Shown here: one piece after another, positions 1 through 64,000 of the stretch
Layout of the letters: each line of letters begins with the position of its first letter
Numbering within the stretch: the stretch's first letter is position 1
DNA from: Candidatus Nomurabacteria bacterium
Lineage (GTDB): Bacteria; Patescibacteriota; Minisyncoccia; Phycocordibacterales; UBA9973
DNA length: 64,000 bases
Assembly: GCA_026396015.1 (NCBI GenBank)
Contig: JAPLXP010000014.1
Span: 15,944 to 79,943, forward strand
Reading direction: 5' to 3'
Notes under the pieces: model-generated
Told to the model about the DNA's origin: nothing
The model's database searches: none
The model's input: the letters and a program-made list of their open reading frames with translations, nothing else
Made by a program: the position numbers and the translations under genes

Positions 1-651
1 TAGGTTCTTGGCCTCAAGATCACCCTTCTCAATACGCTTTGCAAGATCACGCTCCATAGAAGCCTGAATCAATGGATACTGACCGATTTCTTTTAGATAT
101 ATCTGGATAGAGTCATAGGCACTCGCATCTTTACTGTATTTCAGTGCTGCCTTTTCATTGTCGCCATCCATGTCGAGAAGATTTCCACCTTCTAGTACAT
201 CGATACCAGCGACAGCAAACTTTTCATATAGCTCATCTAGGAACAGGATATTGTTTTCAATATCTGGGAACATTTTTATGATCTCGTCATAAGTAATGAA
301 TCCACGCTTCTTTCCCTTTTCGATCATCTCATTAGACTTTGCATCTAATTCAAGAGCTTTCTTTATCGCTACTGTCTGTTTGGCATTTTTTTCTTTTGGG
401 ACTTTTGGTGCCTTTGGAGCCTTTTCTTTTTTAAGAGGCTTCTTTACCACCTTTTTCTTCTCCACTTTTTTTACAGGCTTCTTTGCGACAATCTTTTTCT
501 TTGGGGCAACTTTTTTAACAGCAACCTTTTTTACTGGCTTCTTTACTACCTTTTTCTTCTCCACTTTTTTTACAGGCTTCTTTGCGACAATCTTTTTTGG
601 AGATGTTTTTTTCATAATTTTATTTACTTTTTTATTTTTCTTTTTGTTCAT
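1..651 (-). CDS. rpoD: RNA polymerase sigma-70 factor RpoD, N-terminal part (gene runs off window start)
   Basis: Minus-strand translation of the first ~90 nt gives EIGQYPLIQASMERDLAKRIEKGDLEAKN, matching sigma-70 region 1.2. ATG at ~651-649. The N-terminus is a K-rich repeat (KKPVKKVEKKKVVKKP...). The antisense 296..658 track ORF is its F/T-rich mirror. Confidence 0.8.
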   Translation of the reverse strand, partial: MNKKKNKKVNKIMKKTSPKKIVAKKPVKKVEKKKVVKKPVKKVAVKKVAPKKKIVAKKPVKKVEKKKVVKKPLKKEKAPKAPKVPKEKNAKQTVAIKKALELDAKSNEMIEKGKKRGFITYDEIIKMFPDIENNILFLDELYEKFAVAGIDVLEGGNLLDMDGDNEKAALKYSKDASAYDSIQIYLKEIGQYPLIQASMERDLAKRIEKGDLEAKNL

Positions 652-669
652 ACATTAAGATAAAAATTA

Positions 670-2418
670 TTATAAGCGACTATTTTTAATATGTTGAATC
701 TTTTGGGTTAATATTTGATATTCTTCTATTAAATCTTTCGGTAGTGAATTATCCGATCTATTCATATTGTCTGATACTACGATCAAACGTTCTTTTAATA
801 GCTCCTCCTCAGTATTTAACAATAATTCTACTATATCCCGAGAAAGTGTATCTATCTTGCCACCATACCACATCTCAGCTTCAAATGAAAGAGATTCTAT
901 ATATGGCGTATGGATATTTTCCAATTCCCCCCAATAGCTTTCTCCAAAAACTTCGTCTATTTTTTCTCTAAATACTTCTATCTGTTTTGATATTTCAATA
1001 TTATTCTTTTGCCAATTCAGTATTCCAAACAGTCTTTTTAGTAATACATCTTTTCTAGAATCAACCACGCTCTTTATCACTTTTACTTTATCTTCTTTTA
1101 CTTCAGAGAAAGTTTTATTTACTTTAAGAAAGTCTTGAAAGTCAGAAAAGATTGCTTGCTGCCCGAGTCCAGTATTACTTGCTATCTCCTGCATATAGGC
1201 ATCAAGTTCGATAGAACTTTTGACCATAGCGAGATATGGAAATACAACTTCACGAATTTTTCTGCCCCGGATTCTCAAATCACCAGTCTCATCACAAATA
1301 CGTCGAACATAAAAAGTAATAATATTTACAGAATTTTTAATTATATTTTTCCAAACTTCACTATCCTTTTTTATTATATCTGCAGGGTCCTCACCTTCTG
1401 GGAGTATTGCTACTTTTACTTGCATATCGAATCCCAATGCTATCATCGCCCCACGTCCACATGCACGAATACCAGCACCATCTCCATCAAAAGCAAAAAT
1501 TATATTCTGAGAGAGTCTGCGTAGTAGGCCAAGGTTATTTATCCGAGCATCATTTGTCTCAGTCGCATCTGCTAGTGCTGTACCTGAAGTAGCTACTGTA
1601 TTGGTAAAGCCTGCTTGATGAGACAGGACCAGGTCTAGCTGCCCTTCTACGATGATACTGTATCCACGAGTACGTATTGCAGTCTTGGCACGGTCGATAC
1701 CAAATAATACATTGGATTTGTTGAACAGTGTGGTATCTGGGCTATTGAGATACTTTGCTTCTTCATCATCTGGACGTCCAAATATTCTCCCTGAAAAAGC
1801 AATCACTCTACCACTACTATCAGATATCGGAAACATAATGCGCCCACGAAAACGATCATAAAAACTATTTTCTTTATTTTTTATCAAACCAATATTTTCA
1901 ATTTCAGTCTTTGTAAACCCTTTTTTCAAAAGATAATCCGATACAGAGCGCCATTCATGAGGAGCAAATCCAATTCTAAAATTCTTGATTGATTCATCAG
2001 ATACTCCACGATTCAACAGATACATCCGAGCCTCAGAATTCTTCAAGAATTCCGCTTGGAAATATTTTGTCGCTTCTTCCATACAGTCATACAGGCGTTC
2101 CTTTTCATCTCTGTCTTCCTTGGAATTTCTAAAATCTTCGAGTGGCACACCAGCGCGGAGAGCTAGCATCTTCAATGCACCCTTAAAATCAGTACCTTCA
2201 AAGTGCTCCACAAAAGAAAAAATGTCACCGCGGGCGCCGCAACCAAAACAATAGTAACTATTACGTTCAGGAGAAATATAGAAAGATGGAGTCTTTTCAT
2301 TATGAAAAGGACATCTAGCTTTAAAATTTTTACCTGAACCCTCCACCGTGATGTACGACGATAGTACATCCACGATGTTTAAGCGTTCTTTTATGGTTGG
2401 GACTACAGAAAGTGACAT
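670..2418 (-). CDS. dnaG: DNA primase
   Basis: CHC2 zinc finger CPFHNEKTPSF...CFGCGARGD and TOPRIM EGQLDLVLSHQAG. Canonical position upstream of rpoD. Confidence 0.92.
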   Translation of the reverse strand: MSLSVVPTIKERLNIVDVLSSYITVEGSGKNFKARCPFHNEKTPSFYISPERNSYYCFGCGARGDIFSFVEHFEGTDFKGALKMLALRAGVPLEDFRNSKEDRDEKERLYDCMEEATKYFQAEFLKNSEARMYLLNRGVSDESIKNFRIGFAPHEWRSVSDYLLKKGFTKTEIENIGLIKNKENSFYDRFRGRIMFPISDSSGRVIAFSGRIFGRPDDEEAKYLNSPDTTLFNKSNVLFGIDRAKTAIRTRGYSIIVEGQLDLVLSHQAGFTNTVATSGTALADATETNDARINNLGLLRRLSQNIIFAFDGDGAGIRACGRGAMIALGFDMQVKVAILPEGEDPADIIKKDSEVWKNIIKNSVNIITFYVRRICDETGDLRIRGRKIREVVFPYLAMVKSSIELDAYMQEIASNTGLGQQAIFSDFQDFLKVNKTFSEVKEDKVKVIKSVVDSRKDVLLKRLFGILNWQKNNIEISKQIEVFREKIDEVFGESYWGELENIHTPYIESLSFEAEMWYGGKIDTLSRDIVELLLNTEEELLKERLIVVSDNMNRSDNSLPKDLIEEYQILTQKIQHIKNSRL

Positions 2419-2441
2419 ATTCCCTAATTATATATTATTTG

Positions 2442-5400
2442 TTAATTTGTTTCTTCTACGATAGATTCTTCGATCACCTCCATTTCCTTTTGGTCTTTTT
2501 GGTGATGAGCGAATCCAGTACCAGCTGGGATCAAGTTACCGATAATAACATTTTCCTTCAAGCCTCGGAGATTATCAACTCCTCCACGGATTGCATTGTT
2601 GATCAATACGCGGTTTGTGTTTTGGAATGAAGCAGCTGACAACCAACTCTTAGTTGTTAGAGATACTTCAGAGATACCTAGGACGATTGTCGTTGCTGTA
2701 GCAGGACGGCCATTTGCAGGTGCTACACGATCATTCTCTTCGATAAGCTCGATTGATTCTACTATCTCACCTGGTGAGAATGTAGTATCTCCAGCATCCT
2801 TTATCTTCTTTCTTGAGAACATTTGACGAATGATTATTTCGATATGCTTACGAGAGATTGATGCACTTTGTAGATCGTAAACTTTGTTGATTTCATTTAC
2901 GATATACTCTTCTGCAGTTTCTTTTCCTCCGTATTTAACTATCTCATTGATATCAGCTGATCCATCAGTAAGTAGATCTCCCTTCTTTATCTTGTCTCCT
3001 GCTCTTACTACTGGCTGACGACGGAATGCAACAGTGTATTCCATTTCATTTGTCTTTGCATCACCCTTTGTGTCAGATAGGACTTTGATAACTTTTTCTT
3101 TTCCATTGTTTGTGATTTCAAGAACTTCACCATCTGTCTGAGAAATAATAGCTGGGTTCTTTGGTAGACGACGCTCGAAGATTTCTTCAACACGAGGCAA
3201 ACCAGTAGTGATGTCGACTGTCGCCACACCTCCAGCGTGGAAAGTACGAAGTGTAAGCTGAGTACCTGGCTCACCGATAGCTTGCGCTGCGATGATACCT
3301 ACAGCCTGACCGATTTCAATCAAACAGTTGCGTCCAAGATCAAGACCGTAACACATACGACATAGTCCATGGACTGTCTCACATGATAGTGGTGTACGAA
3401 CAAAAGCTTCCTTTACTCCTGCCTTATCAATCATCTTTGCATCTTCTTTTGTAACGAGAGTTCCCTTCTTCTTTATGACTTTTCCAAAACCATCCTTAAC
3501 ATCCATAAGTAGAACACGTCCTGATACATACTTTGCAAATACTCCTTCAACAGCATGAATCATTTTTCCATTCTTTGTTCCACAATCCTCTTCAGTGATT
3601 ACGACATCTTGTGCGACGTCTACTAGACGACGTGTTAGATATCCAGCCTTTGCAGTGTTGAGCGCTGTATCGGCAGCACCCTTACGAGAACCGTGAGTAG
3701 TAATGAAGTATTCAAGTGGTGATAGACCTTCGATATATGAAGGAACGATTGGGAAGTCTAGAGTCTCTCCAGAAGTATTCACAATCAAACCGATCATTCC
3801 ACACATCTGTACTAGAGATCCCATATTTCCGCGGGCTCCTGAAGTAATCAGGTCGTATGTAGAACCTGTAATGTCGAGAGTAGCAGGGATTATCTTTTCG
3901 ATTTCCTTCTTTGCATTTTCCCAGATTTGAATAATCTTCTGATATTCTTCATCTTCTGAAAGCAAACCTTCATTGTATTGATCACGAACTGCTAATTCTG
4001 ATGCACGTGCAGTCTTTACGATAGCAGTCTTACCTTCTGGCACAGACACATTGTCTATACCCCAAGTAACACCAGAGTAAGTAGCATATTTGAATCCGAA
4101 AGTTTTTATTTTATCAAGAATTTTTGGAGTACGGTCGATACCATAGTGCATGATCATCTCATCTACGAGTGCTGACATACGCTTGATAGTAATTTCTTCA
4201 TTCAAGTATGGGAAATCATCTGGAAGAATACTGTTGAAGAATAGACGCCCAACTGTAGTCTCGAATGGCTTGCCTTCGAATTTATTGTAACGAGCTTTTT
4301 CACTTCCTAGAACCTTGATCTTTGCACGGAATGTAATAGCACCTAGATCAAAAGCAGTGATAGCTTGGTTTGGACCCGTAAAAATCATTCCTTCACCCTT
4401 TTCACCATCTACAGACTTTGTCATCCAGTAACATCCAAGAACGATATCCATCTTTGGGTTTACGATTGGAGCTCCATCTTGAGGCTTTAGCAAGTTCTTT
4501 GCTGATGACATAAAGTCACGAGCTTCAGCTTGAGCTTCTTCTCCTAGTGGAACATATACAGCCATCTGGTCTCCGTCGAAGTCGGCGTTGAATCCAGCAC
4601 AGACTAGAGGGTGAACCTGGATAGCATTACCTTCGATTAGGATCGGTTTGAAAGCTTGGATACCTAGACGGTGAAGTGTAGGAGCACGGTTTAGAAGCAC
4701 GTGTTTTCCACGGATCACCTCTTCAAGGATTGCCCAAACTTCTGGAATACCTTCTTCTATCAAACGGTTTGCACCACGGATATTGAAAGCTAATTCTGTC
4801 TCAAGAACTTTTGCGATTACGAATGGACGGAACAATTCCAGTGCCATGTGCTTTGGAAGTCCACATTCATCAAGATCTAAGTTTGGACCCACAACGATAA
4901 CAGAACGTCCAGAGTAGTCCACACGCTTTCCGAGCAAGTTTTGACGGAATAGACCTTGTTTTGATTTTAGGTTGTCTGAAAGAGATTTCAATGCACGCTT
5001 TTGAGATGAAGACACAGCTTGCGAATCATTCTGCTTTGCGATTGAGTTGTCGATCAATGCATCTACTGCTTCTTGAAGAATACGCTTTTCGTTTCGGAGG
5101 ATTACATCTGGAGCACCGATTTCCTTCAATTTCTTTAGACGGTTGTTTCTGTTTATAACACGACGATATAGATCGTTTAGATCTGAAGTCGCATGACGTC
5201 CACCATCAAGAGCCACCATAGGGCGGAGTGCTGGAGGAATAACAGGGATAACTGTCATGAACATCCATTCAGGACGGATTCCTGAAAGGATCATTGAACG
5301 GATCAATGATAGACGCTTTTCCAATTTCTCTTTATCTAGAGTTGAAGCTTTTGGAAGCATAGCTTCTGTTTCAGTCTTTAATTTTTCAAGATCAAGATTT

Positions 5401-6068
5401 TTGAAAATTGTGTATATAGCTTCAGCACCGATACTTGCATCAAAACAAGAACCGTACTTTAGACTAAAGTGGTGGTAGGCTATTTCATTTAAAACTTTTC
5501 CTGGAATTATCTCGCCGATCTCTCTCTTTGTATTTGAAAGAAGTTCTTTTAATTTTTCTTTTGTTTCTTCGTCATTTGCACCCTTTATCTTTGATTTGAA
5601 TTCACTATCAAGATTCTTAATAACTTCATCTTTTTCAGATTGGTGAACATTGATGATGATGTATCCAGCAAAGTAAATAACTTTTTCCAAATCAGAAACT
5701 GAAATGTTCAAAAGTGTAGACATACGACTTGGTACTCCACGTAGGAACCAAATGTGTGCCACAGGTGATGCAAGGTCGATGTGACCCATACGATCACGAC
5801 GAACTATAGAGCGAGTAACCTCAACTCCACATTTTTCACAGACGATATCCTTGTAGCGAATACGTCGGTATTTTCCACAGTAACATTCGTAGTCTTTTTC
5901 TGGTCCGAAGATTCTTTCGTCGAATAGTCCAGAGCGCTCTGAGCGGCCTGTACGGTAGTTTATTGTCTCGGGCTTTGTAACTTCTCCATATGACCATTCA
6001 CGAATACGATCAGGGCTAGCGAGGGAGAGTGTGATTGAATCAAAATCTGTTGTATCTATTGTTTTCAT
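2442..6068 (-). CDS. rpoC: DNA-directed RNA polymerase beta-prime subunit
   Basis: 1208 aa with [14 protein letters not shown] catalytic motif. Zn-binding Cys near the N-terminus. Confidence 0.97.
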
Positions 6069-6092
6069 AATTTTAATTTTAATTTTAATCTA

Positions 6093-9000
6093 TTAAAAAT
6101 TCCCCTTACGTAGATCGACGTCCAGTGCTAGTCCACGGAGATATGCTAGTAATACATTGAATGATGCTGGTACATTTGGTTCACCGATTGGCTTGCCTTT
6201 GATAATCGCATCGAATGTCTGTGAACGTCCAACGATATCGTCAGATTTGATAGTGAGCATTTCGCGGAGTGTATAAGCAGCTCCATGACCTTCCAATGCC
6301 CACACCTCCATTTCTCCGAAACGTTGCCCTCCACCTTGAGCTTTACCTCCGAGTGGCTGTTGAGTAATGAGTGAGTACGGACCGATTGAACGCATGTGCA
6401 GCTTGTCTTCCACCATGTGGTGCAGCTTGAGCATGTACATATAACCGATAGCGATATCCTGGTCAAAAGCATCACCTGTACGTCCATCGTAAAGTGTAAC
6501 CTTACCTGATTCTGGCATTCCTGAAGCTACTAGTTCAGCTTTGATTTCTGGAACTGTCGCAGATGTAAATGGTGGAACGATAGCCTGGTATCCGAGTGTG
6601 TGTGCAGCATAACCCAAGTGCATTTCTAGGACCTGTCCTAGGTTCATACGAGATGGAACACCGAGCGGAGTTAGAACAACATCCACAGGAGTACCGTCTG
6701 CCATGAATGGCATTTCTTCCTCTGGCAAGATAACAGAGATGACACCCTTGTTACCGTGACGTCCAGCGAGCTTGTCACCCACTGAGATATTTCTGATTTG
6801 TGCGATTTCCACGATGATACGCTTGATGATACCTGATTCTAGATTGTGACCTTGATCACGTGAGAATATCTTGATACCAACAACACGTCCCTTCTTGCCG
6901 TGTTCAAGACGTAGAGAACTGTCTTTTACATCACGAGCTTTTTCAGTAAAGATAGAACGTAGTAGGCGCTCTTCTGGAGTAAGTTCTGTCTCACCCTTTG
7001 GAGTGATCTTACCTACGAGAATATCGTTTTCACGGATTTCAGCACCGACAGTAATGATACCGTCTTCATCCAAGTCTTTCAATTTATTTTCACCAACGTT
7101 TGGAATATCACGAGTTGTGACCTCGGGTCCGAGTTTTGTATCACGCACGTTACATACGAATTCTGTAACATAAATACTTGTGAATTTACTCTTCTTTACA
7201 AGACGCTCTGATAGGATGATCGCATCTTCGTAGTTTGCACCTCCCCATGACATGAATGCTGTGAGTACGTTCTGACCAAGAGCAATCTGACCACGATCAG
7301 TAGTAGATGTATCTGCTAGAACCATACCTTTTTTCACAGTCTCACCCATAGACACACTTGGTCTCTGGTGGAATGTAGAGAAGTTGTTTGTACGAGAAAA
7401 TGTAACGAGTGGATATGTATGATCTTTGCCTTTGTCATCTGTAACTGTAACTTTCTTTCCATCAACATATGACACCTTACCATTTACCTCTGATACGACT
7501 AGACGTCCAGATGAACGAGCAGCAAGTTCTTCCATACCAGTAGCAACCAACGGTGCTTCTGGAGTTATGCAGGCCATAGCCTGCTTTTGCATGTTACTTC
7601 CCATGAGTGTACGGTGACCGTTATCGTGTTCTAGGAATGGAATCATAGAAGTAGCAATAGAGAATGGCTGGTTTGTAGCCACGTCGATAAAGTCTATTTC
7701 ATCGCGCTTCACTATTCCAGGATTTGTCTTGATACGAGCTTCAACATATTCTTCAGAGATTTTTCCAGCTTCATCGTACTTTACACCAGCATGAGCGATG
7801 TTGTACTTTTCTTCTTCAAGAGCATTCAAATACACCACTTCGGAAGTGATCTTACCTTTGTTTACTTTGATGTATGGAGTCTCGATAATACCGAATTCAT
7901 TGATCTTTGCATAGGTAGACAAGTGCAAGATAAGACCGATGTTTGGACCTTCTGGAGTGTGGATAGGACATACACGACCGTAGTGGGATGTATGCACGTC
8001 ACGAACTTCTAGACCTGCACGCTCGCGAGTAAGACCTCCGGGTCCGAGTGCTGACAGAGTTCTGAGGTGCTCTACTTCGGCCATCACGTTTTCTTGGTTC
8101 ATGAATTGTGAAAGCTGGTTAGCTGTGAAGAATTCCTTGATACGAGCCTGAAGTGGACGCTGGTTTATGATCTGGATTGGCATTGTAGTACCGACGTCTA
8201 TAGTAGACATACGGTCTTGAACATTACGCTTGATCTGAGCCATACCCATGCGAACTTTTTGCTGGAACATTTCTCCGACATAGCGGACACGACGCTGACC
8301 TAGGTGGTCGATATCGTCTGCCTTTGCATGAGGATCAGAATTTAGAGCTGTAATATGAGAGATGATAGTAACTACGTCTTCTGCAGAAATAACACGACGC
8401 TCCATTTCTTTTGCATCCATGTTCTTTTCAAAACGCTTGTTGAAACGGAAACGTCCAACAGGAGAAAGATCATAACGCTCGTTTGAAAGGAGTGTAGTTA
8501 TAAAATCACGAGCATTGTCTGGAGTAGCTAGGTCACCATCACGAAGACGCTTGTATATCTCGATATATGAGTCAGATAGTGTCTTTGCTGGATCCTTTTC
8601 GATACATGCATTGATTACCTTCAATAGGGCCTCATCTTTACTGAAAGCTTTGGTCATAGCTTCATCGGTATGCATTCCTAGGACACGCAAAAGAGACGCA
8701 ATTGAAAACTTGCGCTTTTTATCGATGCGTACATATATAGCACCATCTGGATCTGATTCTATTTCAATCCAAACTCCACGTGCTGGGATTATCTTTGCAC
8801 CAAAATATCTCTTACTCTTCATTTCCTGATCAGTAAAGAAAACTCCGAATGAACGAGTAAGCTGAGGAACGATAACACGCTCTACTCCATTGATAATGAA
8901 AGTACCGTGCTTTGTCATCAACGGCACATCTGCCATGAAGATTTCCTGCTCTTTTGTTGTACCTAGGCTTTTGTTTAGAAGACTAACGCGAGTTTTTAGT

Positions 9001-9263
9001 GGACCCTCGTAAGTCAATTTGTTTATTTTTGTATATTCTTCATCAAACTTTGACTCACCAAGAGTGAATGAAGTGAAATTCAATTGGAACTTTTTGTCAG
9101 AGTAATCGTTGATTGGAGAAAATTCCTTAAAAACTTCTTTCAACCCACTCTCTACTAACCAATTGAATGAGACGATTTGATTCTCAATCAAATTAGGAAA
9201 CTCGACCAACGGTTTTTTGTACCGTGAAAAATACTTTTTCTCTCGTGCTGCTGTTTTTTTCAT
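6093..9263 (-). CDS. rpoB: DNA-directed RNA polymerase beta subunit
   Basis: 1056 aa with conserved beta-subunit blocks (GPGGLTRERAG..., HTSHYGRVCPIHTPEGPNIGL). Confidence 0.97.
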   Translation of the reverse strand: MKKTAAREKKYFSRYKKPLVEFPNLIENQIVSFNWLVESGLKEVFKEFSPINDYSDKKFQLNFTSFTLGESKFDEEYTKINKLTYEGPLKTRVSLLNKSLGTTKEQEIFMADVPLMTKHGTFIINGVERVIVPQLTRSFGVFFTDQEMKSKRYFGAKIIPARGVWIEIESDPDGAIYVRIDKKRKFSIASLLRVLGMHTDEAMTKAFSKDEALLKVINACIEKDPAKTLSDSYIEIYKRLRDGDLATPDNARDFITTLLSNERYDLSPVGRFRFNKRFEKNMDAKEMERRVISAEDVVTIISHITALNSDPHAKADDIDHLGQRRVRYVGEMFQQKVRMGMAQIKRNVQDRMSTIDVGTTMPIQIINQRPLQARIKEFFTANQLSQFMNQENVMAEVEHLRTLSALGPGGLTRERAGLEVRDVHTSHYGRVCPIHTPEGPNIGLILHLSTYAKINEFGIIETPYIKVNKGKITSEVVYLNALEEEKYNIAHAGVKYDEAGKISEEYVEARIKTNPGIVKRDEIDFIDVATNQPFSIATSMIPFLEHDNGHRTLMGSNMQKQAMACITPEAPLVATGMEELAARSSGRLVVSEVNGKVSYVDGKKVTVTDDKGKDHTYPLVTFSRTNNFSTFHQRPSVSMGETVKKGMVLADTSTTDRGQIALGQNVLTAFMSWGGANYEDAIILSERLVKKSKFTSIYVTEFVCNVRDTKLGPEVTTRDIPNVGENKLKDLDEDGIITVGAEIRENDILVGKITPKGETELTPEERLLRSIFTEKARDVKDSSLRLEHGKKGRVVGIKIFSRDQGHNLESGIIKRIIVEIAQIRNISVGDKLAGRHGNKGVISVILPEEEMPFMADGTPVDVVLTPLGVPSRMNLGQVLEMHLGYAAHTLGYQAIVPPFTSATVPEIKAELVASGMPESGKVTLYDGRTGDAFDQDIAIGYMYMLKLHHMVEDKLHMRSIGPYSLITQQPLGGKAQGGGQRFGEMEVWALEGHGAAYTLREMLTIKSDDIVGRSQTFDAIIKGKPIGEPNVPASFNVLLAYLRGLALDVDLRKGNF

Positions 9264-9577
9264 ATTTACAAAAATAAAATTAATAAATAGTTATTTTATC
9301 AATTTTATAAACGAAAAAACACCAAGGTGACCAAACCTTAATGTGTAATACTATTACATTATGCCTTTTGTACTGTTTTGCAAAATAGCTTTAGTAATTG
9401 GGTTAATAAATCGATTAAATCTGTCATAACTCAATCTATTCAATCTGTGCATATCTTATACCAAAATCGCTAAAATGTCAATATTTTGCAACGAATTGCC
9501 TTTTAAGGCAAAAAGGTGTATCATTTTCTTAATTTGGCTTGAACATTGATAATTTTTAAATCTAAAAATACATACAT

Positions 9578-10060
9578 ATGACAAAGTTTAACATACTAAT
9601 CATCATTGTAGTTCCCTGCTGCACAAGTGATTGCGGAGAACATTACAAGATCTCAGGTGAGTTATCTTCAAAAGGAGACAAAACTAAACAAATTAGTTCT
9701 ACTGTAGAAAATAACAAACTAAAGACAAACGAAGTATTCACTCCTACAGATAATGTTTACGCTAAATTTTTAGCGGAAAATATTTACTCGAATTTTACAG
9801 AAATAGAAGAATTATCGGATAAAAATTTTAATCCATACGATGCATCTTATTTAATTTCTGTAAAACTTAATAAAATTATAGAACCCCATTCAAAGAAAAA
9901 CGCTACAATAATAGTAAGTAAAAAAACAGCAGAACAAATACTATTATTAAAAGAATTCATCTCGTTTAATCCCCCATCAAGTGTTCAACCTTATGAAATA
10001 TATGTATTTAATAGGTTTGAAAATTCAATCAAAATGGTAGCACAACAGTCGCTATCTTAA
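9578..10060 (+). CDS. hypothetical small exported protein
   Basis: 160-aa ORF with hydrophobic N-terminus (MTKFNILIIIVVPCC). It lies in the divergent gap between rpoB and trmD. No recognisable domain. Confidence 0.3.
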   Translation: MTKFNILIIIVVPCCTSDCGEHYKISGELSSKGDKTKQISSTVENNKLKTNEVFTPTDNVYAKFLAENIYSNFTEIEELSDKNFNPYDASYLISVKLNKIIEPHSKKNATIIVSKKTAEQILLLKEFISFNPPSSVQPYEIYVFNRFENSIKMVAQQSLS

Positions 10061-10102
10061 AAAAACACGAAACTTGAATAATATTATTATTCAAGTTTCT
10101 TT

Positions 10103-10837
10103 TTATTTTTTACCAAGCTTCCAATTCTCTATTTTTTTATGATCACCGGATAGTAATACAGGTGGAACCTTGTATTTTTTACTTTTTATTTGTCCGTTCT
10201 TAGTAGTAGGAAATTCAAATATCTCTGGTCTTGTATATATCTCACTACTAGAAACTCTGGACTCTTCTCGAGAATCAAAATTGCCCAATACGCCGGGAAT
10301 CTGACGTGCCATACAATCTATTAGTATCATAGCGGGTAGCTCGCCACCTGTGAGGACATAGTCCCCGATCGAAATCTTTTTAGTCTTGAATACCTTGTCT
10401 ACACGAGCATCGATACCCTCATAGCGACCACAGATCATAATCACATCTGTGTACTTCTTTGTAGTCTTGTATGCGAAATCTGTCGTAAACTTTTCTCCTG
10501 ATGGAACAAAATTTATAATAAGAGTTTTTGCTGTTTTTTTCTTCTCTAGTTTTTTGACGATACTATCTATAGCCTTGATTATCGGCTCTGCCATCATGAC
10601 CATACCTGGACCACCACCATATGGGCGCTCATCTATCTGTAGTGATACATTGCCATCTGGCCAAACTTTTCTGTATTTTCCAGAGACAAACTTTCTAGGA
10701 TTCACAAAGTTCACCTTTATCTTCTTTTCCTTTATCGCACGTGCAAGAATAGACTCGCCTAAGTACGAGTCGAACATCTCTGGAAATAAAGTTATTATGT
10801 GAAAATTCATATCGTTACGATACCACAAAATACTCAA
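10103..10837 (-). CDS. trmD: tRNA (guanine37-N1)-methyltransferase
   Basis: HIITLFPEMF..GESIL...YGGGPGMVMM motifs. The real start is probably the internal Met at MNFHIITLF (~10810). Confidence 0.9.
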   Translation of the reverse strand: MSILWYRNDMNFHIITLFPEMFDSYLGESILARAIKEKKIKVNFVNPRKFVSGKYRKVWPDGNVSLQIDERPYGGGPGMVMMAEPIIKAIDSIVKKLEKKKTAKTLIINFVPSGEKFTTDFAYKTTKKYTDVIMICGRYEGIDARVDKVFKTKKISIGDYVLTGGELPAMILIDCMARQIPGVLGNFDSREESRVSSSEIYTRPEIFEFPTTKNGQIKSKKYKVPPVLLSGDHKKIENWKLGKK

Positions 10838-10968
10838 TTTATCAAAACAAAGAAAAAGGCCTCAGATGCGAGGCGCAGTCGAGGATACGAGGGAGATGTA
10901 GTTGTTCTACATTGACCGAAGTACCGGAGACTGCAACAAAGCAGATGAGGCCTTTTTATTTGTTTTAC

Positions 10969-11346
10969 TTAGATTCCTTTTAGATCATCGAGTGCTGCAT
11001 CTACTGATTTTGATGCCTCACTAGCTGACATAGCTTGCGCTGGTGCTGCTGATGCTGGTGCATCTACGCGGCCACCTTCTGGTTCATTGATTTTCAAATT
11101 TACACGTGCGTTATTCTTCATACCGATTACACGTAGTAGTGTACGGATTGCCTTTGCAGTATTACCCTGTCGGCCGATGATCTTACCCATGTCCGCTGGA
11201 TTCACTGTCATAGTAATAAGTACGCCCATCTCGTCTACTGTACGATCAATCTTCACATCGTTTGGATTATCTACTAGTGACTTTACAACATATTCTAGGA
11301 ATGCTTTGTCGTCTGCCATATATCTTTCTTTTATATTTCTAATCAA
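10969..11346 (-). CDS. KH-domain RNA-binding protein (YlqC/KhpA-like) with Ala/Ser-rich C-terminal tail
   Basis: GKIIGRQGNTAKAIRTLL KH core. Positioned between rpsP and trmD as in the rpsP-ylqC-rimM-trmD operon. rimM is absent here. Confidence 0.75.
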   Translation of the reverse strand: MIRNIKERYMADDKAFLEYVVKSLVDNPNDVKIDRTVDEMGVLITMTVNPADMGKIIGRQGNTAKAIRTLLRVIGMKNNARVNLKINEPEGGRVDAPASAAPAQAMSASEASKSVDAALDDLKGI

Positions 11347-11443
11347 TGCAATCGTGCGACGCGACTGCTGTACAATAACTATATCATATTTCTATTTTTG
11401 CACGCAATAAAAAATTCCCCACAACTGTGGAGAATTTTTTATA

Positions 11444-11749
11444 TTAACCTTGTTTGAGTGTCTTGCGTGGTTTTGTTGGAGATTTCTTTGAAAGCACATT
11501 TTTCTTTTTACCTTCGATCAATTTTTGTTTTACCAAGAAATTGTGAACTGTATCTGAAACTTGTGCACCATTACTCATCCAGTGCTTAATGCGGTCTGCC
11601 TTAAACATAACCTCACCACTCTTAACATTGTATGAACCAAGTATTTCCAAAAACTTACCACTTTTTGCTGAATTCTTTGAGTCAGTCAAAAGTACTCGGA
11701 AAGCCGGGTCATTCTTGCGTCCTGTTCTTTGTAGTCTGATTTTTAACAT
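11444..11749 (-). CDS. rpsP: 30S ribosomal protein S16 with basic C-terminal extension
   Basis: MLKIRLQRTGRKNDPAFRVL N-terminus is the S16 signature. Confidence 0.9.
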   Translation of the reverse strand: MLKIRLQRTGRKNDPAFRVLLTDSKNSAKSGKFLEILGSYNVKSGEVMFKADRIKHWMSNGAQVSDTVHNFLVKQKLIEGKKKNVLSKKSPTKPRKTLKQG

Positions 11750-11751
11750 AG

Positions 11752-13761
11752 GTGCATCTTAACACATATCCCTTTTGGAATCAAGCATCTACCCAAATAC
11801 TATGCTATAATACCCTCATGAAAACACAGACTCCTAAAAAAGACCCAAAAACACCTATTTCACGCAATGCTGAGGGTATTATATCTATATCACACAAAGG
11901 TTACGGTACTATCAACAAAGGCCGTGACAATGAAGTTGAAATAGATCACGCTTTTCTTCATACAGCACTCCATGGAGACACAGTAAAGGTACTAATCCAC
12001 CCAAAAGCAAAAGATGAAGTTCAAAAAGGTGAAGTCGTAGAGATCCTCCGTCACAGCAAACACGGTTTTGCAGGAATTCTAGAAAAAGAACACGATACAT
12101 ATTTTCTAATCCCGAGTGATTTGAAGATGTATGCTGATATTATAATCCCCTCTGATAAATTAAATGGTGCCCAAATCGGACAAAAGATATTCGTAGTCAT
12201 TACAGAATGGAAAGATTCTAAAAAAGCACCAGTTGGTGAAGTAAGAAAAGTTCTAGGTATGCCGATGGAGCATAATGCAGAGATGGAGGCCATCGCACTG
12301 GAAAAAGGATTCGATGCACACTTCCCTAGCGATGTTGAAGCTGAAGCAAAAGCAATCTCAGCACGTGGAATAACAGAAAAAGATTTTGATGGACGCCGTG
12401 ATATGCGTGGTGTGTCTACTTTTACTATCGACCCATTCGATGCCAAGGATTACGATGATGCATTATCATTCGCGACTCTTTCAAATGGTAATTACGAAAT
12501 AGGCATACACATCGCAGATGTATCACACTATGTGAAGATCGGTACAGCCCTCGATGACGAGGCACACACTCGTGGTACTTCTGTATATTTAGTAGATAGG
12601 ACAATACCGATGCTACCAGAGGAACTCTCAAATGACCTATGTAGTCTCAAAGAAGGTGTAGATCGTCTAACTTTTTCATCTATTTTTGAACTCGATGATA
12701 ATGGTCAAGTACACAATGAATGGTTCGGCCGCACTGTCATACATTCAGATAAGAGATTTACATATGAAAATGCTCAAGAAATAATAACTGCAAAAACTGG
12801 CCTATTCTTCAACGAATTAAATATACTGAACAATATCGCAAAGAAATTGACCAAACAAAGATTCAAGGATGGCGCAATATCACTAGAACAAGATGAAGTA
12901 AAATTCAAACTTGACCCCAATGGTGTTCCCCTTTCTGTATATACAAAAGAAAGACAGGATACAAATAAAATGATTGAAGAATTCATGCTATTGGCAAACC
13001 GCCGCGTAGCAGAGGTGATGTCCAGCAAGAAGCAAGGCGAGAAGAATATCGTCATGTATCGTATTCACGATACTCCAAACAAGGAGCGCATGCAGGATTT
13101 AGCCTTCTTCCTCAAAAAGCTTGGTTACAATGTGACATTAAAGGACGGTATCATCCCAGCAAATGAGATCAACAATCTCGTAGGTCAACTCGAGCATAGC
13201 CCCCTTCGTGATACAGTACACACAGCGATAATCCGCACAATGGCAAAGGCTATATACTCTACAAAGAATATCGGGCACTGGGGTCTAGGATTCAAATACT
13301 ATACACACTTCACCTCACCTATCCGTAGATATCCTGATATCATCGTACATCGAATGCTCGCAGACTTTCTGGTAAATAAAATAATTCCAAAAGAAAAATT
13401 CTTTGAATATGAAAAGATGGGAAGTGAAGCTAGTAGCCGTGAAAAGGAGGCCGCAGATGCAGAGCGCTCAAGTATCAAATACAAACAAGTAGAATACATG
13501 TCTACTCGTATTGGTCAGAGCTTTACAGGTATCATTACAGGAGTCACAGAGTGGGGCCTATATGTAGAGGAAAAGTCTACAAAATGTGAAGGTATGGTCC
13601 GTATGCGTGAACTAAAAGACGACTATTATACTTTTGATAAAAAGAGAATGAGTATCAGCGGAAAAAAGACTCACAAAAAATACACACTAGGCGACACAGT
13701 TCAATTCAAAGTCACAAGCGCTGACATGAACAAAAAGACTATTGATTACATAATAATTTAA
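11752..13761 (+). CDS. rnr: ribonuclease R / RNase II family exoribonuclease
   Basis: RNB domain motifs RRDMRGVSTFTIDPFDAKDYDDALS and HFTSPIRRYPDIIVHR. C-terminal S1-like domain. True start likely MKTQTPKK (~11818). Confidence 0.9.
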   Translation: MHLNTYPFWNQASTQILCYNTLMKTQTPKKDPKTPISRNAEGIISISHKGYGTINKGRDNEVEIDHAFLHTALHGDTVKVLIHPKAKDEVQKGEVVEILRHSKHGFAGILEKEHDTYFLIPSDLKMYADIIIPSDKLNGAQIGQKIFVVITEWKDSKKAPVGEVRKVLGMPMEHNAEMEAIALEKGFDAHFPSDVEAEAKAISARGITEKDFDGRRDMRGVSTFTIDPFDAKDYDDALSFATLSNGNYEIGIHIADVSHYVKIGTALDDEAHTRGTSVYLVDRTIPMLPEELSNDLCSLKEGVDRLTFSSIFELDDNGQVHNEWFGRTVIHSDKRFTYENAQEIITAKTGLFFNELNILNNIAKKLTKQRFKDGAISLEQDEVKFKLDPNGVPLSVYTKERQDTNKMIEEFMLLANRRVAEVMSSKKQGEKNIVMYRIHDTPNKERMQDLAFFLKKLGYNVTLKDGIIPANEINNLVGQLEHSPLRDTVHTAIIRTMAKAIYSTKNIGHWGLGFKYYTHFTSPIRRYPDIIVHRMLADFLVNKIIPKEKFFEYEKMGSEASSREKEAADAERSSIKYKQVEYMSTRIGQSFTGIITGVTEWGLYVEEKSTKCEGMVRMRELKDDYYTFDKKRMSISGKKTHKKYTLGDTVQFKVTSADMNKKTIDYIII

Positions 13762-13765
13762 AAAC

Positions 13766-14587
13766 ATGAAGCCAATCATAATAAAAAGAAAATATAAAAA
13801 TCCAATTATAGCAATCATAATATTGATTATTATAATTAGTATTACATATGTTGTATTTGCATACAGAAAAGCAGAAGCACCAAAAATACCAGAGATAAAA
13901 AATGAAGTTAAAAGTGATATTCAGAAATCCGCAACAGAGAGCAAGGAAAATACTAACAATAAAAATATTGGTACATATAAAATAACAAAAGATTTTAAAG
14001 TAATACCAACAGATAAAAATGCTGACAAGAAAGTAGTACTGCTAACTATCGATGACGGTCCTAGCTCACAATCATCTGATATTGTGAAGACTCTGACAGA
14101 TGCAAACATCCATGCTATATTTTTTATCAATGGCACAAATATAAAAGCTCACCCAGATGCACTTAAACAAGAATTTGCTGCTGGAAATATGATAGGCAAC
14201 CATACTTGGGATCATAAGAATTTACATCTTATAAAAGACGAAACAGCAAAAAAGGAAATTGATATGAACACAGATATCATAGTAAAAGAAACTGGAGTAA
14301 AGCCAATATTCTTTCGTTCACCATTTGGAGCTCTGACGACTTTTGCAAAAGATTACACTGAGAAAGAAGGAATGTTCCCATTCAATTGGTCTGATGCTGC
14401 ACTGGACTGGGAAAAGAACACAAAAGATAAAAAAGTATTTATCGCCAATGTTATCAAAGGTATCGGCCCAGGATCAATAATCTTGATGCACGAGCACCCA
14501 TGGTCACGAGATGCCCTCCCTGATCTAATCAAAGAAATAAAATCAAAAGGATATACATTCGTAGATCCAAAAGATATAGTTAAATAA
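13766..14587 (+). CDS. membrane-anchored polysaccharide deacetylase (NodB-homology domain)
   Basis: N-terminal TM helix, then VVLLTIDDGPS...GNHTWDHKNL, which is the NodB catalytic motif. Confidence 0.8.
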   Translation: MKPIIIKRKYKNPIIAIIILIIIISITYVVFAYRKAEAPKIPEIKNEVKSDIQKSATESKENTNNKNIGTYKITKDFKVIPTDKNADKKVVLLTIDDGPSSQSSDIVKTLTDANIHAIFFINGTNIKAHPDALKQEFAAGNMIGNHTWDHKNLHLIKDETAKKEIDMNTDIIVKETGVKPIFFRSPFGALTTFAKDYTEKEGMFPFNWSDAALDWEKNTKDKKVFIANVIKGIGPGSIILMHEHPWSRDALPDLIKEIKSKGYTFVDPKDIVK

Positions 14588-14589
14588 AT

Positions 14590-14626
14590 AAAATACCTCA
14601 CAATATTTGTGAGGTATTTTATTTAT
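14590..14626. terminator. bidirectional intrinsic terminator hairpin
   Basis: aaaatacctcacaatatttgtgaggtatttt with flanking A/T runs, between the convergent deacetylase and smc genes. Confidence 0.7.
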
Positions 14627-16887
14627 TTTGCGTAAACTTCTGCGTCGTCGAGTTTGATAGAAAGGAGTTTGGAGGCACCAAGAGCGTCCATAGTCACACC
14701 GTAGAGGACCTGTGCTCGAGACATAGTCTCGCGATTGTGAGTCACCACGATCAGCTGTGAACACTTGGATAAATTCTCAATCATGTTTCCATACTTGCGA
14801 GAGTTTGCTTCGTCCAATGCTGCATCAGTCTCGTCGAGGACTAGGAATGGCGGAGGATTGACCTGTGATATAGCAAATAGCAATGCGATAGATGTCAGTG
14901 ATCTTTCTCCACCCGAGAGCATATGTAGGTCTTTGACTTTCTTTTGAGGTAGAGTCACATTGATCTCTATCCCCCTTTCAAATCCAAGCTCTGTATCCTC
15001 TTCGGCTTCAGGATCTACTTCTTCTAGTTCATCTTTCTTGCGACTCTTCTTGTGCTCCATAGTCACAGATAGGAATGCAGATCCACCACCGAACATTAGA
15101 GAAAAGAATTCTTGGAATTGCTTATTAATCTTCTCTACCCCACGTTTAAATTCAGTATCTAGAGTATCCTTGAGATCTACTATCAAAGTACGGAGTGATT
15201 CAATGCTCTTTTGCAGATCAACCAATTCTTTTTCTAGGAACTGATCTCGTTCACGAGTATCTTCATATTCTTTTATAAGATCTCCACCACCAAGAGCCCC
15301 AGAGTCTTCTAATTTGATTTTAATACGCTCTATCTTGCGGCGAGCTTCGTCCTGAGAGCTGCGAGATACACTTGCACCATCTACATCCATTCGTACGTAT
15401 TCTAGGACCTCACGGCCGATAATAACAGATGCCTCGGATACTTCTGATTCAAATGCATTCTTGATATTTGTGAGTTTTTCTTCTTCGAATACTAGGCCAT
15501 GCATATTTGATACGAGTGTATTCTTTTCAGCTAGGAGTTCATACAGCACTCTCTCACTATCACGATTTGCATTTTGGCTTTGCTTTTCTGCATCACGAAT
15601 AGAATTTATAGCTGCAATTATCTCACCCTCTTCCTTGCTCATATTTTCTATATCTAGGTTGATACTCTCGCGTACTGATTCGAGTTCAATATATTCGCGC
15701 TTTAATTCTTCTTTGACTGAATTTGCTTCTTCTTTGTTTGAAGTCACACGAACAGAAGCCAACCGATTGCGAATACGAGCAAAGATATCCTTTAGCACAC
15801 CGAGATCTTCTGTATTGTCAGATTCAGAAAGGAATGATTCTAAATCATTTGCAAATCCTTGCCATGCTTCTTTTGAGATAATATCAACGCGCACTTCTGG
15901 AACTTTATTGATAGATCGCATGATACTATCGATGGACCCTTCGATGCGTCCGAGCTTGCGAGATAATTCGTCCTTCTTGCGACGTAGTTCCACAAGGAAA
16001 GATTCCCGGTCTCTGAGATCTTCTTTATAACTCTCATCATTTTGAATTTGATTCTTATTACTTTCCACAGCTGAAATACGGCCCTCGATATTCACAATAG
16101 CTTCATCCAGTGTTCGTCTCTTGTGTATTAGCCTATGAGATTCTGCTTTTGTATATGCGGATTCTCGAGATAAATAATCTCGATAGAGTACCCCCAATTC
16201 TTCTCGCATCTCACGAGCTTTTTCTAGCTTTTCAACTTGCTTCTTCAAAAAAGTAAGATGAGGAATGACTTCACGTCTCTGAGCTTGAACCTCTTTCATA
16301 TTCAAAACTGTCTTTTCTAGTTTGCGATCTGTCTCCTTGATTCTGAATTGATACACCTTCAGTCCGAGGGCATCCTCGATCATTCCACGTCGATCTTTAC
16401 TACTCGCATTGAGCACTCGATCTGCCTCACCTTGGGATATGATATGGTGACCTGAGCTACCGATATTCACAGATGCAAGTAAATCATTCACATCCTTTAG
16501 GCGTACTTCTGTACCATTGATACTGTACTTATTGGCACCATCTGCAAAGACTTCACGGGATACTGTAATCTCGTCGTAGTCTAGAGATACTCCGAGCCCA
16601 GAATTTGTAAAAGAAAATATTTTATTTTTATTATCAAAAGTAATAGATACAGATGCACGATTCGCAGCTGATAGAGATTTTGATCCCTTGTATATCAAAT
16701 CCACTCCACCTTTCCCGCGGAGAGATTTCATAGACTGCTCGCCGAGAACGAAACGAATTGCTTCGACGATATTTGATTTTCCAGATCCATTTGGACCTAC
16801 GATAGCAGTAACAGGCGTCGTATAATGTACAACGCTCTTTTTACCAAATGATTTAAAAGACGAAAGCTCTAGAGCTTTTAATGTCAT
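14623..16887 (-). CDS. smc: SMC-family chromosome segregation ATPase, short (754 aa) with no recognisable hinge
   Basis: N-terminal Walker A head FKSFGKK...AIVGPNGSGKSNIVEAIRFVLGE and C-terminal signature LSGGERSLTSIALLFAI...LVLDETDAALD. The middle is charged coiled-coil only. Canonical position downstream of rnc. Confidence 0.85.
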   Translation of the reverse strand: MTLKALELSSFKSFGKKSVVHYTTPVTAIVGPNGSGKSNIVEAIRFVLGEQSMKSLRGKGGVDLIYKGSKSLSAANRASVSITFDNKNKIFSFTNSGLGVSLDYDEITVSREVFADGANKYSINGTEVRLKDVNDLLASVNIGSSGHHIISQGEADRVLNASSKDRRGMIEDALGLKVYQFRIKETDRKLEKTVLNMKEVQAQRREVIPHLTFLKKQVEKLEKAREMREELGVLYRDYLSRESAYTKAESHRLIHKRRTLDEAIVNIEGRISAVESNKNQIQNDESYKEDLRDRESFLVELRRKKDELSRKLGRIEGSIDSIMRSINKVPEVRVDIISKEAWQGFANDLESFLSESDNTEDLGVLKDIFARIRNRLASVRVTSNKEEANSVKEELKREYIELESVRESINLDIENMSKEEGEIIAAINSIRDAEKQSQNANRDSERVLYELLAEKNTLVSNMHGLVFEEEKLTNIKNAFESEVSEASVIIGREVLEYVRMDVDGASVSRSSQDEARRKIERIKIKLEDSGALGGGDLIKEYEDTRERDQFLEKELVDLQKSIESLRTLIVDLKDTLDTEFKRGVEKINKQFQEFFSLMFGGGSAFLSVTMEHKKSRKKDELEEVDPEAEEDTELGFERGIEINVTLPQKKVKDLHMLSGGERSLTSIALLFAISQVNPPPFLVLDETDAALDEANSRKYGNMIENLSKCSQLIVVTHNRETMSRAQVLYGVTMDALGASKLLSIKLDDAEVYAK

Positions 16888-16890
16888 AAA

Positions 16891-17586
16891 TTAATCCAAC
16901 CACTTCTTAGCTTCTAATGCATTGCGGGCTGCTGATTGTTCAGCTTCTTGTTTACTCTTACCTTTACCCAATGCAATGCGATCATCACCAAAGAAAATAG
17001 CGATAGTGAAATGTTTATCATGATCAGGACCAGACTCGCTGACTACCTTGTAAGACGGAGTCACACCTACGTGCTCTTGAGATTTTTCTTGAACTAGACT
17101 CTTTGCATCTCTCCACAACTTCTTGGCTACGATCTCATCTATTTTACCAAATAAAGTACGAGCAATAAAATCCTCGGCCACGTCATAACCACGATCAAGA
17201 TATACAGCACCTACGTATGCCTCGTATGTATTGGCTAGGATATAACTACGAGCTTTACCCATATCTTTTGATTCACCTTTTGAGAGGAGCAGGTAGTTGT
17301 TCATACCGAGCTCACCAGCCACCTCACCTATGATCACAGCATTCACTAATGCTGATCTATATGCCGTTAGCTCACCTTCGTCACATTTTGGATATTTACG
17401 ATAAAGATAATTTGTGACTGCGAGTTCAAGAACTGCATCACCCAAAAATTCTAGACGCTCATTGTGAGACAATCTAGATCCTGAGTTTTCATTTATATAG
17501 GATCGATGAATAAAAGCTTGTTCTAAAAGTTTTTTATCATCAAAGATAATTCCTATATCTTTTTCAAATTTTGTAAAATCAATCAT
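16891..17586 (-). CDS. rnc: ribonuclease III
   Basis: ERLEFLGDAVLELAV RNase III signature plus C-terminal dsRBD. Confidence 0.92.
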   Translation of the reverse strand: MIDFTKFEKDIGIIFDDKKLLEQAFIHRSYINENSGSRLSHNERLEFLGDAVLELAVTNYLYRKYPKCDEGELTAYRSALVNAVIIGEVAGELGMNNYLLLSKGESKDMGKARSYILANTYEAYVGAVYLDRGYDVAEDFIARTLFGKIDEIVAKKLWRDAKSLVQEKSQEHVGVTPSYKVVSESGPDHDKHFTIAIFFGDDRIALGKGKSKQEAEQSAARNALEAKKWLD

Positions 17587-17590
17587 TAGA

Positions 17591-17660
17591 TTAGTTTCTA
17601 GGTTCTAGTGACTAGGTACTAGTATATTTTCTTTACTAGAAGCTAGTCACTAGAACCTAA
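17591..17660. promoter_or_regulatory. CTAG-rich palindromic intergenic element (family C): aggttctagtgactag ... ctagtcactagaacct
   Basis: Perfect 16-bp inverted repeat around an AT-rich spacer. It lies between the NusB-Nudix stop and the rnc start. The same motif recurs at ~52058, ~61000, ~61590 and ~58430. Confidence 0.6.
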
Positions 17661-18562
17661 TTCTTTGTTAATATTTCAATAGCTTTTGTGAGAAGCGGAA
17701 TCATATTTTCATAAATACGTAGTCCTGCTATCTCCTCGATTGGGAACCATTGCGCCCCATCGAGACCTCCTGTACCCTTTTCAAGTGTGATTTCTGTATA
17801 TTCTGATTCACCGAGAAAGAATACAACTTGCTTACGAATCTTTCCTTTTTCTGGGTGATTTGCTATGTATTCGTTGCGTCCAAGGATTTCCTTAATTTTA
17901 ATATCAAGATCCATTTCTTCTTTTATCTCACGAATAGCACCTTGTTCTTCATTCTCTCCATCTTCAATACTACCCTTGGATAATGTCCAGTATCCAAACA
18001 CATCATGAACAAAAGCAAAATACAATTTGCCATCATGATTTGAATAAACTACAGCTCCAGCTTTCTTTTCAATTGGGAATTTTGCAGGGTCAGTCTCAGT
18101 GAATTTTGGATTCTTCTTTTTGCTGACATCATCTTTGCCTGGCTCACCGATCTCCTTGTACACACCACCGAGGACTCCGTTTATAAACTTACTTGAATTC
18201 TCTCCACCAAAACTTTTAGCAAGTTCGATAGACTCATTTATAGCTACCTTTGGAGGAACCTGTGTTCTATCACCAAAAAGAAGCTCGTAGAGCCCCATAC
18301 GTAGAATATTACGATCAACTATAGATATCTTTTCAATTGGCCAATCAGGAGCAGCTTTTTCAATAATCTCATCGATTATAGCCTTCTTTTTTACGACACC
18401 GTTAAAAATCTCTTCTATGAAAGAGTTATCATCGAGGCCTGGACCAAATTCCTCTATATTGCGATCAAGCATAACAGTAGGAGATTCATCCTTATTCACA
18501 CCGAAATCCCACTCAAAGAGTGTTTGTAGAACAATTGAACGTGAAAGGTGCCTGTTTGCCAT
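17657..18562 (-). CDS. nusB: NusB antitermination factor fused to a C-terminal Nudix hydrolase domain
   Basis: N-terminal 140 aa are NusB-like (HLSRSIVLQTLFEWDF...AINESIELAKSFGGENSSKFINGVLG). The C-terminal half carries a Nudix box GSIEDGENEEQGAIREIKEEMDL (G-x5-E-x7-REUxEExGU). Confidence 0.8.
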   Translation of the reverse strand: MANRHLSRSIVLQTLFEWDFGVNKDESPTVMLDRNIEEFGPGLDDNSFIEEIFNGVVKKKAIIDEIIEKAAPDWPIEKISIVDRNILRMGLYELLFGDRTQVPPKVAINESIELAKSFGGENSSKFINGVLGGVYKEIGEPGKDDVSKKKNPKFTETDPAKFPIEKKAGAVVYSNHDGKLYFAFVHDVFGYWTLSKGSIEDGENEEQGAIREIKEEMDLDIKIKEILGRNEYIANHPEKGKIRKQVVFFLGESEYTEITLEKGTGGLDGAQWFPIEEIAGLRIYENMIPLLTKAIEILTKN

Positions 18563-18643
18563 AATTTTAGCTTTTTGAAAGCTTAAAGCTTTAGGCGTTA
18601 ATATAGTTTTTTAAACCTATATTAATGCGCCAAAACTCAAAGC

Positions 18644-18856
18644 TTACTTTGACTTTGTTTTTGTTGCTTTTTTTGTAACTTTCTTCACCACATCGAGAAC
18701 TTTTCTACCACGATACATGCCGCAGTTCTTGCAAACTGAGTGAGTCTCTTTTGGAGCCTGACAATTTGAACAAGCACCAAAAACTGTGCCTTTCAAAGCA
18801 TGATGTGAGCGTCGATTCCCTGTATGAGAACGTGTATGTCGCATTCGTACTACCAT
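18644..18856 (-). CDS. rpmF: 50S ribosomal protein L32 with K-rich C-terminal tail
   Basis: MVVRMRHTRSHTGNRRSHHAL...C-x2-C...C-x2-C matches the L32 zinc ribbon. The track ORF begins upstream at 18907, but the internal Met fits L32. Confidence 0.85.
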   Translation of the reverse strand: MVVRMRHTRSHTGNRRSHHALKGTVFGACSNCQAPKETHSVCKNCGMYRGRKVLDVVKKVTKKATKTKSK

Positions 18857-18896
18857 AAATACAAGTATACTGATTTTTACATAAAATGCAAATAAA

Positions 18897-18928
18897 AAGC
18901 CACTCATTCAGAATGAGTGGCTTTTTTG
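18897..18928 (-). terminator. intrinsic terminator
   Basis: aaaagccactcattcagaatgagtggcttttttg hairpin plus U-run downstream of the 18942..19709 gene. Confidence 0.7.
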
Positions 18929-18941
18929 TTTTTGCGACAAA

Positions 18942-19709
18942 TCAACGGCTTGCCTTGATATTTTTTTTCAAAAAATTAAATTTTTTGGGGTTTGATTCAA
19001 TAACAAACCTCAGTCCTTTTTCAAAATTATTTGAATGACCGTTATATAGTGATGCTCCGGTGCATTCACTAATTTCTTCAGAATAAGACCTGATAATTTT
19101 AGGATCAGGAGACCCAATAAAAGAACTAGGTGCATCTATGTCCATAGAAACAAAGTTCAATTTAAAATGACATGCAACTTCTGAGACTGACAATAAAGAT
19201 ACTATTCCGACCCTTGTTGCATCAATTTCCTCTTTTAATTCCCTTTTAACTGAATTAATCTGAGTTTCTTCGATTAAACGCAAAAAAAGATCCTCACTTT
19301 TATTTTTAAAAGTATCTTGGACTTTTTTGAATAAATTAGCAGTAAACTCATTAAAAATAGGATTTGCTGTTGCAAAATCTGTGATGCCATTAGAGTCCGA
19401 TACATACTGACGATTAAGTACATCAATCTCCATGTAGAGATATTCCAAAGAATGATCTCTATGGCCTGAAGATGTAAAACATTGTACCATATTGTCTATG
19501 GCTTTAAGCAAATCCTCACCAATAAATTTACCTCCAGGAATTCTTTTTTGAATTTCAAATTTGGAAAATTTATAATCTACTAACCAAACTCTTGGCGTCT
19601 CTCTTAGATCAAAAGACACGCAATTTACTGCGTAATTAAAAGTGTTAGGATTCTGAAAAACAGAATTCAAACCAGAGCCCGAGCGGGTCCCAATATCATT
19701 TTTTTTCAT
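18942..19709 (-). CDS. hypothetical protein
   Basis: 255-aa ORF with coding-like composition. No motif I can assign. Confidence 0.4.
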   Translation of the reverse strand: MKKNDIGTRSGSGLNSVFQNPNTFNYAVNCVSFDLRETPRVWLVDYKFSKFEIQKRIPGGKFIGEDLLKAIDNMVQCFTSSGHRDHSLEYLYMEIDVLNRQYVSDSNGITDFATANPIFNEFTANLFKKVQDTFKNKSEDLFLRLIEETQINSVKRELKEEIDATRVGIVSLLSVSEVACHFKLNFVSMDIDAPSSFIGSPDPKIIRSYSEEISECTGASLYNGHSNNFEKGLRFVIESNPKKFNFLKKNIKASR

Positions 19710-19811
19710 ATTTAATGTTTTAAATTTAAAAGTATTATATCACAACAGCATAATAAAGTCAATAATATAAAAGTCTTACAATGTAAAGTTTTTATGATAT
19801 AGTAAAAAGAT

Positions 19812-21557
19812 ATGGAAAATACAGAAAAATTACAAAATATCCGCCATACATTGGCTCACCTTTTAGCGCAAGCTGTAAAAAAAAATTATCCAAATGTTCA
19901 ACTAACCCTCGGTCCTGCCGTTGATAATGGATTCTACTATGACATAGATTTTGGCACAGATAAATTAAGTGATGAGGATTTATCTAAAATCCAAGCTACA
20001 ATGCTCGAGAATATCCCCTCTTGGACAACTTTCACACATGAGGAAGTATCAAAAGAAAAAGCTCTAGAAATTTTTGCTGGCAATGTATACAAAGCAGAGT
20101 TGATAAATGAGATAGCAGATCGTGGTGAAGTAATCACACTATACACATGTGGTGGATTCACAGACCTTTGTCGAGGTGGACATGCAGAAAATCCTGCAGC
20201 AGAAATACCAGCAGATTCATTCAAGCTCGACCGTGTAGCTGGTGCATACTGGCGTGGGAGTGAGTTGAATAAAATGCTCACTCGTATTTATGGACTAGCA
20301 TTTGAAAATAAAGAAGAATTAGAAAAATACATTTGGCAATTAGAAGAAGCAAAAAAGAGAGACCACAGAAAGATTGGTAAGGAGATGGGATTATTCGTAT
20401 TCTCAGAGCTCGTAGGACCTGGACTACCACTATGGACTCCAAAAGGTACAATCATCCGTGAATTGCTAAATGACTATGTCTGGGAACTCCGTAAAAAACA
20501 TGGATACCAAAAAGTCACAATTCCACATATTACAAAAAAGGAGTTATACGAGACCTCAGGACACTGGGCAAAATACGCCGACGACCTATTCAAGATAAAT
20601 ACTCGTGAGAATCATACCTTTGCGATGAAGCCTATGAATTGCCCACACCATACTCAAATATTCGACTGTGAGCCTCGTAGCTATCGTGATATGCCACAGA
20701 GATACTGTGAGACTACAATGGTATACAGAGATGAACAATCTGGAGAGCTTTCAGGATTATCTCGTGTACTCTCTATCACTCAGGATGATGCACATGTATT
20801 CTGCCGTGAGAATCAAATAGAGGCAGAAGCTATTGTCATCTGGGATATCATCGAGACATTCTATAAAACATTTGGTTTTGATTTAAAAGTTCGCTTTTCA
20901 AAACACGACCCTGCTACACCTGAAAAATATCTAGGAAGTCCAGAAACTTGGGCAAAAGCAGAAGGTGCACTCCAGAGTCTAATGGAGAAAAAAGGAGTAG
21001 AGTGGATAGATGGTACAGGTGAAGCTGCATTCTACGGACCAAAGATCGACTTTATATCTCATGACTCCATCGGCCGTGTACTACAGGTTGCTACAATTCA
21101 ATTAGATTTTAACCAGCCAAAAAACTTTGGATTAACATTTACAAATGAAAAGGGTGAGAAGGAGCAAGTAGTCATGATTCACTGTGCAATCATGGGATCA
21201 ATAGAGAGATTCATGTCTACACTCATCGAGCATCTCGCTGGTGTATTCCCTATCTGGCTATCACCTACACAGATATCTGTAATACCTGTAAAAGAAAACC
21301 ATGAAGAAGATACAATAAAAATAATAGAGGCATTGAATAATGAATCTATCCGTACAAATCATGTGACAAATGGTGACAGCCTAGGCAAAAGAATTCATGC
21401 AGGTAAAAAAGGAAATACTCCATATGTAATAGTCTATGGAGACAAAGAAAAGGAATCCGGAATGCTGACTATCGAGACTCGTACTGGAGAAAAAATTCAA
21501 ATAACCATCGAAGCATTAATAGAAAAAATAAATACAGAAATTAAAAACCGCTCATAG
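19812..21557 (+). CDS. thrS: threonyl-tRNA synthetase lacking the N-terminal TGS domain
   Basis: RHTLAHLLAQA...GPAVDNGFYYD (N2 editing domain), HRKIGKEMGLF, KPMNCPHHTQIF class II core, C-terminal anticodon-binding domain. Confidence 0.92.
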   Translation: MENTEKLQNIRHTLAHLLAQAVKKNYPNVQLTLGPAVDNGFYYDIDFGTDKLSDEDLSKIQATMLENIPSWTTFTHEEVSKEKALEIFAGNVYKAELINEIADRGEVITLYTCGGFTDLCRGGHAENPAAEIPADSFKLDRVAGAYWRGSELNKMLTRIYGLAFENKEELEKYIWQLEEAKKRDHRKIGKEMGLFVFSELVGPGLPLWTPKGTIIRELLNDYVWELRKKHGYQKVTIPHITKKELYETSGHWAKYADDLFKINTRENHTFAMKPMNCPHHTQIFDCEPRSYRDMPQRYCETTMVYRDEQSGELSGLSRVLSITQDDAHVFCRENQIEAEAIVIWDIIETFYKTFGFDLKVRFSKHDPATPEKYLGSPETWAKAEGALQSLMEKKGVEWIDGTGEAAFYGPKIDFISHDSIGRVLQVATIQLDFNQPKNFGLTFTNEKGEKEQVVMIHCAIMGSIERFMSTLIEHLAGVFPIWLSPTQISVIPVKENHEEDTIKIIEALNNESIRTNHVTNGDSLGKRIHAGKKGNTPYVIVYGDKEKESGMLTIETRTGEKIQITIEALIEKINTEIKNRS

Positions 21558-21567
21558 AGCGGTTTTT
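21542..21567. terminator. bidirectional terminator hairpin
   Basis: aaaaaccgctcatagagcggttttt between the convergent thrS and pilin genes. Confidence 0.75.
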
Positions 21568-21571
21568 AATT

Positions 21572-22183
21572 TTATCTACAAGTAACTGGATTATTTATAT
21601 CTAACACACTAGTAATAGGATCAAATACAGAAGTTGTATAACCACCACCTCCATAATTAGTACTCCAAGTTAAACTAGAGTACTTCACATTACCACTTGA
21701 ATCAACACACATAGTTGGTAATCCCGATTTTAAACCCTCAAAAGCAATCGCATATGATTGACCATCCTGGGATATACCACACCAAAATATATTTTCATTG
21801 GAAGCTTTATTTGTTCTCAACATGGCACTACCAACAACAAGACCTATTTGATAACTTGTAGTACCTGGACCATTACTACCATCTTGCCTAGAAAATGGCA
21901 TATTACAGTCCCCAGCGCCACCAGGAAAATTAACCCCGTACCCAGGGGCAGCAGGATTTTTATATGTACTTATTGAATTACCAGCACTAGTATATGTACC
22001 ATACCTACCATTTTGCTGATAGTACATTTCCAGGCCCTTTTTTACCTCATCTGCAGCTGATTTTACATAAGCGACATCTGCCTTATTCTTTGTATTTTGT
22101 AAACTTACCATCACTACAGAAGCAAGAATACCAATGATGGCAATGACAACCAGTAATTCCAATAATGTAAAACCTTTTTTCAT
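21572..22183 (-). CDS. type IV pilin / pseudopilin
   Basis: Prepilin leader plus N-methylation motif KKGFTLLELLVVIAIIGILA, followed by a Gly/Ser/Thr/Tyr-rich globular part. The start was moved to the internal Met. Confidence 0.8.
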   Translation of the reverse strand: MKKGFTLLELLVVIAIIGILASVVMVSLQNTKNKADVAYVKSAADEVKKGLEMYYQQNGRYGTYTSAGNSISTYKNPAAPGYGVNFPGGAGDCNMPFSRQDGSNGPGTTSYQIGLVVGSAMLRTNKASNENIFWCGISQDGQSYAIAFEGLKSGLPTMCVDSSGNVKYSSLTWSTNYGGGGYTTSVFDPITSVLDINNPVTCR

Positions 22184-22236
22184 AATTAATATTATAGCAC
22201 AAAAAATCACCTCAAGAAGGTGATTTTTTGTATTTA

Positions 22237-24330
22237 TTAGTAATCCAGATTTGCCATCTTGGCATGAGATTGGATAAAAGCTTTGCGTGGTGGAACCTCA
22301 GATCCCATCAACATATCAAATACTTTATTTGCATCTTCAGCATCATCTACTTTTACTTGCTTTAGAATTCTACGTGCCGGATCCATGGTAGTCTCCCATA
22401 GCTCTTCAGCATTCATTTCTCCGAGACCCTTGTATCGTTGTACATGAATCTTTGTAGATTTTTTCTTTGTGTCTTCCTCCTCTTCTTCGACATCTGTCTC
22501 GACGACTTGTTCATTCTCAGATTCTTTTAGAAGCTCTTCGAGATTCACAGCATCCTTACCGAGGATTTTATCTCTCTCTTCATCACTGTATGCGTAGAAT
22601 ATCTCCTTACCTTTTTTAATCTTGAATAGTGGTGGCTGAGCGATATAGATATATCCAGCATCGATGATTGGTCGGAAGTATCTGTACATCAATGTCAGGA
22701 TCAGTGTACGGATGTGTGCTCCGTCCACGTCGGCATCGGTAGCGATGATGATCTTGTGGTAACGCATCTTTTCTAGATCAAATGTATCTCCGATAGATGT
22801 ACCCATGGCGATGACCAGATTCTTGATCTGCTCTGATCCGAGCATACGATCCAATCTTGCACGCTCGACATTGAGAATCTTTCCGCGGAGTGGCAATATA
22901 GCCTGAGTCTTACGATCACGTCCCATCTTTGCAGTACCACCAGCAGAGTCTCCCTCCACTATGAATAGTTCTGCACTAGATGAATCCTTGACCTGACAGT
23001 CAGCGAGCTTTCCAGGGAGAGTCATACCTTCGAGTGCTCCTTTACGCAATACTGAATCCTTTGCGGCCTTTGCGGCCTTGCGAGCGCGGAGTGCGAGCAA
23101 TCCTTTGTTAATGATAGACTTTGCTTCATCAGGATTCTCTTCGAGGAACATTGTGAATGCATCACCAAATACTGTAGCTGTAGCACCTTGAGCTTCAGTA
23201 CTACCTAGCTTGGCTTTGGTCTGACCTTCAAATTGAATTTCGCGAAGTTTTACAGAGACCACAGCCATCAACCCCTCGAGTACGTCATCACCAGTGAATC
23301 CACCATCAGCCTCTTTGATCAGATTATTTTTCTTACCATAAGTATTCAATATCCGAGTCAGTGCTGTCTTGAATCCTGTGATGTGTGTACCACCTTCTGG
23401 GTTGTAGATATTGTTTGCAAATGGAACTATGTGTGAAGAGAAGTCATCGATATATTGAAGTGCGACTTCGACTCCGACATCGTCTACCTCCTTCTCTACA
23501 TAGAATACAGTAGAATGAATTGGCTTTTGGAGTTTGTTGTAAAATTTTACGAGTGATACGAGTCCTCCTTCAAAATAGAATGAAGTAGAAGGAACCTCTA
23601 ATTCAAGTTCAGAGAACCAGATAACATCATTGTAGTCAGTATTTTTCTTTGTAAGAATTGCCTCACCCATATCTCGAGCATCTATGATATGTATACGTAG
23701 GCCCTTTACTAGATACGCTTGCTGACGAAGATGAGAGACGATAGTATTCCAATCAAATTTAACTTCTTTAAAAATTTCTACGTCTGGCTCGAAAGTAATG
23801 ATTGTACCGTTTGATTTTGAATTGCCCACTTTTTTAACAGCGGCTTTCTTTTTACCTTGAGAGTATTCCTGTACATACTGACCACCATCACGGTGCACAC
23901 AAGCACGAGTATAGATAGACAGCGCATTCACCACAGAAGCACCCACTCCGTGTAGACCTCCAGATACTTTATATCCACTACCTTCACCTCCGAATTTACC
24001 TCCAGCATGGAGAGTTGTCATGACAGTCTCGAGAGCTGAGACTTTTGTCTTGGAGTGAATATCAACTGGGATACCACGACCATTGTCGGCGACGCGGACA
24101 CGATTGCCAGGCAAGAGAACTACTTCAATACGATCAGCATATCCACCCATGGCTTCATCACGAGAGTTGTCGAATATTTCCCATACGAGATGATGCAAAC
24201 CATCAATACCAGTAGAACCGATATACATACCCGGGCGACGACGTACTGGCTCAAGGCCCTCTAGAACCGAGATTTCATCTGCACCGTATGCACCTTCTTT
24301 TTTTGCTTTTTTAGTTTCGTCTTTTGCCAT
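22237..24330 (-). CDS. gyrB: DNA gyrase/topoisomerase IV subunit B (type IIA topoisomerase ATPase subunit)
   Basis: GHKL ATPase GLHHLVWEIFDNSRDEA, transducer and TOPRIM (EGDSAGG, PLRGKILNV) motifs. No gyrA is adjacent. Confidence 0.9.
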   Translation of the reverse strand: MAKDETKKAKKEGAYGADEISVLEGLEPVRRRPGMYIGSTGIDGLHHLVWEIFDNSRDEAMGGYADRIEVVLLPGNRVRVADNGRGIPVDIHSKTKVSALETVMTTLHAGGKFGGEGSGYKVSGGLHGVGASVVNALSIYTRACVHRDGGQYVQEYSQGKKKAAVKKVGNSKSNGTIITFEPDVEIFKEVKFDWNTIVSHLRQQAYLVKGLRIHIIDARDMGEAILTKKNTDYNDVIWFSELELEVPSTSFYFEGGLVSLVKFYNKLQKPIHSTVFYVEKEVDDVGVEVALQYIDDFSSHIVPFANNIYNPEGGTHITGFKTALTRILNTYGKKNNLIKEADGGFTGDDVLEGLMAVVSVKLREIQFEGQTKAKLGSTEAQGATATVFGDAFTMFLEENPDEAKSIINKGLLALRARKAAKAAKDSVLRKGALEGMTLPGKLADCQVKDSSSAELFIVEGDSAGGTAKMGRDRKTQAILPLRGKILNVERARLDRMLGSEQIKNLVIAMGTSIGDTFDLEKMRYHKIIIATDADVDGAHIRTLILTLMYRYFRPIIDAGYIYIAQPPLFKIKKGKEIFYAYSDEERDKILGKDAVNLEELLKESENEQVVETDVEEEEEDTKKKSTKIHVQRYKGLGEMNAEELWETTMDPARRILKQVKVDDAEDANKVFDMLMGSEVPPRKAFIQSHAKMANLDY

Positions 24331-24400
24331 TTTTATAAAGTTAAAAAATAAAGAAAATATCTCTTAAATCAAAGATATTTATGTATATATTATAACAAAA

Positions 24401-24432
24401 AAACACTAATTACACTAGTGTTTTTTTATCTA
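24401..24432. terminator. A/T-flanked hairpin terminator
   Basis: aaaaaacactaattacactagtgttttttt, located between RAYT-A and gyrB. Confidence 0.55.
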
Positions 24433-24523
24433 TTTTACCCTTTAAAATAAGGATATTTTCATTTTTATATATAAAAATAAGATAAACTCATACAGCCCTT
24501 CCAAACCAAAACCATACACAATA

Positions 24524-24557
24524 AAAATCTGCCTAGGTCCGACCTAGGCAGATTTTT
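24524..24557. repeat. REP-A palindrome copy 1 (aaaatctgcctaggtccgacctaggcagatttt)
   Basis: 14-bp perfect stem with tccga loop, overlapping the RAYT-A stop. Identical copy at 25257..25290. Variants at 24943..24967 and 39466..39490. Confidence 0.85.
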
Positions 24558-25233
24558 AAATACTGTAATTTTCAAAAAAATCAAACAATTCCCTCGTGTG
24601 ATTTACACGAATATGATCTGGTAATATTTGCCTATCTATTATTTTAGAATACTTTCTGCTGTCCACAAAGTAATCAAAGAAACTAGAGTACTTATATTTT
24701 TTCAAATAATCTATTGTTTTATTTTTATCGTTAATACCATTTATTTTCCAATCTTTTTGGATCAATTTTACAGGGTTCAAGTGAACATAAGAAAAAAGAT
24801 AGTTAAAATAATTCTCTTCACCCACATGATTAGATTTAAATTTTCCCTCAAATAAAGAGCCTGTGCGTCCATATTTTTTATTAAAATACATTGAGTACGA
24901 AGTAGAAACTTTACGAATAAATTCAGTTATAGGATTAAACTTTTCGCCTAGGTCCGACCTAGGCGAAATAAGAATAATATGAAAATGATTTGGCATAAGG
25001 ACCCAAGCTAAAACATTTACCAAAGTTTCCCCTCTTTCAAAATCAAATGAATCAATATTATTTCTAACAATTGAATTTCTAAAATTAAATTTCAGCTCTG
25101 AATTTGCAATATAGAGGAGCTTAGTAAAACGTTCATAATCTTCATCATCTAAAAATATCTGACTCTTTCCATTGCCACGATTGTAGATATGATAAAATTC
25201 GTTTTGCACTAAATTTGTTTTTCGCAATGACAT
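24556..25233 (-). CDS. REP-associated tyrosine transposase (RAYT, IS200/IS605 Y1 HUH family), copy A
   Basis: YHIYNRGN N-terminal motif, HUH motif LMPNHFHIIL, catalytic Tyr region YLFSYVHLNP. Bracketed on both sides by identical REP-A palindromes. Confidence 0.8.
   Translation of the reverse strand: MSLRKTNLVQNEFYHIYNRGNGKSQIFLDDEDYERFTKLLYIANSELKFNFRNSIVRNNIDSFDFERGETLVNVLAWVLMPNHFHIILISPRSDLGEKFNPITEFIRKVSTSYSMYFNKKYGRTGSLFEGKFKSNHVGEENYFNYLFSYVHLNPVKLIQKDWKINGINDKNKTIDYLKKYKYSSFFDYFVDSRKYSKIIDRQILPDHIRVNHTRELFDFFENYSI
24943..24967. repeat. REP-A copy embedded in-frame in the RAYT-A coding sequence
   Basis: ttcgcctaggtccgacctaggcgaa encodes SPRSDLGE just after the HUH motif. Confidence 0.8.
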
Positions 25234-25256
25234 ATTTATATTGTATCAAACAAATA

Positions 25257-25290
25257 AAATCTGCCTAGGTCCGACCTAGGCAGATTTTTT
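25257..25290. repeat. REP-A palindrome copy 2
   Basis: Same 33-mer as 24524..24557. It sits between the RAYT-A start and the stop of the 862-aa surface protein gene. Confidence 0.85.
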
Positions 25291-27877
25291 ATTGTTGTGG
25301 AGTAATTTCTGGGGATGGTGTTTGCGCAGGTGCTGGATTTACAATCACTCCCCCCGCAGGAGCTGGGTTTTCATCCACTACAAGAGGCGCCACAGGCTCT
25401 GGACTCACCACAACTGGAGCAGGAGCATTCACCACTACGCACTCCCCTGGTACTGTCTGCATCGCACCACTCACGACTTTCACACAGAATGGATCACCTG
25501 TCTCCTCATCGTAGATTGTAATACCTGTACGCTTTGCAGGACTACCTATGTGCAAAGTCTGCACAGTCAAATCTTTGATTGATGCCATAGTGCCTGACAC
25601 TTGAGTCACAACTCCACCAAAGAAATCAGACATCAGATTAGATACACCATGACTTCCAAGATTTGAATTCTCGAGAGCCTTCACACGCAAATCCATTGCA
25701 ACTATTTTTGAATTCTCTTCTTTTACAGATGCCATCAGTATTCCGTTTACAGATACTTGATCAATCATATTACCCACCATGAATGCAGGATTTACTTCAT
25801 CTGCGATATATCCAATACGAGTCTTTGCTAGCGGTGAATCTGATCCGTATCCATTTACTTCACGAATATATCTGAATGTATGCAATGGTGCATCTAGAAC
25901 CATTTGCAATGAGGCACTGTAGTCTGTGTAATCTGCTATATCTTGCTTTGTATCACGAGTAGATGTCTGTGCTCCTACCACGGTACCGGCTGTGTCGTTT
26001 GCATTACTTGGTGATGCTGTATTGATGCGAATGTTTCCTGCTGCATCTTGCCATACGTATCCAGCTGTACCAGCTTTACTTTGGAAGTTTATAGATCCAG
26101 CGCCAGTATTTGTAGCATTTGTATTGCGCCCTAGAGTAAACACTGGACCAGCCAAACCAGCACCTAGATCCGAAGAACCTATGTTTAAGGATCCAGTATT
26201 CGTCACATTAAACTTACTCACATAACTTCCACCTCCAGTACCAGCATCAATCAGATATTGAGCACCAGAACCCAAAGTTGTTTCCGTGCGATTGATCCAT
26301 AAATCTGTCGCTGCTGCTGTACCTGTCTGACTGAGATTTGGAGTTATTTTAAGAGTAGAATTATTACCTGAAGATTGTGTCTGGGAACCAGTACCAAGTG
26401 TCACATATGCAGCAGTGGTAGAAATAGATTGATTACCAAATGTCATTCCCAAATTGCTTGCTGCTCTAAATATAGTAGAAGTCATTCCATTTGGGGCATA
26501 CGCAGAACTAGATGTCACAAAAAATTGACTTGATCCATTTATTTGTAAATCGATAAGAGAGCCCGTATAACCCGTAGCTTCATTTACAGCTAAAGATGTT
26601 CCGCCTGCTTGACCTATAAATTTACCAGCGGTTGACCCATCGAATGCATTTCCTCCGATAGATAATGTGCCGTAAGCTGTAACTGCAGTAGGTGCTACTC
26701 CGATGGTCAATTTACTTGCTGGGGTGATTGTGCCGATACCCAACCTATGATTTGTAGAATCCCAATAGAATTGACCTCCAGCTGTAGTATCTTGGGAAAG
26801 CACCCCAGATGTACCAGCAAATAATATTGATCCGATAGTTGGAGTAAAAAATGTTGGAGCACCCGATCCACCAGACACTACAGCCTGACCACTAGTTCCA
26901 GTAGATGTATATGCATGTGCTGTACCTGTACCATATCCGATACCACCAGCTGTCGGAGTAGCAGATGAATTTGTACCTCCTTGAGCTATAGTCACAAGTG
27001 CATTATCTGTGAGGATAGTAGCAGAGATATTTGGAAGAGTGAAAGTCTTTGTCGAAGTAGTAGGACCTGAGAATGAAGTGAACGCATTACCTGTACCACC
27101 ATTTGTAGAACCTAAGGTTCCAGTCACAGTAGATGTACCGAGGGCAACTGTAAATCCAGTACCAGTAGAACCACTAGTGAGTGTGCCCACTGTAGCGATA
27201 TCTGTACCTACGAGCTTTGAAGCTGCGATACTACCAGCTAGGTCAGCATTCAAAACTGCACCTGTAAGCGATAACTTGGAATACGCTATTGAGCCAGCGA
27301 GGTCAGAATTTAAAATTGCACCAGAGAGTGAAAGCTTTGAATATCCGATAGACCCAGCGAGCATAGCACTAGTAACTGCACCAGAATTTATTGTCCAAGA
27401 TGCACCAGATGAAGCTACTGTTATGTCACCTTTGTTGCCATCAGTAACACCAGCCCCTCCACAAGCACCCCATGCAGGTGCACCTGATGAAGCAGAAGTA
27501 AGACACAATGTAGCACCTGCATTTGGAGCTAGCACACTAAGAGCTCCAGTTCCATTACCATATATAATTCCATTTGAAGTAAATGAACCAACTCCTGTAC
27601 CACCCTGGCCGACAGTCACTGCTGCATTAGTAGTCAGCACTGTGGCATTCGCATCTGGAAAAGTAAAAGTACGAGTAACAGTAGGACCTGTCACAGCAAA
27701 AACACCATCACCAACTTCTGACCACCCATGACCTGGATTTGGAGTAGTAGCAAACACAAGCTGAACAACAGAAAAAACTACTACAGAAAATAGCAGAGTA
27801 TAAGCAACATAGTGGAATGAAAATCGTGGTCGGATGGTGTGTAAGAATTTTTTAAATAATAATTTTAAATTAAACAT
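25289..27877 (-). CDS. large Gly/Thr/Ser/Ala-rich surface (tail-fibre-like) protein with C-terminal endosialidase-chaperone (peptidase S74-like) domain
   Basis: N-terminal signal/TM segment. Long G-x-G-T repeats and LAGSIAxSKLSL repeats. LGIGTITPASKLTIG fibre-like motif. C-terminal STRDTKQDIADYTDY...LHTFRYI resembles the intramolecular chaperone auto-processing domain. Pro-rich extreme C-terminus. Confidence 0.55.
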   Translation of the reverse strand: MFNLKLLFKKFLHTIRPRFSFHYVAYTLLFSVVVFSVVQLVFATTPNPGHGWSEVGDGVFAVTGPTVTRTFTFPDANATVLTTNAAVTVGQGGTGVGSFTSNGIIYGNGTGALSVLAPNAGATLCLTSASSGAPAWGACGGAGVTDGNKGDITVASSGASWTINSGAVTSAMLAGSIGYSKLSLSGAILNSDLAGSIAYSKLSLTGAVLNADLAGSIAASKLVGTDIATVGTLTSGSTGTGFTVALGTSTVTGTLGSTNGGTGNAFTSFSGPTTSTKTFTLPNISATILTDNALVTIAQGGTNSSATPTAGGIGYGTGTAHAYTSTGTSGQAVVSGGSGAPTFFTPTIGSILFAGTSGVLSQDTTAGGQFYWDSTNHRLGIGTITPASKLTIGVAPTAVTAYGTLSIGGNAFDGSTAGKFIGQAGGTSLAVNEATGYTGSLIDLQINGSSQFFVTSSSAYAPNGMTSTIFRAASNLGMTFGNQSISTTAAYVTLGTGSQTQSSGNNSTLKITPNLSQTGTAAATDLWINRTETTLGSGAQYLIDAGTGGGSYVSKFNVTNTGSLNIGSSDLGAGLAGPVFTLGRNTNATNTGAGSINFQSKAGTAGYVWQDAAGNIRINTASPSNANDTAGTVVGAQTSTRDTKQDIADYTDYSASLQMVLDAPLHTFRYIREVNGYGSDSPLAKTRIGYIADEVNPAFMVGNMIDQVSVNGILMASVKEENSKIVAMDLRVKALENSNLGSHGVSNLMSDFFGGVVTQVSGTMASIKDLTVQTLHIGSPAKRTGITIYDEETGDPFCVKVVSGAMQTVPGECVVVNAPAPVVVSPEPVAPLVVDENPAPAGGVIVNPAPAQTPSPEITPQQ

Positions 27878-27985
27878 AAATTACATTTATATTATATCAC
27901 GATAATATAAAAAAAGTACCACAAAATGATACTTTTTTTGAGAATAATGTGGATAACTTTTTTTATTTTATTTTTTTAAAAAATT

Positions 27986-29863
27986 TTATCGAATTATGTA
28001 GCCCAATCTAGAAATTTTTTCTGAAATATTGCCCATTATTTGATTTATCTCATCATCAGTGAGAGTTTTTTCATAAGATTGAAAAACTAATCGATATGCG
28101 TAAGAAATTTTTCCAACCTCGCCCGGTACATCTGAGGGTTTTACGAATTTATCTACTAGCTGTGGTTCACGAACGAGCAATTCTGTTCCAAATTCTTTGT
28201 AAATGTTTTTCAATTCATCTGATTCCACATTTTCAGGTACCCACACTGAAATATCGCGAGTCATAAATGGAAATGTTGACCATGACTTGAATAGAATTGA
28301 AGCGGAGTCAGAAGTGCTTTCAAAAATAGTCTGGCCGAGCTCCCCTTTTTCTCCTGCGAGGAGATCCGAGGACTTTTTTGAAAGTACTTCTGATGTAGCT
28401 ATAGTATAAATAAATTCATTTAAACTCGTCTCTTTTACTTCTTTTTTATTCGCAAAACATACATGAATTTCTTCTTTATCTCCAGAGAAAACTGTACCTA
28501 TTTCAAAAATTTTAACTTCATTTAGACCCAAGAATGGAGCATTTAATTTATTCAGATTAAAACTCTCTTTTAGGCCATCAATCAAATTCTTTCTCAAAAA
28601 ATTTTTATCAGAAGCAGAGGCTAATACTTCTATATCCCCTTTATTTGTAAAGCCATATGTCATCACCTCGCGATATCCATCACGAAGTAGAATTTCTTTT
28701 GCTTTCAAAATATTTTCATATACATCGTTCACTTTTGAGACAAAAGAAAGCTTTGGAATTGTCGGGATGACCTTGTCGTAACCTATCACACGTCCAATCT
28801 CTTCAGCCATGTCATTCATCGTCACGAGATCGCGACGAGCTAGTGGTATTGTGACAGTCCATTCCCCTTTTTCAAAGTCATTTGCATAACCAAAACTATA
28901 ATCATTCATAAATTTTTCAATCTGCTGATTTGAAATTTCCAAACCTAACATTTTTGAAATATATTCTGTCGTGAATTTCAGAGTTTTTTGAATTTCAGGA
29001 TTTGGGTATACATCTACGATGTCCTCAAATACTGCCTCCGGGAACATTTCAGATATTAATGCAGACAATTCCTTCATAGCAAAAGGGCAAGTCGAAGCTG
29101 AAAGATTATTCTCAAATCTTTTTGCTGAATCAGTCAGGATTCCTAGTCTGCGCGCAGTCTTGCGGACTGTAGCAGCATCAAAACTCGCAACTTCAAGTAA
29201 TATATCTGCAGTAGAGTCAGAAACTCCTGAATCAAATCCACCTTTGACTCCAGCGAGAGCTAAAGTTTTTTCTCCGTCAGTGATGACTAGATCATTTGAT
29301 TTTAATTTTGCGATGGTACCCTCTCTGCCTACCAATTTTAATTCTTCTCCTTCAATTGCATTGCGAACTACAATAGTTTCATTCGCAAATTTACTCAAAT
29401 CAAATGAATGAGTGGGATTTCCACAATTGTACATTACTAAATTTGTCGCATCTACAATATTATTTATCGAGCGTTGACCTATTGATTCTAGATGAGTGAC
29501 TACCCATTCTGGAGATGGACCAATCTTGATTCCACGTACAATACGCCCCATATAGCGATTACATCTATCTGTATCTAATGTAATTTTTAGATTTGTAGGT
29601 TTTGGTTCTGGTATCTTGTATACACGATCAGGGTCATTGAAATTCAGGCCCAGCTGTCCTGCGAGTTCGCGAGCCATACCACTATGTGATAGTAGATCTG
29701 GGGCACGATTCGGCAAGATATTCACGTCAAAAATAGTATCACCATTTGGTAATTTTTCTACACCATCCACCTCGGTCAGGTGGTATGTCAAAATATCAGC
29801 TATTTTATCAGCCTCGGGAATTTCTGGTATATACCATTTGAGCCAGTTGTAAGATATTTTCAT
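27986..29863 (-). CDS. pheT: phenylalanyl-tRNA synthetase beta subunit (reduced, 625 aa)
   Basis: MKISYNWLKWYIPE N-terminus, B3/B4 and B5 regions, C-terminal ferredoxin-fold anticodon-binding domain. Confidence 0.9.
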   Translation of the reverse strand: MKISYNWLKWYIPEIPEADKIADILTYHLTEVDGVEKLPNGDTIFDVNILPNRAPDLLSHSGMARELAGQLGLNFNDPDRVYKIPEPKPTNLKITLDTDRCNRYMGRIVRGIKIGPSPEWVVTHLESIGQRSINNIVDATNLVMYNCGNPTHSFDLSKFANETIVVRNAIEGEELKLVGREGTIAKLKSNDLVITDGEKTLALAGVKGGFDSGVSDSTADILLEVASFDAATVRKTARRLGILTDSAKRFENNLSASTCPFAMKELSALISEMFPEAVFEDIVDVYPNPEIQKTLKFTTEYISKMLGLEISNQQIEKFMNDYSFGYANDFEKGEWTVTIPLARRDLVTMNDMAEEIGRVIGYDKVIPTIPKLSFVSKVNDVYENILKAKEILLRDGYREVMTYGFTNKGDIEVLASASDKNFLRKNLIDGLKESFNLNKLNAPFLGLNEVKIFEIGTVFSGDKEEIHVCFANKKEVKETSLNEFIYTIATSEVLSKKSSDLLAGEKGELGQTIFESTSDSASILFKSWSTFPFMTRDISVWVPENVESDELKNIYKEFGTELLVREPQLVDKFVKPSDVPGEVGKISYAYRLVFQSYEKTLTDDEINQIMGNISEKISRLGYIIR

Positions 29864-29868
29864 ATATT

Positions 29869-30573
29869 TTAAAATTGATTAAGTCTCAAGTCTCCCTGGT
29901 AAAGAAGTCGTACATCTGGAATATTCCATTTGATCATAGCAATACGATCGAGTCCTCCTCCAAAAGCAAAACCTTGGACCTTTTCCGGATCAAGACCTGC
30001 ATTCTTCAGTACAGTCGGATGAATCATGCCACCCCCCATCATCTCTAGCCATTTACCATTGAACTTTGCATGCACTTCTACAGAAGGCTCGGTAAAAGGA
30101 AAGAAACTAGGACGGAATTCTATCTCCACATCAGGACCTAGAACTTTTTTATAGAATTCTACGAGCACACCCTTCATATGAGAAAGATTTATATTCTGAC
30201 CTATCATGAATCCATCAATCTGGTGGAATTGCATCTCATGAGTAGCGTCAGTCGATTCATTGCGGAAAACTTTACCAACAGAAATATACGCGCCCTCTGT
30301 CATATTTTCTTTTGCCATCTTTTCTAGGTTGCGAGCAGTAGTATTTGTAGCATGAGTACGGAGAACTGCATCAGGAGAGTTTTTGATATAAAAAGTATCC
30401 TGCATATCACGAGCAGGGTGATCCTTTGGCACATTTAGTGCGTCGAAGTTGTACCAAGTAGTCTCGAGCTCTGGAGCGAGAGATACCTCGAATCCAAGGC
30501 CAGTAAATAGATCGTAGGCCTGATTCTGTAGGATAGTTAGTGGGTGAAGTGACCCCTTTTCATATTCATTCAT
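29869..30573 (-). CDS. pheS: phenylalanyl-tRNA synthetase alpha subunit (catalytic core only, 234 aa)
   Basis: Class II motifs FRPSFFPFTEPSVEV and GGGMIHP. Lacks the N-terminal coiled coil. Confidence 0.9.
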   Translation of the reverse strand: MNEYEKGSLHPLTILQNQAYDLFTGLGFEVSLAPELETTWYNFDALNVPKDHPARDMQDTFYIKNSPDAVLRTHATNTTARNLEKMAKENMTEGAYISVGKVFRNESTDATHEMQFHQIDGFMIGQNINLSHMKGVLVEFYKKVLGPDVEIEFRPSFFPFTEPSVEVHAKFNGKWLEMMGGGMIHPTVLKNAGLDPEKVQGFAFGGGLDRIAMIKWNIPDVRLLYQGDLRLNQF

Positions 30574-30591
30574 ACGTTTAAATATAGCATT

Positions 30592-31027
30592 TTACCCTAA
30601 TTTTTCCAAAAGCTCTTTCTTCAATTTATACCCATCCCCCCACTTCAGCATACCTAAATAAGAATTCACGCTCTCTTCTTTAAAATTATTCTTTTTCAAA
30701 TTCCTAAACATTCTCTTCTTTGTCGCTGTTCGTAATACTCTATTATTAGCAATAATGTACCCAGCCTAGGAAATCAAGTCCTGATGCTAGAGTTTTAATA
30801 TATACTTTTTCTGGATGTAGTTGTAGTTTTAAATTTTTATTTAAAAAATCTGAAATTACAGGTAAAAAATTCTCAAGATATAATTTATCATCAGAAAGTA
30901 TCACAAAATCATCCGCATATCTCTCGTAGTATTTTACTTTTGATTCAGCGGAATCATGTCGCTTATCTATTCTGCATGAATACGAATCGTATATAAATTT
31001 CTTGTCGAAATATGGGTGTCGTTGTCA
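30592..31027 (-). pseudogene. reverse transcriptase remnant (DGR/retron-type RT motifs 5-7 plus C-terminal tail), N-terminally truncated and frameshifted
   Basis: Minus-strand translation gives ...KVKYYERYADDFVILSDDKLYLENFLPVISDFLNKNLKLQLHPEKVYIKTLASGLDFLGW then a stop. The next frame continues (G)YIIANNRVLRTATKKRMFRNLKKNNFKEESVNSYLGMLKWGDGYKLKKELLEKLG*. The YADD box, FLG(Y) motif 7 and the SYLG..K.G..YKL tail typical of DGR RTs are present. Motifs 1-4 are absent and no frame is open upstream. Confidence 0.65.
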
Positions 31028-31236
31028 AACTTGTTCACATTGAGCTTCAAGCAACCATCGTCATCAAAGTTGACATCAGCAACAAAGAAATTATAAGATA
31101 TCCCATCTATTCCACTGCATATTAAATCATAATAATGCTGTATTTTATTTTGAACCAAGAGTTCAAAGAATATCTTACCTACAAAATATTTTTTATTGGT
31201 TTCTACTATGATCACGCTTTGAGAAGATATCTCCAC
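30967..31236 (-). other. truncated paralogous fragment of the DGR target C-terminus carrying the template repeat (TR); track ORF of 89 aa
   Basis: Encodes ...NFFVADVNFDDDGCLKLNVNKFD, the TR version of the VR peptide FFVADVRFDDDGCLKLYVDGFD. The rest is not homologous to the target. Probably not an independent functional gene. Confidence 0.5.
31017..31092 (-). repeat. DGR template repeat (TR)
   Basis: 67-nt core identical to the VR except at 7 positions, plus 2 flank positions. At every mismatch the TR coding strand has A. TR codons AAC/AAT/AAC/AAG correspond to VR CGC/TAT/GAC/GGG. Confidence 0.8.
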
Positions 31237-31396
31237 TCAAATTCTGGATAATAACAAAAACATACCTTTTATCCTAAGTTTCAGTATAAAGATTAAGTAA
31301 TAGACCGAGGATATCAAAAGAATACGAGTTTAGTATACAAAAATCCCCCAGTACACGCAAAGTGTCTGAGGGATTAAGAAATTAAGGGTCTAAATT

Positions 31397-32077
31397 TTAA
31401 ATTACTGAGTGAACAAGCGCTGTAGCTGGGACAACAACACGAGACTGATTGCTCGCACACCAAACATCGATGTAGTCAAACCCGTCCACATAGAGCTTCA
31501 AGCAACCATCGTCATCAAAGCGGACATCAGCAACAAAGAAACTTTCGCCTTCCTTAAAAAGAAAGAATGTGGCATAGCCATTTGTACGAAGTTTATCTTT
31601 ATTTTTTTCACAGAAGTTTTTGATTTGCGCCTGGGTCATACAGAGTGCTTCTAAATCCTTATTGAAAGAACCGAAAATAGTCCTGTAATCGCCATCCTTG
31701 TGCATCTCAAATACTTTCATTTCGGATTTCTCCGTTTTAGGTTGAGTATTAATTAAATTCCAATCTTTTAAATTGGTACTCAAGTACCCTGTAAACAAGT
31801 CTCCTGCATAATGAAGTCCTGACTCTTTTGTACCTCCGCATTCATCAACAAAAATTTCTTCTTCACAATGCAACTCGGTAAGGTGGGATGTTTTTACAGG
31901 TTCAGTGGACTTTAATCCAAAAATCTTCATCCTATCTTTAAGACTCATTTTGTGAAAACCAATAAGACAATTTATGTAATCAGAGTTTTGTTTTCTGTAC
32001 GCTGACCATAAATTTTTGTCTACTTCTTTTTGTAGGCCTTCAATGTTTGAAGGATCTACGATGAATTTTTGTATCAT
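31397..32077 (-). CDS. DGR target protein (226 aa) with variable repeat near C-terminus
   Basis: C-terminal ...ESFFVADVRFDDDGCLKLYVDGFDY... contains the VR. Otherwise no recognised domain. Confidence 0.6.
   Translation of the reverse strand: MIQKFIVDPSNIEGLQKEVDKNLWSAYRKQNSDYINCLIGFHKMSLKDRMKIFGLKSTEPVKTSHLTELHCEEEIFVDECGGTKESGLHYAGDLFTGYLSTNLKDWNLINTQPKTEKSEMKVFEMHKDGDYRTIFGSFNKDLEALCMTQAQIKNFCEKNKDKLRTNGYATFFLFKEGESFFVADVRFDDDGCLKLYVDGFDYIDVWCASNQSRVVVPATALVHSVI
31475..31541 (-). repeat. DGR variable repeat (VR)
   Basis: See TR. The VR sits ~450 nt upstream of the TR on the + axis, inside the target gene's 3' region. Confidence 0.8.
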
Positions 32078-32227
32078 CTTTTTGTTTTTAAATAACTAGA
32101 TCGTTAGTTCACTAGTTCAGGAGTATTATATCACAAAATATGCCTGCAAGTCAAGCTTAAAAAGGCTATATTTTAAAGGGTTTTGTGTGGATATTGCAGG
32201 ATTTAATAGATTATGATACAGTATACG

Positions 32228-32392
32228 TACTAGTGGCTTCGGCCTCCGAGAAAGCTCCCGCAAGGGAGCTTTCGATTTTATACTTGCAGTCTATATAACA
32301 GTATGGTATTATAAAAATATTGAGAGGTTGCCTCTCTTGCTCGCAAGAGCCGATAGCCCCGCAAGGGGCTATTATAATTTATAAAGCTTACT
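32228..32392 (+). ncRNA. candidate structured small RNA: cluster of tetraloop-capped hairpins (1 UUCG, 3 GCAA, 1 UUGC)
   Basis: Hairpins ggcTTCGgcc (32235-44), gagaaagctcccGCAAgggagctttc (32248-74), gagaggTTGCcctctc (32322-36), gctcGCAAgagc (32339-50) and atagccccGCAAggggctat (32353-72). Possible promoter ttgcag-17-tacagt at ~32195-32223. GNRA loops appear only in + orientation. No overlapping protein gene except a spurious 62-aa track ORF. Confidence 0.35.
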
Positions 32393-32764
32393 AAAGTATT
32401 CTTGTATTTTAGAATATTCTTCGTCTGAAAGAATATATTTCCTCTCTGTAAGTCTCCTCTTGTCAAAACTACGTATCTGATACACTAGTGCTGTATGCAA
32501 AATACCGTCATCTGTTTTTATAATACAAGAATATTTTCTATTTTTAACTTTTGAGGTAAGTGGTATACCAATAAAACTTTCACTACCTTCGGCATTTATC
32601 ACAAGAACTGGTCTTGTATAATCATCCCCTTTACCATACACCTCACTACCCACATTCATCCCAATACTACACCACCAAATTTCTTTTTCTTGTGGATGAT
32701 TAAATGTTTCATTTTGATCAATCTTTATTTTCTTTTTATTCCACTTATCAAAATCTTTATCCAT
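32372..32764 (-). CDS. MazF/PemK/EndoA-family endoribonuclease toxin, no adjacent antitoxin gene
   Basis: VGSEVYGKGDDYTRPVLVINAEG...IGIPLTSK and ALVYQIRSFDKRRLTERKYILSDEEY align with B. subtilis EndoA (VGSEQGGVRPVLVIQND...; LLEQIRTIDKQRLTDK...). It has a ~35-aa N-terminal extension. Confidence 0.75.
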   Translation of the reverse strand: MDKDFDKWNKKKIKIDQNETFNHPQEKEIWWCSIGMNVGSEVYGKGDDYTRPVLVINAEGSESFIGIPLTSKVKNRKYSCIIKTDDGILHTALVYQIRSFDKRRLTERKYILSDEEYSKIQEYFSKLYKL

Positions 32765-32796
32765 ATTTAAATTATATCACTACTAACCCCTGAGTT

Positions 32797-35778
32797 CTAT
32801 GCTGATTTATATATTCTAGCCCTCGCGCAGTTTGGACATACGGAATCCCTGCCGTAGGATTTGAAATTACATGGACGGTTTATCCACACACCAGTTTTTA
32901 AATCTCTATCATACTCAGTAATATCACGGACCAATAGATCAATCTCCTCATTTGTGATACTCGTCTTGTAAATACCATTCTTGTCTCCCTTTTTGGCCTC
33001 TAGGAATTCCAATTGAGATTCTGATACTCGATCATTGTTATTCGCACCGTGAATAAGGTACGAGTACATTGCGAGTTGTCGCATATAGCTACTCATACTC
33101 TCGTTTTCGCCCCGTTTTTCAATTTCTGATTTTGTTTTTACGCTACCTGTCTTGAAATCCGTCACTCGAAAAGTATTTTTTTCTATCTCCTCTGTCAGGT
33201 CCACCTTTCCATAGAAAAGTAAGCTTGGAAAGCGAGAATCTCGATACGATAGCGGTCGCTCTGTCATATAATTCTTTATATTGGGCAGTCTTTCCTTTAC
33301 CCAGACAGATACTATTCCGACAGCTTCTTTTTGTAATCTTTTAACCATTGATTCTTCATAAATATTTTGCTTGTGTATCTGATCGAGGATTATATCTTCA
33401 AGCAAATCTCCGTTCTTCTTCAATACTTGCTCGATCGTACCGTGAACCACATTACCAAAGACTAGACTCTCAGAAACTACGTCCGGCAAGCGCAATAGAT
33501 TCCTAAAATACCACTTCCATGGGCATTCAAAAAAGTTGTTCAGCATCGTCACCGATACCTTTGTCTTTTGGTATTCCTCAGCGACCATATCGGTCAGATC
33601 TTTCGTTGAAAAATCTACCTCTGCATGAGGTACAGCAGTGACATATGATTTTGGGTCCCTGCTCAGAATTTGTTCTTCTACTTGATTGAAATTTTTCTTT
33701 ATAAATAGGTCTTCTGGCAGTTCCGCGATGATATGTGACAATTCCTGATCGCCACCTGTATATGAGTATCTAGAATATGAAAAAGTACAGAATCGCTTTG
33801 CTCGAGTCAGTGCTACATAGAGCTGCTTTTTCACCACTTCAGCATCTTTTTCTTCTATTTTATTTTGTACATCTTCTGGGAGTGTGAATGCCTGCTTTTT
33901 GCCATGCATCAATGTCTTTTCATCCATATGAGCCACCCAGACGAAATCAAATTCCAATCCTTTTGAGGAGTGAAGTGTCAGAACCTTTACACCTTTGTCG
34001 CCATAGAATACGTCTAGTGGTAGATCCTCGCCATAAGATTTGAGTCGGTCGATAAAGTCGATAAATCTTTTCAGTGTGAATTTCTGATGCTCCCGCTCGC
34101 TCTTTTCCCTCTCCCCTTGCGCTAGGTGCAGTACTGTACGCACCACCTCCACGCGACGAATCAGATCATCGTGATTCTCTGCTGTATCTAGTAGTAGACT
34201 CTCGCCCACATATTGGACTAATTCGTACACATCACGAGTATTGGATTCCTCAATATAGGATTTCAATTTATCACCCCAGGAATTCACTGGATCAATACCT
34301 GTAAATAAATCTTTTTTGCCGCCACCGAGATCCTCTACGGATAGCTTGTAAGTATTCACACTCTGCAAAAACTTATGTGCCGAGAGTGGTGGTATCTTAT
34401 TTATCGGATCAAACAAAGATTCAGAGATAGAGATATTGTCATATGGATTTAATACTATTCGAAGTGCCCGAATCAGAGTATCTGCCTCGGGTACACCAAA
34501 GAGTGTCAGTATGCCTGATGAAGCCACAGGTATACCGCGATCTCGGAGTATCTGCACAGCGTTTTTGACTTGATAATTTTTTGGCACAAGAATCGTGCAT
34601 TCATCAGGACTCACACCATCTGCCACCTTCGCCTCTATCTCCATAGCAGCAGCAATGATCTCGTCACGAGGATATTCGCATTCATAGAGCTGTAGTTTAT
34701 GCATCTCTCCATGATTACTCTTGAGTTTTTCCAGTGTCATCGAACTTCGCAGTAGTGTGTCTGCACTATCGAGAATCGCCTGTGTAGAACGATAATTCTC
34801 CACCAATGTGATCAACTTTGCTTTACCAAAAAGCGTCTTAAAACTCTCAAAATATTCGATAGACGCACCCCCAAAACCATAGATGAGCTGTCGGTCATCA
34901 CCCACAACGAATATATTTGGCAATTCTGTATCGTGCCAGATAGCACGAAGTATCGCATTCTGCGTAGCACTACTATCCTGATGCTCGTCTACGAGTGCAT
35001 ACAGATATCGCTCGCGAATAGTCGCCTGTGCATCATCGGAATTTACCAGAATATGCCATGCGTATTTGAGCACATCATCATAATCACAGAGACCTCGCTC
35101 CTCTTTTAATTTCTCGTATTCACGATAGAAAATTACGACTTCTTTTGTCCTCTCGAGTCCATCGATTTTCTTTTCTACTTCTTTTTTAAGTTGTCCTTTG
35201 CTCTCGCCACGACTAGAAATACTATCCGGGTCATTCTTGATCCGATCAATCTCGAAATTTATAGATGCCAAAAACTCTTCAGGCTTTATATTTTCTCTTT
35301 TCAATAATGAAATCAGACTTTTGATATCTCGGAAAAACATGCCTGAATTACCTCGTGGACGAATGTAGACCCAGCTACCATTCTCTAGAATCTCATCCAC
35401 GAGGGCGATATTGCTCGTCTCATCTAGTATCACCGGTGGCTTTTGCATGTCGAGAACCTGGTGGAATTCCTCGAGTATATTCATAGCAAAACTATGAAAA
35501 GTAGAAATCTTGATCTGTGTAGCTGGAGGGCCAATATATTTCAATAAACGCTTACGCATCTCTTGCACCCCAGAATTAGTAAAAGTTAGACATAAAATTT
35601 CGTTTGGTTGTGTTTGGTTTGAACTATTTAAAATATAAGCAATACGCAGTGACAATACCTGAGTTTTTCCAGTACCGGGACCCGCCACTACCATCACTGG
35701 ACCGTCGATAGTATCTACGGCCAATTTTTGCTCTTTATTTAGCTTTTTATATGCAGAATTATATAAGTCTTGATTCAT
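32797..35778 (-). CDS. UvrD/AddA-like SF1 helicase fused to C-terminal RecB-family PD-(D/E)xK nuclease with Cas4/AddB-like Fe-S cysteines
   Basis: N-terminal LNKEQKLAVDT...VVAGPGTGKTQVL Walker A and UvrD motifs. C-terminal ...FECPWKWYF ... DFKTG...K nuclease core. Terminal RPC-x10-C-x2-C cysteine cluster. No AddB/RecC partner is adjacent. Confidence 0.8.
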   Translation of the reverse strand: MNQDLYNSAYKKLNKEQKLAVDTIDGPVMVVAGPGTGKTQVLSLRIAYILNSSNQTQPNEILCLTFTNSGVQEMRKRLLKYIGPPATQIKISTFHSFAMNILEEFHQVLDMQKPPVILDETSNIALVDEILENGSWVYIRPRGNSGMFFRDIKSLISLLKRENIKPEEFLASINFEIDRIKNDPDSISSRGESKGQLKKEVEKKIDGLERTKEVVIFYREYEKLKEERGLCDYDDVLKYAWHILVNSDDAQATIRERYLYALVDEHQDSSATQNAILRAIWHDTELPNIFVVGDDRQLIYGFGGASIEYFESFKTLFGKAKLITLVENYRSTQAILDSADTLLRSSMTLEKLKSNHGEMHKLQLYECEYPRDEIIAAAMEIEAKVADGVSPDECTILVPKNYQVKNAVQILRDRGIPVASSGILTLFGVPEADTLIRALRIVLNPYDNISISESLFDPINKIPPLSAHKFLQSVNTYKLSVEDLGGGKKDLFTGIDPVNSWGDKLKSYIEESNTRDVYELVQYVGESLLLDTAENHDDLIRRVEVVRTVLHLAQGEREKSEREHQKFTLKRFIDFIDRLKSYGEDLPLDVFYGDKGVKVLTLHSSKGLEFDFVWVAHMDEKTLMHGKKQAFTLPEDVQNKIEEKDAEVVKKQLYVALTRAKRFCTFSYSRYSYTGGDQELSHIIAELPEDLFIKKNFNQVEEQILSRDPKSYVTAVPHAEVDFSTKDLTDMVAEEYQKTKVSVTMLNNFFECPWKWYFRNLLRLPDVVSESLVFGNVVHGTIEQVLKKNGDLLEDIILDQIHKQNIYEESMVKRLQKEAVGIVSVWVKERLPNIKNYMTERPLSYRDSRFPSLLFYGKVDLTEEIEKNTFRVTDFKTGSVKTKSEIEKRGENESMSSYMRQLAMYSYLIHGANNNDRVSESQLEFLEAKKGDKNGIYKTSITNEEIDLLVRDITEYDRDLKTGVWINRPCNFKSYGRDSVCPNCARARIYKSA

Positions 35779-35860
35779 AAACCCATTATACCCCGAGGGT
35801 CAGGAAAATAAAAAAACCACTATAAAATTATATTTTATAGTGGTTAAATACTTTCTTTCT

Positions 35861-36211
35861 CTAATCTTTAACAATTTCTTTAACCTTATCAATTAAATGA
35901 TTGTGTGATTCAAAATTGAAAATTCCAGGACCATCTGGTTTGATGGGTGAAAGTGTCGAAGCTAAAAAAGCTTTGGATTCAGAATTCAATTGCTCAACAA
36001 CAACATGAGGAGCGGACCCTGGGTAGCTAAAATTTGCATAATGCAAATAGAAGTAATCTTCATGAATATGATTTTCAAGATCATCATACTCAATAAATAC
36101 CAATACCATGGATGGCAAGTGTTTTTCAAACGTTTTATTTAAAAGCAAAACATCAACACTACCTCCTTCTAAGCTCTCTAGGAGCACAACTAACTTTTTC
36201 TTCTTATTCAT
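35861..36211 (-). CDS. hypothetical protein
   Basis: 116-aa ORF with coding-like composition. No assignable domain. Confidence 0.4.
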   Translation of the reverse strand: MNKKKKLVVLLESLEGGSVDVLLLNKTFEKHLPSMVLVFIEYDDLENHIHEDYFYLHYANFSYPGSAPHVVVEQLNSESKAFLASTLSPIKPDGPGIFNFESHNHLIDKVKEIVKD

Positions 36212-36302
36212 AATAAAATCATATATTTGTGTATATTATAGCATAAATCATACGCATTTGTCAAATCACAAAAAGTGTTGCTCTGTATGATATAATCCTC
36301 CA

Positions 36303-38042
36303 ATGTCTATACTTTTTACATATTTAAAGCATTATTGGAAGCTACTATTATTAGCTCTAGTTCTCGCTACTATCAATCAAGTCTTCTCACTTCTTGACCC
36401 CCTCATATTCCGTCATGTGATCGATGGGTATGCCACAAAATTTGATCAATATACATTCGCAGAATTCGCGCGTGGAGTAGGATACCTATTGCTATTGGCA
36501 GTTGGTGCAGCATTTGTATCTCGTGTAGCCAAGAATTTCCAGGATTACTATGTGAATACCATCACTCAGCGTATCGGCGCAAAAATGTATGCTGATGGGA
36601 TATCGCATTCACTATCTCTTCCTTATCAGCAATTCGAGGACGAACGCAGTGGCGAGACACTAGGTAAAATACAGAAGGTTCGTACAGATATTGAAAAATT
36701 GATAGCATCCATGATAAATGTGATCTTCGTATCACTCGTAGGATTCGTCTTTGTCATTATCTACGCATTAAAAGTCTACTGGGTGATCGCACCACTGTAT
36801 ATACTCGCGATACCATTGATCGGTGGAGTCAGCTATGTATTGAGCAAGAAGATTAAAAAAGTTCAGAAAACTATCGTAGCAGAGACTGCCGCACTAGCAG
36901 GCACTACGACAGAATCCCTCCGCAATATTGAGCTCGTAAAGAGTCTAGGCCTAGCCGAGCAAGAAATAGGAAGACTGAACAATACGACAGGTAAAATACT
37001 AGAACTGGAGCTTAAAAAAGTGAAATACCTACGAAGTCTGTCATTTGTCCAAGGTACGATTATAAACTTTGTCCGTACTGCTATCCTATTTATAATGCTG
37101 TATTTGATTTTTGCTCAGAAGATTACATTTGGAGAATTCTTTTCACTATGGATCTACTCATTCTTCCTCTTTGGGCCCCTACAGGAACTTGGAAATATTA
37201 TTGGTACATATCGTGAGAGTGAAGCATCGTTGGAAAACTTTAAAAAGATCCTCGATAGTAAACCAGAAGAGACACCAGAGAATCCAAAACATATCGGAGA
37301 TATAAAATCACTATCATTCAAAGAAATAAAATTCAAACACAAGATGGCAAGTGTCGAAGCTCTGAAGAATGTTTCTTTTGAAGTAAAGCAGGGTGAGACA
37401 ATAGCATTCGTAGGACCATCTGGAGCAGGCAAGACTACACTCGTAAAGCTCCTCGTAGGCCTCTACAAGCCCGCAGGCGGAGAGATTTCTTACAACGAGA
37501 TACAGAGTGCAGATGTAGATCTAAATGAGCTACGTAGTCAAATAGGATTCGTCACTCAGGATACCCAATTATTCGCTGGAACGATAAGAGAAAACTTATT
37601 ATTCGTGAATCCGGGTGCTACAGACGAGATGTGTCTAGACGCATTAAAGAAATCTGCTTGTGATGGACTACTCGCTCGTGCAGAAAAAGGTCTTGATACA
37701 GTTATCGGTGAAAACGGTGTAAAAGTCTCTGGTGGTGAGAAGCAACGTCTATCTATCGCCCGCGCACTATTACGTAAACCAAAGTTATTGATATTCGACG
37801 AGGCGACAAGCTCGCTCGACTCTCTGACAGAGGAAGAAATATCAAAGACAATCCAATCTGTCAGTGAATCAAAAAATCACATCACCGTATTGATCGCGCA
37901 CCGCCTATCGACAATCATGCATGCAGACCGCATCTATGTATTGGAAAAAGGAAGTGTCACAGAGAGTGGTAGTCATACAGAGCTACTCTCACAGAGCGGA
38001 CTATATGCAGCTATGTGGAGACAACAAATCGGAGAGAATTAG
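36303..38042 (+). CDS. ABC transporter, fused permease/ATP-binding protein (MsbA/lipid exporter-like)
   Basis: Six predicted TM helices, then Walker A GPSGAGKTT, signature LSGGEKQRLSIARAL and Walker B LIFDEATSSLD. Confidence 0.9.
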   Translation: MSILFTYLKHYWKLLLLALVLATINQVFSLLDPLIFRHVIDGYATKFDQYTFAEFARGVGYLLLLAVGAAFVSRVAKNFQDYYVNTITQRIGAKMYADGISHSLSLPYQQFEDERSGETLGKIQKVRTDIEKLIASMINVIFVSLVGFVFVIIYALKVYWVIAPLYILAIPLIGGVSYVLSKKIKKVQKTIVAETAALAGTTTESLRNIELVKSLGLAEQEIGRLNNTTGKILELELKKVKYLRSLSFVQGTIINFVRTAILFIMLYLIFAQKITFGEFFSLWIYSFFLFGPLQELGNIIGTYRESEASLENFKKILDSKPEETPENPKHIGDIKSLSFKEIKFKHKMASVEALKNVSFEVKQGETIAFVGPSGAGKTTLVKLLVGLYKPAGGEISYNEIQSADVDLNELRSQIGFVTQDTQLFAGTIRENLLFVNPGATDEMCLDALKKSACDGLLARAEKGLDTVIGENGVKVSGGEKQRLSIARALLRKPKLLIFDEATSSLDSLTEEEISKTIQSVSESKNHITVLIAHRLSTIMHADRIYVLEKGSVTESGSHTELLSQSGLYAAMWRQQIGEN

Positions 38043-38045
38043 AAA

Positions 38046-38076
38046 TAAAAAGCCCCGCGGCATATGCCGCGGGGCT
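38046..38076. terminator. bidirectional GC-rich terminator hairpin
   Basis: aaaaagccccgcggcatatgccgcggggcttttg between the convergent ABC transporter and murI genes. Confidence 0.8.
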
Positions 38077-38083
38077 TTTGTAT

Positions 38084-38875
38084 TTATAAATATTTTATTT
38101 CAAAATCATCCCCATACCAATCTTGTCCATATTTTTGAAAAATAGGATTTTCTCCTGTGATATAGAATATGAGCGATCCGTCTAAAGCCAATTTATTATT
38201 AAAATTTTGATTTTCTTTTATGTATTTTTCAAGGAATGGTGGAGTTATCTCTTCTTGAAGAATCCAATTTGAGACATTTGGAAAAATATTTTTAAATTCT
38301 GACACAGCGATACCATAGTGCGTACATCCGAGCACTACAGAATCCACACCAGCAGGTATGACTTCTCTATTCTGATCTAGATATGCAGACACATCCCCTC
38401 CTTTTTCTATGATAGAGGCGAGCTCTGGCAATACGAATTCATGAGTTTCAATATTCTTTTCTTCGAGAGATTCTTTATAAAAATGTGAATCCACAGTCCG
38501 GTGTGTAGCAAAAACCATCACACCGTTTGAATCTGAGATTGATTCTACTGTAGGATGTGCGATGCCGAATAGTAATCTGTCTGGATAATTTTCTCTTACC
38601 CATTCTTTCAACTCTGGATATATGGCTGTACTAGTAGTATTGCAAGCGAGCAATACTACTACACAATTCTGCTCGCCATACAGGAATGCCAAAGCGGTAG
38701 TAGTAAAAACAAACAAATCATTTTTTGATTTATTCCCGTATGGCACATTCTTTTGATCACCATAGAATACGTAATTGTATTCAGGGAGTAATTCTCTGAT
38801 GTGCTTCAATATCCATAGTCCACCTAGGCCTGAATCAAATACTCCAATATTTCCTTTTGTATTTTCATTATTCAT
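38084..38875 (-). CDS. murI: glutamate racemase
   Basis: VFDSGLGGLWILKHIRELLP and VLLACNTTSTAI catalytic Cys motifs. Confidence 0.88.
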   Translation of the reverse strand: MNNENTKGNIGVFDSGLGGLWILKHIRELLPEYNYVFYGDQKNVPYGNKSKNDLFVFTTTALAFLYGEQNCVVVLLACNTTSTAIYPELKEWVRENYPDRLLFGIAHPTVESISDSNGVMVFATHRTVDSHFYKESLEEKNIETHEFVLPELASIIEKGGDVSAYLDQNREVIPAGVDSVVLGCTHYGIAVSEFKNIFPNVSNWILQEEITPPFLEKYIKENQNFNNKLALDGSLIFYITGENPIFQKYGQDWYGDDFEIKYL

Positions 38876-39579
38876 TAAATTACAATCAATTCTTTTGGTG
38901 ACTTTGTAAGGATAGTGCTACCCTTTTTGGTAACCAGGATAGTATCCTCTATACGAATACCCAATTTATTTTTTATATATACACCTGGCTCGACTGTGAT
39001 GACCATATTATCGTCGAGAATTGGTTTTGTGATTTTAAAATAAATTCGTGGATTTTCATGAATGAGTTTCCCTACTCCATGACCTGTCATATGGATAAAA
39101 TATTTAGCATATCTACCGAGTGCCTTTCTGCATACTTCGTCTACTGTGAACGCATACACACCACTTTTAACCTCACCAATTCCCGCTAACTCACTCTGTA
39201 AAACTAGATCATAAATTTTCTTTTGTTCAATAGTTGGAACGCCGACAAATATCGTGCGAGTCATATCTGAGCAATAGCCATTTACCTTTACCCCAAGATC
39301 AATAATCACAAAACCAGATAATTTTTTATCGGTCGGCTGTGGGTGAATATCATTGCCTGCATTACGGCCTGATGTGACGATAGGTGGAAAGCTCGGTCTT
39401 AAACCTCTTTTCTTTATCTCAAATAAAATAAAATCTCGCAATTCCACTTCGGTAATTTTATGAGTCTTGCCTAGGTCGGACCTAGGCAAGAATTTTAAGA
39501 TATTTTTGAAAATAGCATCAGTCTCGCGGCAAGCCTTCTTGATATTTTCAATCTCTTCTTTTGTCTTTATTTGTGCCAT
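38875..39579 (-). CDS. M24-family metallopeptidase (Xaa-Pro/methionine aminopeptidase catalytic domain only) carrying an in-frame REP-A insertion
   Basis: IVTSGRNAGNDIHP...IIDLGVKVNGYCSDMTRT...HMTGHGVGKLIHENP...VEPGVYI pita-bread motifs. The N-terminal segment KFLPRSDLGKTHK is encoded by the REP-A palindrome. Confidence 0.8.
   Translation of the reverse strand: MAQIKTKEEIENIKKACRETDAIFKNILKFLPRSDLGKTHKITEVELRDFILFEIKKRGLRPSFPPIVTSGRNAGNDIHPQPTDKKLSGFVIIDLGVKVNGYCSDMTRTIFVGVPTIEQKKIYDLVLQSELAGIGEVKSGVYAFTVDEVCRKALGRYAKYFIHMTGHGVGKLIHENPRIYFKITKPILDDNMVITVEPGVYIKNKLGIRIEDTILVTKKGSTILTKSPKELIVI
39466..39490. repeat. REP-A copy (inverted orientation) inside the M24 peptidase CDS
   Basis: cttgcctaggtcggacctaggcaag. 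Same palindrome family as the RAYT-A flanks. In-frame, encoding LPRSDLGK. Confidence 0.8.
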
Positions 39580-39694
39580 GTTATTTAAATGCGCAATAAA
39601 TTATTTTCTTTTTGAATGGTCTGGCTGAGCATATTTTTGTATCTGCGAAGAGATCCGAGGACCTGAAAAAAGAATATAATTTATGAAGCTGTGT

Positions 39695-40378
39695 TTATTT
39701 TTGTAAGTATGCGAGCCAGTAGTCTCTCTTGTATATCCGTCCATCAACTGTCGGATATGACGTCTTCTTTTCTAATGACAAAATTTTAAAATACTGACCA
39801 TACATTTTTATGAAATCCTCTCGAGAAAATACACGCTCGTATAAATCTAAATCTCGCATATAGTATGTATCGTATTCACGACCCGGGCTATCCTTCAATA
39901 AATTTTTTACATTTTTATTGCCATCTTTGCAAAGTGCGCGAACAAAGAAATATCCCCCACTTTTTAATACACGTGAGGTTTCTGATAAATATATTGCACG
40001 TCCTTTTTCATCTAGTGCATTTGAGCTGGTTATATCAAGAACGACATCAATAGATTCATCTGGTATATCATAATGCTCACCAATGTCACCCAGCCTATAA
40101 TCCACTTTTACACCAATGCCTATCGCACGTTCTTTTGCGAGAGTGAGGGCAGTTTTAGATATCTCAATACCTATCACACTGTTCCCCTCTTCTGCTAAAT
40201 AGTTCGCATTACGACCAGTCCCACACCCGAGATCTAAAATATTTTTCCCATCCAATTTATATTTCTGATCCTTTTTAAGAAACTTCAAGAATCGTAAAGT
40301 GTCCGCCTGAGGACCATCCGCCTTGGTTACTAGTTTTGAATTCTGATATTCTTTTTCCCATGCACGACCCTGATTCAT
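39695..40378 (-). CDS. class I SAM-dependent methyltransferase
   Basis: ILDLGCGTGRNANYLAEEG motif I and downstream motifs. Confidence 0.75.
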   Translation of the reverse strand: MNQGRAWEKEYQNSKLVTKADGPQADTLRFLKFLKKDQKYKLDGKNILDLGCGTGRNANYLAEEGNSVIGIEISKTALTLAKERAIGIGVKVDYRLGDIGEHYDIPDESIDVVLDITSSNALDEKGRAIYLSETSRVLKSGGYFFVRALCKDGNKNVKNLLKDSPGREYDTYYMRDLDLYERVFSREDFIKMYGQYFKILSLEKKTSYPTVDGRIYKRDYWLAYLQK

Positions 40379-40382
40379 AAAA

Positions 40383-41633
40383 TTATATTTTGGTTATATC
40401 TCTAGAGAAAAATAGATTCATAGTCCAATCAAATGCAACTTTGATTTTTTTGAATGGTGATATGAATTTGAATAGATATACTGTTCTCCACATGAACCAT
40501 GCTATAGCACCCGTAACAGGCACACCGAAAACATTGGCTAACCCCTCGAATCTGCCGAGTGACGCCATCTCTCCTTTTGATTCAAACTTGAATGGAATTA
40601 GGTCATATCCATTCATAAAGTTGTGCACGTTTTGAGCTACATGAGGGCCCTGCTGTGTAGCAACTTGAGCAGTCATAGGTAGTGGTAAACTATTTTCATT
40701 CTCTTTGATAAATGACACGTCGCCAATCACAAAAATTTCTGGATTATCTGCTATGTGCAGATTTTTATCTACAAATATTCTTCCACCTTTATCCATAGGT
40801 AAAATATTTGCAAACATTTCAGTATTTGGCTTTACTCCAGCTGTCCATACTGTATATGATGAATGTATTTTAGTATCGTCAGAAAATACGACTTCGTCTG
40901 CGTGAACCTCCTTTACTCCAGTATTCAGATATACTTTTATTTTTTTGTCTTGCAGTACAGTGAGGGCCTTGCCACGTAGCTTTACTGGAAAAGGTGCCAG
41001 AAGTTCTGGCCCACGATTCACTAGTGATACAGATATATCATCACAAGAAATAGAATCCTTGTAATAATCCATAAGAGTATTGTGTATAAATTCTGCCATT
41101 TCAGCTGCGAGCTCTACGCCAGTAGGACCCCCTCCGACAACCACAAATGATAGCGCTTTCTTGCGATCTTCATCTACTTTGAGTACTGATGCCTTTTGAA
41201 ATGCATCGATAATACTACCACGCATCTTTACTGCATCACTCAAATCTTTTAATGCCAATGAATGTTCCTCTGCCCCTGGTGTACCAAAATAATTTGTAGA
41301 TGCACCCAATGCGACAATAAGAATATCGTATGATAATTTTTCAAGACTAGTAGTAACAATCTTATTTTCTTTGTCGAGTGACAACACATCCGCTATATGT
41401 ATCACATCACCATTGCGAGATAGGAAATGCTGGATAGACTCTACGACAGAATTCTCAGACAACCCACCTGTAGCCACCTCGTGTAGTAGTGGAGTAAATA
41501 AAAAGTAATTTGTCTTATTTACAATAGTCACATCTATTTCGTTTTTATTGAAATGTCTATATAGAGATCTATATGCGTACAATCCCCCAAACCCAGCTCC
41601 GAGTATTAGAATTTTCTTTTTTGTTTTTATCAT
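40383..41633 (-). CDS. type II NADH dehydrogenase-like FAD/NAD(P) oxidoreductase
   Basis: ILILGAGFGGLY and VVVGGGPTGVELAAE dinucleotide-binding motifs. Confidence 0.8.
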   Translation of the reverse strand: MIKTKKKILILGAGFGGLYAYRSLYRHFNKNEIDVTIVNKTNYFLFTPLLHEVATGGLSENSVVESIQHFLSRNGDVIHIADVLSLDKENKIVTTSLEKLSYDILIVALGASTNYFGTPGAEEHSLALKDLSDAVKMRGSIIDAFQKASVLKVDEDRKKALSFVVVGGGPTGVELAAEMAEFIHNTLMDYYKDSISCDDISVSLVNRGPELLAPFPVKLRGKALTVLQDKKIKVYLNTGVKEVHADEVVFSDDTKIHSSYTVWTAGVKPNTEMFANILPMDKGGRIFVDKNLHIADNPEIFVIGDVSFIKENENSLPLPMTAQVATQQGPHVAQNVHNFMNGYDLIPFKFESKGEMASLGRFEGLANVFGVPVTGAIAWFMWRTVYLFKFISPFKKIKVAFDWTMNLFFSRDITKI

Positions 41634-42352
41634 TTAATAATTTTTATTTTGATAATAGTACCACCATCACTCGACATTTTTATCATAACTTTATCCCCTA
41701 CTCTAAGCTCTTCTTTTAAGAATTTTTTATCTATTTTAAAAGTCTTTATTCCGTCAGTCTTGTCTACAGCCGAAAAATCGATTACATCAGTAGATTCATT
41801 CACTTGAGACAATTTACCGATATATACGGAATTAGATTTAATGGCACTTCGTGCTTTCAAGCGCTGTGAATTTCTGATTGGTACATTGTTTACGTACGTA
41901 CTCTTTATCGATTGCATACTATTTCTAATAGCAAAAAAATTCTCTGCCAATTCAGCCATTCCCAAACCCAAGACAACAGCGACCAGTACACTCAGAGCAA
42001 AAATCTTATTTCTGTCTTTTACACCGGGAAGGTCAAATTTTCGATAAATAAATATAAATACGAATACTAGACATATAGCAACCACAAGGTATTCATATAA
42101 AAAATGTTGCGGGCCATATACACTCTGATTCAAGAAATTTTCAACACTTCTCTTTTCAAAAAAATCAAAGATAAACATTGCTATTAAAAACACTGCCCCC
42201 AATATCAGGGTAGCACATATAGACAACACTCCGATTTGAGTACCACGAACAACCCAAGAAGGTATTGGTTTTTTATCTTTTATGTTTTCTTTTATCTTTA
42301 AAAGAATTTTCTGCTTATTATTATTCATAATTAATTCCTTTTTCTGAAGCAT
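41630..42352 (-). CDS. membrane protein, possible anti-sigma factor partner of the upstream ECF sigma
   Basis: Overlaps the 3' end of the sigma gene. Three TM helices and a small C-terminal domain. Assignment by position only. Confidence 0.4.
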   Translation of the reverse strand: MLQKKELIMNNNKQKILLKIKENIKDKKPIPSWVVRGTQIGVLSICATLILGAVFLIAMFIFDFFEKRSVENFLNQSVYGPQHFLYEYLVVAICLVFVFIFIYRKFDLPGVKDRNKIFALSVLVAVVLGLGMAELAENFFAIRNSMQSIKSTYVNNVPIRNSQRLKARSAIKSNSVYIGKLSQVNESTDVIDFSAVDKTDGIKTFKIDKKFLKEELRVGDKVMIKMSSDGGTIIKIKIIK

Positions 42353-42875
42353 ATTTTTTAATTTTACTCTTCGCTCTTTTTATTTTGACAGTTATAGTAT
42401 TCTCTTTTATTTTATACAAATCAGATATTTCTTTTACAGACAGACCTTCAATATAAAACAGGGCTAGAATACTGCGCTCTTCTTCATCTACAAACTCCAA
42501 AAATTTTTCAACCATCATTTTGTCAGATAAATCCAAAGGTGCATCCTCAAAATGATCTTGATTATTTTCTAGATATGAATCGAGCGACACATTTGGATGC
42601 CTCATCTTTGGGCGAAGATGGTCAATAACTGTATTACGTGCAATACGATAAATCCATGCAGAAAAAGGAATAGATGGTGAATATGAATTTATAAATCTAT
42701 AAGCTTTATAAAAAGTCTCCGAAGTTGAGTCTTCTGCGTCGTCAGTATTACCTAGGTGCATTTTTGTAGTGTAGCGAAAGATTTTATCAAAGTATCTTTC
42801 AGTTACTTCATTAAAAAGCTCAGTATTCCCTTTCTGTATTTCTATTACTAGATCTTCATCTGTCATAAGACCCAT
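42321..42875 (-). CDS. ECF-type RNA polymerase sigma factor (sigma-70 regions 2 and 4)
   Basis: Region 2 FYKAYRFINSY...FSAWIYRIARNTVIDHLR. Region 4 LALFYIEGLSVKEISDLYKIKENTITVKIKRAKSKI. Confidence 0.85.
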   Translation of the reverse strand: MGLMTDEDLVIEIQKGNTELFNEVTERYFDKIFRYTTKMHLGNTDDAEDSTSETFYKAYRFINSYSPSIPFSAWIYRIARNTVIDHLRPKMRHPNVSLDSYLENNQDHFEDAPLDLSDKMMVEKFLEFVDEEERSILALFYIEGLSVKEISDLYKIKENTITVKIKRAKSKIKKYASEKGINYE

Positions 42876-42935
42876 AATAGCACAAACCCCACATTGAAAA
42901 AATGCGGGGTTTGTTGCTTCTAATTAAATAGAGTA

Positions 42936-43319
42936 TTAGTTAGCTTTTGGAGCAGCAGTGCCTGCTTTGTTTGCATCCTTCTTTGCTTTCATTTCTGCCT
43001 TAGCAGCTTCACGCTTTGCATTTGCATCTGCCTTTGCAGCATCAATTTTTGACTTTGCTTCTGCTTTTGCAGCATCTTTCTTTGCTTTTGCATCTGCCTT
43101 TGCAGCATCTTTCTTTGCTTTGATTTCTGCTTTTGTAGCTTCTTTCTTTGCTTTAGCATCTACTTTAATTGAAGCTTTTTCTGTACTACCTGCATTCGCT
43201 GTATTTACTCCAGCAGCTGGAGTAGCTACTTCTGCAGCAAATACTGGAGATGCTACAACTGCTAATAGCATAAGACCCATAGAACCACTAACCAATGCTT
43301 TTTTGAAATTATTTTTCAT
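42936..43319 (-). CDS. secreted Lys/Ala-rich tandem-repeat protein
   Basis: Signal peptide MKNNFKKALVSGSMGLMLLAVVASPVFA, then KAKKDAAKA(D/E)AK repeats, seen in the DNA as ~33-bp tandem repeats. Confidence 0.5.
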   Translation of the reverse strand: MKNNFKKALVSGSMGLMLLAVVASPVFAAEVATPAAGVNTANAGSTEKASIKVDAKAKKEATKAEIKAKKDAAKADAKAKKDAAKAEAKSKIDAAKADANAKREAAKAEMKAKKDANKAGTAAPKAN

Positions 43320-43407
43320 ATATATAATTGTTATTTTTTAATAATAAAAAGGCTTATTGTTGCCCTCTATATATTACTACGTTTGAAACTAGTAAAATAT
43401 GACAATA

Positions 43408-44124
43408 CTATCGAACAAAACAATCTGTATCTTTTGGCAAATATTTTTGTAATGCAAAATGAGGCATGTCCCCTGATATATAATGACATAGACCAGATTC
43501 GTTTGCTACTCTTATCCAGTCTCTATATTCAACAGAATCAACAGGGGGCACAATATCTACAGCAATACCTAATGAATGGTCTGAATCACAAGAAGGCGGA
43601 GTATGACCTTTTATAAAACCATGAATACTAGCCTCTCTAATCAATCGAGATTTTTGAGTACTATTTAATTCACTAATCTTTGAAATATCAATGTGTGTTT
43701 TATATTTACAATTATGACCCTCAGTAAAACTCTTGTCATTTACATATCTCCATATCTCCCACACTGAACGAATATGCTCACCATACAATGCGGGCCTATA
43801 TACTTGCAATATATTTAACTTCTTACCCCACTTATCCTCAAACAATTTTACTGCTTGATGTAACTCTGGCTTTGCATTATCCCAATCTAGAAACGGGTAT
43901 GGATCTTCACCTACCCATTTCTTTAATTCTGGAATTTCTTTTTCGGAAACTTCAATGGGAAGAACATCTTGCTTATCTTCTATCTTAGATATTTTTACGA
44001 CAGAGACTACGGGAACTTGCTTTGTATTATTAGAATCCAGATTCAAAAAAATAAATAAAATGAGCAGAATAAATCCCAACATCAAGATAACAATTTTTAT
44101 ATTTAAAGTTTTAATTTTAAGCAT
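43408..44124 (-). CDS. membrane-anchored peptidase M15-like (D-Ala-D-Ala carboxypeptidase / CwlK-like) protein
   Basis: N-terminal TM anchor. SCDSDHSLGIAVDI resembles the M15 zinc motif H-x(n)-G-x-A-x-D. A His follows later (GDMPHF). Confidence 0.55.
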   Translation of the reverse strand: MLKIKTLNIKIVILMLGFILLILFIFLNLDSNNTKQVPVVSVVKISKIEDKQDVLPIEVSEKEIPELKKWVGEDPYPFLDWDNAKPELHQAVKLFEDKWGKKLNILQVYRPALYGEHIRSVWEIWRYVNDKSFTEGHNCKYKTHIDISKISELNSTQKSRLIREASIHGFIKGHTPPSCDSDHSLGIAVDIVPPVDSVEYRDWIRVANESGLCHYISGDMPHFALQKYLPKDTDCFVR

Positions 44125-44160
44125 TTTATTTTCGCGGGGAATTCCGATTTCGTTTTATTG

Positions 44161-44247
44161 CGGAGAGAGAGGGATTTGAACCCTCGAAGGCTTTAACACC
44201 TTGCTACCTTTCCAAGGTAGTCGTTTCAACCACTCACGCACCTCTCC
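44161..44247 (-). tRNA. tRNA-Ser (anticodon GGA), type II with long variable arm
   Basis: Reverse complement GGAGAGGTGCGTGAGTGGTTGAAACGACTACCTTGGAAAGGTAGCAAGGTGTTAAAGCCTTCGAGGGTTCAAATCCCTCTCTCTCCG folds with a 7-bp acceptor stem, anticodon stem CTACC/GGTAG with loop TTGGAAA, long variable arm, and T-arm GAGGGTTCAAATCCCTC. Confidence 0.85.
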
Positions 44248-44369
44248 ATATCCTAAATACGCCTGCCCGAAGGCAGGCATATTTAAGTGTTGTGGGCATT
44301 TATAAATAAGAGCCCACATGTAAAGAACATCCAGAGAGTATATTACTACTTTTACACACGAAACACAAA

Positions 44370-45257
44370 CTACATTTCTCTCAAAATCTTGATTCTGTCT
44401 TCTAGTGGTGGATGAGTAGAAAATAGATTTCCTATCTTCTTTGCTTTGTCGCCAGCACCAAATGGATTGGAAATATATAGATGTGCAATGGCTGTAGACT
44501 GATGATTCATGGGAGCACTATATTTCTCCAACTTTTCTAAAGCAGAGGCTAGACCTTCTGGATAGCGAGTCAGTAATGCACCAGATGCATCGGCTAGATA
44601 CTCACGCTTACGAGAGATTGCGAGCTGTATGAGTGTAGCCATAATAGGAGCTAGAATTGCTAGTACTACGCCGAGGATCATGAATAGCATATTACCCTCT
44701 CTATCATCGCGCCTATTACCAAATAGGGTCATACGTATAATCATGTCTGAAATAATAGATATAAATCCTACTAGAACCACAGCCACAGTCGATACGAGCA
44801 TATCCCTATTTCCAATGTGGCTCATCTCGTGAGCCATCACCCCTTCGAGCTCTTGCTTGTTCATGATTGCGAGGAGTCCAGTCGTCGCAGCGACTACTGA
44901 ATGATCCTTGTCGCGGCCAGTAGCGAATGCATTTGGCGCCGAATCCTCTATCACATAAATTTTTGGTATTGGTAATCCTGCAGTGATAGATAGATTCTCC
45001 ACAGTCGTATACAAATCAAAATATTGCTCACGTGTAGCAGGATGTGCACCTGCGATAGCGAGTGCAATCTTGTCTGAATACCAATAGCCGATAATATTCA
45101 TCACGATACTAAATACAACAAAAATATAAAGAATATTTGGATTGCCATATAGCTGGGAAATAAAAAATCCGAGTCCTATGACAATGATCAAAAAACCACT
45201 CATGAGCAGCCATGTCTTTTCTACGTTCTTTGTTTGTTGAGTATATAGTGTTGCCAT
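44370..45257 (-). CDS. htpX: protease HtpX (M48 zinc metalloprotease)
   Basis: HEMSHIGNRD HExxH motif with four TM segments. Confidence 0.88.
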   Translation of the reverse strand: MATLYTQQTKNVEKTWLLMSGFLIIVIGLGFFISQLYGNPNILYIFVVFSIVMNIIGYWYSDKIALAIAGAHPATREQYFDLYTTVENLSITAGLPIPKIYVIEDSAPNAFATGRDKDHSVVAATTGLLAIMNKQELEGVMAHEMSHIGNRDMLVSTVAVVLVGFISIISDMIIRMTLFGNRRDDREGNMLFMILGVVLAILAPIMATLIQLAISRKREYLADASGALLTRYPEGLASALEKLEKYSAPMNHQSTAIAHLYISNPFGAGDKAKKIGNLFSTHPPLEDRIKILREM

Positions 45258-45264
45258 TTTTTAC

Positions 45265-46017
45265 TTAGATAACATTATCCCCTTTTATCATCTTCATTGC
45301 CTCTTGAACTGTAGTCATAAATTGCGCAGGAAAAATAATTGTAGAATTCTTTTCTACACTAATCTCTGCCATAGTCTGCAATGTGCGGAGTTGTAGTGCT
45401 ACAGGATGTGCAGTCATGATATCTGCTGCTTCTCCAAGCTTTTGTGCAGCTTGCATTTCACCTTCTGCTGCTACGATCTTTGCACGGCGTTCACGCTCTG
45501 CCTCGGCCTCCTTTGCCATAGCACGCTGCATGTTCTCTGGTAGCGAGATATCTTTGATCTCAACTGCAGAGACCTCTACTCCCCATGGCTCTGTATGTGC
45601 ATCGATCACATTCTTGATCTGATTGTTTATCTCACCTGTCTGAGAAAGTAGCTGGTCTAGCTGGAATTGCCCTACTACATTACGCACTGTAGTCTGACTG
45701 ATTTGATTTACTGCTTTGTATACATCCTCGATACTTACCACTGCCTTCATCGGATCTACTACATGATAATAGGCTACAGCTGCGATATCTATAGATACAT
45801 TATCTTTTGTAATAATTTTTTGTGATGGAATCTCCATAGTCACCGTGCGGAGCTGCACTCTAGTCATCTGTTCAAAAACTGGGATGACTAGTATCAATCC
45901 TGGACCACGAATACCTGCAGATTTACCGAGAAACAATATGACTCCTCTCTCATACTCCTTTACCACCCGGATAGAAGCGATGAGTAATAAAACAATAACA
46001 GCGATAATTATGTACAT
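45265..46017 (-). CDS. SPFH/band-7 (stomatin/prohibitin-like) membrane protein
   Basis: N-terminal TM, band-7 core and C-terminal coiled coil EAEAERERRAKIVAAEGE. Confidence 0.85.
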   Translation of the reverse strand: MYIIIAVIVLLLIASIRVVKEYERGVILFLGKSAGIRGPGLILVIPVFEQMTRVQLRTVTMEIPSQKIITKDNVSIDIAAVAYYHVVDPMKAVVSIEDVYKAVNQISQTTVRNVVGQFQLDQLLSQTGEINNQIKNVIDAHTEPWGVEVSAVEIKDISLPENMQRAMAKEAEAERERRAKIVAAEGEMQAAQKLGEAADIMTAHPVALQLRTLQTMAEISVEKNSTIIFPAQFMTTVQEAMKMIKGDNVI

Positions 46018-46035
46018 ATATAATATATTAATTTA

Positions 46036-46344
46036 TTAATTCTTATTTGGAGTGTAGTAATCTGAGATATCATCTACCGATACAGTGACACCATATTCAA
46101 AACTAGGATTCTCTTCATTTTTAGACGAAATATTCAGAGTTAAGGCATCAGAATTTTTTTCTGATACAGAATAAATCTCTCCTTTATACATAGCTGTGTC
46201 ACCGATCTTTATATCGTCAAATTTAACTTTTCGTGCTTTTTCTATGTCAGATTGTTTTTTATTATTCTCTTCTAAAACTTTTTTATCCCAAGCTTCATTA
46301 TCTTTCTTTGCATTATCTCCTGATGAAAATTTAAAGGACTCCAT
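46036..46344 (-). CDS. hypothetical acidic protein
   Basis: 102-aa ORF. No assignable domain. Confidence 0.35.
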   Translation of the reverse strand: MESFKFSSGDNAKKDNEAWDKKVLEENNKKQSDIEKARKVKFDDIKIGDTAMYKGEIYSVSEKNSDALTLNISSKNEENPSFEYGVTVSVDDISDYYTPNKN

Positions 46345-46349
46345 AAGAT

Positions 46350-46904
46350 TTAGAATTTAACTTCTACTGGATTCTTTTCTACACTATCAGCCTCGAGCTG
46401 AAAGAAGTCCATCTTTGTAAATGAGAACATTGATGCGATCACATTGCCTGGGAACATTTGTATTCCAGTGTTGAAATCACGAACATTGCCATTGTAAAAA
46501 CGACGAGCTGCTTGTATTTTGTTTTCTGTATCTGAAAGTTCTTTTTGGAGTTCGATAAAGTTTGTATTTGCTTTGAGCTCTGGATAAGCTTCAGATATTG
46601 CGATGATAGATTTTAGAGTTCCTGATAGCATATTCTCTGCTGCACCCTTTTCCTCAGCTTTCGCACCCATAGCAGCTGAACGAGCCTCTGTCACCTTTTC
46701 AAATACTGCAGATTCATGAGTAGCATAACCTTTTACTGTATTCACAATATTTGGTATCAAATCATAGCGACGCTTTAGCTGTACATCGATATCTGCCCAT
46801 GCCTCGGTAGCACGATTTTTCAACGTGACAAAACCATTGTATTTAATAATAAAAAACAAAACGACTAGACCCAAAACCACTAAAATAATTAAAGTTGTAC
46901 TCAT
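46350..46904 (-). CDS. lemA: LemA family protein
   Basis: N-terminal TM, then ...NGFVTLKNRATEAWADIDVQLKRRYDLIPN LemA signature. Confidence 0.85.
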   Translation of the reverse strand: MSTTLIILVVLGLVVLFFIIKYNGFVTLKNRATEAWADIDVQLKRRYDLIPNIVNTVKGYATHESAVFEKVTEARSAAMGAKAEEKGAAENMLSGTLKSIIAISEAYPELKANTNFIELQKELSDTENKIQAARRFYNGNVRDFNTGIQMFPGNVIASMFSFTKMDFFQLEADSVEKNPVEVKF

Positions 46905-46935
46905 AAAAATAAGGTTAAATAATAAATCACTTATA

Positions 46936-46968
46936 AGTCTATTATACCAAAAAACTCCCCATTTTACG
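46936..46968 (-). terminator. intrinsic terminator downstream of secF
   Basis: aaaaactccccattttacgagggagttttttg. 10-bp stem plus U-run. Confidence 0.7.
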
Positions 46969-47006
46969 AGGGAGTTTTTTGATGTAGAAAATCTACAATT
47001 TATGAG

Positions 47007-47876
47007 CTACTTCTTCTTGTTTACCATCACTAGTAGTGGACTTGCAAGGAAGATTGATGAATATGTTCCAAAGAACATTCCAGCAGTTAGCATCATAGCA
47101 AATACCTTTGTAGTAGATGGACCCCAGAATACCAATGCGAGCAATACTACGATAACTGTGAATGATGTAGCTATTGAGCGAGTGTAAACTTGAGTCAGAC
47201 TGTTCCCTACTGTCTCTTCAAAAGTCTTGAAATGTCCCATGCGAATATTCTCACGGATACGGTCGAATACTACGATAGTATCTGACACAGATAGACCCAA
47301 TACTGTCAGCACTGCCACTACGAATAGTGTATCCACCTCTACTCCATAAGTATGAGATAGGAATGCAAATACTCCGACTGGAATCATTATATCGTGGATC
47401 AATGTAGCGATAGCTATCAAACCGTATTTCCAAGAAGAAACAGGCTTTGAGACTTTACGGAAAGAGAAAGCGATAAAGAAGATAATTCCGAGTGATACAA
47501 AGATAAATGAGAACAATGCCTTACGAGCGAGCTCGGTACCCACAGATGGACCAATAGAAGTAAATGTCTTTTCTGTAGATCCAGATAGAGACATCAACAA
47601 TGCCTGGTGTTCTGCTTCTGTAAGATTCTTTGTCTTGATACTATATCCGTCTGTACCCGTTGGCTGAATTAGAGCTTCACCAATATTTAATTTACTGATT
47701 GATTCTGAAACTAATACTTGTTCTGGGCGAGCTCCTACATATGATACTTCTAGCAATGAACCTCCCTTGAAATCAATACCCATATTCAAACCAAAGTATG
47801 AAATAGAAGCGATTGAAATCAACACGAGTAATGCAGAGATTGCAACGAAAACTTTTTTGTATTTAATGATAAACAT
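47007..47876 (-). CDS. secF: protein-export membrane protein SecF
   Basis: GIDFKGGSLLEVSY and downstream TM bundle. The internal Met MFIIKYKK was chosen as start so the gene does not overlap secD. Confidence 0.88.
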   Translation of the reverse strand: MFIIKYKKVFVAISALLVLISIASISYFGLNMGIDFKGGSLLEVSYVGARPEQVLVSESISKLNIGEALIQPTGTDGYSIKTKNLTEAEHQALLMSLSGSTEKTFTSIGPSVGTELARKALFSFIFVSLGIIFFIAFSFRKVSKPVSSWKYGLIAIATLIHDIMIPVGVFAFLSHTYGVEVDTLFVVAVLTVLGLSVSDTIVVFDRIRENIRMGHFKTFEETVGNSLTQVYTRSIATSFTVIVVLLALVFWGPSTTKVFAMMLTAGMFFGTYSSIFLASPLLVMVNKKK

Positions 47877-47880
47877 ATAA

Positions 47881-49263
47881 TTATTTGTGAGAAGAAGCAT
47901 TAGTAAAACCCGACCCAAAAAGGAAACTGATAAGCTTTGTATGCTTTGTAATATTTAGAGAGTACAGGAACAATCTTGTGATTGTAATCGCAGAGAACAT
48001 TGATACGATAACTCCAAGGAAGAATGTGAGAGCGAACCCTTGGATAAGTGGTGTACCGAATGCGTACAATATACATGCAGTCAAAAGACTTGAGATGTTT
48101 GAATCACGGATAGACAACCATGCACGAGAGAATCCATTGCGGATTGCTTCTGCTACATTGCGTCCAGTACCTAGCTCTTCTTTGATACGTTCAAAGATCA
48201 GAACATTGGCATCCACAGCAATACCGATAGAGATAATAAATCCAGCGATACCAGCAGCAGTAAGAGTCACAGGGATCAATTTGAATATAGCAAGGATTGT
48301 TACTGTATAGATTGATAGTGCCAATACTGCGAGTAATCCTGGGAGTCTGTACCAAAAGATAAGGAATATTGCGATAGCAAGGAATCCAATCAATGCAGCT
48401 TTTACTCCAGCAGCAGTAGCTGTACTACCAAGTGACGGACCGATTGTCTCAGTACCAATATGCTCAATAGGTACAGGAAGTGCACCAGAATTTAGACGTC
48501 CTACTAGAGTCTTTGCCTCTGCAGGTGTAAAGTTTCCAGAGATCTGTGCTACTCCACCAGTGATAGCCTCACGTACAACCGGAGCTGATATAGGTGCACC
48601 ATCTAGGTAGATAGCTACAGTCTTACCAACATTTTCTCTTGTAATTTTTTCAAATAATTTTGAACCTTCATCATTGAATTTAAGTGAAACTTTTGGTTCA
48701 CCAGTATTTTGATCAAATTCCAAAGTTGCCTTTGAGAGGTAGCGACCAGTTAGTTCTGTACTTACGTACTGTGAATCAATACTCAAGTTAACCTTTCCAT
48801 CTTTTCCTACAGTAGCAGTCTGAGGTGCATTCTTGTTTGGATTTTCAGTTTTGAATTCAAGCAATGGTGTCTGACCGATCATAGACACTGCCTTTGATAC
48901 ATCAGTCACACCAGGAAGATCAATGATAAGACGATTTTCGCCACCATTTGAAAATCCACTATTCTGGACTGTGATGACTGGTTCTGCTACTCCAAATAAG
49001 TTGATACGTCTTTCAATAACATCACGAAGAGCACTCATAGATTCTGCGACTTGATCAGATTTTATTTTTGAGACATCTGCGCGATAAATAAGATGACTAC
49101 CACCAGAAAGATCAAGACCCAATTTAAATGGGAATTTAGCTACACCGTGTGCAGTATCAGTCTTTGCAAGCTTTTGATGTGCTAGCTCTGACTTGTAAAC
49201 AAAAAAACCTATACCAAAACCGATAATAAGGATTAATAATGCTGTAATTCTCGTTTTCCACAT
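47881..49263 (-). CDS. secD: protein-export membrane protein SecD
   Basis: LGLDLSGGSHLIYRAD periplasmic domain start and C-terminal 6-TM bundle. Confidence 0.9.
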   Translation of the reverse strand: MWKTRITALLILIIGFGIGFFVYKSELAHQKLAKTDTAHGVAKFPFKLGLDLSGGSHLIYRADVSKIKSDQVAESMSALRDVIERRINLFGVAEPVITVQNSGFSNGGENRLIIDLPGVTDVSKAVSMIGQTPLLEFKTENPNKNAPQTATVGKDGKVNLSIDSQYVSTELTGRYLSKATLEFDQNTGEPKVSLKFNDEGSKLFEKITRENVGKTVAIYLDGAPISAPVVREAITGGVAQISGNFTPAEAKTLVGRLNSGALPVPIEHIGTETIGPSLGSTATAAGVKAALIGFLAIAIFLIFWYRLPGLLAVLALSIYTVTILAIFKLIPVTLTAAGIAGFIISIGIAVDANVLIFERIKEELGTGRNVAEAIRNGFSRAWLSIRDSNISSLLTACILYAFGTPLIQGFALTFFLGVIVSMFSAITITRLFLYSLNITKHTKLISFLFGSGFTNASSHK

Positions 49264-49413
49264 AATAGGGTTATTTTATAGGGTTTTAGCTAAAAAAGCA
49301 ACTTATCAGTGTGTTTTATTATATTAATCAAAGATATCACTTCACACTAAAATTTAGTGATTTTTAAAGGGAAAAGAACTATAAAACCCTTGTTTTTAAA
49401 GCTATTTTATATA

Positions 49414-49447
49414 CTTGACAATATGCTCATATATGTGGTATACTATA
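49414..49447 (+). promoter_or_regulatory. near-consensus sigma-70 promoter (TTGACA-17/18-TGgTATACT)
   Basis: tacTTGACAatatgctcatatatgTGgTATACTat, ~110 nt upstream of the 49563 ORF. Confidence 0.5.
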
Positions 49448-49562
49448 TATAAGTTCATTTATGGGTTTGGTTTTAATCCCTAATTGCAAGGCTCTCATAG
49501 TAACTATAAAATAGTTCTTATGAAAACCTTGTAATGTAGCATGGTTTTAAAAACAAAGAAAA

Positions 49563-49853
49563 ATGAAAAAGTTATTTGAATTAATTAAAATAAATGTAAG
49601 GTATTTTTTACATTTTAGTTACGAATTAATTGTATGGTTAAAACATTATAGCCTTATAATTTTAGTATTTGTAGCTTGTGTAGTGGGATTGCTCTTGAGT
49701 TACCAAGAAGTTTTTATGGGAATTCACAGATTCCCTGATTACTTTAATAGAGTGAGCTCTCTTGGGGCTTCTGCTATCTACCTAGGGTCACTTGCATTGT
49801 TATTCTATTCAATTCTATCCGCTATTAATTATAGAGGTTGGAAGAAAATTTAA
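49563..49853 (+). CDS. hypothetical small membrane protein
   Basis: 96-aa ORF with two hydrophobic helices. Followed by a hairpin plus T-run at ~49867-49900. Confidence 0.4.
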   Translation: MKKLFELIKINVRYFLHFSYELIVWLKHYSLIILVFVACVVGLLLSYQEVFMGIHRFPDYFNRVSSLGASAIYLGSLALLFYSILSAINYRGWKKI

Positions 49854-49942
49854 TTTTAAAAAGAACAAAAAAAAGATTAAACGTCACTAAGTGGCGTTTA
49901 TTTTTTATTCACCCAACAACTATCCATAAGTCCGACTTATGG

Positions 49943-50716
49943 CTAGTTAAGGAATAGGTAAAACAAAACAATAATTCCGAGTGCAATACGATACCACCCA
50001 AATACACCGAATGAGTGACTACGGATATAATTCAAAAACATTTTAATAACAAAATAGGCAACGATAAATGAGACAATAAAACCAAGGCCAATACTACCCC
50101 ACTGTGATGTAGTGATAGAAAGCCCTGATTTATACACATCGTAGAGTGTAGCTGCGAGCATTGTAGGAATAGCGAGCATAAAAGAAAATTCAGTAATTAA
50201 TTTTCGAGGAATTTTTATAGCTCTTCCTGAAATAATCACTGCGCCAGATCGTGACACTCCAGGCACCACAGCTAGAGCCTGAGCTGTACCCAGGAGTAGT
50301 AGCTCTTTATTCGTAAGAGTCTCGATCCCCCTCTCCTCTTCTGAACTATCACCATATCTTTTTTCAAATAGAACGATGATGATACCACCTAGCAGTAAGG
50401 CAGACGCGATAATAAAAGTATTACCCAATAGATAATGTTTTACAATTTTATATAATACGAAACCAATGACTCCAGTAGGAATAAAAGATATTACGAGTGC
50501 TCGTATAGTGCTCCAAGTAAATAACTTTTTAAAATACAATACAACTACTGCCATAATAGCGCCGAGTTGAATTATGATTTCAAAACTTTTTATAAAATCT
50601 GAAGTTGGTATAGATAGCAATGATCGAACCAGATCAATATGCGCAGTAGAAGATACTGGTAAAAATTCAGTTAGGCCTTCTACTATCCCTAGTATGATTG
50701 TATGGATGATGTTCAT
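49943..50716 (-). CDS. uppP: undecaprenyl-diphosphate phosphatase
   Basis: ILGIVEGLTEFLPVSSTAHIDL BacA signature. Confidence 0.9.
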   Translation of the reverse strand: MNIIHTIILGIVEGLTEFLPVSSTAHIDLVRSLLSIPTSDFIKSFEIIIQLGAIMAVVVLYFKKLFTWSTIRALVISFIPTGVIGFVLYKIVKHYLLGNTFIIASALLLGGIIIVLFEKRYGDSSEEERGIETLTNKELLLLGTAQALAVVPGVSRSGAVIISGRAIKIPRKLITEFSFMLAIPTMLAATLYDVYKSGLSITTSQWGSIGLGFIVSFIVAYFVIKMFLNYIRSHSFGVFGWYRIALGIIVLFYLFLN

Positions 50717-51219
50717 TATTTTTTCAAAAATTTAAAAACCAAACTAGTAAATAAAACACCAACACAATACCCTGCTACTACATCAATAGGATAATGCACA
50801 CCTATAACAATGCGAGACAATCCGATGAGCAGAGCAAAGAACATCAATGCATAGCCTAGATGCTTGTGCATAAAATATCCGGATAATGCGAGACTAGCAC
50901 ACACAGCAGCATGCTCTGATGGGAATGAATATCCAGAATCTCTAAATAGAGGAACGATATTCTCTGTCAGATAAGGTCGAGGAATCATCATGGTAATCTT
51001 TAAAAAGTGAGCTGCGAACCATGACAATACACCAGAAAAAGCTATCAATGAAAAATCAAATACTTTTTTATTCTTTTTAACAAAAAATAATGACCAAATA
51101 ATCAGAATAATAATGATTAGATATATATAAACATAAGATAAAAACATAGCAAAATCTGCAATATAAGAATTATGTGACAGTGAGAATATGAGGTGAAATA
51201 AAGATTGATTTAAAGACAT
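50716..51219 (-). CDS. PAP2-family membrane phosphatase
   Basis: SFPSEHAAVCASLA and SRIVIGVHYPIDVVAG PAP2 motifs. Confidence 0.8.
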   Translation of the reverse strand: MSLNQSLFHLIFSLSHNSYIADFAMFLSYVYIYLIIIILIIWSLFFVKKNKKVFDFSLIAFSGVLSWFAAHFLKITMMIPRPYLTENIVPLFRDSGYSFPSEHAAVCASLALSGYFMHKHLGYALMFFALLIGLSRIVIGVHYPIDVVAGYCVGVLFTSLVFKFLKK

Positions 51220-51220
51220 A

Positions 51221-52054
51221 TTATTTTTTTGCTATAAGCAAAACATTATTTAATAAAATCGCAATTGTCACCGGACCCACACCACCAGGAACCGGAGATA
51301 TAAACGAAGCGACACCAGACACACTATCTGTATCTACATCACCTACTATACCCCCATCGGATTCTGATGTACCAGCATCGATGATCACCACACCTTCCTT
51401 TACCATAGACCCATCGATGAATTTACCCACACCAGCAGCAGAGATCAGAATATCAGCAGACTTAATTATAGAATCCTTGTCCTCTGTAGACTTTGTGATA
51501 GTAGTGATATCAAATCCCCTGCGTGACAGTATATGTGCCACTGGCTTGCCAACTAATTCCCCTTGACCTACAATCACAATTTTTTTATTATTTAAATCTA
51601 GATTCAATGAGTCTAGAATATGCACACACGATAATGCAGCTGGATATCCAGTGTCATTCATATTCTCATAAAAAGCGATCCGTGCACCGTCTCCTAGACA
51701 GTCTACGTCGAGATGTGGAGCGATAGTATTCACGACTAAATCCTTGCTGAATTTTTCCGGTAGAGGTAGCTGGACGATCACACCGCAAATATTTTGAATT
51801 TGATTTATTTTTTTTATTTCTTCAATCAGTTCTTCTTGAGAAATCGATTCTGAAAAATGCGCGTCATGAAAAAGAATACCTAGATTTGTGGCGGCCTTCT
51901 TTTTCATATTTACGTATTGAGAAGACACTACGTCATCCCCTACTAGGACATCACAGAATACAGGCTGGAATGATAATTGCTCAACTTCAGATTTTACATC
52001 CAACAATATTTCATCTCTTATTTTTCTTCCATTTATTATTTGTGTTTGCATCAT
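51221..52054 (-). CDS. folD: bifunctional methylenetetrahydrofolate dehydrogenase/cyclohydrolase
   Basis: IINGRKIRDEIL N-terminus, VIVQLPLP, VVGQGELVGKPVA and FISPVPGGVGPVTIA motifs. Confidence 0.88.
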   Translation of the reverse strand: MMQTQIINGRKIRDEILLDVKSEVEQLSFQPVFCDVLVGDDVVSSQYVNMKKKAATNLGILFHDAHFSESISQEELIEEIKKINQIQNICGVIVQLPLPEKFSKDLVVNTIAPHLDVDCLGDGARIAFYENMNDTGYPAALSCVHILDSLNLDLNNKKIVIVGQGELVGKPVAHILSRRGFDITTITKSTEDKDSIIKSADILISAAGVGKFIDGSMVKEGVVIIDAGTSESDGGIVGDVDTDSVSGVASFISPVPGGVGPVTIAILLNNVLLIAKK

Positions 52055-52057
52055 AAA

Positions 52058-52135
52058 TTAGTTTCTAGGTTCTAGTGACTAGGTTCTAGGATTTTTAACT
52101 AATCACTAAAAACTAAATACTAGAACCTAATTTAA
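52058..52135. promoter_or_regulatory. CTAG-rich palindromic intergenic element (family C copy)
   Basis: aggttctagtgactaggttctagg ... tactagaacctaa between the ftsW stop and folD start. Core is identical to the 17600..17615 copy. Confidence 0.6.
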
Positions 52136-53254
52136 TTATATTCCCAGAAATTCGTTTCTCATATCATCCTTATGTGCCACTCTATTATACTTCCTCATCC
52201 CCATCAATATACCCAATCCGATAAATTCTGAGAGCAGATGAGATCCTCCGTAGCTGACAAATGGTAGCGTGATACCTGTGACAGGAGCCAGGCCAATATT
52301 CATACCTACATTGATTATAAAATGACTCATAAAGTAGATAGCCAAACCCATACCATATAGCATTTCAAAATTCGTCGCTCCGAGCATGGCATTGTGTAAT
52401 ATACGCCATATTATCAAACCTAGCAACACAAAGAGCAGTACCACACCTACAAAACCCCACTCTTCTGCGAAGGCTGCAAAGATAAAGTCAGTCTCGTATT
52501 CAGGTAGGAAGTTCAATCGTGACTGAGTGCCGAATCCTACACCCTTGCCTAGCAGCTGACCAGAACCTACTGCTATAGTAGATTGATACACATTATACCC
52601 TGATCCATGCACGTCTGACAGTGGGTGCAGGAAGTTCAAAATACGATGCTTTTGATACGGATGAAAGGCAAACATCCAGAGAATTCCAAAAGTCAAAATA
52701 CCAATTCCAATTACTGCGCCTAGATGCTTCAAGGAAATGCCAGACACTAGAGCCATACCAAACCAGATAAAGAAAATGATCATCGCAGAACCAAAGTCTG
52801 GCTGCAGGAATACGAGCATGAACGGAATAAAAGCATACAAACCAGAAATAAATAAATGCTTGATATTGCGAATCTCGACATGGCGACGAGAGAAATATTT
52901 TGCTAGTAGTAGTATCACTACGAGCTTCATCATATCAGAAGGTTGAAAAGAAAATCCACCAAATGAGAACCAACTCTTTGCACCATTTGATACGTGACCA
53001 GCTACGAATAGAGCCAAGAGCATCAAGGAGAAAAAGGCAAAAAGAGCAATCAGTACTTCAGTCTTTTTCAAGAATCTAAAATCAAAAAAAGATAGTGTAA
53101 AAAATACTGTAAAAGATATACCTATCCAAATCAATTGGTGGTTAAAGAGTGATGTTGCACCGGTGAATGACTTCATCACCACTAATCCTGCGCCCAATAC
53201 AGGCAGCAAGAATAAAAATAGTAGCCAGTCTATCTGTAGTAAGTTATTCTTCAT
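52136..53254 (-). CDS. ftsW: SEDS-family peptidoglycan glycosyltransferase (FtsW/RodA)
   Basis: 10 predicted TM helices. Conserved GYNVYQSTIAVGSGQLLGKGVG and C-terminal PFVSYGGSH motifs. Confidence 0.85.
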   Translation of the reverse strand: MKNNLLQIDWLLFLFLLPVLGAGLVVMKSFTGATSLFNHQLIWIGISFTVFFTLSFFDFRFLKKTEVLIALFAFFSLMLLALFVAGHVSNGAKSWFSFGGFSFQPSDMMKLVVILLLAKYFSRRHVEIRNIKHLFISGLYAFIPFMLVFLQPDFGSAMIIFFIWFGMALVSGISLKHLGAVIGIGILTFGILWMFAFHPYQKHRILNFLHPLSDVHGSGYNVYQSTIAVGSGQLLGKGVGFGTQSRLNFLPEYETDFIFAAFAEEWGFVGVVLLFVLLGLIIWRILHNAMLGATNFEMLYGMGLAIYFMSHFIINVGMNIGLAPVTGITLPFVSYGGSHLLSEFIGLGILMGMRKYNRVAHKDDMRNEFLGI

Positions 53255-53256
53255 AC

Positions 53257-54063
53257 TTAAAACGGAGTAGTAAACGGGTCAACGGACAACAATAAATCTT
53301 GCAAGACCGGCTTGCCATTGAAAGGTTCTGGCCAAGTAAATGATATCGGGAACTTTCCATTACTCTTGACCCCTTCGGCATGAGTACTACTGACACCGAT
53401 GGCATTATGATTCTCATCATAAACAATAGCAATCACATTAAATGCAGGTAGGTCATATACACTATCATTTACGACATCGGCTGTGATGATAGGTGAACCA
53501 GAGTCATCAGACAAAACTTTATTTTGAATTTTTATAGGCTGAGTTTGGATTGTAGGTTCCTTTTTATACCAGAAAAACTTTCCCTGGAAATCAAAAGTCA
53601 CACTCTTTGGAATACTATTCCCTACATCTATACGAGATTCAAATACAGCAAAACGCTGATTGGGTGGTATGAATGTCTTGCCAGCACGAGTAGCAATCAG
53701 AATACCATCTTGATCATAAACACGGAATTCATACGGCACATCCACAGCTCCCCCATTTTTATTTTGATTCTCAATATAAGCTAAAACATTGTAAGAACTA
53801 CCAGACACATGAAAAGCACGAGACCATAGCACCACAGGCTCGGAAACCTGAGCAGAGCAGAACTTCATACATAGTCCTCCACAGTCCACTCCGAGTTCAC
53901 TGCCGTTCTGTATATTGTCATTACAATTTGGAGCCTTGAAAATGACATTGTAAAATAACACAAAAAGAATCAATGCTACTACAAAGATTAGTCCCGTCAA
54001 ATACGTAAATTGTCTGCGTCCTGCCCATGACATATATTTTAAGTATAACAAAAATCCGCTCAA
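53257..54063 (-). CDS. hypothetical membrane-anchored exported protein
   Basis: TM anchor plus Cys-containing N-terminal region. No assignable family. Real start probably the internal ATG (MSWAGRR). Confidence 0.45.
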   Translation of the reverse strand: MSGFLLYLKYMSWAGRRQFTYLTGLIFVVALILFVLFYNVIFKAPNCNDNIQNGSELGVDCGGLCMKFCSAQVSEPVVLWSRAFHVSGSSYNVLAYIENQNKNGGAVDVPYEFRVYDQDGILIATRAGKTFIPPNQRFAVFESRIDVGNSIPKSVTFDFQGKFFWYKKEPTIQTQPIKIQNKVLSDDSGSPIITADVVNDSVYDLPAFNVIAIVYDENHNAIGVSSTHAEGVKSNGKFPISFTWPEPFNGKPVLQDLLLSVDPFTTPF

Positions 54064-54216
54064 ATGTAGAGCGGATTTTATTTCAATTTTTTTGTTTTTC
54101 GTTTTTCATTTCCTCAAGTAATTTTTTAACACGAAGGTCAACTTCAGACAAAGGCTTATTTTTTAATAATAGTGTGGTTATAAAATGTGTCCCACATTTA
54201 TTACACTTAAAATGAG

Positions 54217-54277
54217 AGTGTAGCAAGAACAGTGTAGCAAGAACGGTTCTTGCTACACTGAACGGTTCTTGCTACAC
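54217..54277. repeat. REP-B doublet: (gtgtagcaagaac)x2 then (gttcttgctacac)x2
   Basis: Two direct plus two inverted copies of the GTAG-initiated 12-13-mer can form a long nested hairpin. Same family as the copies around RAYT-B at 63371-63409 and 63589-63610. Confidence 0.8.
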
Positions 54278-54359
54278 TTGGGTATTTTTCTTTTAGTTGA
54301 ACTCTTTGTTCTGATGTGAAGTCGGAACAAAGGGACCCGACAGCAAGGCCTATTCTTTT

Positions 54360-54656
54360 TTAACCAAAAAATTTAAATAAAAATGATAACAATAAAGGAA
54401 TTACGATCAATATTAAGGCAATAATTAAAACTCTACTTAACATTTTAATCAAGATAGATACTATCTGTTTAAAATCCATCTTTTTAAGATCTTCTTTTTT
54501 TAAATTCTTATCAACATTTAAATCTACTTTAAAAAACTTTGATATTTTTGAAGTTAAATTTGATGCACCCCACAACATTACCAACTGAAAGCCTCCAAAC
54601 AAAAGACCTCCGAGAACAACAATACCGAGCACAAACAATAAATCAGAATTTTCCAT
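54360..54656 (-). CDS. hypothetical small membrane protein
   Basis: 98 aa with two hydrophobic helices. Confidence 0.35.
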   Translation of the reverse strand: MENSDLLFVLGIVVLGGLLFGGFQLVMLWGASNLTSKISKFFKVDLNVDKNLKKEDLKKMDFKQIVSILIKMLSRVLIIALILIVIPLLLSFLFKFFG

Positions 54657-54740
54657 TTTTTAAAAAATTAACATTAATAACATAATATTACCTTTATTAA
54701 TATATATTGTCAAAAGAGGATTTTAGACAAACAACAATAC

Positions 54741-54780
54741 TAAAATCAAAACCGTTACATTTCTGTAACGGTTTTGATTT
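54741..54780 (-). terminator. intrinsic terminator of the 23S-5S operon
   Basis: Minus strand reads aaaaccgttacagaaatgtaacgg followed by ttttgatttt, immediately 3' of the 5S rRNA. Confidence 0.8.
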
Positions 54781-54795
54781 TAGTTGAACTCTTTG

Positions 54796-54905
54796 TTCTG
54801 GCGACAACCTACTTTTCCCACGAATGAGTATCATCGGCGCAGATGGGCTTAACTTCCGAGTTCGGAATGTTATCGGGTGTGACTCCATTGCCAAATCACC
54901 AGAAC
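54796..54905 (-). rRNA. rrf: 5S ribosomal RNA
   Basis: Reverse complement GTTCTGGTGATTTGGCAATGGAGTCACACCCGATAACATTCCGAACTCGGAAGTTAAGCCCATCTGCGCCGATGATACTCATTCGTGGGAAAAGTAGGTTGTCGCCAGAAC. It contains the CCGAAC..GAAGTTAAGC and GCGCCGATG 5S hallmarks, and the terminal helix I pairs. Confidence 0.88.
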
Positions 54906-55039
54906 AAAATTTTCAACTAACGTATTGTATCAACAAATTTTGTCGAAAACAATAAACGATGTGTCATGATATGTGAAAACTGAATGCTATTTGATAGAGT
55001 GTCTCCCCGTAGGGAGATATACAAGATTGTTTGTGATTT

Positions 55040-58005
<2,966 letters not shown>

Positions 58006-58305
58006 GGAAATTTAAAAACCACATTTTCTTCCCTCTCTCGATAAGAGGAAAGCGATACACAATTTTGCTTTGTTGACGGGAACCGCTTCCCAGCAAAAGG
58101 TGTATCCTTTTATTTCTATCTTGCACTCTATTTCCATCCCGTATAAAAGACCCTAAAAAATTTTAGGATAACAGTGGGATGGAATAGCATTCAGTTTTCA
58201 AATATCATGATGTTTTTAAACAAAAAAAATAGCCTTTCGGCGGTACAAGCGAAACCATAAGAGGTTTAACTTCTCCGCAGATTTTGATTACTTTTCTTTA
58301 ATAAC

Positions 58306-58345
58306 ATCGTAGGAGCATTCTATACTAACGGAAAAAGAAAGTCAA
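58306..58345 (-). promoter_or_regulatory. candidate rRNA operon promoter (TTGACT-17-TAGAAT) ~300 nt upstream of the mature 23S 5' end
   Basis: Minus strand gcTTGACTttctttttccgttagtaTAGAATgctcc. The leader contains a 12-bp hairpin at 58126-58190. Confidence 0.45.
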
Positions 58346-58398
58346 GCATTTAGATTAGGTTCTATTAATTAATGGCTAGGGGCTAGTAAATATAAAGA

Positions 58399-58426
58399 AA
58401 AAGAGCCTGAAAGGCTCTTTTTCTTT
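58399..58426 (-). terminator. intrinsic terminator downstream of the 58486..59172 gene
   Basis: aaaaagagcctgaaaggctctttttc. Confidence 0.75.
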
Positions 58427-58485
58427 ACTAGAAACTAATTATTAAAAACTAGTCACTAATCATATGACGAAGCTTTATTCTGTGC

Positions 58486-59172
58486 TTATTTTGAGATATC
58501 TTTTGAAACATTCTCGATAGCGCGAGCAGCTGCATCGCGACCACCAATACCAAATGCTAGACCAAATGCCAATGCCAATGCTGCGATCAATCCTGTGAAT
58601 AGGATCTGCATAAATGCAGAGGCTATTCCTAGCTCTGAAAATGCAACGATAAATGCGAATATCCAGATTGCATAGTTTGCAATAGAACCTAGCATATTTG
58701 CTGAAGTTACATTTGCAGCACGTGCAGACGCAGAAACAATCTTTTTCATTGTTTGGGCGATAACTGTAGCGATGATCAATACTAGTGCAGCGATAGCTAC
58801 CTTTGGTAGATAGTAAACTACTGTCTCACGTAGAAAATCATTTACTTGTGTAAGACCCATAATCTCCAATGATGCCATCATGAAAGCCACAATAATAAAC
58901 CACTTGAAAAGTCCACCTATAAATCCACCTACATCAAGACGAAGACCTGCTTTTTGAAATGCTTCATTTGCACCAGCACTCTCGAATAGTTTGTCGATTT
59001 TAAGAGTTGCAAACAATTGAACAACTGCTTTACAAATAATAGAACCTACAACCCAACCAATAACAAATAAGATTACTGCACCCAATAGACTTGGAACAAA
59101 AGACATAAAACCTACCCATAGACTCTGAAGTGAACCTGTAAATACCTCACCCCATGTTTGTAAAAAAATCAT
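58486..59172 (-). CDS. membrane protein with repeated conserved TM-helix units (mechanosensitive-channel-like small protein)
   Basis: Six hydrophobic helices with repeated (V/I)IGWVVG / GLAFGIGG patterns. Confidence 0.55.
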   Translation of the reverse strand: MIFLQTWGEVFTGSLQSLWVGFMSFVPSLLGAVILFVIGWVVGSIICKAVVQLFATLKIDKLFESAGANEAFQKAGLRLDVGGFIGGLFKWFIIVAFMMASLEIMGLTQVNDFLRETVVYYLPKVAIAALVLIIATVIAQTMKKIVSASARAANVTSANMLGSIANYAIWIFAFIVAFSELGIASAFMQILFTGLIAALALAFGLAFGIGGRDAAARAIENVSKDISK

Positions 59173-59273
59173 AATAGAAATATATTTTACTAATTAATAA
59201 TTAAACGTACTTTGATAAAGCTTCGACCTCCTCAAGTACTATTTATATTATAACAAAAAATAGCCCATAAAGG

Positions 59274-59945
59274 CTATTTTTTTAGTAAATATGTGGATAA
59301 CTGCCCATTGTCTATTAAGGTCTCGTGTGGGAAGTCTACAATATCACATACTAGCTTGTCGTACATATTGAGTCTGTATTGGAATTCTTCAGTCTCGAAC
59401 ACTACATAGTCGAGTTCTTTGCCTATCTCTGCCTCTAGGCCCTTCACCACTTGTTGTAATACATTCTTTTTGAGCTTGTCCCCCACTAGCATCACATCTA
59501 CGCGAGAATCCTTGTTATTGGTAATAAACACACCGGACACGAGCATGAGCTTGATTTTGCCAGCCTGCCTGAATCGAGCTGCTAGATCCTCCTGAAGGAG
59601 TAGATTGGGGTCTACTAGTAGATCCCGAATGGCATTCACATATTGAAATGAAGTATCTAGGTACCAAGCAGGTATTTTCTTCTTTGATCCACGTGAACCC
59701 TCCACTGTGACAAATTTTTGTTTTACAAAGCCCATAGCTGCCAATGCATTGATTTCTTTTCTGACATTTGGCTTTGTGACACGACTACGAGATACTACAT
59801 CTTCTACATCAAAAGATGTATCTGGGTTTAATAAAAATAATCTCATTATCTTGACTCTGGCCTGACCGCCAAACAGCTTTGCTAGTGTTTCCATGGGTAT
59901 TAGTATACTCCATCTCCCCCAGCCTTTCAACCCCTGGAAAAACAT
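59274..59945 (-). CDS. hypothetical protein with N-terminal winged-HTH; C-terminal region weakly nucleotidyltransferase-like
   Basis: ArsR-like wHTH: KIMRLFLLNPDTSFDVEDVVSRSRVTKPNVRKEINALAAMGFV. C-terminal MLVSGVFITNNKDSRVDVMLVGD is only loosely reminiscent of the minimal NTase G[SG]...D.D motif. Confidence 0.4.
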   Translation of the reverse strand: MFFQGLKGWGRWSILIPMETLAKLFGGQARVKIMRLFLLNPDTSFDVEDVVSRSRVTKPNVRKEINALAAMGFVKQKFVTVEGSRGSKKKIPAWYLDTSFQYVNAIRDLLVDPNLLLQEDLAARFRQAGKIKLMLVSGVFITNNKDSRVDVMLVGDKLKKNVLQQVVKGLEAEIGKELDYVVFETEEFQYRLNMYDKLVCDIVDFPHETLIDNGQLSTYLLKK

Positions 59946-59989
59946 AAAAAAAGACCCTTTATGGGGGTCTTTTAAATAAATAGAATATA

Positions 59990-60589
59990 TTAGATACTAA
60001 TCTCATCGAGATTTATAAATTTCTCTGTCTGTAGATAATTTAAAATTCTGGGCTTCATTTTTGCAATCTGTTGATCGCACAATTTCAATACAGAAATTGA
60101 ATCATACAAAGGAAGGTAAAGACCTTTCTCATTAGTAATTCCATGATAACGGACTGTTTGATCCCACTCATAATCACTTGCTTCACCTTTGTCTTCTCCC
60201 GTTAAGATAAATCCTGGTTTCAATATTTTTCCTGAAATAGTCTCACGATATGGATTTCTTGTTAGAAAAACATCACGGTCCCAATGTGGAGTCCATGCCA
60301 ATATTTCTCCAGCGATAAGGTCAAACGTAAATGTGTCTGAGAATATAAATGTCTGATCACGTAATACCTGCCATGCAAGTATTTTATCCCATCCTTTCTC
60401 TGGACGAAGTAATTGTTTACTTTTATTTTTTTCCTCCACCTGTTCTAAAAGTTTTGAAAGTTGAGGATACAAACTTTCGTCTTTAGTGTCTAGGTACTGG
60501 TCATATAGAGCCCAGAAATCCTGCAATGCTTGTGTATTCATAATATAAAATGTTTTTTTCATATTACTTATAAAAAATAAATATGTCAA
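59990..60589 (-). CDS. hypothetical protein
   Basis: 199-aa ORF. No assignable domain. Confidence 0.4.
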   Translation of the reverse strand: MTYLFFISNMKKTFYIMNTQALQDFWALYDQYLDTKDESLYPQLSKLLEQVEEKNKSKQLLRPEKGWDKILAWQVLRDQTFIFSDTFTFDLIAGEILAWTPHWDRDVFLTRNPYRETISGKILKPGFILTGEDKGEASDYEWDQTVRYHGITNEKGLYLPLYDSISVLKLCDQQIAKMKPRILNYLQTEKFINLDEISI

Positions 60590-60593
60590 TAAA

Positions 60594-60622
60594 AAAACAC
60601 CCCCGTACGGGGTGTTTTTTTG
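60594..60622 (-). terminator. intrinsic terminator after rplL
   Basis: aaaaaaacacccccgtacggggtgtttttttg. Confidence 0.8.
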
Positions 60623-60630
60623 TAGGTTGA

Positions 60631-60993
60631 TTACTTAAGTGTAACTTTACCTCCTGCGTCTTCAATTTGCTTTTTTAGAGCTTCTGCTTCTGCCTTCTTC
60701 ATACCGTCCTTTAGAACAGATGGAGCTGCATCTACTAAATCCTTTGCCTCTTTAAGACCTAGGGCTAGAGCTTCTTTAACTACCTTCATAACACCGATTT
60801 TCTGCTCACCAGCTGATGTAAGTTCAACTGTAAATGAGTCTTTAACTTCACCAGCTTCTGCTGCTGCAGCTGGAGCTGCTGATACTGCTTGCGCTGATAC
60901 TCCGAATTTTTCTTCAATAGCCTTTACAAGGTCATTGAGTTCTAGAACTGAAGCGTTTTCAAGTTCTGTAAGAAATGAATCAAATTTTGCCAT
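60631..60993 (-). CDS. rplL: 50S ribosomal protein L7/L12
   Basis: [32 protein letters not shown]...[24 protein letters not shown]. Confidence 0.92.
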
Positions 60994-61000
60994 ATTTTTG

Positions 61001-61097
61001 TTAGGTTCTAGTAGCTAGGTTATAGCTTCTAGAACAATTAATTAATTGAATAAACTTTTTTGTATTTTACTAGCAACTAGAAACTAGTCACTAGAAA
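61001..61097. promoter_or_regulatory. CTAG-rich palindromic intergenic element (family C copy) between rplJ and rplL
   Basis: ttaggttctagtagctagg ... actagaaactagtcactagaaact. The 3' arm overlaps the rplJ stop codon. Confidence 0.55.
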
Positions 61098-61583
61098 CTA
61101 CTTCGTGCCTGCGACTGCAGATACTGCAATAGCGAGACGTTGCATTGGAGACTTGAGCAAGTATGCGATCTGTGATAGCAATACTTCTCGAGATGGGATT
61201 GTAGCAACCTTTTCCATCTCAGCCTTATCCATATACTTTCCTTCAAATACACCACCGACAATAGAGATATTCTCTTTATGTGTCTTTGCAAATGCGTAAA
61301 CTTCACGAGCCGGAGCAAGTAAATCTGTACCATATGCCATAGCGATCTGACCAGATAGTTCTGGCATGTCACCTGTCACTCCTTTTACAGCGAGGGCTCT
61401 CTTTAGGAGAGTCTTCTTTGCAACGTAGTAACCGATGCCATCTTTTTGTAAACTGCGGCGAAGTTCGTTTACGTCCTTTACCTTCAATTTATCAAATTTT
61501 ACAAAAACTACAGATTGAGCATCTACTAGAGCTTTGTCTAGTGTAACTGCAATCTCTACTTTCTTTTCCTTTTTTAATGCCAT
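61098..61583 (-). CDS. rplJ: 50S ribosomal protein L10
   Basis: MALKKEKKVEIAVTLDKALVDAQSVVFVKFDKLKVKDVNELRRSL matches the L10 N-terminal domain. Confidence 0.92.
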   Translation of the reverse strand: MALKKEKKVEIAVTLDKALVDAQSVVFVKFDKLKVKDVNELRRSLQKDGIGYYVAKKTLLKRALAVKGVTGDMPELSGQIAMAYGTDLLAPAREVYAFAKTHKENISIVGGVFEGKYMDKAEMEKVATIPSREVLLSQIAYLLKSPMQRLAIAVSAVAGTK

Positions 61584-61585
61584 AA

Positions 61586-61625
61586 TGTTAGGTTCTAGGA
61601 GCTAGGTTCTAGTGACTAGTAAATA
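61586..61625. promoter_or_regulatory. CTAG-rich palindromic element (family C copy) immediately upstream of the rplJ start
   Basis: ttaggttctaggagctaggttctagtgactag. Confidence 0.55.
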
Positions 61626-61800
61626 CTAATCCAAAACCAAATTCTTCAAACCTGTTTCTAAAATAAAAAATCGACCTGTTAAGGCCGTCTAATCACAATC
61701 CACAAGTGGATTTTAGTGACCTCGGAAGGGCTTATGATTGCCTTCTGTCTACGGCTTACGAGAGATAATGTAACATGAATTCCGTAGAAATGCAATACTA
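61626..61800 (-). promoter_or_regulatory. candidate L10 (rplJ) autoregulatory leader
   Basis: Long untranslated region upstream of rplJ with a 12-bp perfect hairpin (atccacttgtggat) and a GC-rich segment cgtaagccgtagacagaaggcaatcataagccc. Assigned by position and analogy only. Confidence 0.25.
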
Positions 61801-61942
61801 TTTATATGAATCCATCACAGTTAGAATCACCAGACCCAATCCGATCATAAGAGAGAAACCTATTATCACTTTGAATGAATGCTTGGTGAACATATATTTA
61901 TTATATCATGCGTTTTTATACATATGTCGATACACAACAAAA

Positions 61943-61978
61943 AAGCACCTTGGGCTAGAGCCCGCGGTGCTTTTTGTT
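61943..61978. terminator. hairpin H1: aaaaagcaccttgggctagagcccgcggtgcttttt
   Basis: Near-identical to hairpin H2 at 62549..62585 except that the central CTAG tetranucleotide is inverted (ctag vs tcta context). The two bracket the toxin-antitoxin cassette. Confidence 0.6.
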
Positions 61979-62234
61979 ACTTATATAAATCATGATCCCC
62001 TATAGCTAAAAGAATTGCTTCTTCTTTGTCACCCCACATAAAAACAATACGAATTTTATAATTTACATAAAAACTAAAATTTTCTTTAAATCTTCCGTGA
62101 AGTTTATGAACTTTTAATATAATATGGTTATCTTTATTTCTAAATAATTCTATCTTTTCTAAAACCTCTTGCTGTAAATCTTTTTCTAATTTTGAAAAAG
62201 ATTTAACAAAAGTTGGCTTATATGATATTTCCAT
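61977..62234 (-). CDS. RelE/ParE-family toxin
   Basis: MEISYKPTFVKSFSKLEKDLQQEVLEKIELF...HGRFKENFSFYVNYKIRIVFMWGDKEEAILLAIGDHDLYK, the typical RelE/ParE fold signature. Confidence 0.75.
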   Translation of the reverse strand: MEISYKPTFVKSFSKLEKDLQQEVLEKIELFRNKDNHIILKVHKLHGRFKENFSFYVNYKIRIVFMWGDKEEAILLAIGDHDLYK

Positions 62235-62240
62235 AAAGTA

Positions 62241-62450
62241 TTATTCAAAATTTTTAGCCAATTCTCTCAAATCTCCACGCAGTGTTGGTTCTTTCATAGC
62301 ATTTAAAACAACCTGAACCGCTTCTTCTTCTGCAATATGCGCAATGGCACGACGAACAACATCAGCTTTATTGGAGCCATACCCACTTTCTATTAAACCT
62401 TTTATTGATTCCTCTAGCTTAGCAGAAATCGGTACAGATATTGTAGTCAT
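62241..62450 (-). CDS. RHH-type antitoxin (ParD/CopG-like)
   Basis: MTTISVPISAKLEESIKGLIESGYGSNKADVVRRAIAHI is a ribbon-helix-helix N-terminus. The gene lies immediately upstream of the toxin, with a 7-nt gap. Confidence 0.65.
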   Translation of the reverse strand: MTTISVPISAKLEESIKGLIESGYGSNKADVVRRAIAHIAEEEAVQVVLNAMKEPTLRGDLRELAKNFE

Positions 62451-62548
62451 ATATTTATATTGTATGATATTATAATATGATATTATCATACATTATCCCC
62501 CTCAAAAAGGCAACATTTTAGAAATATACCCAATAAATACAACAAAAA

Positions 62549-62585
62549 AGCACCGTGGGCTCTAGCCCGCGGTGCTTTTTTGTAT
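62549..62585. terminator. hairpin H2: aaaaaagcaccgtgggctctagcccgcggtgctttttt
   Basis: Twin of H1. Confidence 0.6.
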
Positions 62586-62608
62586 TTATACCTTTTAAAT
62601 AAAGTATA

Positions 62609-63130
62609 CTATTCTACGATGATAGTAGCAGGATTCTGTTGTGATCCACAATCTACTAGGTATTCTGTAGGAGATTTTAACGCTTCCAGCTTTGCTATCT
62701 CATAATCGTATGCGGCTACTTTGTATATACTGCCACCGATTTTGATATCCTGCTCTTTATCTGTACGATTGTCTAGCATGATTGTAGTACCATTTGAGTA
62801 CACAGAACTACGAGGGAAAGCCTGACATTTAGAATCAAATTGGATTCTGTAGCCACCACTATATGCTTTTAAAGCATCAGCATAAGACATCTTTGGAGTA
62901 GCTACTGGCTTCTTTGTATGAGTCACCTTTTTAGGAGTGACTACTGGATTTGCAATACTCTCGTTCACCACTGGAGTCTCTACTACTGCCACTTCCCCGT
63001 TCTTGTGACCCAAAATACGGAAACCAAATATAACAGCCAATACTAATACAACTGAACCTGCACCTATAAGGTAATTTTTATATTCTTTCATAATAGAAAC
63101 AATACTATCATAAATTCCCAAAATGTCCAT
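62609..63130 (-). CDS. hypothetical membrane-anchored protein
   Basis: TM helix at residues ~20-40, then a probable extracytoplasmic domain. Confidence 0.4.
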   Translation of the reverse strand: MDILGIYDSIVSIMKEYKNYLIGAGSVVLVLAVIFGFRILGHKNGEVAVVETPVVNESIANPVVTPKKVTHTKKPVATPKMSYADALKAYSGGYRIQFDSKCQAFPRSSVYSNGTTIMLDNRTDKEQDIKIGGSIYKVAAYDYEIAKLEALKSPTEYLVDCGSQQNPATIIVE

Positions 63131-63199
63131 ATATACTCGCCCTTACAGCGGTCCAACCCCTGTAAAAGGAGATGCATCGCAAATAAAAAATATTGCCTT

Positions 63200-63320
63200 T
63201 AATTTTTAAAAATGGTATAGTATTTGTGTGCCTGTGGGCGAAAGCCCCTTATCGGCTACGGATTCTCCTAAGCTGAAAGCAGGTACATAAAAAAAACCAA
63301 ACATTTGTTTGGTCTTTTTT
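63200..63320 (+). ncRNA. candidate small RNA with its own promoter and intrinsic terminator
   Basis: TTGCCT-17-TATAGT promoter at ~63203-63231. ~90-nt transcript GTGTGCCTGTGGGCGAAAGCCCC...AGCTGAAAGCAGG with a GAAA-capped hairpin. It ends in aaccaaacatttgtttggt plus T-run at 63292-63320. No + strand ORF. Confidence 0.3.
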
Positions 63321-63370
63321 ATTTTAATCTTCATCTATACCTTTATCATACATCTTTTTGTACGGCATTG

Positions 63371-63409
63371 TATAGCAAGAACTGTATAGCAAGAACAGTT
63401 CTTGCTATA
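63371..63409. repeat. REP-B copies (tatagcaagaac x2 + inverted gttcttgctata) overlapping the RAYT-B stop
   Basis: Same GTAG-core palindrome family as 54217..54277. Confidence 0.8.
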
Positions 63410-64000
63410 GGGTTTTAATGAAATAATTCTCAACAAATTCTTTAAAAGATTGCTGATTTTGGAAATAATCTGGAAATGCAGTCTTATTCAAAATATTTCC
63501 CTCTATCCTACCCTGCCCAACATAGTCAAGATAACTAGAATATCTATATGAATCAAGGAATTTTTTCATTTCATTTTGACTATTCCCCTGTAGCAAGAAC
63601 AGTTCTTGCTTATGGTTTTCACTATTATTCCATCCAGAAAATTCAATATCTAGCGGATTTATGTGAATATATCCAAACAATTGCCTCATATAATTATCAT
63701 CTGTTTTTATACATTTTGATTTAAATGGCCCACCAAACAGAGCCCCTTGTCTTTGGTATTTAATGTTAAAAAACATTGAATACCCTACTCCGAGCTTTCT
63801 CATAAACTTAGTGATTCCTCCATCTACTTCTTGTCGGACTAAAATATGAAAATGATTGGTCATTAGACACCAAGCTCCAATAGAAACGAGAGGTTCTCCT
63901 TTATCTAAAATCATAATTTCATCAAAACTCTTATGAGAATGATTAATCAAATTATCTAACCTTGGAGTTTTTTCACTACTAGAATTTGAAATATATAAAA
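63405..64000 (-). CDS. REP-associated tyrosine transposase (RAYT) copy B, N-terminus beyond window end
   Basis: HUH motif LMTNHFHILV and catalytic Tyr region LFGYIHINPL. The reading frame stays open to the window edge. An internal REP-B copy at 63589..63610 encodes HKQELFLLQ. Confidence 0.75.
   Translation of the reverse strand, partial: LYISNSSSEKTPRLDNLINHSHKSFDEIMILDKGEPLVSIGAWCLMTNHFHILVRQEVDGGITKFMRKLGVGYSMFFNIKYQRQGALFGGPFKSKCIKTDDNYMRQLFGYIHINPLDIEFSGWNNSENHKQELFLLQGNSQNEMKKFLDSYRYSSYLDYVGQGRIEGNILNKTAFPDYFQNQQSFKEFVENYFIKTL

Follow-up and report, generated by a model that had tools for sequence, protein, structure and literature searches.

A NusB protein of the Patescibacteria carrying a C-terminal Nudix domain of predicted Ap(n)A-hydrolase type

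Domain organisation of the fusion protein

The window analysed here (the whole stretch of DNA, 64,000 nucleotides) contains a nusB-nudix ORF that encodes a NusB followed by a disordered linker (about 25 residues) and, at the C-terminus, by a Nudix domain belonging to the Ap(n)A hydrolases. The ORF corresponds exactly to positions 17657-18562 of the minus strand, the first-pass annotation having specified no strand; it starts with ATG, has no internal stop and comprises 301 codons followed by the stop codon. This fusion is ancient and widespread in the Patescibacteria (CPR), where hundreds of species carry it. A protein 100% identical to the product (P0001) is present at NCBI under the name [quoted passage not shown].

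The NusB domain covers the residues 1-138 (18149-18562, minus strand). The Pfam model NusB PF01029 matches residues 7-136 with an E-value of 3.4e-34 (118.5 bits for a cutoff of 23.1) and the NCBIfam nusB equivalog TIGR01951 gives 123.4 bits (cutoff 88.35). The AF2 model displays seven helices over residues 2-138 with a pLDDT of about 75-92, and Foldseek superimposes this half on the Aquifex NusB 3R2D_B with a TM of 0.89 and an rmsd of 1.9 Å. In NusB, the RNA boxA is contacted by the basic N-terminus, by F122 that stacks on U8, by E81 that reads U8 and by position 118 that touches a phosphate (PMC3177189). The equivalents in the fusion protein are F126 (F122), D83 (E81) and N122 (position 118). 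In the fusion family F126, E93 and G129 are invariant, D83 is conserved in 95% of sequences and R4/R8 in 89-93%. The state of the boxA-binding residues had been raised by the first-pass annotation; F126, D83 and N122 are intact, and we predict that NusB function is retained.

Unfused NusB proteins of 152-157 residues are found in other lineages, in the same rpmF-nusB-rnc/HU slot. Because the equivalog model scores above its cutoff and the unfused NusB shares the rpmF-nusB-rnc context, the ORF is considered orthologous to NusB, and its N-terminal domain is, on these sequence criteria, the predicted orthologous NusB of this organism. The RsmB models recognise the N-domain only, with 30-63 bits for cutoffs of 269-540, and no methyltransferase domain was detected in the protein with Pfam or NCBIfam models. 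These low RsmB scores indicate that the N-domain is a true NusB orthologue and not an RsmB paralogue. NusB is the boxA-RNA-binding partner of the ribosomal protein S10 in rRNA antitermination. The S10 (NusE) gene, sought for its NusB-contact residues, is not encoded within the 64-kb window.

The two domains are connected by a flexible linker corresponding to residues 139-163 (18074-18148, minus strand; GEPGKDDVSKKKNPKFTETDPAKFP). Its residues 140-155 have a pLDDT below 50 and the pTM of the whole model is 0.51, so the orientation of one domain relative to the other is not fixed in the model. No NusB-Nudix contact is predicted, and the model therefore offers no structural hint of allostery or of a composite site. 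The linker residues G139, E140 and P141 are invariant inside the close clade.

The Nudix domain, of predicted Ap(n)A-hydrolase type, extends over residues 164-301 (17660-18073, minus strand). The Pfam model NUDIX PF00293 matches residues 189-281 with an E-value of 2.3e-13 (50.7 bits, cutoff 21.1). The Nudix box GSIEDGENEEQGAIREIKEEMDL (residues 197-219; 17906-17974, minus strand) fits the pattern GX5EX7REUXEEXGU, except for D218 in place of the penultimate G; the residues G197, E203, R211, E212, I213, E215, E216 and L219 are all present. A translation of the window in six frames yields no other match resembling a Nudix box. The HMM scores of the two halves, the fold matches and this box fully bear out the first-pass annotation, which had described a NusB fused to a Nudix hydrolase with a canonical box. 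An upstream ORF of 255 residues, containing the motif "RELKEEIDA", was considered as a second degenerate Nudix and rejected: it has no Pfam match, its hhalign probability is 7.7%, and it is present in only three of 80 relatives.

The AF2 model of the Nudix domain has a pLDDT of about 85-95 over most of residues 164-300. Foldseek detects hundreds of Nudix structures among its matches, the top one being the Aquifex Ap4A hydrolase 3I7U (TM 0.88, rmsd 2.1 Å), which is also recovered by the family profile with an E-value of 2e-25. The next matches of the profile are CT771 (6e-16), Ndx1 (3e-15), NUDT2 (3e-14) and the C. elegans Ap4AH (4e-14). Dcp2 (profile E-value of about 1e-11) is among both the sequence and the fold neighbours, BdRppH and NudC are among the Foldseek matches, and NrtR and AraR are among the sequence or fold matches. 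None of the named NCBIfam Nudix equivalogs, RppH included, comes near its cutoff; among the RppH models the highest score is that of NF001936, with 24.6 bits for a cutoff of 118. Consequently the protein is not filed as an RppH, while an RppH-like action may still be exerted. From these profile and fold comparisons, the Nudix half is assigned to the Ap(n)A-hydrolase class and hydrolysis is predicted. The residues K196, Y232 and Y284 align to Lys42, Tyr82 and Phe128 of the human Ap4AH, which are involved in P1-phosphate binding and adenine stacking (PMC4734340, PMC2425470). As judged from the alignment, both the catalytic core and the phosphate/adenine pocket of the Ap4A hydrolases are intact in this protein.

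Distribution, gene neighbourhood and rRNA leader

Relatives of the fusion were found in at least 531 species-representative genomes, and the 80 species loci that were inspected are all single-ORF fusions. Identity within the family descends to about 34%. More than 120 distinct clusters at 90% identity, drawn from assemblies of NCBI, JGI, ENA and Logan, match the protein in length and contain the two Pfam domains. Genomes labelled Komeilibacteria, Parcubacteria and Microgenomates contain the fusion as well. The first-pass annotation had not recognised a standard architecture. This holds for the literature searched, in which NusB co-occurs only incidentally with Nudix, with Patescibacteria or with the Candidate Phyla Radiation and no description of the fusion was found; it does not hold for the genomes, where the fusion is the standard NusB of a very large clade of Patescibacteria, its database entries, in the thousands, all bearing the plain name "NusB". 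Relatives that seem to be stand-alone Nudix proteins either start precisely at the linker or end in a frameshifted tail; such versions look like truncated or frameshifted derivatives rather than stable separate genes. An origin by fusion of adjacent genes was also considered and found no support: no Nudix gene lies beside nusB in two lineages with unfused NusB, a small sample.

The order of the operon is conserved: rpmF, nusB-nudix, rnc and often smc. Upstream of the fusion, rpmF encodes the ribosomal protein L32 (18644-18844, minus strand; Pfam Ribosomal_L32p). Its start is probably the internal Met22 of an ORF of 87 residues, because the homologues have 62-66 residues and a terminator lies at 18894-18926. 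The gene rpmF precedes the fusion in 78 of the 80 loci and also in distant lineages. Immediately downstream, rnc encodes the RNase III (16891-17586, minus strand; Pfam Ribonuclease_3 and dsrm). It adjoins the fusion in all 80 loci, the spacer between the two genes having a median length of 13 nt, and it is also next to the fusion in Komeilibacteria and in one genome labelled "Microgenomates". The last conserved gene of the cluster is a short smc of 754 residues (14623-16887, minus strand; Pfam SMC_N), found after rnc in 77 of the 80 loci.

In the window, a hairpin separates nusB-nudix from rnc (17587-17656; dG -35.6 kcal/mol, z -7.3). It was considered as an RNase III autoregulatory site and rejected, as it is not conserved in the 80 relatives, whose spacer has the median length given above. 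About one third of these relatives have variable CTAG-rich palindromic inserts in the same spacer. Since the hairpin is not conserved and the same motif occurs elsewhere in the window, it is regarded as belonging to a dispersed intergenic repeat and is not counted as a part of the system.

The 23S rRNA of the window is flanked by a leader/trailer stem of 28 bp (27 of 28 positions complementary), of the type cleaved by RNase III. Within the 23S leader a single sequence resembles a boxA, TGATATTTGAAAACTG (58207-58192, minus strand), and we take the resemblance to be with the Firmicute type. It has a reverse-complement partner in the 23S-5S spacer (15 of 16 positions), and it was rejected as an independent boxA: it is the 5' strand of the 28-bp processing stem. 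No independent boxA was identified in the 23S leader of the window, and the 16S leader lies outside the window.

Conservation of the pocket and possible roles of the Nudix domain

The catalytic residues and the ligand pocket are not conserved to the same degree. In the 80 species loci, K196, Y232 and Y284 are kept in all sequences, whereas the REEE core is intact in 69. The catalytic core is intact in 146 of 153 close relatives and in 119 of 120 sequences of a distant subgroup. Among 55 divergent cluster representatives, the catalytic Glu is eroded in 46 and the core is intact in nine; in 25 dead-box representatives, K196 is kept in 22, Y232 (as Y or F) in 24 and Y284 in 23, these dead-box counts being biased by a sampling that used 50%-identity cluster representatives ranked by similarity to the present protein. 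In the distant box-intact subgroup the position of Y232 is usually occupied by V or I, so the clamp of two aromatic residues is not universal. Natural dead-box members include P0130, with "RIVKKE", and P0129, with "SVVKRE"; in P0233, P0265 and P0240 a K/E-rich insert takes the place of the box helix while the rest of the fold persists. At every divergence level, sequence change is faster in the Nudix half than in the NusB half. As the catalytic residues are lost in many relatives that keep the pocket, hydrolysis cannot be the sole reason for the conservation of the fusion. The alignments indicate that the family-wide constant is the ligand-binding pocket and that the catalytic glutamates are dispensable, both binding and hydrolysis being predicted activities. 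Catalysis nevertheless appears, from the same alignments, to be under selection in large subgroups.

We tentatively favour the reading that the Nudix domain is a tethered reader or eraser of an adenine-5'-polyphosphate ligand, for which the best candidate would be the 5' terminus of the leader RNA that bears boxA. NusB with S10 would bind the leader of the nascent pre-rRNA and, through the tether, the Nudix pocket would capture a nearby adenine-5'-polyphosphate group. The most likely target would be this leader's own 5' end, pppA- or Np4A-capped, whose capture would anchor the protein to the RNA at a second point. In the box-intact members, including the present protein, the bound end would be hydrolysed to a 5'-monophosphate or to a shortened end. 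Once RNase III, encoded by the next gene, has cut the processing stem, the excised leader would become degradable and NusB/S10 could be recycled. In the dead-box relatives the binding (reader) step alone would be left. In favour of the reading of 5' ends, the relatives of the Nudix class include enzymes of RNA 5' ends (RppH, NUDT2 and Dcp2): Np4A caps and 5'-PP(P) are removed by RppH, and non-canonical caps by NUDT2. The functional theme fits, given the tight coupling with rnc and the RNase III-type stem around the 23S rRNA. Against an RNA ligand, the closest solved relatives of the Nudix half are hydrolases of free dinucleotides, and the named Nudix equivalogs, RppH among them, all score below cutoff. 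The failure to find an independent boxA in the 23S leader, the lack of a predicted contact between the domains and the V or I at the Y232 position of the distant subgroup also weigh against this reading. The first-pass annotation had proposed a coupling of antitermination with 5'-end processing or decapping, or with nucleotide sanitation. The 5'-end part is plausible, as ApnA-type relatives act on RNA 5' ends, if unproven; a sanitation of the MutT kind has found no specific support.

The same free-dinucleotide hydrolases point to a second reading, possible though somewhat less likely, in which the Nudix domain binds free Ap4A, a related ApnA or ATP (hydrolysing it where the box is intact) and its occupancy tunes the assembly or the activity of NusB in the antitermination complex. 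Aminoacyl-tRNA synthetases form Ap4A and the other ApnA as by-products, whose levels rise under stress, and such a sensor or eraser of alarmones would tie translation stress to rRNA synthesis. Hydrolases of free Ap4A/Ap6A are the best sequence and fold matches of the domain, and the Ap4A-hydrolase pocket is kept even where catalysis is lost. A precedent is provided by CFIm25, an RNA-processing factor of Nudix fold that binds Ap4A (Kd of about 2.4 uM) without hydrolysing it, and NrtR and AraR, found among the matches, contain Nudix effector sensors in transcription regulators. However, the disordered linker and the pTM of 0.51 leave the AF2 model with no interface that could pass on ligand binding, the reading presupposes that Ap4A accumulates in Patescibacteria, and by itself it leaves unexplained why two large subgroups have retained catalysis so strongly.

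The erosion of the catalytic Glu in 46 of the 55 divergent representatives, with retention of the domain, would also fit a reading in which the Nudix fold serves mainly as an additional protein-protein contact in the antitermination complex, its nucleotide chemistry being vestigial. The persistence of the fold in the three proteins with a K/E-rich insert agrees with such a scaffold, and the rrn antitermination complex of E. coli already offers an example of an enzyme fold in this position, the inositol monophosphatase SuhB. We consider this scaffold unlikely, since the residues kept are those of the Ap4A-hydrolase ligand pocket and not a new surface patch, and since an intact core in 119 of 120 sequences of the divergent subgroup and in most close relatives is not expected if the chemistry is irrelevant.

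That a housekeeping Ap4A/NpnN hydrolase was joined to NusB merely for co-expression in a streamlined genome, the halves being uncoupled, seems more improbable still. In its favour, small genomes and gene fusions are both known from the CPR, the domains are structurally independent in the AF2 model, and the faster evolution of the Nudix half agrees with an uncoupling. If only housekeeping hydrolysis mattered, however, loss or decay of the dead-box domains would be expected, and these keep the pocket and the fold. The fusion moreover persists in the at least 531 species and in several candidate phyla, always at the C-terminus of NusB and always in the rRNA-themed rpmF-nusB-rnc operon, and its "split" versions look frameshifted or truncated. 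Finally, an artefact of assembly or sequencing, with two genes joined by a frameshift or in a chimeric contig, can practically be dismissed: no evidence for it was found, the identical protein is recorded on three contigs, the thousands of independent full-length homologues come from four data sources, the linker is conserved in the clade, and one tblastn HSP spans both halves in 79 of the 80 species-representative loci (the 80th is cut by a contig end). The ORF is thus not a pair of frameshift-separated genes, the risk noted at the outset.

Significance and comparison with known systems

Otherwise an invariant single-domain core factor of bacterial rRNA synthesis, NusB is here provided with a module predicted to bind and hydrolyse nucleotides, and annotation pipelines are blind to this Nudix extension across the radiation of ultra-small Patescibacteria/CPR. 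These proteins are due for annotation as bifunctional or two-domain NusB. Returning to the reader or eraser of RNA 5' ends, if the module works on the 5' terminus of the nascent leader, no earlier case would exist of a bacterial antitermination complex with its own integral pyrophosphohydrolase or decapping activity for 5' ends; if Ap4A is sensed instead, the module would represent a direct rRNA-transcription target for this long-debated alarmone. The lineages with intact and with dead catalysis share the pocket and constitute a natural experiment in which binding and hydrolytic roles can be separated by biochemistry. In a bolder and more doubtful extension of the 5'-end reading, the NusB of Patescibacteria would be a two-point RNA clamp holding the 5' end and boxA, its Nudix domain being a dedicated reader of the 5'-adenine-polyphosphate (ppp/Np4A) of pre-rRNA, and its eraser where the box is intact, so that antitermination and RNA chaperoning would be coupled to a 5'-end-dependent clearance of the leader. 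Such a clamp would amount to a bacterial module of transcription-coupled decapping or 5'-end surveillance that has no described counterpart, and the dead-box lineages would be its natural "binding-only" mutants.

The characterised NusB proteins of E. coli, Aquifex and Thermotoga (PDB 3R2C/3R2D, 1TZT and 3D3B) share with the N-terminal half the fold, the boxA-U8 contacts and the equivalog score; unlike the fusion protein, they do not carry the C-terminal extension of 160 residues formed by the linker and the Nudix domain. The 16S rRNA m5C967 methyltransferase RsmB/Sun also has an N-domain of NusB fold fused to an enzyme, and it is the only well-known architecture of this kind acting on rRNA, but its catalytic domain is a methyltransferase whereas that of the fusion protein is a Nudix.

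Concerning the C-terminal half, the best profile and fold matches are the asymmetric Ap4A/ApnA hydrolases (Aquifex aq_158 3I7U, human NUDT2, C. elegans Ap4AH, Chlamydia CT771, Thermus Ndx1 and M. tuberculosis Rv2985/MutT1), with which it shares the Nudix box, the motif W-T-x-x-K-G, the Lys/Tyr that bind the P1-phosphate and the pair of adenine-stacking aromatic residues. In contrast to these enzymes, the Nudix domain of the fusion is tethered to an RNA-binding transcription factor, and its catalytic Glu is gone in many members. RppH, Dcp2 and NUDT2 belong to the same neighbourhood of the Nudix clade, and likewise they rely on an attached or associated RNA- or protein-binding module to deliver their Nudix domain to RNA 5' ends. 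Here the targeting module would be NusB, which is unprecedented for such enzymes, and the action of the fusion on RNA is a prediction. Finally, CFIm25 (NUDT21), NrtR and AraR have kept the Nudix fold as a reader after the loss of the catalytic Glu, as in the dead-box members of the fusion family, the ligand being Ap4A for CFIm25 and ADP-ribose for NrtR. The protein of the window differs from them by its full catalytic box, by its partner, NusB, and by the process concerned, the antitermination of bacterial rRNA.

The NusB-Nudix fusion and its genomic setting

The fusion gene nusB-nudix (17657-18562, minus strand) encodes a protein of 301 aa, with an ATG start and no internal stop. The first-pass annotation had proposed at this location, with no strand given, an N-terminal NusB joined to a C-terminal Nudix hydrolase, and this observation is correct. 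The Pfam domains NusB (residues 7-136, E 3.4e-34) and NUDIX (residues 189-281, E 2.3e-13) are each far above the gathering score, and the protein reaches 123.4 bits with the NCBIfam nusB equivalog TIGR01951 (cutoff 88.35). The Nudix box, described beforehand as canonical, is GSIEDGENEEQGAIREIKEEMDL (residues 197-219). All the catalytic positions of the pattern GX5EX7REUXEEXGU are kept in it (G197, E203, R211, E212, E215 and E216), the sole departure being a D for the penultimate G.

A 100% identical protein is recorded from three contigs under the label 'transcription antitermination factor NusB [Candidatus Nomurabacteria bacterium]'. The best 120 clusters at 90% identity (79-100% identity), which come from NCBI, JGI, ENA and Logan assemblies, are all of about 300 aa with both Pfam domains. 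A pattern-plus-tblastn scan covering one genome per GTDB species detected a relative in at least 531 genomes; among the best 80 of these loci, 79 give one HSP across the two halves, and in the 80th the HSP is interrupted by a contig end. The three-contig identity and the single HSPs rule out a frameshift or stop between two ORFs, and an assembly or sequencing artefact is excluded. An exhaustive HMMER search of cluster representatives at 50% identity gave 160 matches below 1e-30, about 55 of them full-length fusions with identity as low as about 34%. With a profile built on the most distant of the fused proteins, thousands of others were recovered, labelled in their sources as Komeilibacteria, Parcubacteria, Microgenomates, Nomurabacteria or 'Patescibacteria group' and without exception named plain 'NusB'. 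The 'stand-alone' Nudix relatives start exactly at the linker or carry frameshifted tails, and look like broken fusions. The two-domain NusB of Patescibacteria is real, ancient and lineage-wide.

The order thrS(-)/rpmF, nusB-nudix, rnc, smc is kept in 60-75 of 80 close loci, and the succession rpmF, nusB-nudix, rnc is also present in one Komeilibacteria contig and one 'Microgenomates'-labelled contig. With a median spacer of 13 nt among related genomes, nusB-nudix is tightly coupled with the RNase III gene rnc in an operon. In lineages with an ordinary NusB (152-157 aa), the unfused gene occupies the same slot (rpmF, nusB, rnc/HU), which makes the N-domain the NusB orthologue and the Nudix domain an appendage to it. 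No Nudix gene is found beside nusB in these lineages, and an origin by merger of adjacent genes is not supported in this small sample (n=2). The SMC homologue of the locus (14623-16887, minus strand) has a mere 754 aa, against about 1,150-1,200 aa for a typical bacterial SMC, pointing to a much shortened coiled coil; in one Komeilibacteria relative the SMC has 852 aa.

A CTAG-rich palindromic intergenic repeat with the core CTAGTCACTAGAAC (14 matches in the window for 5.2 expected) looks like a dispersed REP/MITE-like element. Its copies are located at 17587-17656, 52069-52126, about 58400-58470, 61005-61097 and 61592-61622. The first one, between nusB-nudix and rnc, is a predicted hairpin of about 23 bp (dG -35.6 kcal/mol, z -7.3); similar variable inserts occur at this site in about one third of related genomes, the rest having spacers of 0-13 nt. 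Between thrS and rpmF, a 255-aa orphan ORF (18942-19709, minus strand) with no Pfam match is restricted to 3 of 80 related genomes. It has a near-consensus promoter (19762-19734, minus strand, TTGACT-17-TATAAT with TG) and a bidirectional terminator of 15 bp (18894-18926), and its motif 'RELKEEIDA' was rejected as a Nudix box (hhalign probability 7.7%). Elsewhere, the Pfam scan identified a MazF/PemK-type toxin gene (32372-32764, minus strand) and a LemA - SPFH/Band 7 - M48 peptidase cluster (44370-46904, minus strand) adjoining secD/secF.

Conservation of the two halves

The NusB half aligns to the NusB of Thermotoga, E. coli and Aquifex (E 1e-19 to 1e-15), and its AF2 model fits the Aquifex NusB of the NusB-NusE complex with a TM of 0.89 (1.9 A). 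In the NusB-NusE-BoxA structure, F122 stacks on boxA U8 and is needed in vivo, E81 reads U8, and residue 118 touches a phosphate (PMC3177189). The boxA-binding residues are kept in the alignment: the equivalent of F122 (F126) is invariant throughout the fusion family, that of E81 (D83) is conserved at 95%, position 118 corresponds to N122, the same residue as in the E. coli gain-of-function D118N, and the basic N-terminus (R4, R8) is conserved. The NusB half is functional-looking by these residues.

The window contains a 23S-5S rRNA operon (54796-58345, minus strand) with its own sigma70-type promoter (58345-58317, minus strand, TTGACT-17-TAGAAT) and a leader of about 300 nt; no 16S gene is present in the window or near this operon. 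The 23S is bracketed by a predicted 28-bp leader/trailer stem (58210-58183 with 54991-54964, 27/28 complementary), a stalk of the kind that RNase III cleaves. No independent boxA was found in the 23S leader; the only boxA-like string there, similar to the Firmicute type, is the 5' strand of this stem and was rejected as independent evidence of a boxA.

The AF2 model of the fusion, built with a 61-sequence alignment, has two confident domains (mean pLDDT 82). Residues 140-155 have a pLDDT below 50 and the pTM is 0.51, so the Nudix domain is tethered flexibly to NusB and not packed on it. The tether leaves from the C-terminal helix of NusB, which bears F126. At the start of this otherwise disordered linker, G139-E140-P141 and then G142-K143 (GEPGK, 18134-18148) are invariant or near-invariant in 61 sequences of 60-89% identity, and may form a short linear motif rather than act simply as a spacer.

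The best match of a profile built from 27 diverse Nudix halves is the Aquifex Ap4A hydrolase 3I7U, aligned end to end (E 2e-25), followed by Chlamydia CT771, Thermus Ndx1 (Ap6A hydrolase), human NUDT2, the C. elegans Ap4A hydrolase, mycobacterial MutT1 and then Dcp2. Foldseek also ranks 3I7U first (TM 0.88, 2.1 A), before Rv2985 'diadenosine polyphosphatase', MutT1, the NrtR Nudix domain, C. elegans Ap4AH and Ndx1. Similar as it is to Ap(n)A hydrolases, the Nudix half comes near the cutoff of none of the named NCBIfam Nudix equivalogs, RppH included, which leaves it as an unclassified member of the Ap(n)A-hydrolase neighbourhood. Ap4A hydrolases hold the P1 phosphate with Lys42 and Tyr82 and sandwich the adenine between Tyr82 and Phe128 (PMC4734340; PMC2425470). 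The profile alignment places K196, Y232 and Y284 at these positions, a pocket of the ApnA-hydrolase type.

At all levels of divergence, evolution is more rapid in the Nudix half than in the NusB half. Of the relatives with at least 75% identity, 146/153 have an intact R-E-x-x-E-E core, as do 31/45 at 60-75%; in the best 80 species-representative loci, the core is intact in 69 and the pocket in all 80. Among the 55 divergent full-length representatives, which are ranked by similarity to the window protein and do not give unbiased frequencies, 9 keep the core and 13 the first catalytic Glu. In 25 of them ('dead-box'), no more than one of the three catalytic Glu positions is still acidic; these nevertheless keep K196 (22/25), Y232 as Y/F (24/25), Y284 (23/25), Y248 (22/25) and W272 (22/25). 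Three representatives (P0233, P0265 and P0240), with a C-terminal region of 130-200 aa on NusB, appear to be an extreme degenerate form: a long K/E-rich low-complexity insert substitutes for the Nudix-box helix, and the flanking elements of the Nudix fold are kept (GL.IK, NYS, K.I.L.VV, W., K.I.K.L). In a distant Komeilibacteria-type subgroup (about 31% identity in the Nudix half), the core is intact in 119/120 sequences, a proportion biased by their retrieval with a box-intact profile; catalysis is clearly under selection both in this subgroup and among the closer relatives. Overall, what stays constant across the family is the ligand pocket; some lineages keep hydrolysis and others can do without it. 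The protein of the window is of the box-intact kind.

Possible roles of the Nudix domain

We tentatively propose that, once NusB-S10 is bound on the nascent pre-rRNA leader, the tethered pocket may capture an adenine-5'-polyphosphate group, preferably the pppA- or Np4A-capped 5' end of the same RNA. Box-intact members would hydrolyse this end to a 5'-monophosphate or shorten it, so that the leader could be cleared after its excision by RNase III and NusB/S10 recycled. In dead-box lineages, the 5' end would be bound only, giving a second point of attachment to the RNA. This ligand is favoured because enzymes of the same neighbourhood act on such ends (RppH takes off Np4A caps and 5'-PP(P), NUDT2 takes off non-canonical caps and Dcp2 decaps mRNA) and because a binding-only role remains sensible in dead-box lineages.

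The main alternative, doubtful but to be taken seriously, is that free Ap4A/ATP is sensed or cleared as a stress input to antitermination, for which precedents are NrtR and CFIm25, which binds Ap4A without hydrolysis (PMC2425470). A purely structural, SuhB-like role would be compatible with the erosion of the box, but is improbable, as it explains neither why the conserved residues are those of the pocket nor the box kept in the distant subgroup. A fusion of convenience is more improbable still, being hard to reconcile with the retention of dead-box domains.

Comparison with known systems

The architecture is already precomputed in public Pfam annotations, and a full-text search for NusB with Nudix, Patescibacteria or Candidate Phyla Radiation gave incidental co-occurrences only; as far as the searchable literature goes, it is visible in databases yet undescribed and uncharacterised. 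In itself, the fusion simply adds one domain to another, both parts being well understood. Its experimental interest lies in the universally conserved transcription factor used as carrier, the coupling with RNase III and the catalytic loss with retention of the pocket. The protein belongs to NusB and to the Nudix superfamily, and identities as RppH or RsmB were rejected by HMM cutoffs. To our knowledge, RsmB is the only familiar design combining the NusB fold with an enzyme, and its enzyme part is a methyltransferase domain whereas that of the fusion is a Nudix domain. The familiar associations of a Nudix domain with an RNA-targeting module are Dcp2 and RppH-DapF; CFIm25, NrtR and AraR are the well-known Nudix readers that lack catalysis.

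Follow-up and report, generated by a model that had tools for sequence, protein, structure and literature searches.

Arrays of CTAG heptads beside coding sequences in a Candidatus Nomurabacteria genome: a possible family of intergenic repeats

The window, a 64,000-nt stretch of DNA from a Candidatus Nomurabacteria bacterium (GTDB lineage Bacteria; Patescibacteriota; Minisyncoccia; Phycocordibacterales; UBA9973) taken from assembly GCA_026396015.1, contig JAPLXP010000014.1, positions 15,944 to 79,943 of the forward strand, holds five sites at which CTAG recurs every 7 nt in arrays with a definite anatomy and polarity, a degenerate copy before the rRNA genes included. Such arrays are patchily distributed, they are absent from the same places in related species and they carry no promoter, Shine-Dalgarno (SD) or Rfam signal. 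The explanation that we prefer, to which we give an even chance of being right, is that they belong to an intergenic heptad repeat family resembling REP/BIME, small MITE or STRR sequences, members of which are gained and lost, and are tolerated and perhaps co-opted where coding sequences begin and end.

The initial annotation had described a fixed 16-mer that occurs in inverted pairs in four intergenic gaps. That the motif is not random was borne out, as sequences like AGGTTCTAGTGACTAG with up to 3 mismatches occurred 10 times in the window against 0.54 expected and none of 100 shuffles reached 10, and all of these copies lie at 17600-17658, 52067-52128, 61003-61099 and 61590-61619, the gaps before rnc, folD, rplL and rplJ. 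The genes had also been named correctly, their products being RNase III, FolD, L7/L12 and L10, and the upstream neighbours encode a NusB-NUDIX fusion, FtsW and L10. The four gaps stand, but the repeat unit is a heptad of CTAG plus 3 nt, (CTAGNNN)n, in which only the 4-nt core is common to all units, and one of the four sites (site D) has a single arm. The CTAG period at the array sites is 7 nt (spacing 7, 7, 7) and TRF reported period 7 at 52059-52131, 61069-61100 and 61589-61612; CTAG over the whole window is not enriched (245 against 220 expected). The usual array is made of 4 heptads and a terminal CTAA, i.e. about 5 cores in about 32 nt, and is found as a single arm or as two inverted arms, and 35 of 51 start-side arrays had 5 cores. 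The cores are invariant and the 3-nt spacers vary between arrays with a bias in which AAC, TCA and AAA dominate. The features of the window, all on the minus strand, are as follows.

17591-17622, minus strand: site A start-side arm, 5 cores at period 7, CTAGTAC CTAGTCA CTAGAAC CTAGAAA CTAA, then TCTA and the rnc ATG (17586)
17636-17660, minus strand: site A stop-side arm, TTAG GTT CTAG TGA CTAG CTT CTAG in mRNA sense
52058-52089, minus strand: site B start-side arm, CTAGAAC CTAGTCA CTAGAAC CTAGAAA CTAA, then TTT and the ATGATG of folD
52099-52130, minus strand: site B stop-side arm, decayed, with TTAG in 4 of 5 cores, 5 nt past the ftsW TAA (52136-52138)
58340-58455, minus strand: degenerate two-arm copy around an intrinsic terminator, in the gap between a mechanosensitive-channel gene and the 23S promoter (TTGACT-N17-TAGAAT)
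61001-61032, minus strand: site C start-side arm, CTAGAAG CTATAAC CTAGCTA CTAGAAC CTAA, 7 nt before the rplL ATG (60993)
61070-61100, minus strand: site C stop-side arm, TAG TTT CTAG TGA CTAG TTT CTAG TTG CTAG
61588-61619, minus strand: site D single start-side arm, CTAGTCA CTAGAAC CTAGCTC CTAGAAC CTAA, 4 nt before the rplJ ATG (61583)
61620-61670, minus strand: probable decayed partner arm of site D, as judged from alignment, TTAG AAA CAGG TTT GAAG AAT TTGG ...
61654-61772, minus strand: putative L10 leader RNA (Rfam RF00557, 33.3 bits, E = 0.002, under the gathering score)

At four of the window sites the array in mRNA sense terminates in CTAA 3-7 nt 5' of an ATG, in agreement with the earlier claim that the motif lies on the mRNA-sense strand just before starts, and at rnc and folD an additional CTAGAAA-CTAA unit separates CTAGAACC from the ATG. 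The stop-side arms are as closely joined to the preceding genes: the TAG stop of the NusB-NUDIX gene (17657-17659) is inside the first unit of the site A arm and the rplJ stop codon (61098-61100) is the first TAG of the site C arm. The inverted arms are 26 nt long and 92% complementary at site A, 23-24 nt and 79-83% at site B, and 37 nt and 76% at site C, and in all three gaps they pair into strong hairpins between the cistrons, with predicted RNA energies of -35.6 kcal/mol (z = -7.3) at site A and -24.7 kcal/mol (z = -4.3) at site B. CTAG reads the same on both strands and a period of 7 shifts the frame from one unit to the next, so three heptads are enough to put a TAG stop into all six frames. 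At site D the inverted-arm search gave no inverted partner, and the candidate decayed partner, which lies 3' of the L10-leader terminator and 5' of the intact arm, is present in the window and in L081 and missing in L204 and L209. Since the putative L10 leader, the sequence of which is conserved in relatives, and a terminator-like hairpin found by the terminator scan (61672-61687) are upstream of it, site D is placed inside the rplJ 5' UTR. A further copy reported near 58430-58470 is indeed present, but in degenerate form, on both sides of a terminator that precedes the 23S promoter, and the one reported near 32100 is no clear member, having CTAG and CTAA 8 nt apart. Of the two arms, it is the G-poor one that is retained beside the ATG.

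Outside the window, the exact 17-mer was found in 81 loci, mostly Nomurabacteria/Paceibacteria MAGs in which each assembly is a different species, and it is common to roughly 50 species, a spread that implies a partner, enzyme or binder, conserved among them. When polarity was scored for 110 arrays in low-GC loci, the CTAA end adjoined an ATG (at 2-8 nt) in 48 and, as the reverse complement, a stop codon in 39, and the other end adjoined a coding-sequence boundary in only 5. The placement 5' of starts seen in the window therefore recurs in dozens of other genomes. Of 60 cases in which the distance from CTAA to the ATG was scored, 43 fell within 2-8 nt, most often 3-5 nt, and the start-side arm keeps this distance even where the gap is 200-390 nt long. 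Start-side arrays precede clpP, dnaK, mreB, ssb, trxB, nusG, topA and many ribosomal protein genes; in the gene upstream of mreB the arrays extend into its 3' end. In the clpP 5' UTR the 5 cores are kept in 8 species while the flanks diverge and the upstream neighbours change, although the loci that show such conservation were retrieved by motif search and are a biased sample. Start-side arms are also found intact where the partner arm decays. Three things are not readily attributed to a purely selfish element: the 2-8-nt spacing in these long gaps, the retention of the clpP cores, and the intact start-side arm beside a decaying partner. The simple, randomly placed MITE that had been named as the alternative does not fit either, given the strong polarity toward coding sequences.

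Ten syntenic loci of relatives, amounting to about 155 kb, contained zero heptad arrays against the 5 sites in the 64-kb window. Absence from close relatives with conserved gene order had been named in the initial annotation as an outcome that would refute it, and this outcome was observed at four places: rplJ, rplJ-rplL, ftsW-folD and the stretch before the rRNA genes. These array-less relatives are about 85% identical in nucleotide sequence and are not near-identical strains; their flanking genes are 79-96% identical at the nucleotide level, and the highest protein identities are 99% for L12 and 97% for L10. In the relative L213 only 7 nt separate ftsW from folD and the whole site B element, a 74-nt insert in the window, is missing, and upstream of the rRNA genes the same relative has another terminator in place of the degenerate copy and no array. 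The folD gene of a relative begins at the second ATG of the ATGATG. The rplJ-rplL gap in relatives is 25-30 nt, the site C start-side arm is missing in 8 of 9 of them, and in L209, where the gap is 27 nt, the rplJ stop codon is TAA; in L211 the gap is filled by a different heptad palindrome. Site D is common only to L038 and L081 and is missing in 9 other relatives. As part of the repeat-family reading, and with the same even chance, we take this to mean that copies come and go about as fast as species diverge and are not inherited as fixed regulatory sites.

The position of the arrays just 5' of start codons had suggested a shared promoter or operator or an element that pairs with the 16S 3' end, and the degenerate copies at two rRNA promoters, which end 4-6 nt 5' of the -35 hexamer, are a further point for readings of this kind. 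The data, however, make a promoter, UP element or SD-like sequence very improbable, and this reading is largely refuted already. Sigma-70-like sites were not in excess (5 against 5.4 in shuffled sequence), TAGAAC lacks the conserved final T of the -10 hexamer, and the true promoters (TGnTATAAT) are 25-45 nt upstream of the arrays, which also lie 3' of the L10 leader and its terminator. Regarding SD pairing, the 16S tails of 92 related Paceibacteria (the host's own 16S lies outside the window) gave a mean duplex energy of -3.2 kcal/mol with the arrays compared to -4.4 kcal/mol with shuffled arrays, CCUCC is absent from these tails, the L066 16S and the window 23S and 5S showed no excess pairing, and an SD-like tetramer was found in only 1 of 57 window genes. 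An inter-cistronic terminator, which had also been proposed, does not fit, as the hairpins run into CTAAYYY-ATG with no T-run and the terminator scan gave terminators only elsewhere. With Rfam 15 only rRNA and tRNA reached the gathering threshold in the window; the array sites matched no family and gave sub-threshold matches to miRNA-hairpin models only.

There is also the possibility, which we regard as unlikely, that the array is a cis-acting RNA signal for SD-independent translation, in which the G-poor array, being free of start codons, would be a landing or re-initiation pad before the AUG, and the complementary arm after the preceding stop would form a coupling hairpin that is opened by the terminating ribosome. 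It has been reported that a subgroup of Parcubacteria lacks the anti-SD and that how translation starts in it, inside operons, is an open question (PMC9297842). The rarity of SD-like tetramers in the window, the peak of CTAA-to-ATG spacing at 3-5 nt, the position in 5' UTRs 3' of promoters and of the L10 leader, the uniform array length, the kind of genes preceded, the retention of the start-side arm while its partner decays and a hand count of 27 sense-strand G-U pairs against 16 A-C mismatches are all consistent with such a signal. But the same genes in related species manage with plain A/T-rich leaders and no array, and most Paceibacteria loci without an anti-SD are array-free (4 arrays in about 730 kb at 120 other Paceibacteria 16S loci). 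Besides the lack of complementarity to any rRNA tested, the predicted accessibility of the start region with an array is no better than in control genes, 23 of the 39 arrays after stop codons have no start-side arm downstream, and degenerate copies, seen in the window and in L066, stand before rRNA promoters, at places with no start of a coding sequence.

Somewhat less likely still is a protein-binding array read through its periodic CTAG or UAG, with a regulon only in those genomes that encode the protein, and the reader could be either a HutP-like RNA-binding oligomer that recognizes UAG every 7 nt and opens the hairpin or a DNA repressor of the omega/ribbon-helix-helix type on contiguous heptads. 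HutP binds UAG at period 7 (U498, U505, U512) in two three-motif sites that are separated by a 17-nt linker and lie on either side of a terminator stem after the stop codon of hutP and before the start of hutH (PMC2425495), and this is the layout of sites A-C. Since CTAG is palindromic, the RNA of either arm carries a UAG at 7-nt intervals. A constant core with changing spacers and a usual number of about 5 cores would point to a footprint of set size, and a patchy presence among species is what one would expect if a trans-acting factor had come and gone. However, no HutP-, TRAP- or similar family is among the 57 window proteins, though it could be encoded elsewhere, and the bias of the spacers shows that they are not free. 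For the DNA repressor in particular the sites are misplaced, 3' of promoters and within operons, and a DNA-binding protein would be blind to codons, which leaves the polarity toward coding sequences unexplained.

RNase III processing, in which cleavage of the two-arm stems would part the cistrons from one another and RNase III would control its own gene through the perfect stem 5' of rnc, appears improbable. RNase III is encoded in the window, a stem of 17 bp and 6 bp stands immediately 5' of rnc at site A, and precedents are at hand, since E. coli rnc is autoregulated via a 5' stem and RNase III cuts Correia/NEMIS repeat hairpins in Neisseria. However, at least half of the arrays are single arms. 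Where there are two, complementarity is no more than 76-92% and is not maintained from species to species, and several such pairs have a terminator and a promoter between them, which places the arms on different transcripts. If translation pad and binding array are taken in a broader sense, the arrays would be a cis element that marks coding-sequence boundaries on the mRNA of anti-SD-less Parcubacteria, co-opted and not passengers, either as a ribosome pad replacing the SD or as the binding array of an oligomeric reader of one UAG per 7 nt; we hold this to be a minority view with a rather low probability.

Returning to the repeat family, its behavior could be explained as follows. Some Paceibacteria (CPR) genomes have many copies and sister species none, from which it follows that copies would be added and lost on the timescale on which these species diverged, presumably by a copying process. 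The arrays are transcribed together with the neighbouring genes and, having stops in six frames, could adjoin or replace a stop codon or adjoin a start codon with no fused or spurious reading frames. In a two-arm copy the base of the hairpin sits at the upstream stop codon and the downstream start codon; the insert would thus be looped out and the codons would stay close, which would explain how the 7-nt ftsW-folD junction tolerated its insert. As the lineage has no SD and no anti-SD, the bases 5' of the start would be free to accept an insert, and any effect on expression is putative. The arrays are not copies of one MITE because the loops between the arms differ from copy to copy. The TA at both ends belongs to the palindrome, so no target-site duplication can be called, and alignment with empty sites gave no clean boundaries. 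RAYT/IS200-like Y1 transposases are present in array-bearing genomes, each with its own flanking palindrome, several of which contain CTAGG; among nine RAYT-like genes examined none had CTAG heptad arrays on both sides, those for which the sequence covered both flanks had short GC-rich palindromes of their own instead, and no array-linked mobilising enzyme was found.

No description of the CTAG-heptad family was found in the literature searched or in Rfam, and each of the known systems resembles it only in part. Like the REP/BIME/REPIN-RAYT sequences of Gammaproteobacteria, the arrays are short intergenic palindromes that occur as singles or inverted doublets, form mRNA hairpins, and are present in many copies in some genomes and in none of the relatives, with RAYT-like Y1 transposase genes at hand. 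About half of the REPs of E. coli are within 15 nt of a stop codon. A REP, however, is a single imperfect palindrome, unlike arms built from 7-nt periodic units that adjoin start codons with fixed polarity and have one sequence in about 50 species, and here it is other palindromes that stand beside the RAYT-like genes. The STRR sequences of heterocystous cyanobacteria are tandem identical heptamers that are intergenic, lineage-specific and of no known function, and so share tandem 7-nt intergenic units and restriction to certain lineages, but in them one heptamer is repeated, whereas the heptad arrays fix only CTAG, have about 5 units, often have inverted arms and are polar. With Correia/NEMIS and similar small MITEs the heptad elements share an insert size of 60-110 bp, inverted repeats at the ends (here arms of 23-37 nt), co-transcription, hairpins and TA-compatible ends, but they have no common internal sequence, are often one-armed and have terminal repeats that are internally periodic, and no cognate transposase was identified for them. 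A Shine-Dalgarno sequence is also found a few nt 5' of starts on the mRNA strand; the array, by contrast, has 32 nt, is not complementary to the 16S tail, stands after stops as well and occurs in a lineage without the anti-SD. The HutP region of the Bacillus subtilis hut operon has UAG triplets at 7-nt steps, grouped into two clusters that a linker separates, on the sides of a stem, in a stop/start gap (PMC2425495). It is one locus, however, for which both protein and ligand are known, whereas many loci per genome, biased spacers and conservation of the whole CUAG are seen here.

If the repeat-family reading is true, this is a repeat family of CPR genomes with a distinctive design, in which a palindromic 4-mer core, a period of 7 and stops in six frames go together with a strict polarity relative to coding sequences. 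If instead the arrays mark boundaries, they bear on how translation starts inside the operons of anti-SD-less Parcubacteria (PMC9297842). Gene calling is affected because an array can furnish a stop codon, or take the place of one, and can introduce spurious in-frame ATGs, as for folD here; the arrays are also useful markers of lineage and of the turnover of intergenic DNA. Heptamer arrays were also seen elsewhere, as (CTAGAAA)x29 in an Acinetobacter plasmid and (CTAGGTG)x9 in a Thiohalophilus MAG.

The window was scanned with the 16-mer AGGTTCTAGTGACTAG, allowing up to 3 mismatches, and 10 copies were found compared to 0.54 expected, which bears out the initial annotation in its claim that a recurrent, non-random motif is present in the gaps before rnc, folD, rplL, and rplJ. 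All 10 copies were confined to these four intergenic gaps, and the genes on both sides of every site are on the minus strand. The CTAG tetramer overall was not enriched in the window (245 compared to 220 expected); at the array sites its spacing is 7 nt, and the period of 7 was also reported by TRF. The four sites are as follows.

17587-17656, minus strand: site A, after the gene for a NusB-NUDIX fusion and before that for RNase III
52055-52135, minus strand: site B, after the gene for FtsW and before that for FolD
60994-61097, minus strand: site C, after the gene for L10 and before that for L7/L12
61584-61625, minus strand: site D, after a long leader and before the gene for L10

The 3' end of each site in the mRNA sense is (CTAGNNN)4-CTAA followed by 3-7 nt and the ATG, and this is the start-side arm. 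At sites A to C the reverse complement, TTAG-(NNNCTAG)n, is also present as a stop-side arm that begins at the upstream stop codon or no more than 5 nt from it, and at sites A and C the TAG stop of the upstream gene is the first array unit; site D has one arm. The complementarity between arms is 76-92%, and the predicted RNA folds are a hairpin of -35.6 kcal/mol (z = -7.3) at site A, a hairpin of -24.7 kcal/mol (z = -4.3) at site B, and separate self-folding of each arm at site C. Upstream of the 23S promoter, a terminator is flanked by the two arms of a degenerate copy. The weaker copy that had been proposed near 32100 is spaced at 8 nt and does not clearly belong to the family. The folD ORF begins with ATGATG (52049-52054) and that of a relative begins at the second ATG (locus L213). 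It is therefore probable that the repeat insert brought in the first ATG, and the annotated folD start may lie one codon too far upstream. In the gene upstream of site A the NusB and NUDIX hydrolase domains are fused in a single 301-aa protein (17657-18562, minus strand). Directly upstream of the L10 leader is a pair of genes for a weak ParD-like antitoxin and a YafQ/RelE-like toxin (61977-62489, minus strand), and rplK-rplA, which are usual there, were not found.

The exact 17-mer TAGGTTCTAGTGACTAG was found in 81 stretches of a species-representative genome collection, most of them from Nomurabacteria/Paceibacteria MAGs, and the window itself was placed in Nomurabacteria/Paceibacteria (CPR) from homologues and this motif scan; the evidence for conservation in these loci is biased as they were retrieved with the motif itself. 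In these loci the arrays point their CTAA end toward the coding sequence. Among low-GC loci this end was 2-8 nt ahead of an ATG in 48 arrays and, on the other strand, within about 8 nt past a stop codon in 39, and of the 110 arrays only 5 had the opposite end next to a coding-sequence boundary. Five cores were present in 35 of 51 start-side arrays, and the start-side spacers are G-poor (AAC, TCA, AAA). The genes behind arrays include clpP (8 species), rplJ, rplL, rplT, rpsN, rplI, rpmA, rplK, nusG, dnaK, mreB, a clp ATPase gene, ssb, trxB, topA, folD, and rnc, and those ahead of arrays include ftsZ, rplF, rplO, tig, efp, ssb, and ftsW. In all 8 clpP species a TGnTAnnnT promoter is at -68 and the array makes up the last ~35 nt of the 5' UTR, and the rplJ array is downstream of the putative L10 leader and the terminator of that leader. 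The arms of several two-arm sites are separated by a terminator and a promoter, which means that these arms need not share one RNA, and in one locus (L034) a gene is inserted between a tig-side arm and a clpP-side arm. There was no Rfam family match at the array sites, and nothing relevant was found in the literature on CTAG heptamer repeats or CPR RNA motifs.

When loci of relatives were retrieved through L10 and FolD homologues, and thus selected blind to the motif, CTAG arrays of the window type were absent from ten syntenic loci (~155 kb). The nearest relative has 97% protein identity in L10 and 99% in L12, and the flanking genes have 79-96% nucleotide identity. In 8 of 9 relatives the rplJ-rplL gap was A/T-rich and 25-30 nt long, and in the ninth (L211) a different heptad palindrome fills it. 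None of the relatives had an array before the rplJ ATG, and in one of them (L204) 20 plain nt separate the leader terminator from the ATG. In a relative the ftsW-folD gap is 7 nt, and the region upstream of the rRNA promoter has another terminator without an array. The rplJ array of the window was shared by only two loci, L038 and L081 (L10 89% identical), which have the same decayed upstream arm at rplJ, and 120 other Paceibacteria loci had 4 arrays in ~730 kb. This absence in relatives and rarity elsewhere show that the genes concerned do not need arrays and that related species differ sharply in array content. The absence despite conserved gene order speaks against the earlier reading of the motif as a shared regulatory site.

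Other readings were examined. Promoter-like sites at the arrays were not above chance, and the suggested shared promoter has very little probability. An SD-like tetramer at -20 to -4 was found in 1 of 57 window genes compared to a background of 8%, and an extended -10 (TGnTAnnnT) no more than 40 nt from the ATG was found in 14 genes of the window. Several such elements (TGnTATAAT) end 6-7 nt ahead of the ATG; this arrangement suggests leaderless mRNAs for these genes. Examples of genes with an upstream TGnTATAAT, among others, are:

32372-32764, minus strand: PemK/MazF-like toxin gene
32797-35778: gene with this element upstream
36303-38042: gene with this element upstream
24556-25233, minus strand: RAYT/IS200-like Y1 transposase gene

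Neither the window nor the first 81 loci contain a 16S gene, apart from L066, where it is cut 50 nt short of the tail. The 23S-5S operon of the window (54796-58005, minus strand; promoter ~58302-58330, TTGACT-N17-TAGAAT) has no 16S gene upstream and, therefore, the rRNA genes are unlinked. When metagenomes were scanned with a 20-mer of the L066 16S, 120 Paceibacteria-type 16S loci (L083-L202) were obtained, and most of their 3' tails are GGAWYWWTTCMAAT and not GGATCACCTCCTT, with CCTCC retained in a minority. Judged by these tails, the anti-SD is lost in most of these loci, which agrees with the report that it is lacking in a Parcubacteria subgroup (Tsurumaki et al. 2022, PMC9297842). The array was not complementary to these related tails (duplex energy of -3.2 kcal/mol compared to -4.4 kcal/mol for shuffles), to the 16S of the array-bearing L066, or to the 23S and 5S of the window. 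Because of this the proposed initiation through SD/anti-SD pairing is unsupported and very improbable, and pairing of the array with rRNA was rejected. An advantage from an unstructured leader was also rejected, as the unpaired probability near the start was 0.52 at single-arm sites and 0.48 at two-arm sites, compared to 0.49 in controls, which is not significant. We consider it unlikely that the arrays are a dedicated translation signal. An mRNA closed by 5'-3' pairing was not supported, because start and stop arrays occurred on the same gene in 1 of 36 cases compared to ~1.5 expected, a count with a 100-codon minimum that missed a short ssb gene bracketed at both ends (L025); bracket-like far array pairs were in weak excess only. 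The arrays at clpP and dnaK prompted a comparison with heat-shock operators (CIRCE, CtsR), but arrays occur at a far wider set of genes and differ from these operators in sequence, and this reading was rejected. That the arrays bind a protein is somewhat more doubtful still than a translation signal: the nearest anatomical counterpart in RNA is the HutP site, located between a stop and a start codon, in which UAG recurs at 7-nt intervals as two clusters joined by a linker (PMC2425495), and a HutP-like protein was not found among the window proteins.

Point mutation could not have built 32-nt arrays over the divergence observed here, and these sequences must therefore be copied into place. Such copying, the doublets that form palindromes, the high copy number of some genomes, and the lack of arrays in sister species group them with repeats of the REP/BIME, small MITE, and STRR types. 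Their heptad build and their strict polarity toward coding sequences are unusual. There is about an even chance that they are passenger repeats whose presence at gene boundaries is tolerated, and we infer that the heptad build and the polarity may reflect what compact operons tolerate. A period of 7 with a palindromic TAG-containing core would give stops in all six frames, by which an array could abut or replace a stop codon or adjoin a start codon without new reading frames; ATG, GTG, and TTG do not occur in the G-poor arm. A two-arm insert that folds would keep the stop and start codons adjacent, and without an SD in the lineage the bases before the ATG would be free for an insert.

Two RAYT/IS200-like Y1 transposase genes of the window, both with HUH and YxHxNP motifs and weak Pfam and NCBIfam matches, have their own short palindromes, AGCAAGAACNGTTCTTGCT and CTGCCTAGGTCSGACCTAGGCAG.

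63405-63950, minus strand: Y1 transposase gene 1
24556-25233, minus strand: Y1 transposase gene 2
63389-63405, 63593-63609, and 54237-54253: palindrome copies, first group
24533-24548, 24948-24963, 25265-25280, and 39471-39486: palindrome copies, second group

For each there is a copy adjoining the gene, a copy within the ORF, and more elsewhere in the window, and homologues with sequence on both flanks (7 further loci) have a lineage-specific palindrome on either side. Several of these flanking palindromes contain CTAGG, and none among those of the window genes and homologues is a heptad array; a direct link of the arrays to resident RAYT-like transposases was rejected as the flanking palindromes differ. 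The window also has tandem repeats at 42973-43161 (units of 33/66 nt, within ORF 42936-43319) and 27234-27361 (units of 60 nt, within ORF 25289-27877), and the proteins of these two ORFs had no Pfam match.

Co-option of some array copies is suggested by three observations. The array at clpP is retained in 8 species and through changes of upstream neighbour, the start-side arm is intact while its partner decays, and G-U pairs between arms modestly outnumber A-C mismatches (27 compared to 16 in a hand count), the last being only suggestive of selection on arm complementarity.

BLAST of the arrays gave no match to phages and one to plasmids, a (CTAGAAA)n satellite. This is on the Acinetobacter plasmid NZ_CP114259 (1396-1585), where (CTAGAAA)x29 ends in CTAGAAACTAA. 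A Thiohalophilus MAG (L024, ~3209-3270) has (CTAGGTG)x9 plus a typical arm adjoining a terminator, L048 (~5075-6030) has (AGCTNNN)n units beside CTAG arrays, and the palindrome in the rplJ-rplL gap of L211 (10487-10594) is of CTAG/CTAA with G-rich spacers. The heptamer arrays of all four have palindromic 4-mer cores.

Follow-up and report, generated by a model that had tools for sequence, protein, structure and literature searches.

Among domesticated transposases that persist alongside small repeats of their own, the RAYT/REP systems have been studied best; to our knowledge, nearly all descriptions of them come from Proteobacteria, where copy numbers are high. The E. coli representative, TnpA-REP, requires a hairpin bulge and an unpaired GTAG tag (PMC3479197), and REPs lying across the ends of RAYT genes and within host genes have been the subject of earlier reports (PMC3733652). 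In the literature searched, neither RAYTs nor REPINs were tied to Patescibacteria, and the terms 'REP-associated tyrosine transposase' and 'candidate phyla radiation' co-occurred in one paper, in keeping with the original prediction that such systems are poorly documented in CPR-like genomes. Here, we analyzed a 64-kb stretch of DNA from a Candidatus Nomurabacteria bacterium (the window), which carries two RAYT-like genes, RAYT-1 and RAYT-2, with their palindromes, REP-A and REP-B. We consider it probable that RAYT-1 and its palindromes form a Patescibacterial REPtron, that is, a resident RAYT-like Y1/HUH gene with presumed cognate hairpins of low copy number, in which a hairpin inside the open reading frame is actively maintained. 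REPtrons as a kind are known, and what appears to be new here is the conserved in-frame cognate hairpin in the RAYT ORF and the low-copy Patescibacterial setting.

RAYT-1 (24556..25233, minus strand) is a Y1/HUH tyrosine transposase-like gene encoding 225 aa. All motifs by which it had originally been recognized as a RAYT were found in the translated ORF (YHIYNRG, HFHIIL and YVHLNP). The HUH motif corresponds to H83/H85 and the catalytic tyrosine motif reads Y149-V-H-L-N-P; none of H83, H85 and Y149 varied across 55 homologues. The C-terminal part contains an additional conserved region with a YSSxxDY motif. Both proteins matched Pfam Y1_Tnp (PF01797), the family proposed for them, RAYT-2 with 23.6 bits and RAYT-1 with 22.2 bits, the latter just under the cut-off of 23. 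The best and sole NCBIfam match for each was the equivalog NF047646 (REP_Tyr_transpos), with 46.9 bits for RAYT-1 and 30.6 bits for RAYT-2, both far under the cut-off of 80. When an AF2 model of RAYT-1 (pLDDT 82.9) was used as a Foldseek query, the top match was 4er8_A, E. coli TnpA-REP (E=3e-7, target-normalised TM 0.62), followed by the transposases of IS608, ISDra2 and IS200. Among PDB sequences compared with a RAYT-1 profile 4er8 was likewise the best, yet with E=0.32 only. Motifs and predicted fold support the assignment of RAYT-1 and RAYT-2 as putative Y1/HUH transposases of the RAYT type. No second RAYT-1-like or RAYT-2-like copy was found in the 64-kb window, each paralogue being present once.

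RAYT-1 had been proposed to lie between two identical 33-nt palindromes, and both copies of this sequence, AAAATCTGCCTAGGTCCGACCTAGGCAGATTTT, were indeed found, at 24524-24556 and 25257-25289; the number of REP-A matches expected in shuffles is zero. The 5' copy (25257..25289) is perfect over its 33 nt, and at the 3' copy (24522..24558) perfect pairing runs over 37 nt, so that it overlaps the RAYT-1 stop codon (24556-24558). The predicted DNA hairpins have energies of -15.6 kcal/mol (z -10.3) at the 5' end and -17 kcal/mol (z -11.4) at the 3' end. The 5' copy adjoins the stop codon of an upstream 862-aa gene, lies 23 nt from the RAYT-1 ATG and has terminator-like hairpin scores for either strand, and the 3' copy, located upstream of gyrB, is terminator-like on the gene strand. 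Half-site matches at 8297 and 60756 were considered as degenerate REPs and rejected as chance matches. A search of the window against Rfam returned rRNAs and one tRNA only, with no RNA family matching at the palindromes. Perfect terminator palindromes of other, unrelated sequence are frequent in the window.

Ahead of the gene, a promoter-like site was recognized at 25240..25267 on the minus strand (TAGGCA-16 nt-TACAAT with TG before the -10; a consensus match only). Its -35 box falls in the right arm of the 5' REP-A and its -10 box ends 7 nt before the ATG, a spacing which suggests that the RAYT-1 mRNA may be leaderless or have a very short leader. This geometry recurs: across 53 loci the gap between 5' REP and ATG had a median of 22 nt (IQR 19-24), a TANNNT box was present in this gap at 51 of the 53 loci compared with 22.9±3.4 in shuffles, and the 3' REP started at a median position of -2 relative to the stop codon.

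The most interesting features, both absent from the original prediction, are a palindrome inside RAYT-1 and the concerted change of this palindrome with its flanking counterparts. The in-ORF REP-A copy (24942..24968) is a 27-nt perfect palindrome, TTTCGCCTAGGTCnGACCTAGGCGAAA, with its core at 24947-24963 and a predicted hairpin of -13.2 kcal/mol, and the locus contains three copies of the REP-A core (5', in-ORF and 3'). It codes in frame for S90-P-R-S-D-L-G-E97, just past the HUH motif, at the position of the loop that joins the HUH strand to the next helix; residues 90-100 form a low-confidence loop in the AF2 model. With the loop region excluded from tree building, the genes with an in-ORF palindrome formed one clade, and the palindrome was absent from the sister clade and from RAYT-2. 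The notion that it is a clear insertion relative to E. coli TnpA-REP was rejected because the loops are of similar length; that of RAYT-1 is longer only in comparison with the sister clade and RAYT-2, a difference that may stem from insertion or equally from shortening of the loop in the latter. A conserved in-frame cognate palindrome inside a RAYT ORF was not found in the literature examined.

Among relatives, the 5', in-ORF and 3' copies change together in a locus-specific manner while the palindrome is kept perfect. This was scored at 35 distinct loci with a perfect palindrome in the RAYT loop, which hold 23 distinct cores. The gene's own palindrome recurred in the 5' flank at 28 of 32 loci and at the 3' end at 30 of 33, whereas control cores taken from other loci matched in 7 of 1146 cases at the 5' flank and in 17 of 1146 at the 3' end. 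Outside the short-loop clade, perfect arms of at least 8 nt (maximum 13 nt) were present at 35 of 43 loci, with protein identities of 48-70%. At L034, L041, L045 and L047 the in-ORF palindrome has decayed and the flanking copies are still perfect. Covariation was evident within the in-ORF hairpin, where 86.8% of the alignment cells were paired as opposed to at most 45.8% with the partner slid, 8 of 13 pairs had changed on both sides, and the observed score was reached by none of 500 shuffles. The compensatory changes are legible in the protein as Pro..Gly versus His..Trp/Cys, and the pairings counted in the loop were His-Trp (60), Pro-Gly (30) and His-Cys (15), with 7 exceptions. A strand-asymmetry test gave no signal of RNA-level selection on the in-ORF hairpin (16 G-T versus 13 A-C mismatches).

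The original prediction had asked whether the palindromes occur anywhere else, and they do, both within these 64 kb and in genomes of other Patescibacteria. A solo REP-A at 39465..39491, which had gone unnoticed, is likewise perfect over 27 nt and shares the 19-nt core; it lies in frame in an M24 prolidase ORF (38875..39579, minus strand; core 39470-39486), where it reads FLPRSDLGK. It is 14 kb from RAYT-1 and still perfect. PDB homologues of the prolidase have a 7-residue gap at the REP-A peptide, and orthologues carry other palindrome-encoded peptides at this position or none, so the palindrome type varies between related genomes; P0244, P0245 and P0253 are without a palindrome-type peptide at the site. 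The palindrome stands in for about 4-5 residues and is not a clean insertion, and no target-site duplication was definable there. At L033, from the same metagenome as L110 and L111, the core CACAGGTC equals the prolidase REP type of L110/L111.

Dispersal is present but low, and the REPs are not abundant dispersed repeats. In the window REP-A occurs solo once and REP-B once as a solo doublet, so the copy numbers are not those of known REP families, with which the original prediction had proposed to compare them, and three far cognate copies were found in 361,723 bp of related flanks. A scan of GTDB for GCCTAGGTCNGACCTAGGC matched 15 stretches, the source genome not being among them, and four of these belonged to other phyla (Phenylobacterium, Nocardioides, Psychrosphaera and Streptomyces). 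The exact 19-mer occurred at most three times per genome among representatives of 185,579 species. Around the solo copies in other Patescibacteria genomes no RAYT was seen within the 1.6-8 kb examined, and in these gene-dense genomes solo copies often lie inside ORFs, in the sole stop-free reading frame, yielding PRSDLG or HRSDLW.

RAYT-2 (63405..64000, minus strand) is a Y1 transposase paralogue with 40% identity to RAYT-1 that runs past the window end. With a stop codon at 63405-63407 and a frame open to 64000, it bears out the proposed second RAYT; the full protein, P0121, has 235 aa. The view that it has a palindrome family of its own also holds: at L108, a RAYT-2 homologue locus, the REP-B core and the extra-arm layout are as at RAYT-2, and genes of the RAYT-2 clade and of the sister clade are flanked by cognate palindromes as at RAYT-1. 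All three proposed REP-B sites are real, with revised bounds for two of them. The 3' REP-B element (63370..63409) consists of an extra left-arm repeat (63370-63382) and a perfect palindrome, TATAGCAAGAACAGTTCTTGCTATA, at 63385-63409, within which the RAYT-2 stop codon sits. The site at 63592..63610, although correctly associated with RAYT-2, lies in frame inside the coding sequence, which had gone unnoticed; it belongs to an 11-aa insertion (HKQELFLLQGN) missing from 20 aligned homologues. The third, whose bounds are unchanged, is a solo nested doublet at 54217..54277, between the ORFs 53257..54063 and 54360..54656, with two left and two right arms that fold as one long hairpin (-27.3 kcal/mol, z -10.1).

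Two statements about this second pair found no support. REP-B had been credited with the canonical 5'-GTAG head of REPs, but its GTAG is base-paired within the palindrome, reads ATAG at the RAYT-2 end and is replaced by CTAG, TCGC or ATAG in the REP-B relatives of L108. Likewise, the presence of two RAYT/REP pairs in one window had been called unusual. Equal longest contigs were found for a RAYT-1-family and a RAYT-2-family match in three cases (P0083/P0156, 176700 bp; P0043/P0137, 49386 bp; P0045/P0165, 35934 bp), which suggests that both genes lie on one contig in these candidate pairs, and a genome with two paralogous RAYT/REP pairs is probably no rarity in this lineage.

Homologues of 60-79% identity and constant length are very numerous. 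Under thresholds of 50% identity and E<=1e-30 the RAYT-like family comprises 134 clusters, and with E<=1e-10 it comprises 3380; the nearest relatives with a named source are Patescibacteria. RAYT orthologues adjoin gyrB at L004, L005, L029 and L033 (L004 and L005 having an identical RAYT protein, P0088), and the gyrB of these lineages shares 71-88% identity with that of the window. These gyrB-adjoining orthologues, together with the single copy per paralogue in the window, suggest residency. A close relative collinear with the window, L087, contains an additional block, REP-ORF-REP-RAYT-REP, at a site occupied in the window by a terminator hairpin alone, indicating that such units are gained or lost.

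We weighed these findings against other explanations. The locus could be an ordinary IS200-like insertion sequence in which a hairpin-tnpA-hairpin unit of about 770 bp is mobile, the flanking palindromes form its left and right ends, and the solo palindromes are scars or due to chance. The unit's size and layout recall those of IS200, the hairpins cluster at the gene with far copies being rare, the L087 block shows gain or loss of units, and the fold also matches the IS608, ISDra2 and IS200 TnpA proteins. However, TnpA-REP is the best structural match, the ends are identical perfect palindromes instead of distinct imperfect subterminal hairpins, and solo hairpins with the same core turn up in other genomes and, in frame, in unrelated genes. 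Moreover, each paralogue is present once in 64 kb, and the numerous homologues of constant length and the loci next to gyrB fit long residence, not frequent transposition. We regard this explanation as unlikely. Still less credence is given to the palindromes as expression elements (bidirectional terminators, an operator and an intragenic attenuator) recognized as duplex or RNA, with the protein as a domesticated regulator, not a mobilizer, and the similarity of the copies arising from local duplication or conversion. It would account for the strikingly fixed spacing of 5' copy, -10-like box and ATG, for the placement of the 3' copy at the stop codon and for the terminator scores of the flanking copies, and it gains from the abundance of unrelated terminator palindromes in the window. 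The perfect two-fold symmetry of the palindromes was also counted in its favor, such symmetry being typical of sites for dimeric duplex-binding proteins. Invariance of the catalytic His and Tyr speaks against it, as do palindromes in frame in unrelated genes, the nested doublets and the RAYT-2 insertion, which are unlike a purely local element, and the mismatches without strand bias argue against selection on an RNA hairpin alone. A regulatory role of the flanking copies would be compatible with a REPtron as a second role.

A different question is whether the in-ORF palindrome has a function. It may be the functionless relic of an ancient in-frame REP insertion, its match to the flanks 300-400 bp away being kept by template switching and conversion; we hold this to be possible, though doubtful. 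In favor of the relic it was counted that template switching is well established as a mutational process by which imperfect palindromes are corrected, and that the palindrome-encoded residues lie in a surface loop modelled with low confidence. The copy is dispensed with in the sister clade and in RAYT-2, four loci have lost its symmetry despite perfect flanks, and insertion of REPs into coding loops clearly occurs, as in the prolidase and RAYT-2. Against this, a strong homogenizing force would be needed for perfect arms at 35 of 43 loci with such divergent proteins, and local conversion alone is insufficient for the prolidase copy, which stays perfect at 14 kb and changes type between orthologues. 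Alternatively, the in-ORF hairpin may be functional, as a linked master copy or self-targeting regulatory site, with the enzyme rewriting all genomic hairpins, including that in the prolidase, to the current type. This is put forward tentatively; if true, it would amount to a new way in which transposase and substrate are linked and a repeat family evolves in concert throughout the genome. The helix adjoining the corresponding loop in E. coli TnpA-REP contacts the hairpin.

The REPtron is favored because of the invariant catalytic residues, the 4er8-like fold and the cognate palindrome triad taken together, and the prolidase site, the 11-aa insertion in RAYT-2, the nested doublet and the solo copies elsewhere indicate mobility or turnover of the hairpins. 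Several points were counted against it. For binding, cleavage and transposition the argument is one of homology, the hairpins are perfect and without the bulge and tag needed by E. coli TnpA-REP, the copies are very few by the standard of REP families, the NCBIfam scores are far below the cut-off with RAYT-1 also below that of Pfam, and template switching between nearby repeats could give concerted evolution without an enzyme. By analogy with E. coli TnpA-REP and IS608 TnpA, the RAYT protein would bind a hairpin extruded on single-stranded DNA and would cut and rejoin beside it. Occasionally a hairpin might be copied or replaced, into existing hairpins, as in the REP-B doublet, or into the gene itself, as in RAYT-2. 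The flanking copies may also serve as bidirectional terminators or insulators, and the 5' copy, as a promoter-overlapping site, could allow self-regulation of RAYT. Selection would maintain the in-ORF copy, which would serve as a site in cis or as a linked master of the substrate; alternatively, gene conversion and template switching involving the flanking copies would keep it perfect.

The findings widen the range of RAYT-like proteins to a large family in the ultra-small genomes of Patescibacteria, accompanied by a minimal REP population of a few copies. With a copy locked in the transposase gene each gene sequence reports its own substrate, and since the compensatory changes can be read in the protein, coevolution of enzyme and substrate becomes tractable. 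The system is suited to questions on the turnover of REP types at orthologous sites and on self-regulation of RAYTs via flanking repeats. Caution is advisable with PRSDLG or HRSDLW in Patescibacterial proteins, which can be repeat-derived decoration rather than a functional motif.

In comparison with Proteobacterial REPtrons (E. coli TnpA-REP and the Pseudomonas RAYT/REPIN systems), the locus shares the Y1/HUH enzyme, with 4er8 as the closest structure, a gene that is single-copy in the window and tightly flanked by cognate palindromes differing among paralogues and lineages, the mostly inverted orientation of the flanking copies in the sister clade, and REPIN-like doublets (L099, L077, L106). 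Unlike E. coli REPs, the Patescibacterial hairpins are perfect, with neither a bulge nor a conserved unpaired tetranucleotide of the GTAG (or CGTC) kind; no conserved tetranucleotide was seen by eye at the hairpin foot among more than 150 copies across loci. Further differences are the handful of copies instead of tens to hundreds, a protein of about 225 aa with a C-terminal YSSxxDY region that scores far below the NCBIfam RAYT cut-off and, in the RAYT-1 clade, the cognate palindrome in frame within the ORF. With the IS200/IS605 family (IS200, IS608, ISDra2) the locus has in common the catalytic fold and a hairpin at either end of a roughly 0.75-kb unit, of which the upstream one is so placed that it could block read-through transcription, in parallel to that of IS200. 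The locus differs from that family in that the window bears no sign of whole-unit multiplication, both ends carry one and the same perfect palindrome, hairpins also occur solo at dispersed sites, and gyrB synteny is kept in several lineages. Finally, as in Rickettsia palindromic elements and intragenic REPs, short palindromes occur in frame in protein loops, namely in the prolidase and in RAYT-2 (PMC3733652), and only the stop-free frame survives; the inserted peptide is missing from P0244, P0245 and P0253 at the prolidase site and from 20 aligned homologues at the RAYT-2 site. In contrast to those elements, the REP unit is just about 21-33 nt long, an identifiable cognate transposase adjoins it, and the transposase gene itself is decorated, at a position conserved throughout the clade.

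The gene at 24556..25233 (minus strand), here RAYT-1, encodes a protein of 225 aa in which the YHIYNRG, HFHIIL and YVHLNP motifs expected of a Y1/HUH transposase of the RAYT type are indeed present. The second RAYT that had been proposed at the window end, RAYT-2, is also real, though truncated: its stop codon lies at 63405-63407 (minus strand), and the protein, which in full (P0121) is 235 aa long, shares 40% identity with RAYT-1. In profile searches RAYT-1 matched both Pfam Y1_Tnp and NCBIfam REP_Tyr_transpos, the former with 22.2 bits, slightly below the cut-off of 23, and the latter with 46.9 bits at a cut-off of 80. An identical protein (P0001) occurs in a Candidatus Nomurabacteria MAG. 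Among 8000 candidates, 7866 scored at E<=0.001; the best 120 of these at least 7866 homologues have 60-79% identity and about 225 aa, and those with a named source are nearly always from Patescibacteria. Clustering of the family at 50% gave 134 representatives at E<=1e-30 and 3380 at E<=1e-10. H83, H85 and Y149 are invariant across 55 sequences. The G+C content of the window is 38%.

RAYT-1 is bracketed by two copies of the 33-nt perfect palindrome AAAATCTGCCTAGGTCCGACCTAGGCAGATTTT (REP-A), at 24524-24556 and 25257-25289, as originally predicted; zero matches are expected by chance. That inventory was incomplete, since the REP-A core CCTAGGTC-N-GACCTAGG is present four times, including two copies within reading frames. 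One is a 27-nt perfect palindrome inside RAYT-1 itself (24942-24968), encoding S-P-R-S-D-L-G-E immediately after the HUH strand; the other (39465-39491) reads P-R-S-D-L-G inside an M24 prolidase ORF (38875..39579, minus strand). Only this frame can survive inside a gene, because the other two REP-A frames contain TAG on either strand. The separate palindrome attributed to RAYT-2 (REP-B, core GCAAGAAC-N-GTTCTTGC) was likewise found, at three sites, all of them very stable predicted DNA hairpins: 63385-63409, containing the RAYT-2 stop codon and preceded by an extra left-arm repeat (63370-63382); 63592-63610, inside RAYT-2; and a nested doublet at 54217-54277. The copy inside RAYT-2 lies within an 11-residue stretch missing from 20 homologues, and the transposase gene itself has therefore received a recent in-frame insertion.

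The REP-B doublet is located about 0.5 kb downstream of a 5S rRNA gene, which adjoins the 23S rRNA gene (54796-58005, minus strand); no 16S rRNA gene was reported within the 64-kb window. A predicted 47-aa ORF with a CNKC motif (54083-54226, minus strand) has its TTG start inside the doublet; it may be a genuine gene, or the doublet may have interrupted a longer one. Many intergenic regions of the window carry unrelated perfect palindromes between A and T runs that look like bidirectional terminators (for example 38048-38079, 21538-21572, 18894-18926, 58393-58427 and 54739-54784), and perfect hairpins are therefore normal punctuation in this genome. The flanking REP-A copies resemble them in look.

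The peptide encoded by the in-ORF palindrome was retained in all close RAYT-1 homologues, either as S-P-R-S-D-L-G-E or as S-H-R-S-D-L-W/C. In 105 of 112 sequences Pro was paired with Gly, or His with Trp or Cys, as a palindrome at the DNA level would require (CCTAGG...CCTAGG versus CAYAGG...CCTRTG). In 80 related metagenome loci and three others, a perfect palindrome in the RAYT loop was present at 35 distinct loci, with arms of 8-13 nt and hairpin loops of 1-5 nt. These palindromes comprise 23 different cores, such as CATAGGTC, CACCAGTC, CACAAGTC, CGAAGGCC, CCCAAGGC, GCGGAAGC, CCTGAACC and CCTAGGCG. Covariation was analyzed on an alignment of 21 in-ORF sites picked by peptide anchor and not by palindromy. 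Paired cells amounted to 86.8%, versus at most 45.8% with the partner slid; 8 of 13 pairs had both-sided changes, and none of 500 shuffles reached the observed covariation. Mismatches were G-T (16) and A-C (13) with no strand bias; what is constrained is therefore the symmetric DNA and not the mRNA alone. In the AlphaFold model of RAYT-1 (pLDDT 82.9, pTM 0.83) the palindrome-encoded residues 90-100 fall in a loop of low confidence that connects the HUH strand (83-89) to a helix (101-121). By sequence alignment to 4er8, the structure of E. coli TnpA-REP with its REP, this helix would be the counterpart of the segment holding R78, K81 and K82, which lie in helices (alphaB/alphaC) contacting the REP hairpin (PMC3479197).

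At loci with a perfect in-ORF palindrome, the gene's own palindrome was repeated in the 5' flank of 28 out of 32 and at the 3' end of 30 out of 33, versus 7/1146 and 17/1146, respectively, for cores taken from other loci. Even imperfect in-ORF copies still resemble the perfect flanking ones (L026, L034, L041, L045, L047 and L056). The hairpin loop bases are frequently reverse-complemented from copy to copy, so that the copies can occupy either orientation. In a neighbour-joining tree calculated with the loop region left out, the palindrome-bearing RAYT genes formed one clade, in which related genes had related palindromes. The sister clade, whose loop is short (EKEEGGISKFMQK type), is devoid of the in-ORF palindrome and has kept those at the 5' and 3' ends, mostly inverted and sometimes as REPIN-like doublets. 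The RAYT-2 clade is likewise flanked by palindromes (L104, L106, L108), L108 having REP-B-like units that include the extra left-arm repeat.

For 53 non-redundant loci, the median distance from the end of the 5' palindrome to the ATG was 22 nt (IQR 19-24), the 3' palindrome started a median of 2 nt ahead of the stop codon, and in 51 a TANNNT box ended 3-12 nt upstream of the ATG (22.9 +- 3.4 in shuffles). By consensus match only, a promoter-like TAGGCA-16-TACAAT precedes RAYT-1, with the -35 element within the right arm of the 5' REP, and terminator-like scores were obtained for the 5' copy on both strands and for the 3' copy on the gene strand. These signals suggest that the RAYT-1 mRNA may be leaderless or have a short leader, that the flanks may insulate RAYT-1 from the upstream 862-aa gene and downstream gyrB, and that the 5' REP-A is a candidate site at which the RAYT-1 protein could control its own promoter. 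RAYT genes of this group often have, as neighbours, genes for very large proteins rich in Gly and Thr that carry a Peptidase_S74 (endosialidase chaperone) or Gly_rich_2 domain (window 25289-27877, minus strand; L104 10772-13273; L106 4346-9916; L006 3768-6684); the window protein matched S74 weakly, with 20.8 bits at a cut-off of 22.

Solo copies are few: the 64-kb window has a single REP-A and a single REP-B doublet, and three matching far copies lie in 361,723 bp of related flanks. A scan with the exact REP-A 19-mer recovered only 15 stretches among representative genomes of 185,579 species. Of these, 11 come from ten MAG assemblies that are Patescibacteria or unclassified, and no genome has more than three. 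Several lie in frame inside large ORFs, and only one has a RAYT gene within the surrounding 1.6-8 kb. In the window prolidase, the palindrome falls at a 7-residue gap in solved homologues, and its 19-nt core is identical to the one shared by the RAYT-1 triad, 14 kb distant. Two orthologues (P0242 and P0243, 85% identical) have HRSDLW at this site, encoded for P0242 by a perfect TCCACAGGTCCGACCTGTGGA (L110/L111, 10092-10112); others have SPRPGLG, PKQGLG, KPGFG or KPGSG, and some lack such a peptide. Further sites listed with this observation are at about 10090 and 4529-4546 of L112. The loop therefore hosts REPs recurrently, and the palindrome there stays perfect while its type differs between genomes. 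The prolidase-like protein itself (234 aa) comprises the catalytic M24 domain only; the usual N-terminal domain is missing, as solved homologues align only from about residue 125-150 of their own sequences. In one Patescibacteria genome (contig JAIPGN010000002.1), solo REP-A-type palindromes (L013 671, L022 5702) have about 25 nt in common on either side, with a second small hairpin CTTAGGAGCTCAGCTCCTAAG among them, and therefore belong to a longer composite repeat unit. In L106, two REP-A-type units form a REPIN-like inverted doublet, CCACATGTCGGACTTGTGG-CTAG-CCACAAGTCCGACATGTGG, in the rpoB-rpoC spacer (14253-14294), and a single unit lies about 13 kb away (950-980); dispersed copies are therefore denser in some relatives than in the window.

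The locus fits a REPtron, in which a RAYT-like Y1 transposase resides together with its cognate hairpins. A Foldseek search with the RAYT-1 model returned 4er8 on top (E=3e-7), followed by IS608, ISDra2 and IS200 transposases. An IS200-like element is the less well supported reading: there was no sign of multi-copy IS behaviour, each paralogue occurring once within the 64-kb window. RAYT-1 orthologues adjoin gyrB in L004 and L005 (same RAYT protein, P0088), L029 and L033, whose gyrB matches are 71-88% identical to that of the window, where RAYT-1 is on the other side of gyrB. The close relative L087 (gyrB 93% aa identity) is collinear with window 6028-24427 and has an extra 1.2-kb block (9487-10686) of degenerate REP, 127-aa ORF, REP, short-loop RAYT and REP; the matching window site (14593-14622) holds only a bidirectional terminator hairpin, ACCTCACAA-ATA-TTGTGAGGT. 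RAYT/REP units have therefore been gained or lost over time.

A purely regulatory reading, for which the promoter- and terminator-like signals would speak, is also less well supported, the palindromes being found inside the RAYT and prolidase genes as well. By homology, the RAYT protein of such a REPtron would bind and cut at its hairpins and could cause their spread and concerted change, and the in-ORF copy may have a separate role. The main alternative concerns this last step: the in-ORF copy would be a neutral relic that owes its perfection to template switching and gene conversion.

REPs inside genes, and others that overlap the ends of RAYT genes, are already on record (PMC3733652). In the literature searched by term, no conserved cognate palindrome within a RAYT ORF was found, which does not in itself prove novelty. 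The view that RAYT/REP systems are poorly documented in CPR-like genomes held, as no paper joining Patescibacteria with RAYT or REPIN was found in that literature; one 2026 Nanobdellota preprint mentions 'REP-associated tyrosine transposase' as well as 'candidate phyla radiation'. The canonical GTAG head ascribed to REP-B in the original prediction was not borne out. In contrast to described REPtrons, the palindromes are perfect, without bulge and without GTAG tag, they occur in very low copy number, the protein is larger and scores under the curated family cut-offs, and a conserved in-frame copy of the substrate resides inside the gene.

Follow-up and report, generated by a model that had tools for sequence, protein, structure and literature searches.

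How do palindromes of the REP type come to lie in frame within protein-coding genes, and among these within the gene of a REP-associated transposase itself? REPs are the single-stranded DNA substrates of RAYTs, which are HUH/Y1 enzymes. The window analysed here, a stretch of 64,000 nucleotides from Candidatus Nomurabacteria, contains palindromes that are REP hairpins and two RAYT-like genes, RAYT-A and RAYT-B, each flanked by its own REP type (Table 1). An initial annotation had reported in-frame REP copies in RAYT-A (SPRSDLGE), in an M24 peptidase gene (LPRSDLGK) and in RAYT-B (HKQELFLLQ). We recovered all three, and each of the three ORFs stays open despite its REP.

REP-A follows the pattern GCCTAGGTC.GACCTAGGC and occurs four times across the window. 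Its core, GCCTAGGTC[C/G]GACCTAGGC, lies at 24531, 24946, 25263 and 39469, and at no other site when up to three mismatches are allowed. Zero matches were expected in 100 shuffles, which rules out a chance origin. Two copies flank RAYT-A, one lies inside it and one inside the M24 gene. The repeat is very sparse, with four copies in the 64 kb of the window and a single one away from RAYT-A, and a repetitive, dispersed character is therefore only putative for this genome. REP-B, TAGCAAGAAC.GTTCTTGCTA, is found at 54235, 63387 and 63591 and carries GTAG at the hairpin foot (GTAGCAAGAAC...), which REP-A (GCCTAGG...) lacks. A further type, REP-C, is represented by one copy within the window.

Table 1. 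Genes and REP elements in the window.
Feature	Position	Strand	Description
REP-A just 3' of RAYT-A stop codon	24522..24558		Perfect palindrome, 18+1+18; predicted hairpin -24.7 kcal/mol
RAYT-A, divergent REP-associated Y1 (HUH) transposase-like gene	24556..25233	-	225 aa ORF
In-gene REP-A of RAYT-A, TTTCGCCTAGGTCcGACCTAGGCGAAA	24942..24968	-	Perfect palindrome, 13+1+13; encodes SPRSDLGE, loop after HUH strand
REP-A just 5' of RAYT-A start codon	25256..25288		Perfect palindrome, 16+1+16; predicted hairpin -23.2 kcal/mol
M24 (Xaa-Pro) peptidase gene, single-domain	38875..39579	-	234 aa; Pfam PF00557 Peptidase_M24, E 5e-53; PDB homologues exist
In-gene REP-A of M24, TCTTGCCTAGGTCgGACCTAGGCAAGA	39465..39491	-	Perfect palindrome, 13+1+13; encodes LPRSDLGK
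Nested REP-B	54218..54278		Complete REP-B (54231-54259) between two arms of another REP-B
REP-B at RAYT-B 3' end	63370..63409		Half copy (63370-63382) and full copy (63385-63409)
RAYT-B, second and different RAYT-like gene	63405..64000	-	5' end beyond window; full length 235 aa (P0241)
Lineage-specific 30-nt insertion in RAYT-B	63588..63617	-	Encodes NHKQELFLLQ; contains REP-B copy

Of the three frames of REP-A one alone is stop-free, TAG occurring in both others, and in that frame a Ser codon has the centre base as its third letter. Any copy that survives in a gene must therefore encode PRSDLG, whichever its orientation, as had been observed for the two copies here. The accompanying suggestion of selection for a translatable palindrome is consequently needless, since only the stop-free frame survives in a gene. 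RNA hairpins, anticipated from the same palindromes, are predicted at -18.7 kcal/mol for the RAYT-A copy and -19.5 kcal/mol for the M24 copy (0 of 200 shuffles folding as well in either case) and at -10.3 kcal/mol for the RAYT-B copy (5 of 200). Further in-frame copies had also been proposed as a target of search; scans of the window for perfect and one-mismatch palindromes yielded none beyond the three.

The RAYT-A protein is 100% identical to P0121, described at NCBI as "MAG: transposase [Candidatus Nomurabacteria bacterium]". Its HUH motif (H83/H85) forms part of NHFH at residues 82-85, invariant in the homologue alignment, and the in-gene REP-A encodes residues S90-E97, beginning four residues past the motif. 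Scores against Pfam Y1_Tnp (PF01797; 22.2 bits) and NCBIfam REP_Tyr_transpos (NF047646; 46.9 bits) fall below the curated cut-offs of 23 and 80, respectively. RAYT-B, which is 39% identical to RAYT-A and, like it, present once in the window, scores 23.6 and 30.6 bits against the same two families and cut-offs. A sequence search of the PDB with RAYT-A gave no match, and a profile search gave a weak match to 4er8 alone (E 0.45). When the AF2 model of RAYT-A was used for a fold search of the PDB, however, the top match was 4er8_A, TnpA-REP (E 7.3e-6), followed by the IS608 and ISDra2 TnpA structures. These borderline family scores, together with the fold match of a predicted model to the solved TnpA-REP structure, suggest that both genes are RAYT-like. 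The RAYT-A type is a divergent RAYT subfamily, some members of which are named RayT by JGI.

Several properties recall the REP/RAYT systems of Proteobacteria (the REPtrons, including E. coli TnpA-REP, 4er8, and the Pseudomonas REPINs). A Y1 HUH gene occurs once per REP type and has its own short GC-rich palindrome on either side, its fold matches 4er8, REP-B bears the canonical GTAG at the hairpin foot, and several RAYT/REP pairs share a genome. Unlike those systems, RAYT-A scores under the family cut-offs, REP-A has no GTAG, and the REPs form perfect palindromes that are very sparse and occur singly instead of as REPIN doublets. The RAYT ORF also contains a copy of its cognate REP, which co-varies with the flanks. 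The literature that we searched contained no mention of a REP inside its own RAYT ORF and nothing relevant on REPs in CPR bacteria. Similarities also extend to IS200/IS605 elements such as IS608, in which the enzyme recognises its hairpins on single-strand DNA: the Y1 HUH gene is bracketed by hairpins and the fold matches include 2a6o and 2vjv. In contrast to those elements, multiple identical gene copies were not seen, one and the same palindrome forms the left and the right hairpin, hairpins are also found alone at other places and the ORF contains a third.

Whether the in-gene copies are insertions was assessed gene by gene. The copy in the M24 gene encodes residues L31-K38. Related loci that we fetched share the gene order methyltransferase, M24, Asp/Glu racemase, and the segment is absent from the closest insert-free homologues (P0004, P0005, P0009 and P0013; 229-230 aa) as well as from every listed homologue at ≤66% identity. 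In the DNA alignment the flanks are well conserved and the centre is variable. A scan of metagenomes for M24 relatives returned distant ones only, at ≤59% identity. As judged from these alignments, the M24 copy is a real insertion, and the AF2 model places it at the end of a helix (7-33) and in the following loop (34-43), with pLDDT below 50 at residues 35-38.

The same loop in related genomes holds different REP-like palindromes, some of them imperfect (P0008, P0012). The window and P0002/P0003 have in common the insertion site and the codons that follow it, AAGAC(T/A)CAT, and two base pairs, both fully compensated, set their palindromes apart (CCTAGG..CCTAGG vs CACAGG..CCTGTG). The CACAGG variant is the REP that flanks a RAYT-A homologue at another locus, L001; the match of P0002 and P0003 to these flanking REPs spans about 27 nt. 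The palindromes of P0006, P0010 and P0011 have CAGTCC...GGACTG outer stems, as does the RAYT REP of locus L018. In a rough neighbour-joining tree of the M24 proteins, a weak one built on ~220 residues at ~15% divergence, sequences are not grouped by insert state; a single ancestral insertion followed by simple vertical descent is thus unsupported, and recurrent insertion, loss or recombination is needed.

These comparisons bear on whether the M24 palindromes have anything to do with RAYTs. They may instead have arisen at a hot spot of template switching that generates quasi-palindromes, or may represent a conserved structured mRNA element, and the variety and occasional imperfection of the palindromes at this loop would fit such an origin. 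So would their isolation, in that no other REP-like palindrome was found in the DNA surrounding the gene, which covered as much as 10 kb to the left and to the right where contigs allowed. We nevertheless consider this very improbable, as the window copy agrees with the RAYT-A REP core in all 19 of its positions, and the two variants just described recur in REPs of RAYT genes at L001 and L018. A second housekeeping gene, moreover, bears its neighbour RAYT's REP: at locus L045 an in-frame REP doublet, matching the RAYT REP of that locus, lies in the linker of an ABC exporter and accounts for a 14-aa gap in the alignment with the ABC exporter of the window.

In RAYT-B, the internal REP-B is a perfect 9+1+9 palindrome at 63592-63610, which encodes HKQELFLLQ. 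GTAG is intact on the + strand of the insertion (63590-63593), and in the coding-strand 5' arm CTGTAGC is replaced by CATAAGC, which removes an in-frame TAG; the copy thus needed arm mutations for the stop to be lost. The encoded NHKQELFLLQ is absent from 22 distant homologues and from most of 27 close ones, and its site aligns to a loop of the RAYT-A model. By these alignments the RAYT-B copy, too, is a real insertion in a predicted loop. A different peptide, ARTVLA, occurs in the same loop in P0254 and P0265 and at the C-terminus of P0268. If our reading of it as another REP type, made from protein sequence only, is correct, RAYT genes would have been struck repeatedly by REPs. At the 3' end of RAYT-B both the final Leu codon and the TAG stop are part of the full REP-B. 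The nested REP-B, which is intergenic and adjoins the 5S/23S rRNA genes, suggests that hairpins attract further copies.

The copy inside RAYT-A differs in this respect. At its site S[P/H]RSDL[G/W]E is nearly invariant in homologues of 60-79% identity, from which we judge the copy to be old and not recent. The proposal in the initial annotation that the segments are insertions therefore stands for M24 and RAYT-B, where most close homologues lack them, and falls for RAYT-A as a recent insertion, since its peptide is nearly invariant. The proposed placement in short loops agrees with the models at every site: M24 residues 34-43 and RAYT-A residues 90-100 (pLDDT below 50 at 95-97 in the AF2 model) are predicted loops, and the RAYT-B site aligns to a loop of the RAYT-A model. 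It had further been reasoned that the resemblance to REPs would be coincidental if orthologues with no REP nearby had the same peptide. RAYT-A homologues do share the peptide, which by the letter of that reasoning speaks for coincidence. They carry the DNA palindrome too, however, and since this matches their own flanking REPs, the resemblance is not coincidental.

A survey of the RAYT-A subfamily extends this observation. In 47 of 81 related loci a perfect palindrome lies in the loop after the HUH motif, 28-50 nt past LMPNHFH, and among these 47 a flank copy is found at about -280 (5') in 38 and at +430 to +500 (3') in 36. The in-gene sequence differs widely between loci, yet matches the REPs flanking the same gene: over 25 nt its identity is 0.90 to its own flanks vs 0.53 to those of other loci. 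Most REP types of the subfamily lack GTAG. We rejected the idea that the in-gene copy keeps one orientation with respect to the flanks, since both arrangements of the 3-nt loops AAG and CTT were seen.

Two lines of evidence place a constraint on the DNA of this palindrome. Firstly, in CCT/CAT AGG TCN GAC CTA GGG/TGG the synonymous sites are invariant in six loci, and adjoining conserved residues have varied codons; from codon usage alone, the probability of this set is 1.3e-4. Secondly, residues pair across 120 homologues as H+W/C (76) or P+G (24), with 5 discordant, so that 100 of 105 follow the pairing, a pattern that makes sense as base pairing alone. Covariation counts on the in-gene hairpins, being ascertained on palindromes, were not used as evidence of selection. 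On the codon and residue patterns, the in-gene palindrome of RAYT-A is demonstrably constrained at the DNA level.

It follows that coincidence, or a need of the proteins for PRSDLG with the palindrome as a by-product, is scarcely credible. The near-invariance of PRSDLG-type peptides among the closest RAYT-A homologues is what such a need would produce. In the wider family, however, the peptide within the palindrome changes completely (AEARLPQ, PAGNPVTG, PKPGLG, PTPGVG and others), whereas the palindrome is retained and agrees with the flank copies, which are non-coding; chance matches are not expected in any case. Selection on the peptide was rejected on the synonymous sites and the P/G and H/W covariation.

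A constraint on DNA might instead reflect regulation. The REP inside RAYT-A may be kept as a cis-acting operator for autoregulation, the transposase, or the hairpin as RNA or single-strand DNA (about -19 kcal/mol), throttling its own gene, and perhaps M24 likewise. Perfect palindromes that keep one position in homologues of 50-79% identity, and whose synonymous sites are frozen, would be expected of an operator, as would the retention of the AGG codon, which is rare in this genome, the tracking of the flanking REPs, presumed binding targets of the protein, and stable predicted hairpins in AT-rich mRNAs. We hold this to be rather unlikely. Some ten loci with extended loops and intact ORFs have a decayed in-gene palindrome, the RAYT-B subfamily is mostly devoid of an in-gene copy, the 3-nt loop of the hairpin is found in either orientation, and the protein loops vary in length and in where they hold the palindrome.

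The decayed copies are informative in a second way. In these ten or so loci (e.g. L001, L022 and L028) the flanking REPs are perfect, from which it appears that the in-gene copy is dispensable, that re-copying is not universal and that the flanks are independent of it. This weighs against the converse origin, namely that the in-gene sequence is the master from which flanking and dispersed REPs were exported, being stop-free in one frame because it is translated. Consistent with such a master are within-locus identity spanning 25 nt including the stem foot (e.g. TTCCCC...GGGGAA), three loci (L015, L024 and L025) that have an in-gene copy with no detected flank copy, and the position of the in-gene copy, physically closest to the site of protein synthesis. 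Yet RAYT-B-type genes have flanking REPs and no in-gene copies, and insert-free relatives imply an ancestral loop without a palindrome. We regard export from the gene as improbable.

The best explanation as a whole, to which we assign a probability of roughly 60%, is RAYT-mediated copying of hairpins, filtered by frame and loop, with re-copying onto old copies. Each RAYT would occasionally place new copies of its own hairpin, with a preference for the surroundings of its gene, and in these Patescibacteria, with their very gene-dense genomes, many landing sites would be coding. A copy would survive there only if, firstly, the frame of the gene is a stop-free frame of the palindrome (one in three for REP-A), secondly, the net change in length is a multiple of three and, thirdly, the site is a solvent-exposed loop. 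Such survivors may be the M24 copy, which adds 6-8 codons between two helices, and the RAYT-B copy, which adds 10. The RAYT-A copy would stem from a similar, older event that became fixed close to the root of a large RAYT subfamily of Paceibacteria, and would since have been kept in register with the flanks by re-copying onto the hairpin, gene conversion or hairpin-templated correction, which would explain its concerted change with the flanks while the encoded peptide drifts freely. Likewise, the M24 loop may be a persistent landing site for REPs, updated as the REP type of the genome changes. The RAYT as the agent, and the manner in which copies stay alike, are what we infer here from the arrangement of the elements.

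Beside the sparseness of REP-A, the M24 tree and the decayed in-gene copies, two further observations count against RAYT-mediated copying with a frame and loop filter. A perfect in-gene palindrome kept over 50-75% protein divergence could alternatively reflect selection for function. In addition, REP-A has no GTAG, the tag that E. coli TnpA-REP requires (PMC3479197).

A bolder form of the hypothesis, which we advance as an unlikely one, is that the RAYT gene of this subfamily permanently houses the hairpin target of its product as a self-operator or master copy, and that M24-type copies are actively rewritten upon a shift in specificity. In an alignment to E. coli TnpA-REP, the hairpin-encoded loop of RAYT-A lies just N-terminal to the helix whose R78 and K82 contact the hairpin in a base-specific manner. 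If true, enzyme and target would be physically coupled, and RAYTs would drive a homogenising editing of coding sequence.

In-frame elements of comparable kind are on record. The initial annotation was right to describe REPs as usually intergenic; nevertheless, in-frame intragenic elements have been documented as the RPEs of Rickettsia and the intragenic GTAG/CGTC REPs of Di Nocera et al. 2013 (PMC3733652; review PMC10969869). As in those cases, palindromes lie in frame in the genes of a reduced genome and add a short peptide with the ORF left open, the host genes are mutually unrelated, and the palindromes are absent from orthologues elsewhere. RPE-bearing genes keep the ORF and carry a segment that orthologues lack, a combination found in M24 and RAYT-B, not in RAYT-A; the predicted structures put the M24 and RAYT-A inserts, like RPEs, at the surface away from the active site. 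Unlike RPEs, which span roughly 100-150 bp, the elements here are 19-30 nt long (6-10 codons) and are tied to an identifiable transposase gene, which itself has one site conserved family-wide, and the M24 site holds different palindromes in different genomes.

In-frame palindromic insertions, known from Rickettsia and a few other bacteria, are hereby extended to the candidate phyla radiation. With respect to the literature searched, two aspects look new. Firstly, a whole RAYT subfamily keeps its cognate REP in its own reading frame, as seen from the constraint on the DNA and the co-variation with flanking REPs. Secondly, at least one copy in a housekeeping gene, located at the same site in related genomes, follows a RAYT-linked REP variant through fully compensated substitutions. 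If upheld, these would provide a natural system for RAYT/REP co-evolution and a means to test whether RAYTs are still active on their hairpins, and would raise the question of the way in which small hairpins remodel the loops of proteins when genomes are extremely reduced.

Four copies of REP-A (GCCTAGGTC.GACCTAGGC) occur in the window, where none is expected by chance and no fifth site is found with up to three mismatches. They lie around and within RAYT-A, a gene resembling REP-associated tyrosine transposases (RAYTs), and within an M24 peptidase gene. The initial annotation had reported in-frame REPs in these two genes and in a second RAYT-like gene, RAYT-B, and its translations were found to be correct when the ORFs and sequence were rechecked. 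The source is a Patescibacteria genome of low GC content, and both RAYT-A and RAYT-B have a 100% identical NCBI counterpart named 'MAG: transposase [Candidatus Nomurabacteria bacterium]'. RAYT-A is Y1/HUH transposase-like, with scores under the curated cut-offs for both Pfam Y1_Tnp (22.2 bits) and NCBIfam REP_Tyr_transpos (46.9 bits), and the top match of its AlphaFold model is 4er8, the solved structure of the REP-associated transposase of E. coli (E 7e-6). The M24 peptidase is a single-domain protein (E 5e-53; PDB homologues exist) whose 234 residues comprise the catalytic domain alone. Its alignment begins at about residues 125-148 of PDB prolidases (348-377 residues), and the usual N-terminal domain is likewise absent from every close relative found.

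REP copies and a further palindrome in the window
Feature	Position	Setting
REP-A, flank copy	24522-24558	directly past RAYT-A stop
REP-A, in-gene copy	24942-24968	inside RAYT-A, ORF 24556-25233(-)
REP-A, flank copy	25256-25288	directly ahead of RAYT-A start
Palindrome AAAAGCCCCGCGGCAT/ATGCCGCGGGGCTTTT	38048-38079	between convergent racemase and ABC-exporter genes
REP-A, in-gene copy	39465-39491	inside M24 peptidase, ORF 38875-39579(-)
Third REP type, CCATAAGTCcGACTTATGG	49924-49942	abuts stop codon of ORF 49943-50716(-)
REP-B, nested pair	54218-54278	left arm 54218-54230, complete copy 54231-54259, right arm 54265-54278; intergenic, directly downstream of 5S/23S rRNA genes (minus strand, about 54800-58000); GAACG repeated at junction
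REP-B, extra left arm	63370-63382	RAYT-B 3' end
REP-B, full copy	63385-63409	provides RAYT-B's final Leu codon and TAG stop
REP-B, in-gene copy	63592-63610	inside RAYT-B

Only one REP-A frame is free of TAG, and in it the centre base takes the third position of a Ser codon, so any surviving intragenic copy must encode PRSDLG in either orientation; the peptide common to RAYT-A and the M24 peptidase thus needs no special pleading. REP-B (GTAGCAAGAAC.GTTCTTGCTAC) is nested near the rRNA genes and found at the stop codon of, and inside, RAYT-B. The third type (REP-C) is the RAYT-linked REP of two related loci, L041 and L032, and no cognate RAYT for it is present in the window.

The notion that the RAYT-A copy is a recent insertion fails, for in homologues of 60-79% identity the conservation of S90, R92, D94 and L95 is 90% or more. 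The same peptide in orthologues with no REP nearby had been set beforehand as the sign of a coincidental resemblance, and a shared peptide is formally what we observe; the resemblance to REP-A is nonetheless real, as the homologues' palindromes match their own flanks. When the window is taken together with 80 related loci of GTDB genomes, 47 carry a perfect palindrome that starts 28-50 nt past the LMPNHFH motif; 38 of them have an upstream flank copy at about 280 nt, and 36 have a downstream one at 430-500 nt. These in-gene palindromes vary greatly by locus (e.g. CCCCTAGGTC.GACCTAGGGG, CCCATAGGTC.GACCTATGGG, CCACAAGTC.GACTTGTGG, TGCGGAAGCaagGCTTCCGCA, GCCGGTAACC.GGTTACCGGC, CCCCGACACC.GGTGTCGGGG), as do the encoded peptides (PRSDLG, HRSDLW, HKSDLW, AEARLPQ, PAGNPVTG, PTPGVG). 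Within a locus, by contrast, the in-gene copy and its own flanks share 90% identity over 25 nt, against 53% when the flanks of other loci are compared. More distant relatives (HFHLLIKEKTENGISKFMQK), RAYT-B among them, have no palindrome there, which indicates that the ancestral loop was plain; in L026 the palindrome fills the loop with no net gain in length. In L008, L046 and L034 the 3' flanking REP differs in type from the 5' copy and from the one inside the gene (for L008, CCCCTAGGCaagGCCTAGGGG versus CCTAGGAC.GTCCTAGG), which looks like REP turnover caught midway. L047 has a second in-gene copy about 256 nt past the HUH motif, and in several homologues (P0122, P0232, P0268) the reading frame runs on into the REP at the 3' flank, giving the REP-encoded C-termini HRSDLCKK, HRSDLWD and ARTVLAIG.

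Judged from sequence comparison, the constraint falls on the DNA rather than the peptide. Six loci of 65-75% protein identity share [CCT/CAT] AGG TCN GAC CTA [GGG/TGG] at all synonymous positions except the hairpin centre, while invariant neighbouring residues use varied codons; codon usage alone would yield this set with a probability of about 1e-4. In the 120 closest proteins H is combined with W or C in 76 cases and P with G in 24, and five cases are discordant, counts drawn from phylogenetically related sequences and hence not independent events. The sole sensible reading of this pairing is that codon 1 base-pairs with codon 6, by C:G or A:T. A serious rival to the RAYT-driven copying proposed below is that the in-gene copy is functional, being either a self-operator or a hairpin in the mRNA (predicted at about -19 kcal/mol), yet about ten loci keep an intact ORF with a decayed copy, which argues that it is dispensable. 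The peptide itself might conceivably take part in hairpin recognition, since a weak profile alignment to 4er8 places the REP-encoded loop at E. coli residues 66-73, just before the helix bearing R78 and K82, which contact hairpin bases in TnpA-REP (PMC3479197).

The M24 copy, by comparison with its relatives, is a genuine in-frame loop insertion, as the initial annotation held. The insert is absent from P0009 (KFLKKNKNVTE), P0004, P0005, P0013 and all listed homologues at 66% identity or less; the DNA alignment shows a variable centre between well-conserved flanks; and the AF2 model (pLDDT 89) puts residues 32-37, which the REP encodes, where helix 7-33 ends and in loop 34-43, with confidence below 50 there. 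Differences among homologues at 81-87% identity are almost confined to this loop, and gene order is common to the loci whose DNA was fetched. Where the window has TCTTGCCTAGGTCcGACCTAGGCAAGA, P0002 and P0003 have TCCACAGGTCcGACCTGTGGA; the site is shared, and so is the AAGAC(T/A)CAT that follows. The two palindromes differ at two fully compensated pairs, and that of P0002 is identical to that of P0003 although nearby synonymous sites differ. This CACAGG variant is that of the REPs flanking the RAYT-A homologue of L001. Some five codons further downstream, P0006, P0010 and P0011 have other perfect palindromes. The palindromes of P0008 and P0012 are imperfect, and P0004, P0005, P0009 and P0013 have none. 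Independent random insertions into one loop are very unlikely, because in these loci the DNA around M24, up to 10 kb per side as the contig permits, has no other REP-like palindrome. The loop, a persistent REP site, is either targeted or holds an old copy repeatedly rewritten, and a rough tree, in which sequences do not group by insert state, points to turnover, loss or recombination. The 32-nt perfect GC-rich palindrome between the racemase and exporter genes matches none of REP-A, REP-B or REP-C; it is identical in L162 (11488-11519), has compensated substitutions in L165 (3894-3925), and is probably a bidirectional terminator.

A second housekeeping-gene example is found in L045, where two inverted copies of the local RAYT's REP (TGCGGAAGCcttGCTTCCGC and its inverse, 1833-1878) lie in frame in an ABC exporter adjoining the RAYT, within the linker that joins its membrane domain to its ATPase domain; they encode VAEALLPLISGSKASAT. 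Alignment with the window's exporter shows the doublet as a 14-residue gap.

We consider the spread of these REPs best read as RAYT-driven hairpin copying biased to nearby DNA and existing hairpins, a reading in which the RAYT's part as agent and the step that keeps the copies alike are both inferred. A RAYT would copy its hairpin, favouring nearby DNA and hairpins already present, and selection would retain only stop-free, length-compatible copies falling in loops. The nested REP-B is consistent with hairpins drawing further copies. Earlier work documents both in-frame REPs within genes and Rickettsia RPEs (PMC3733652; PMC10969869), so the general phenomenon is a known one, met here in a new phylum. 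A REP inside a RAYT ORF finds no mention in the RAYT literature searched, whose incomplete coverage makes this absence of evidence only.

The RAYT-B segment is likewise an insertion: NHKQELFLLQ (63588-63617) is missing from 22 distant homologues, and most of the 27 close homologues (69-78% identity) lack it too. An intact REP-B in this frame would give CTG TAG; the copy survives only because its arm is mutated to CAT AAG. In two close homologues (P0254, P0265) this loop holds another peptide, ARTVLA, and the C-terminus of P0268 ends in it. Judged from protein sequence only, ARTVLA resembles a different palindrome in translation; if so, REPs would repeatedly strike RAYT genes at permissive loops.
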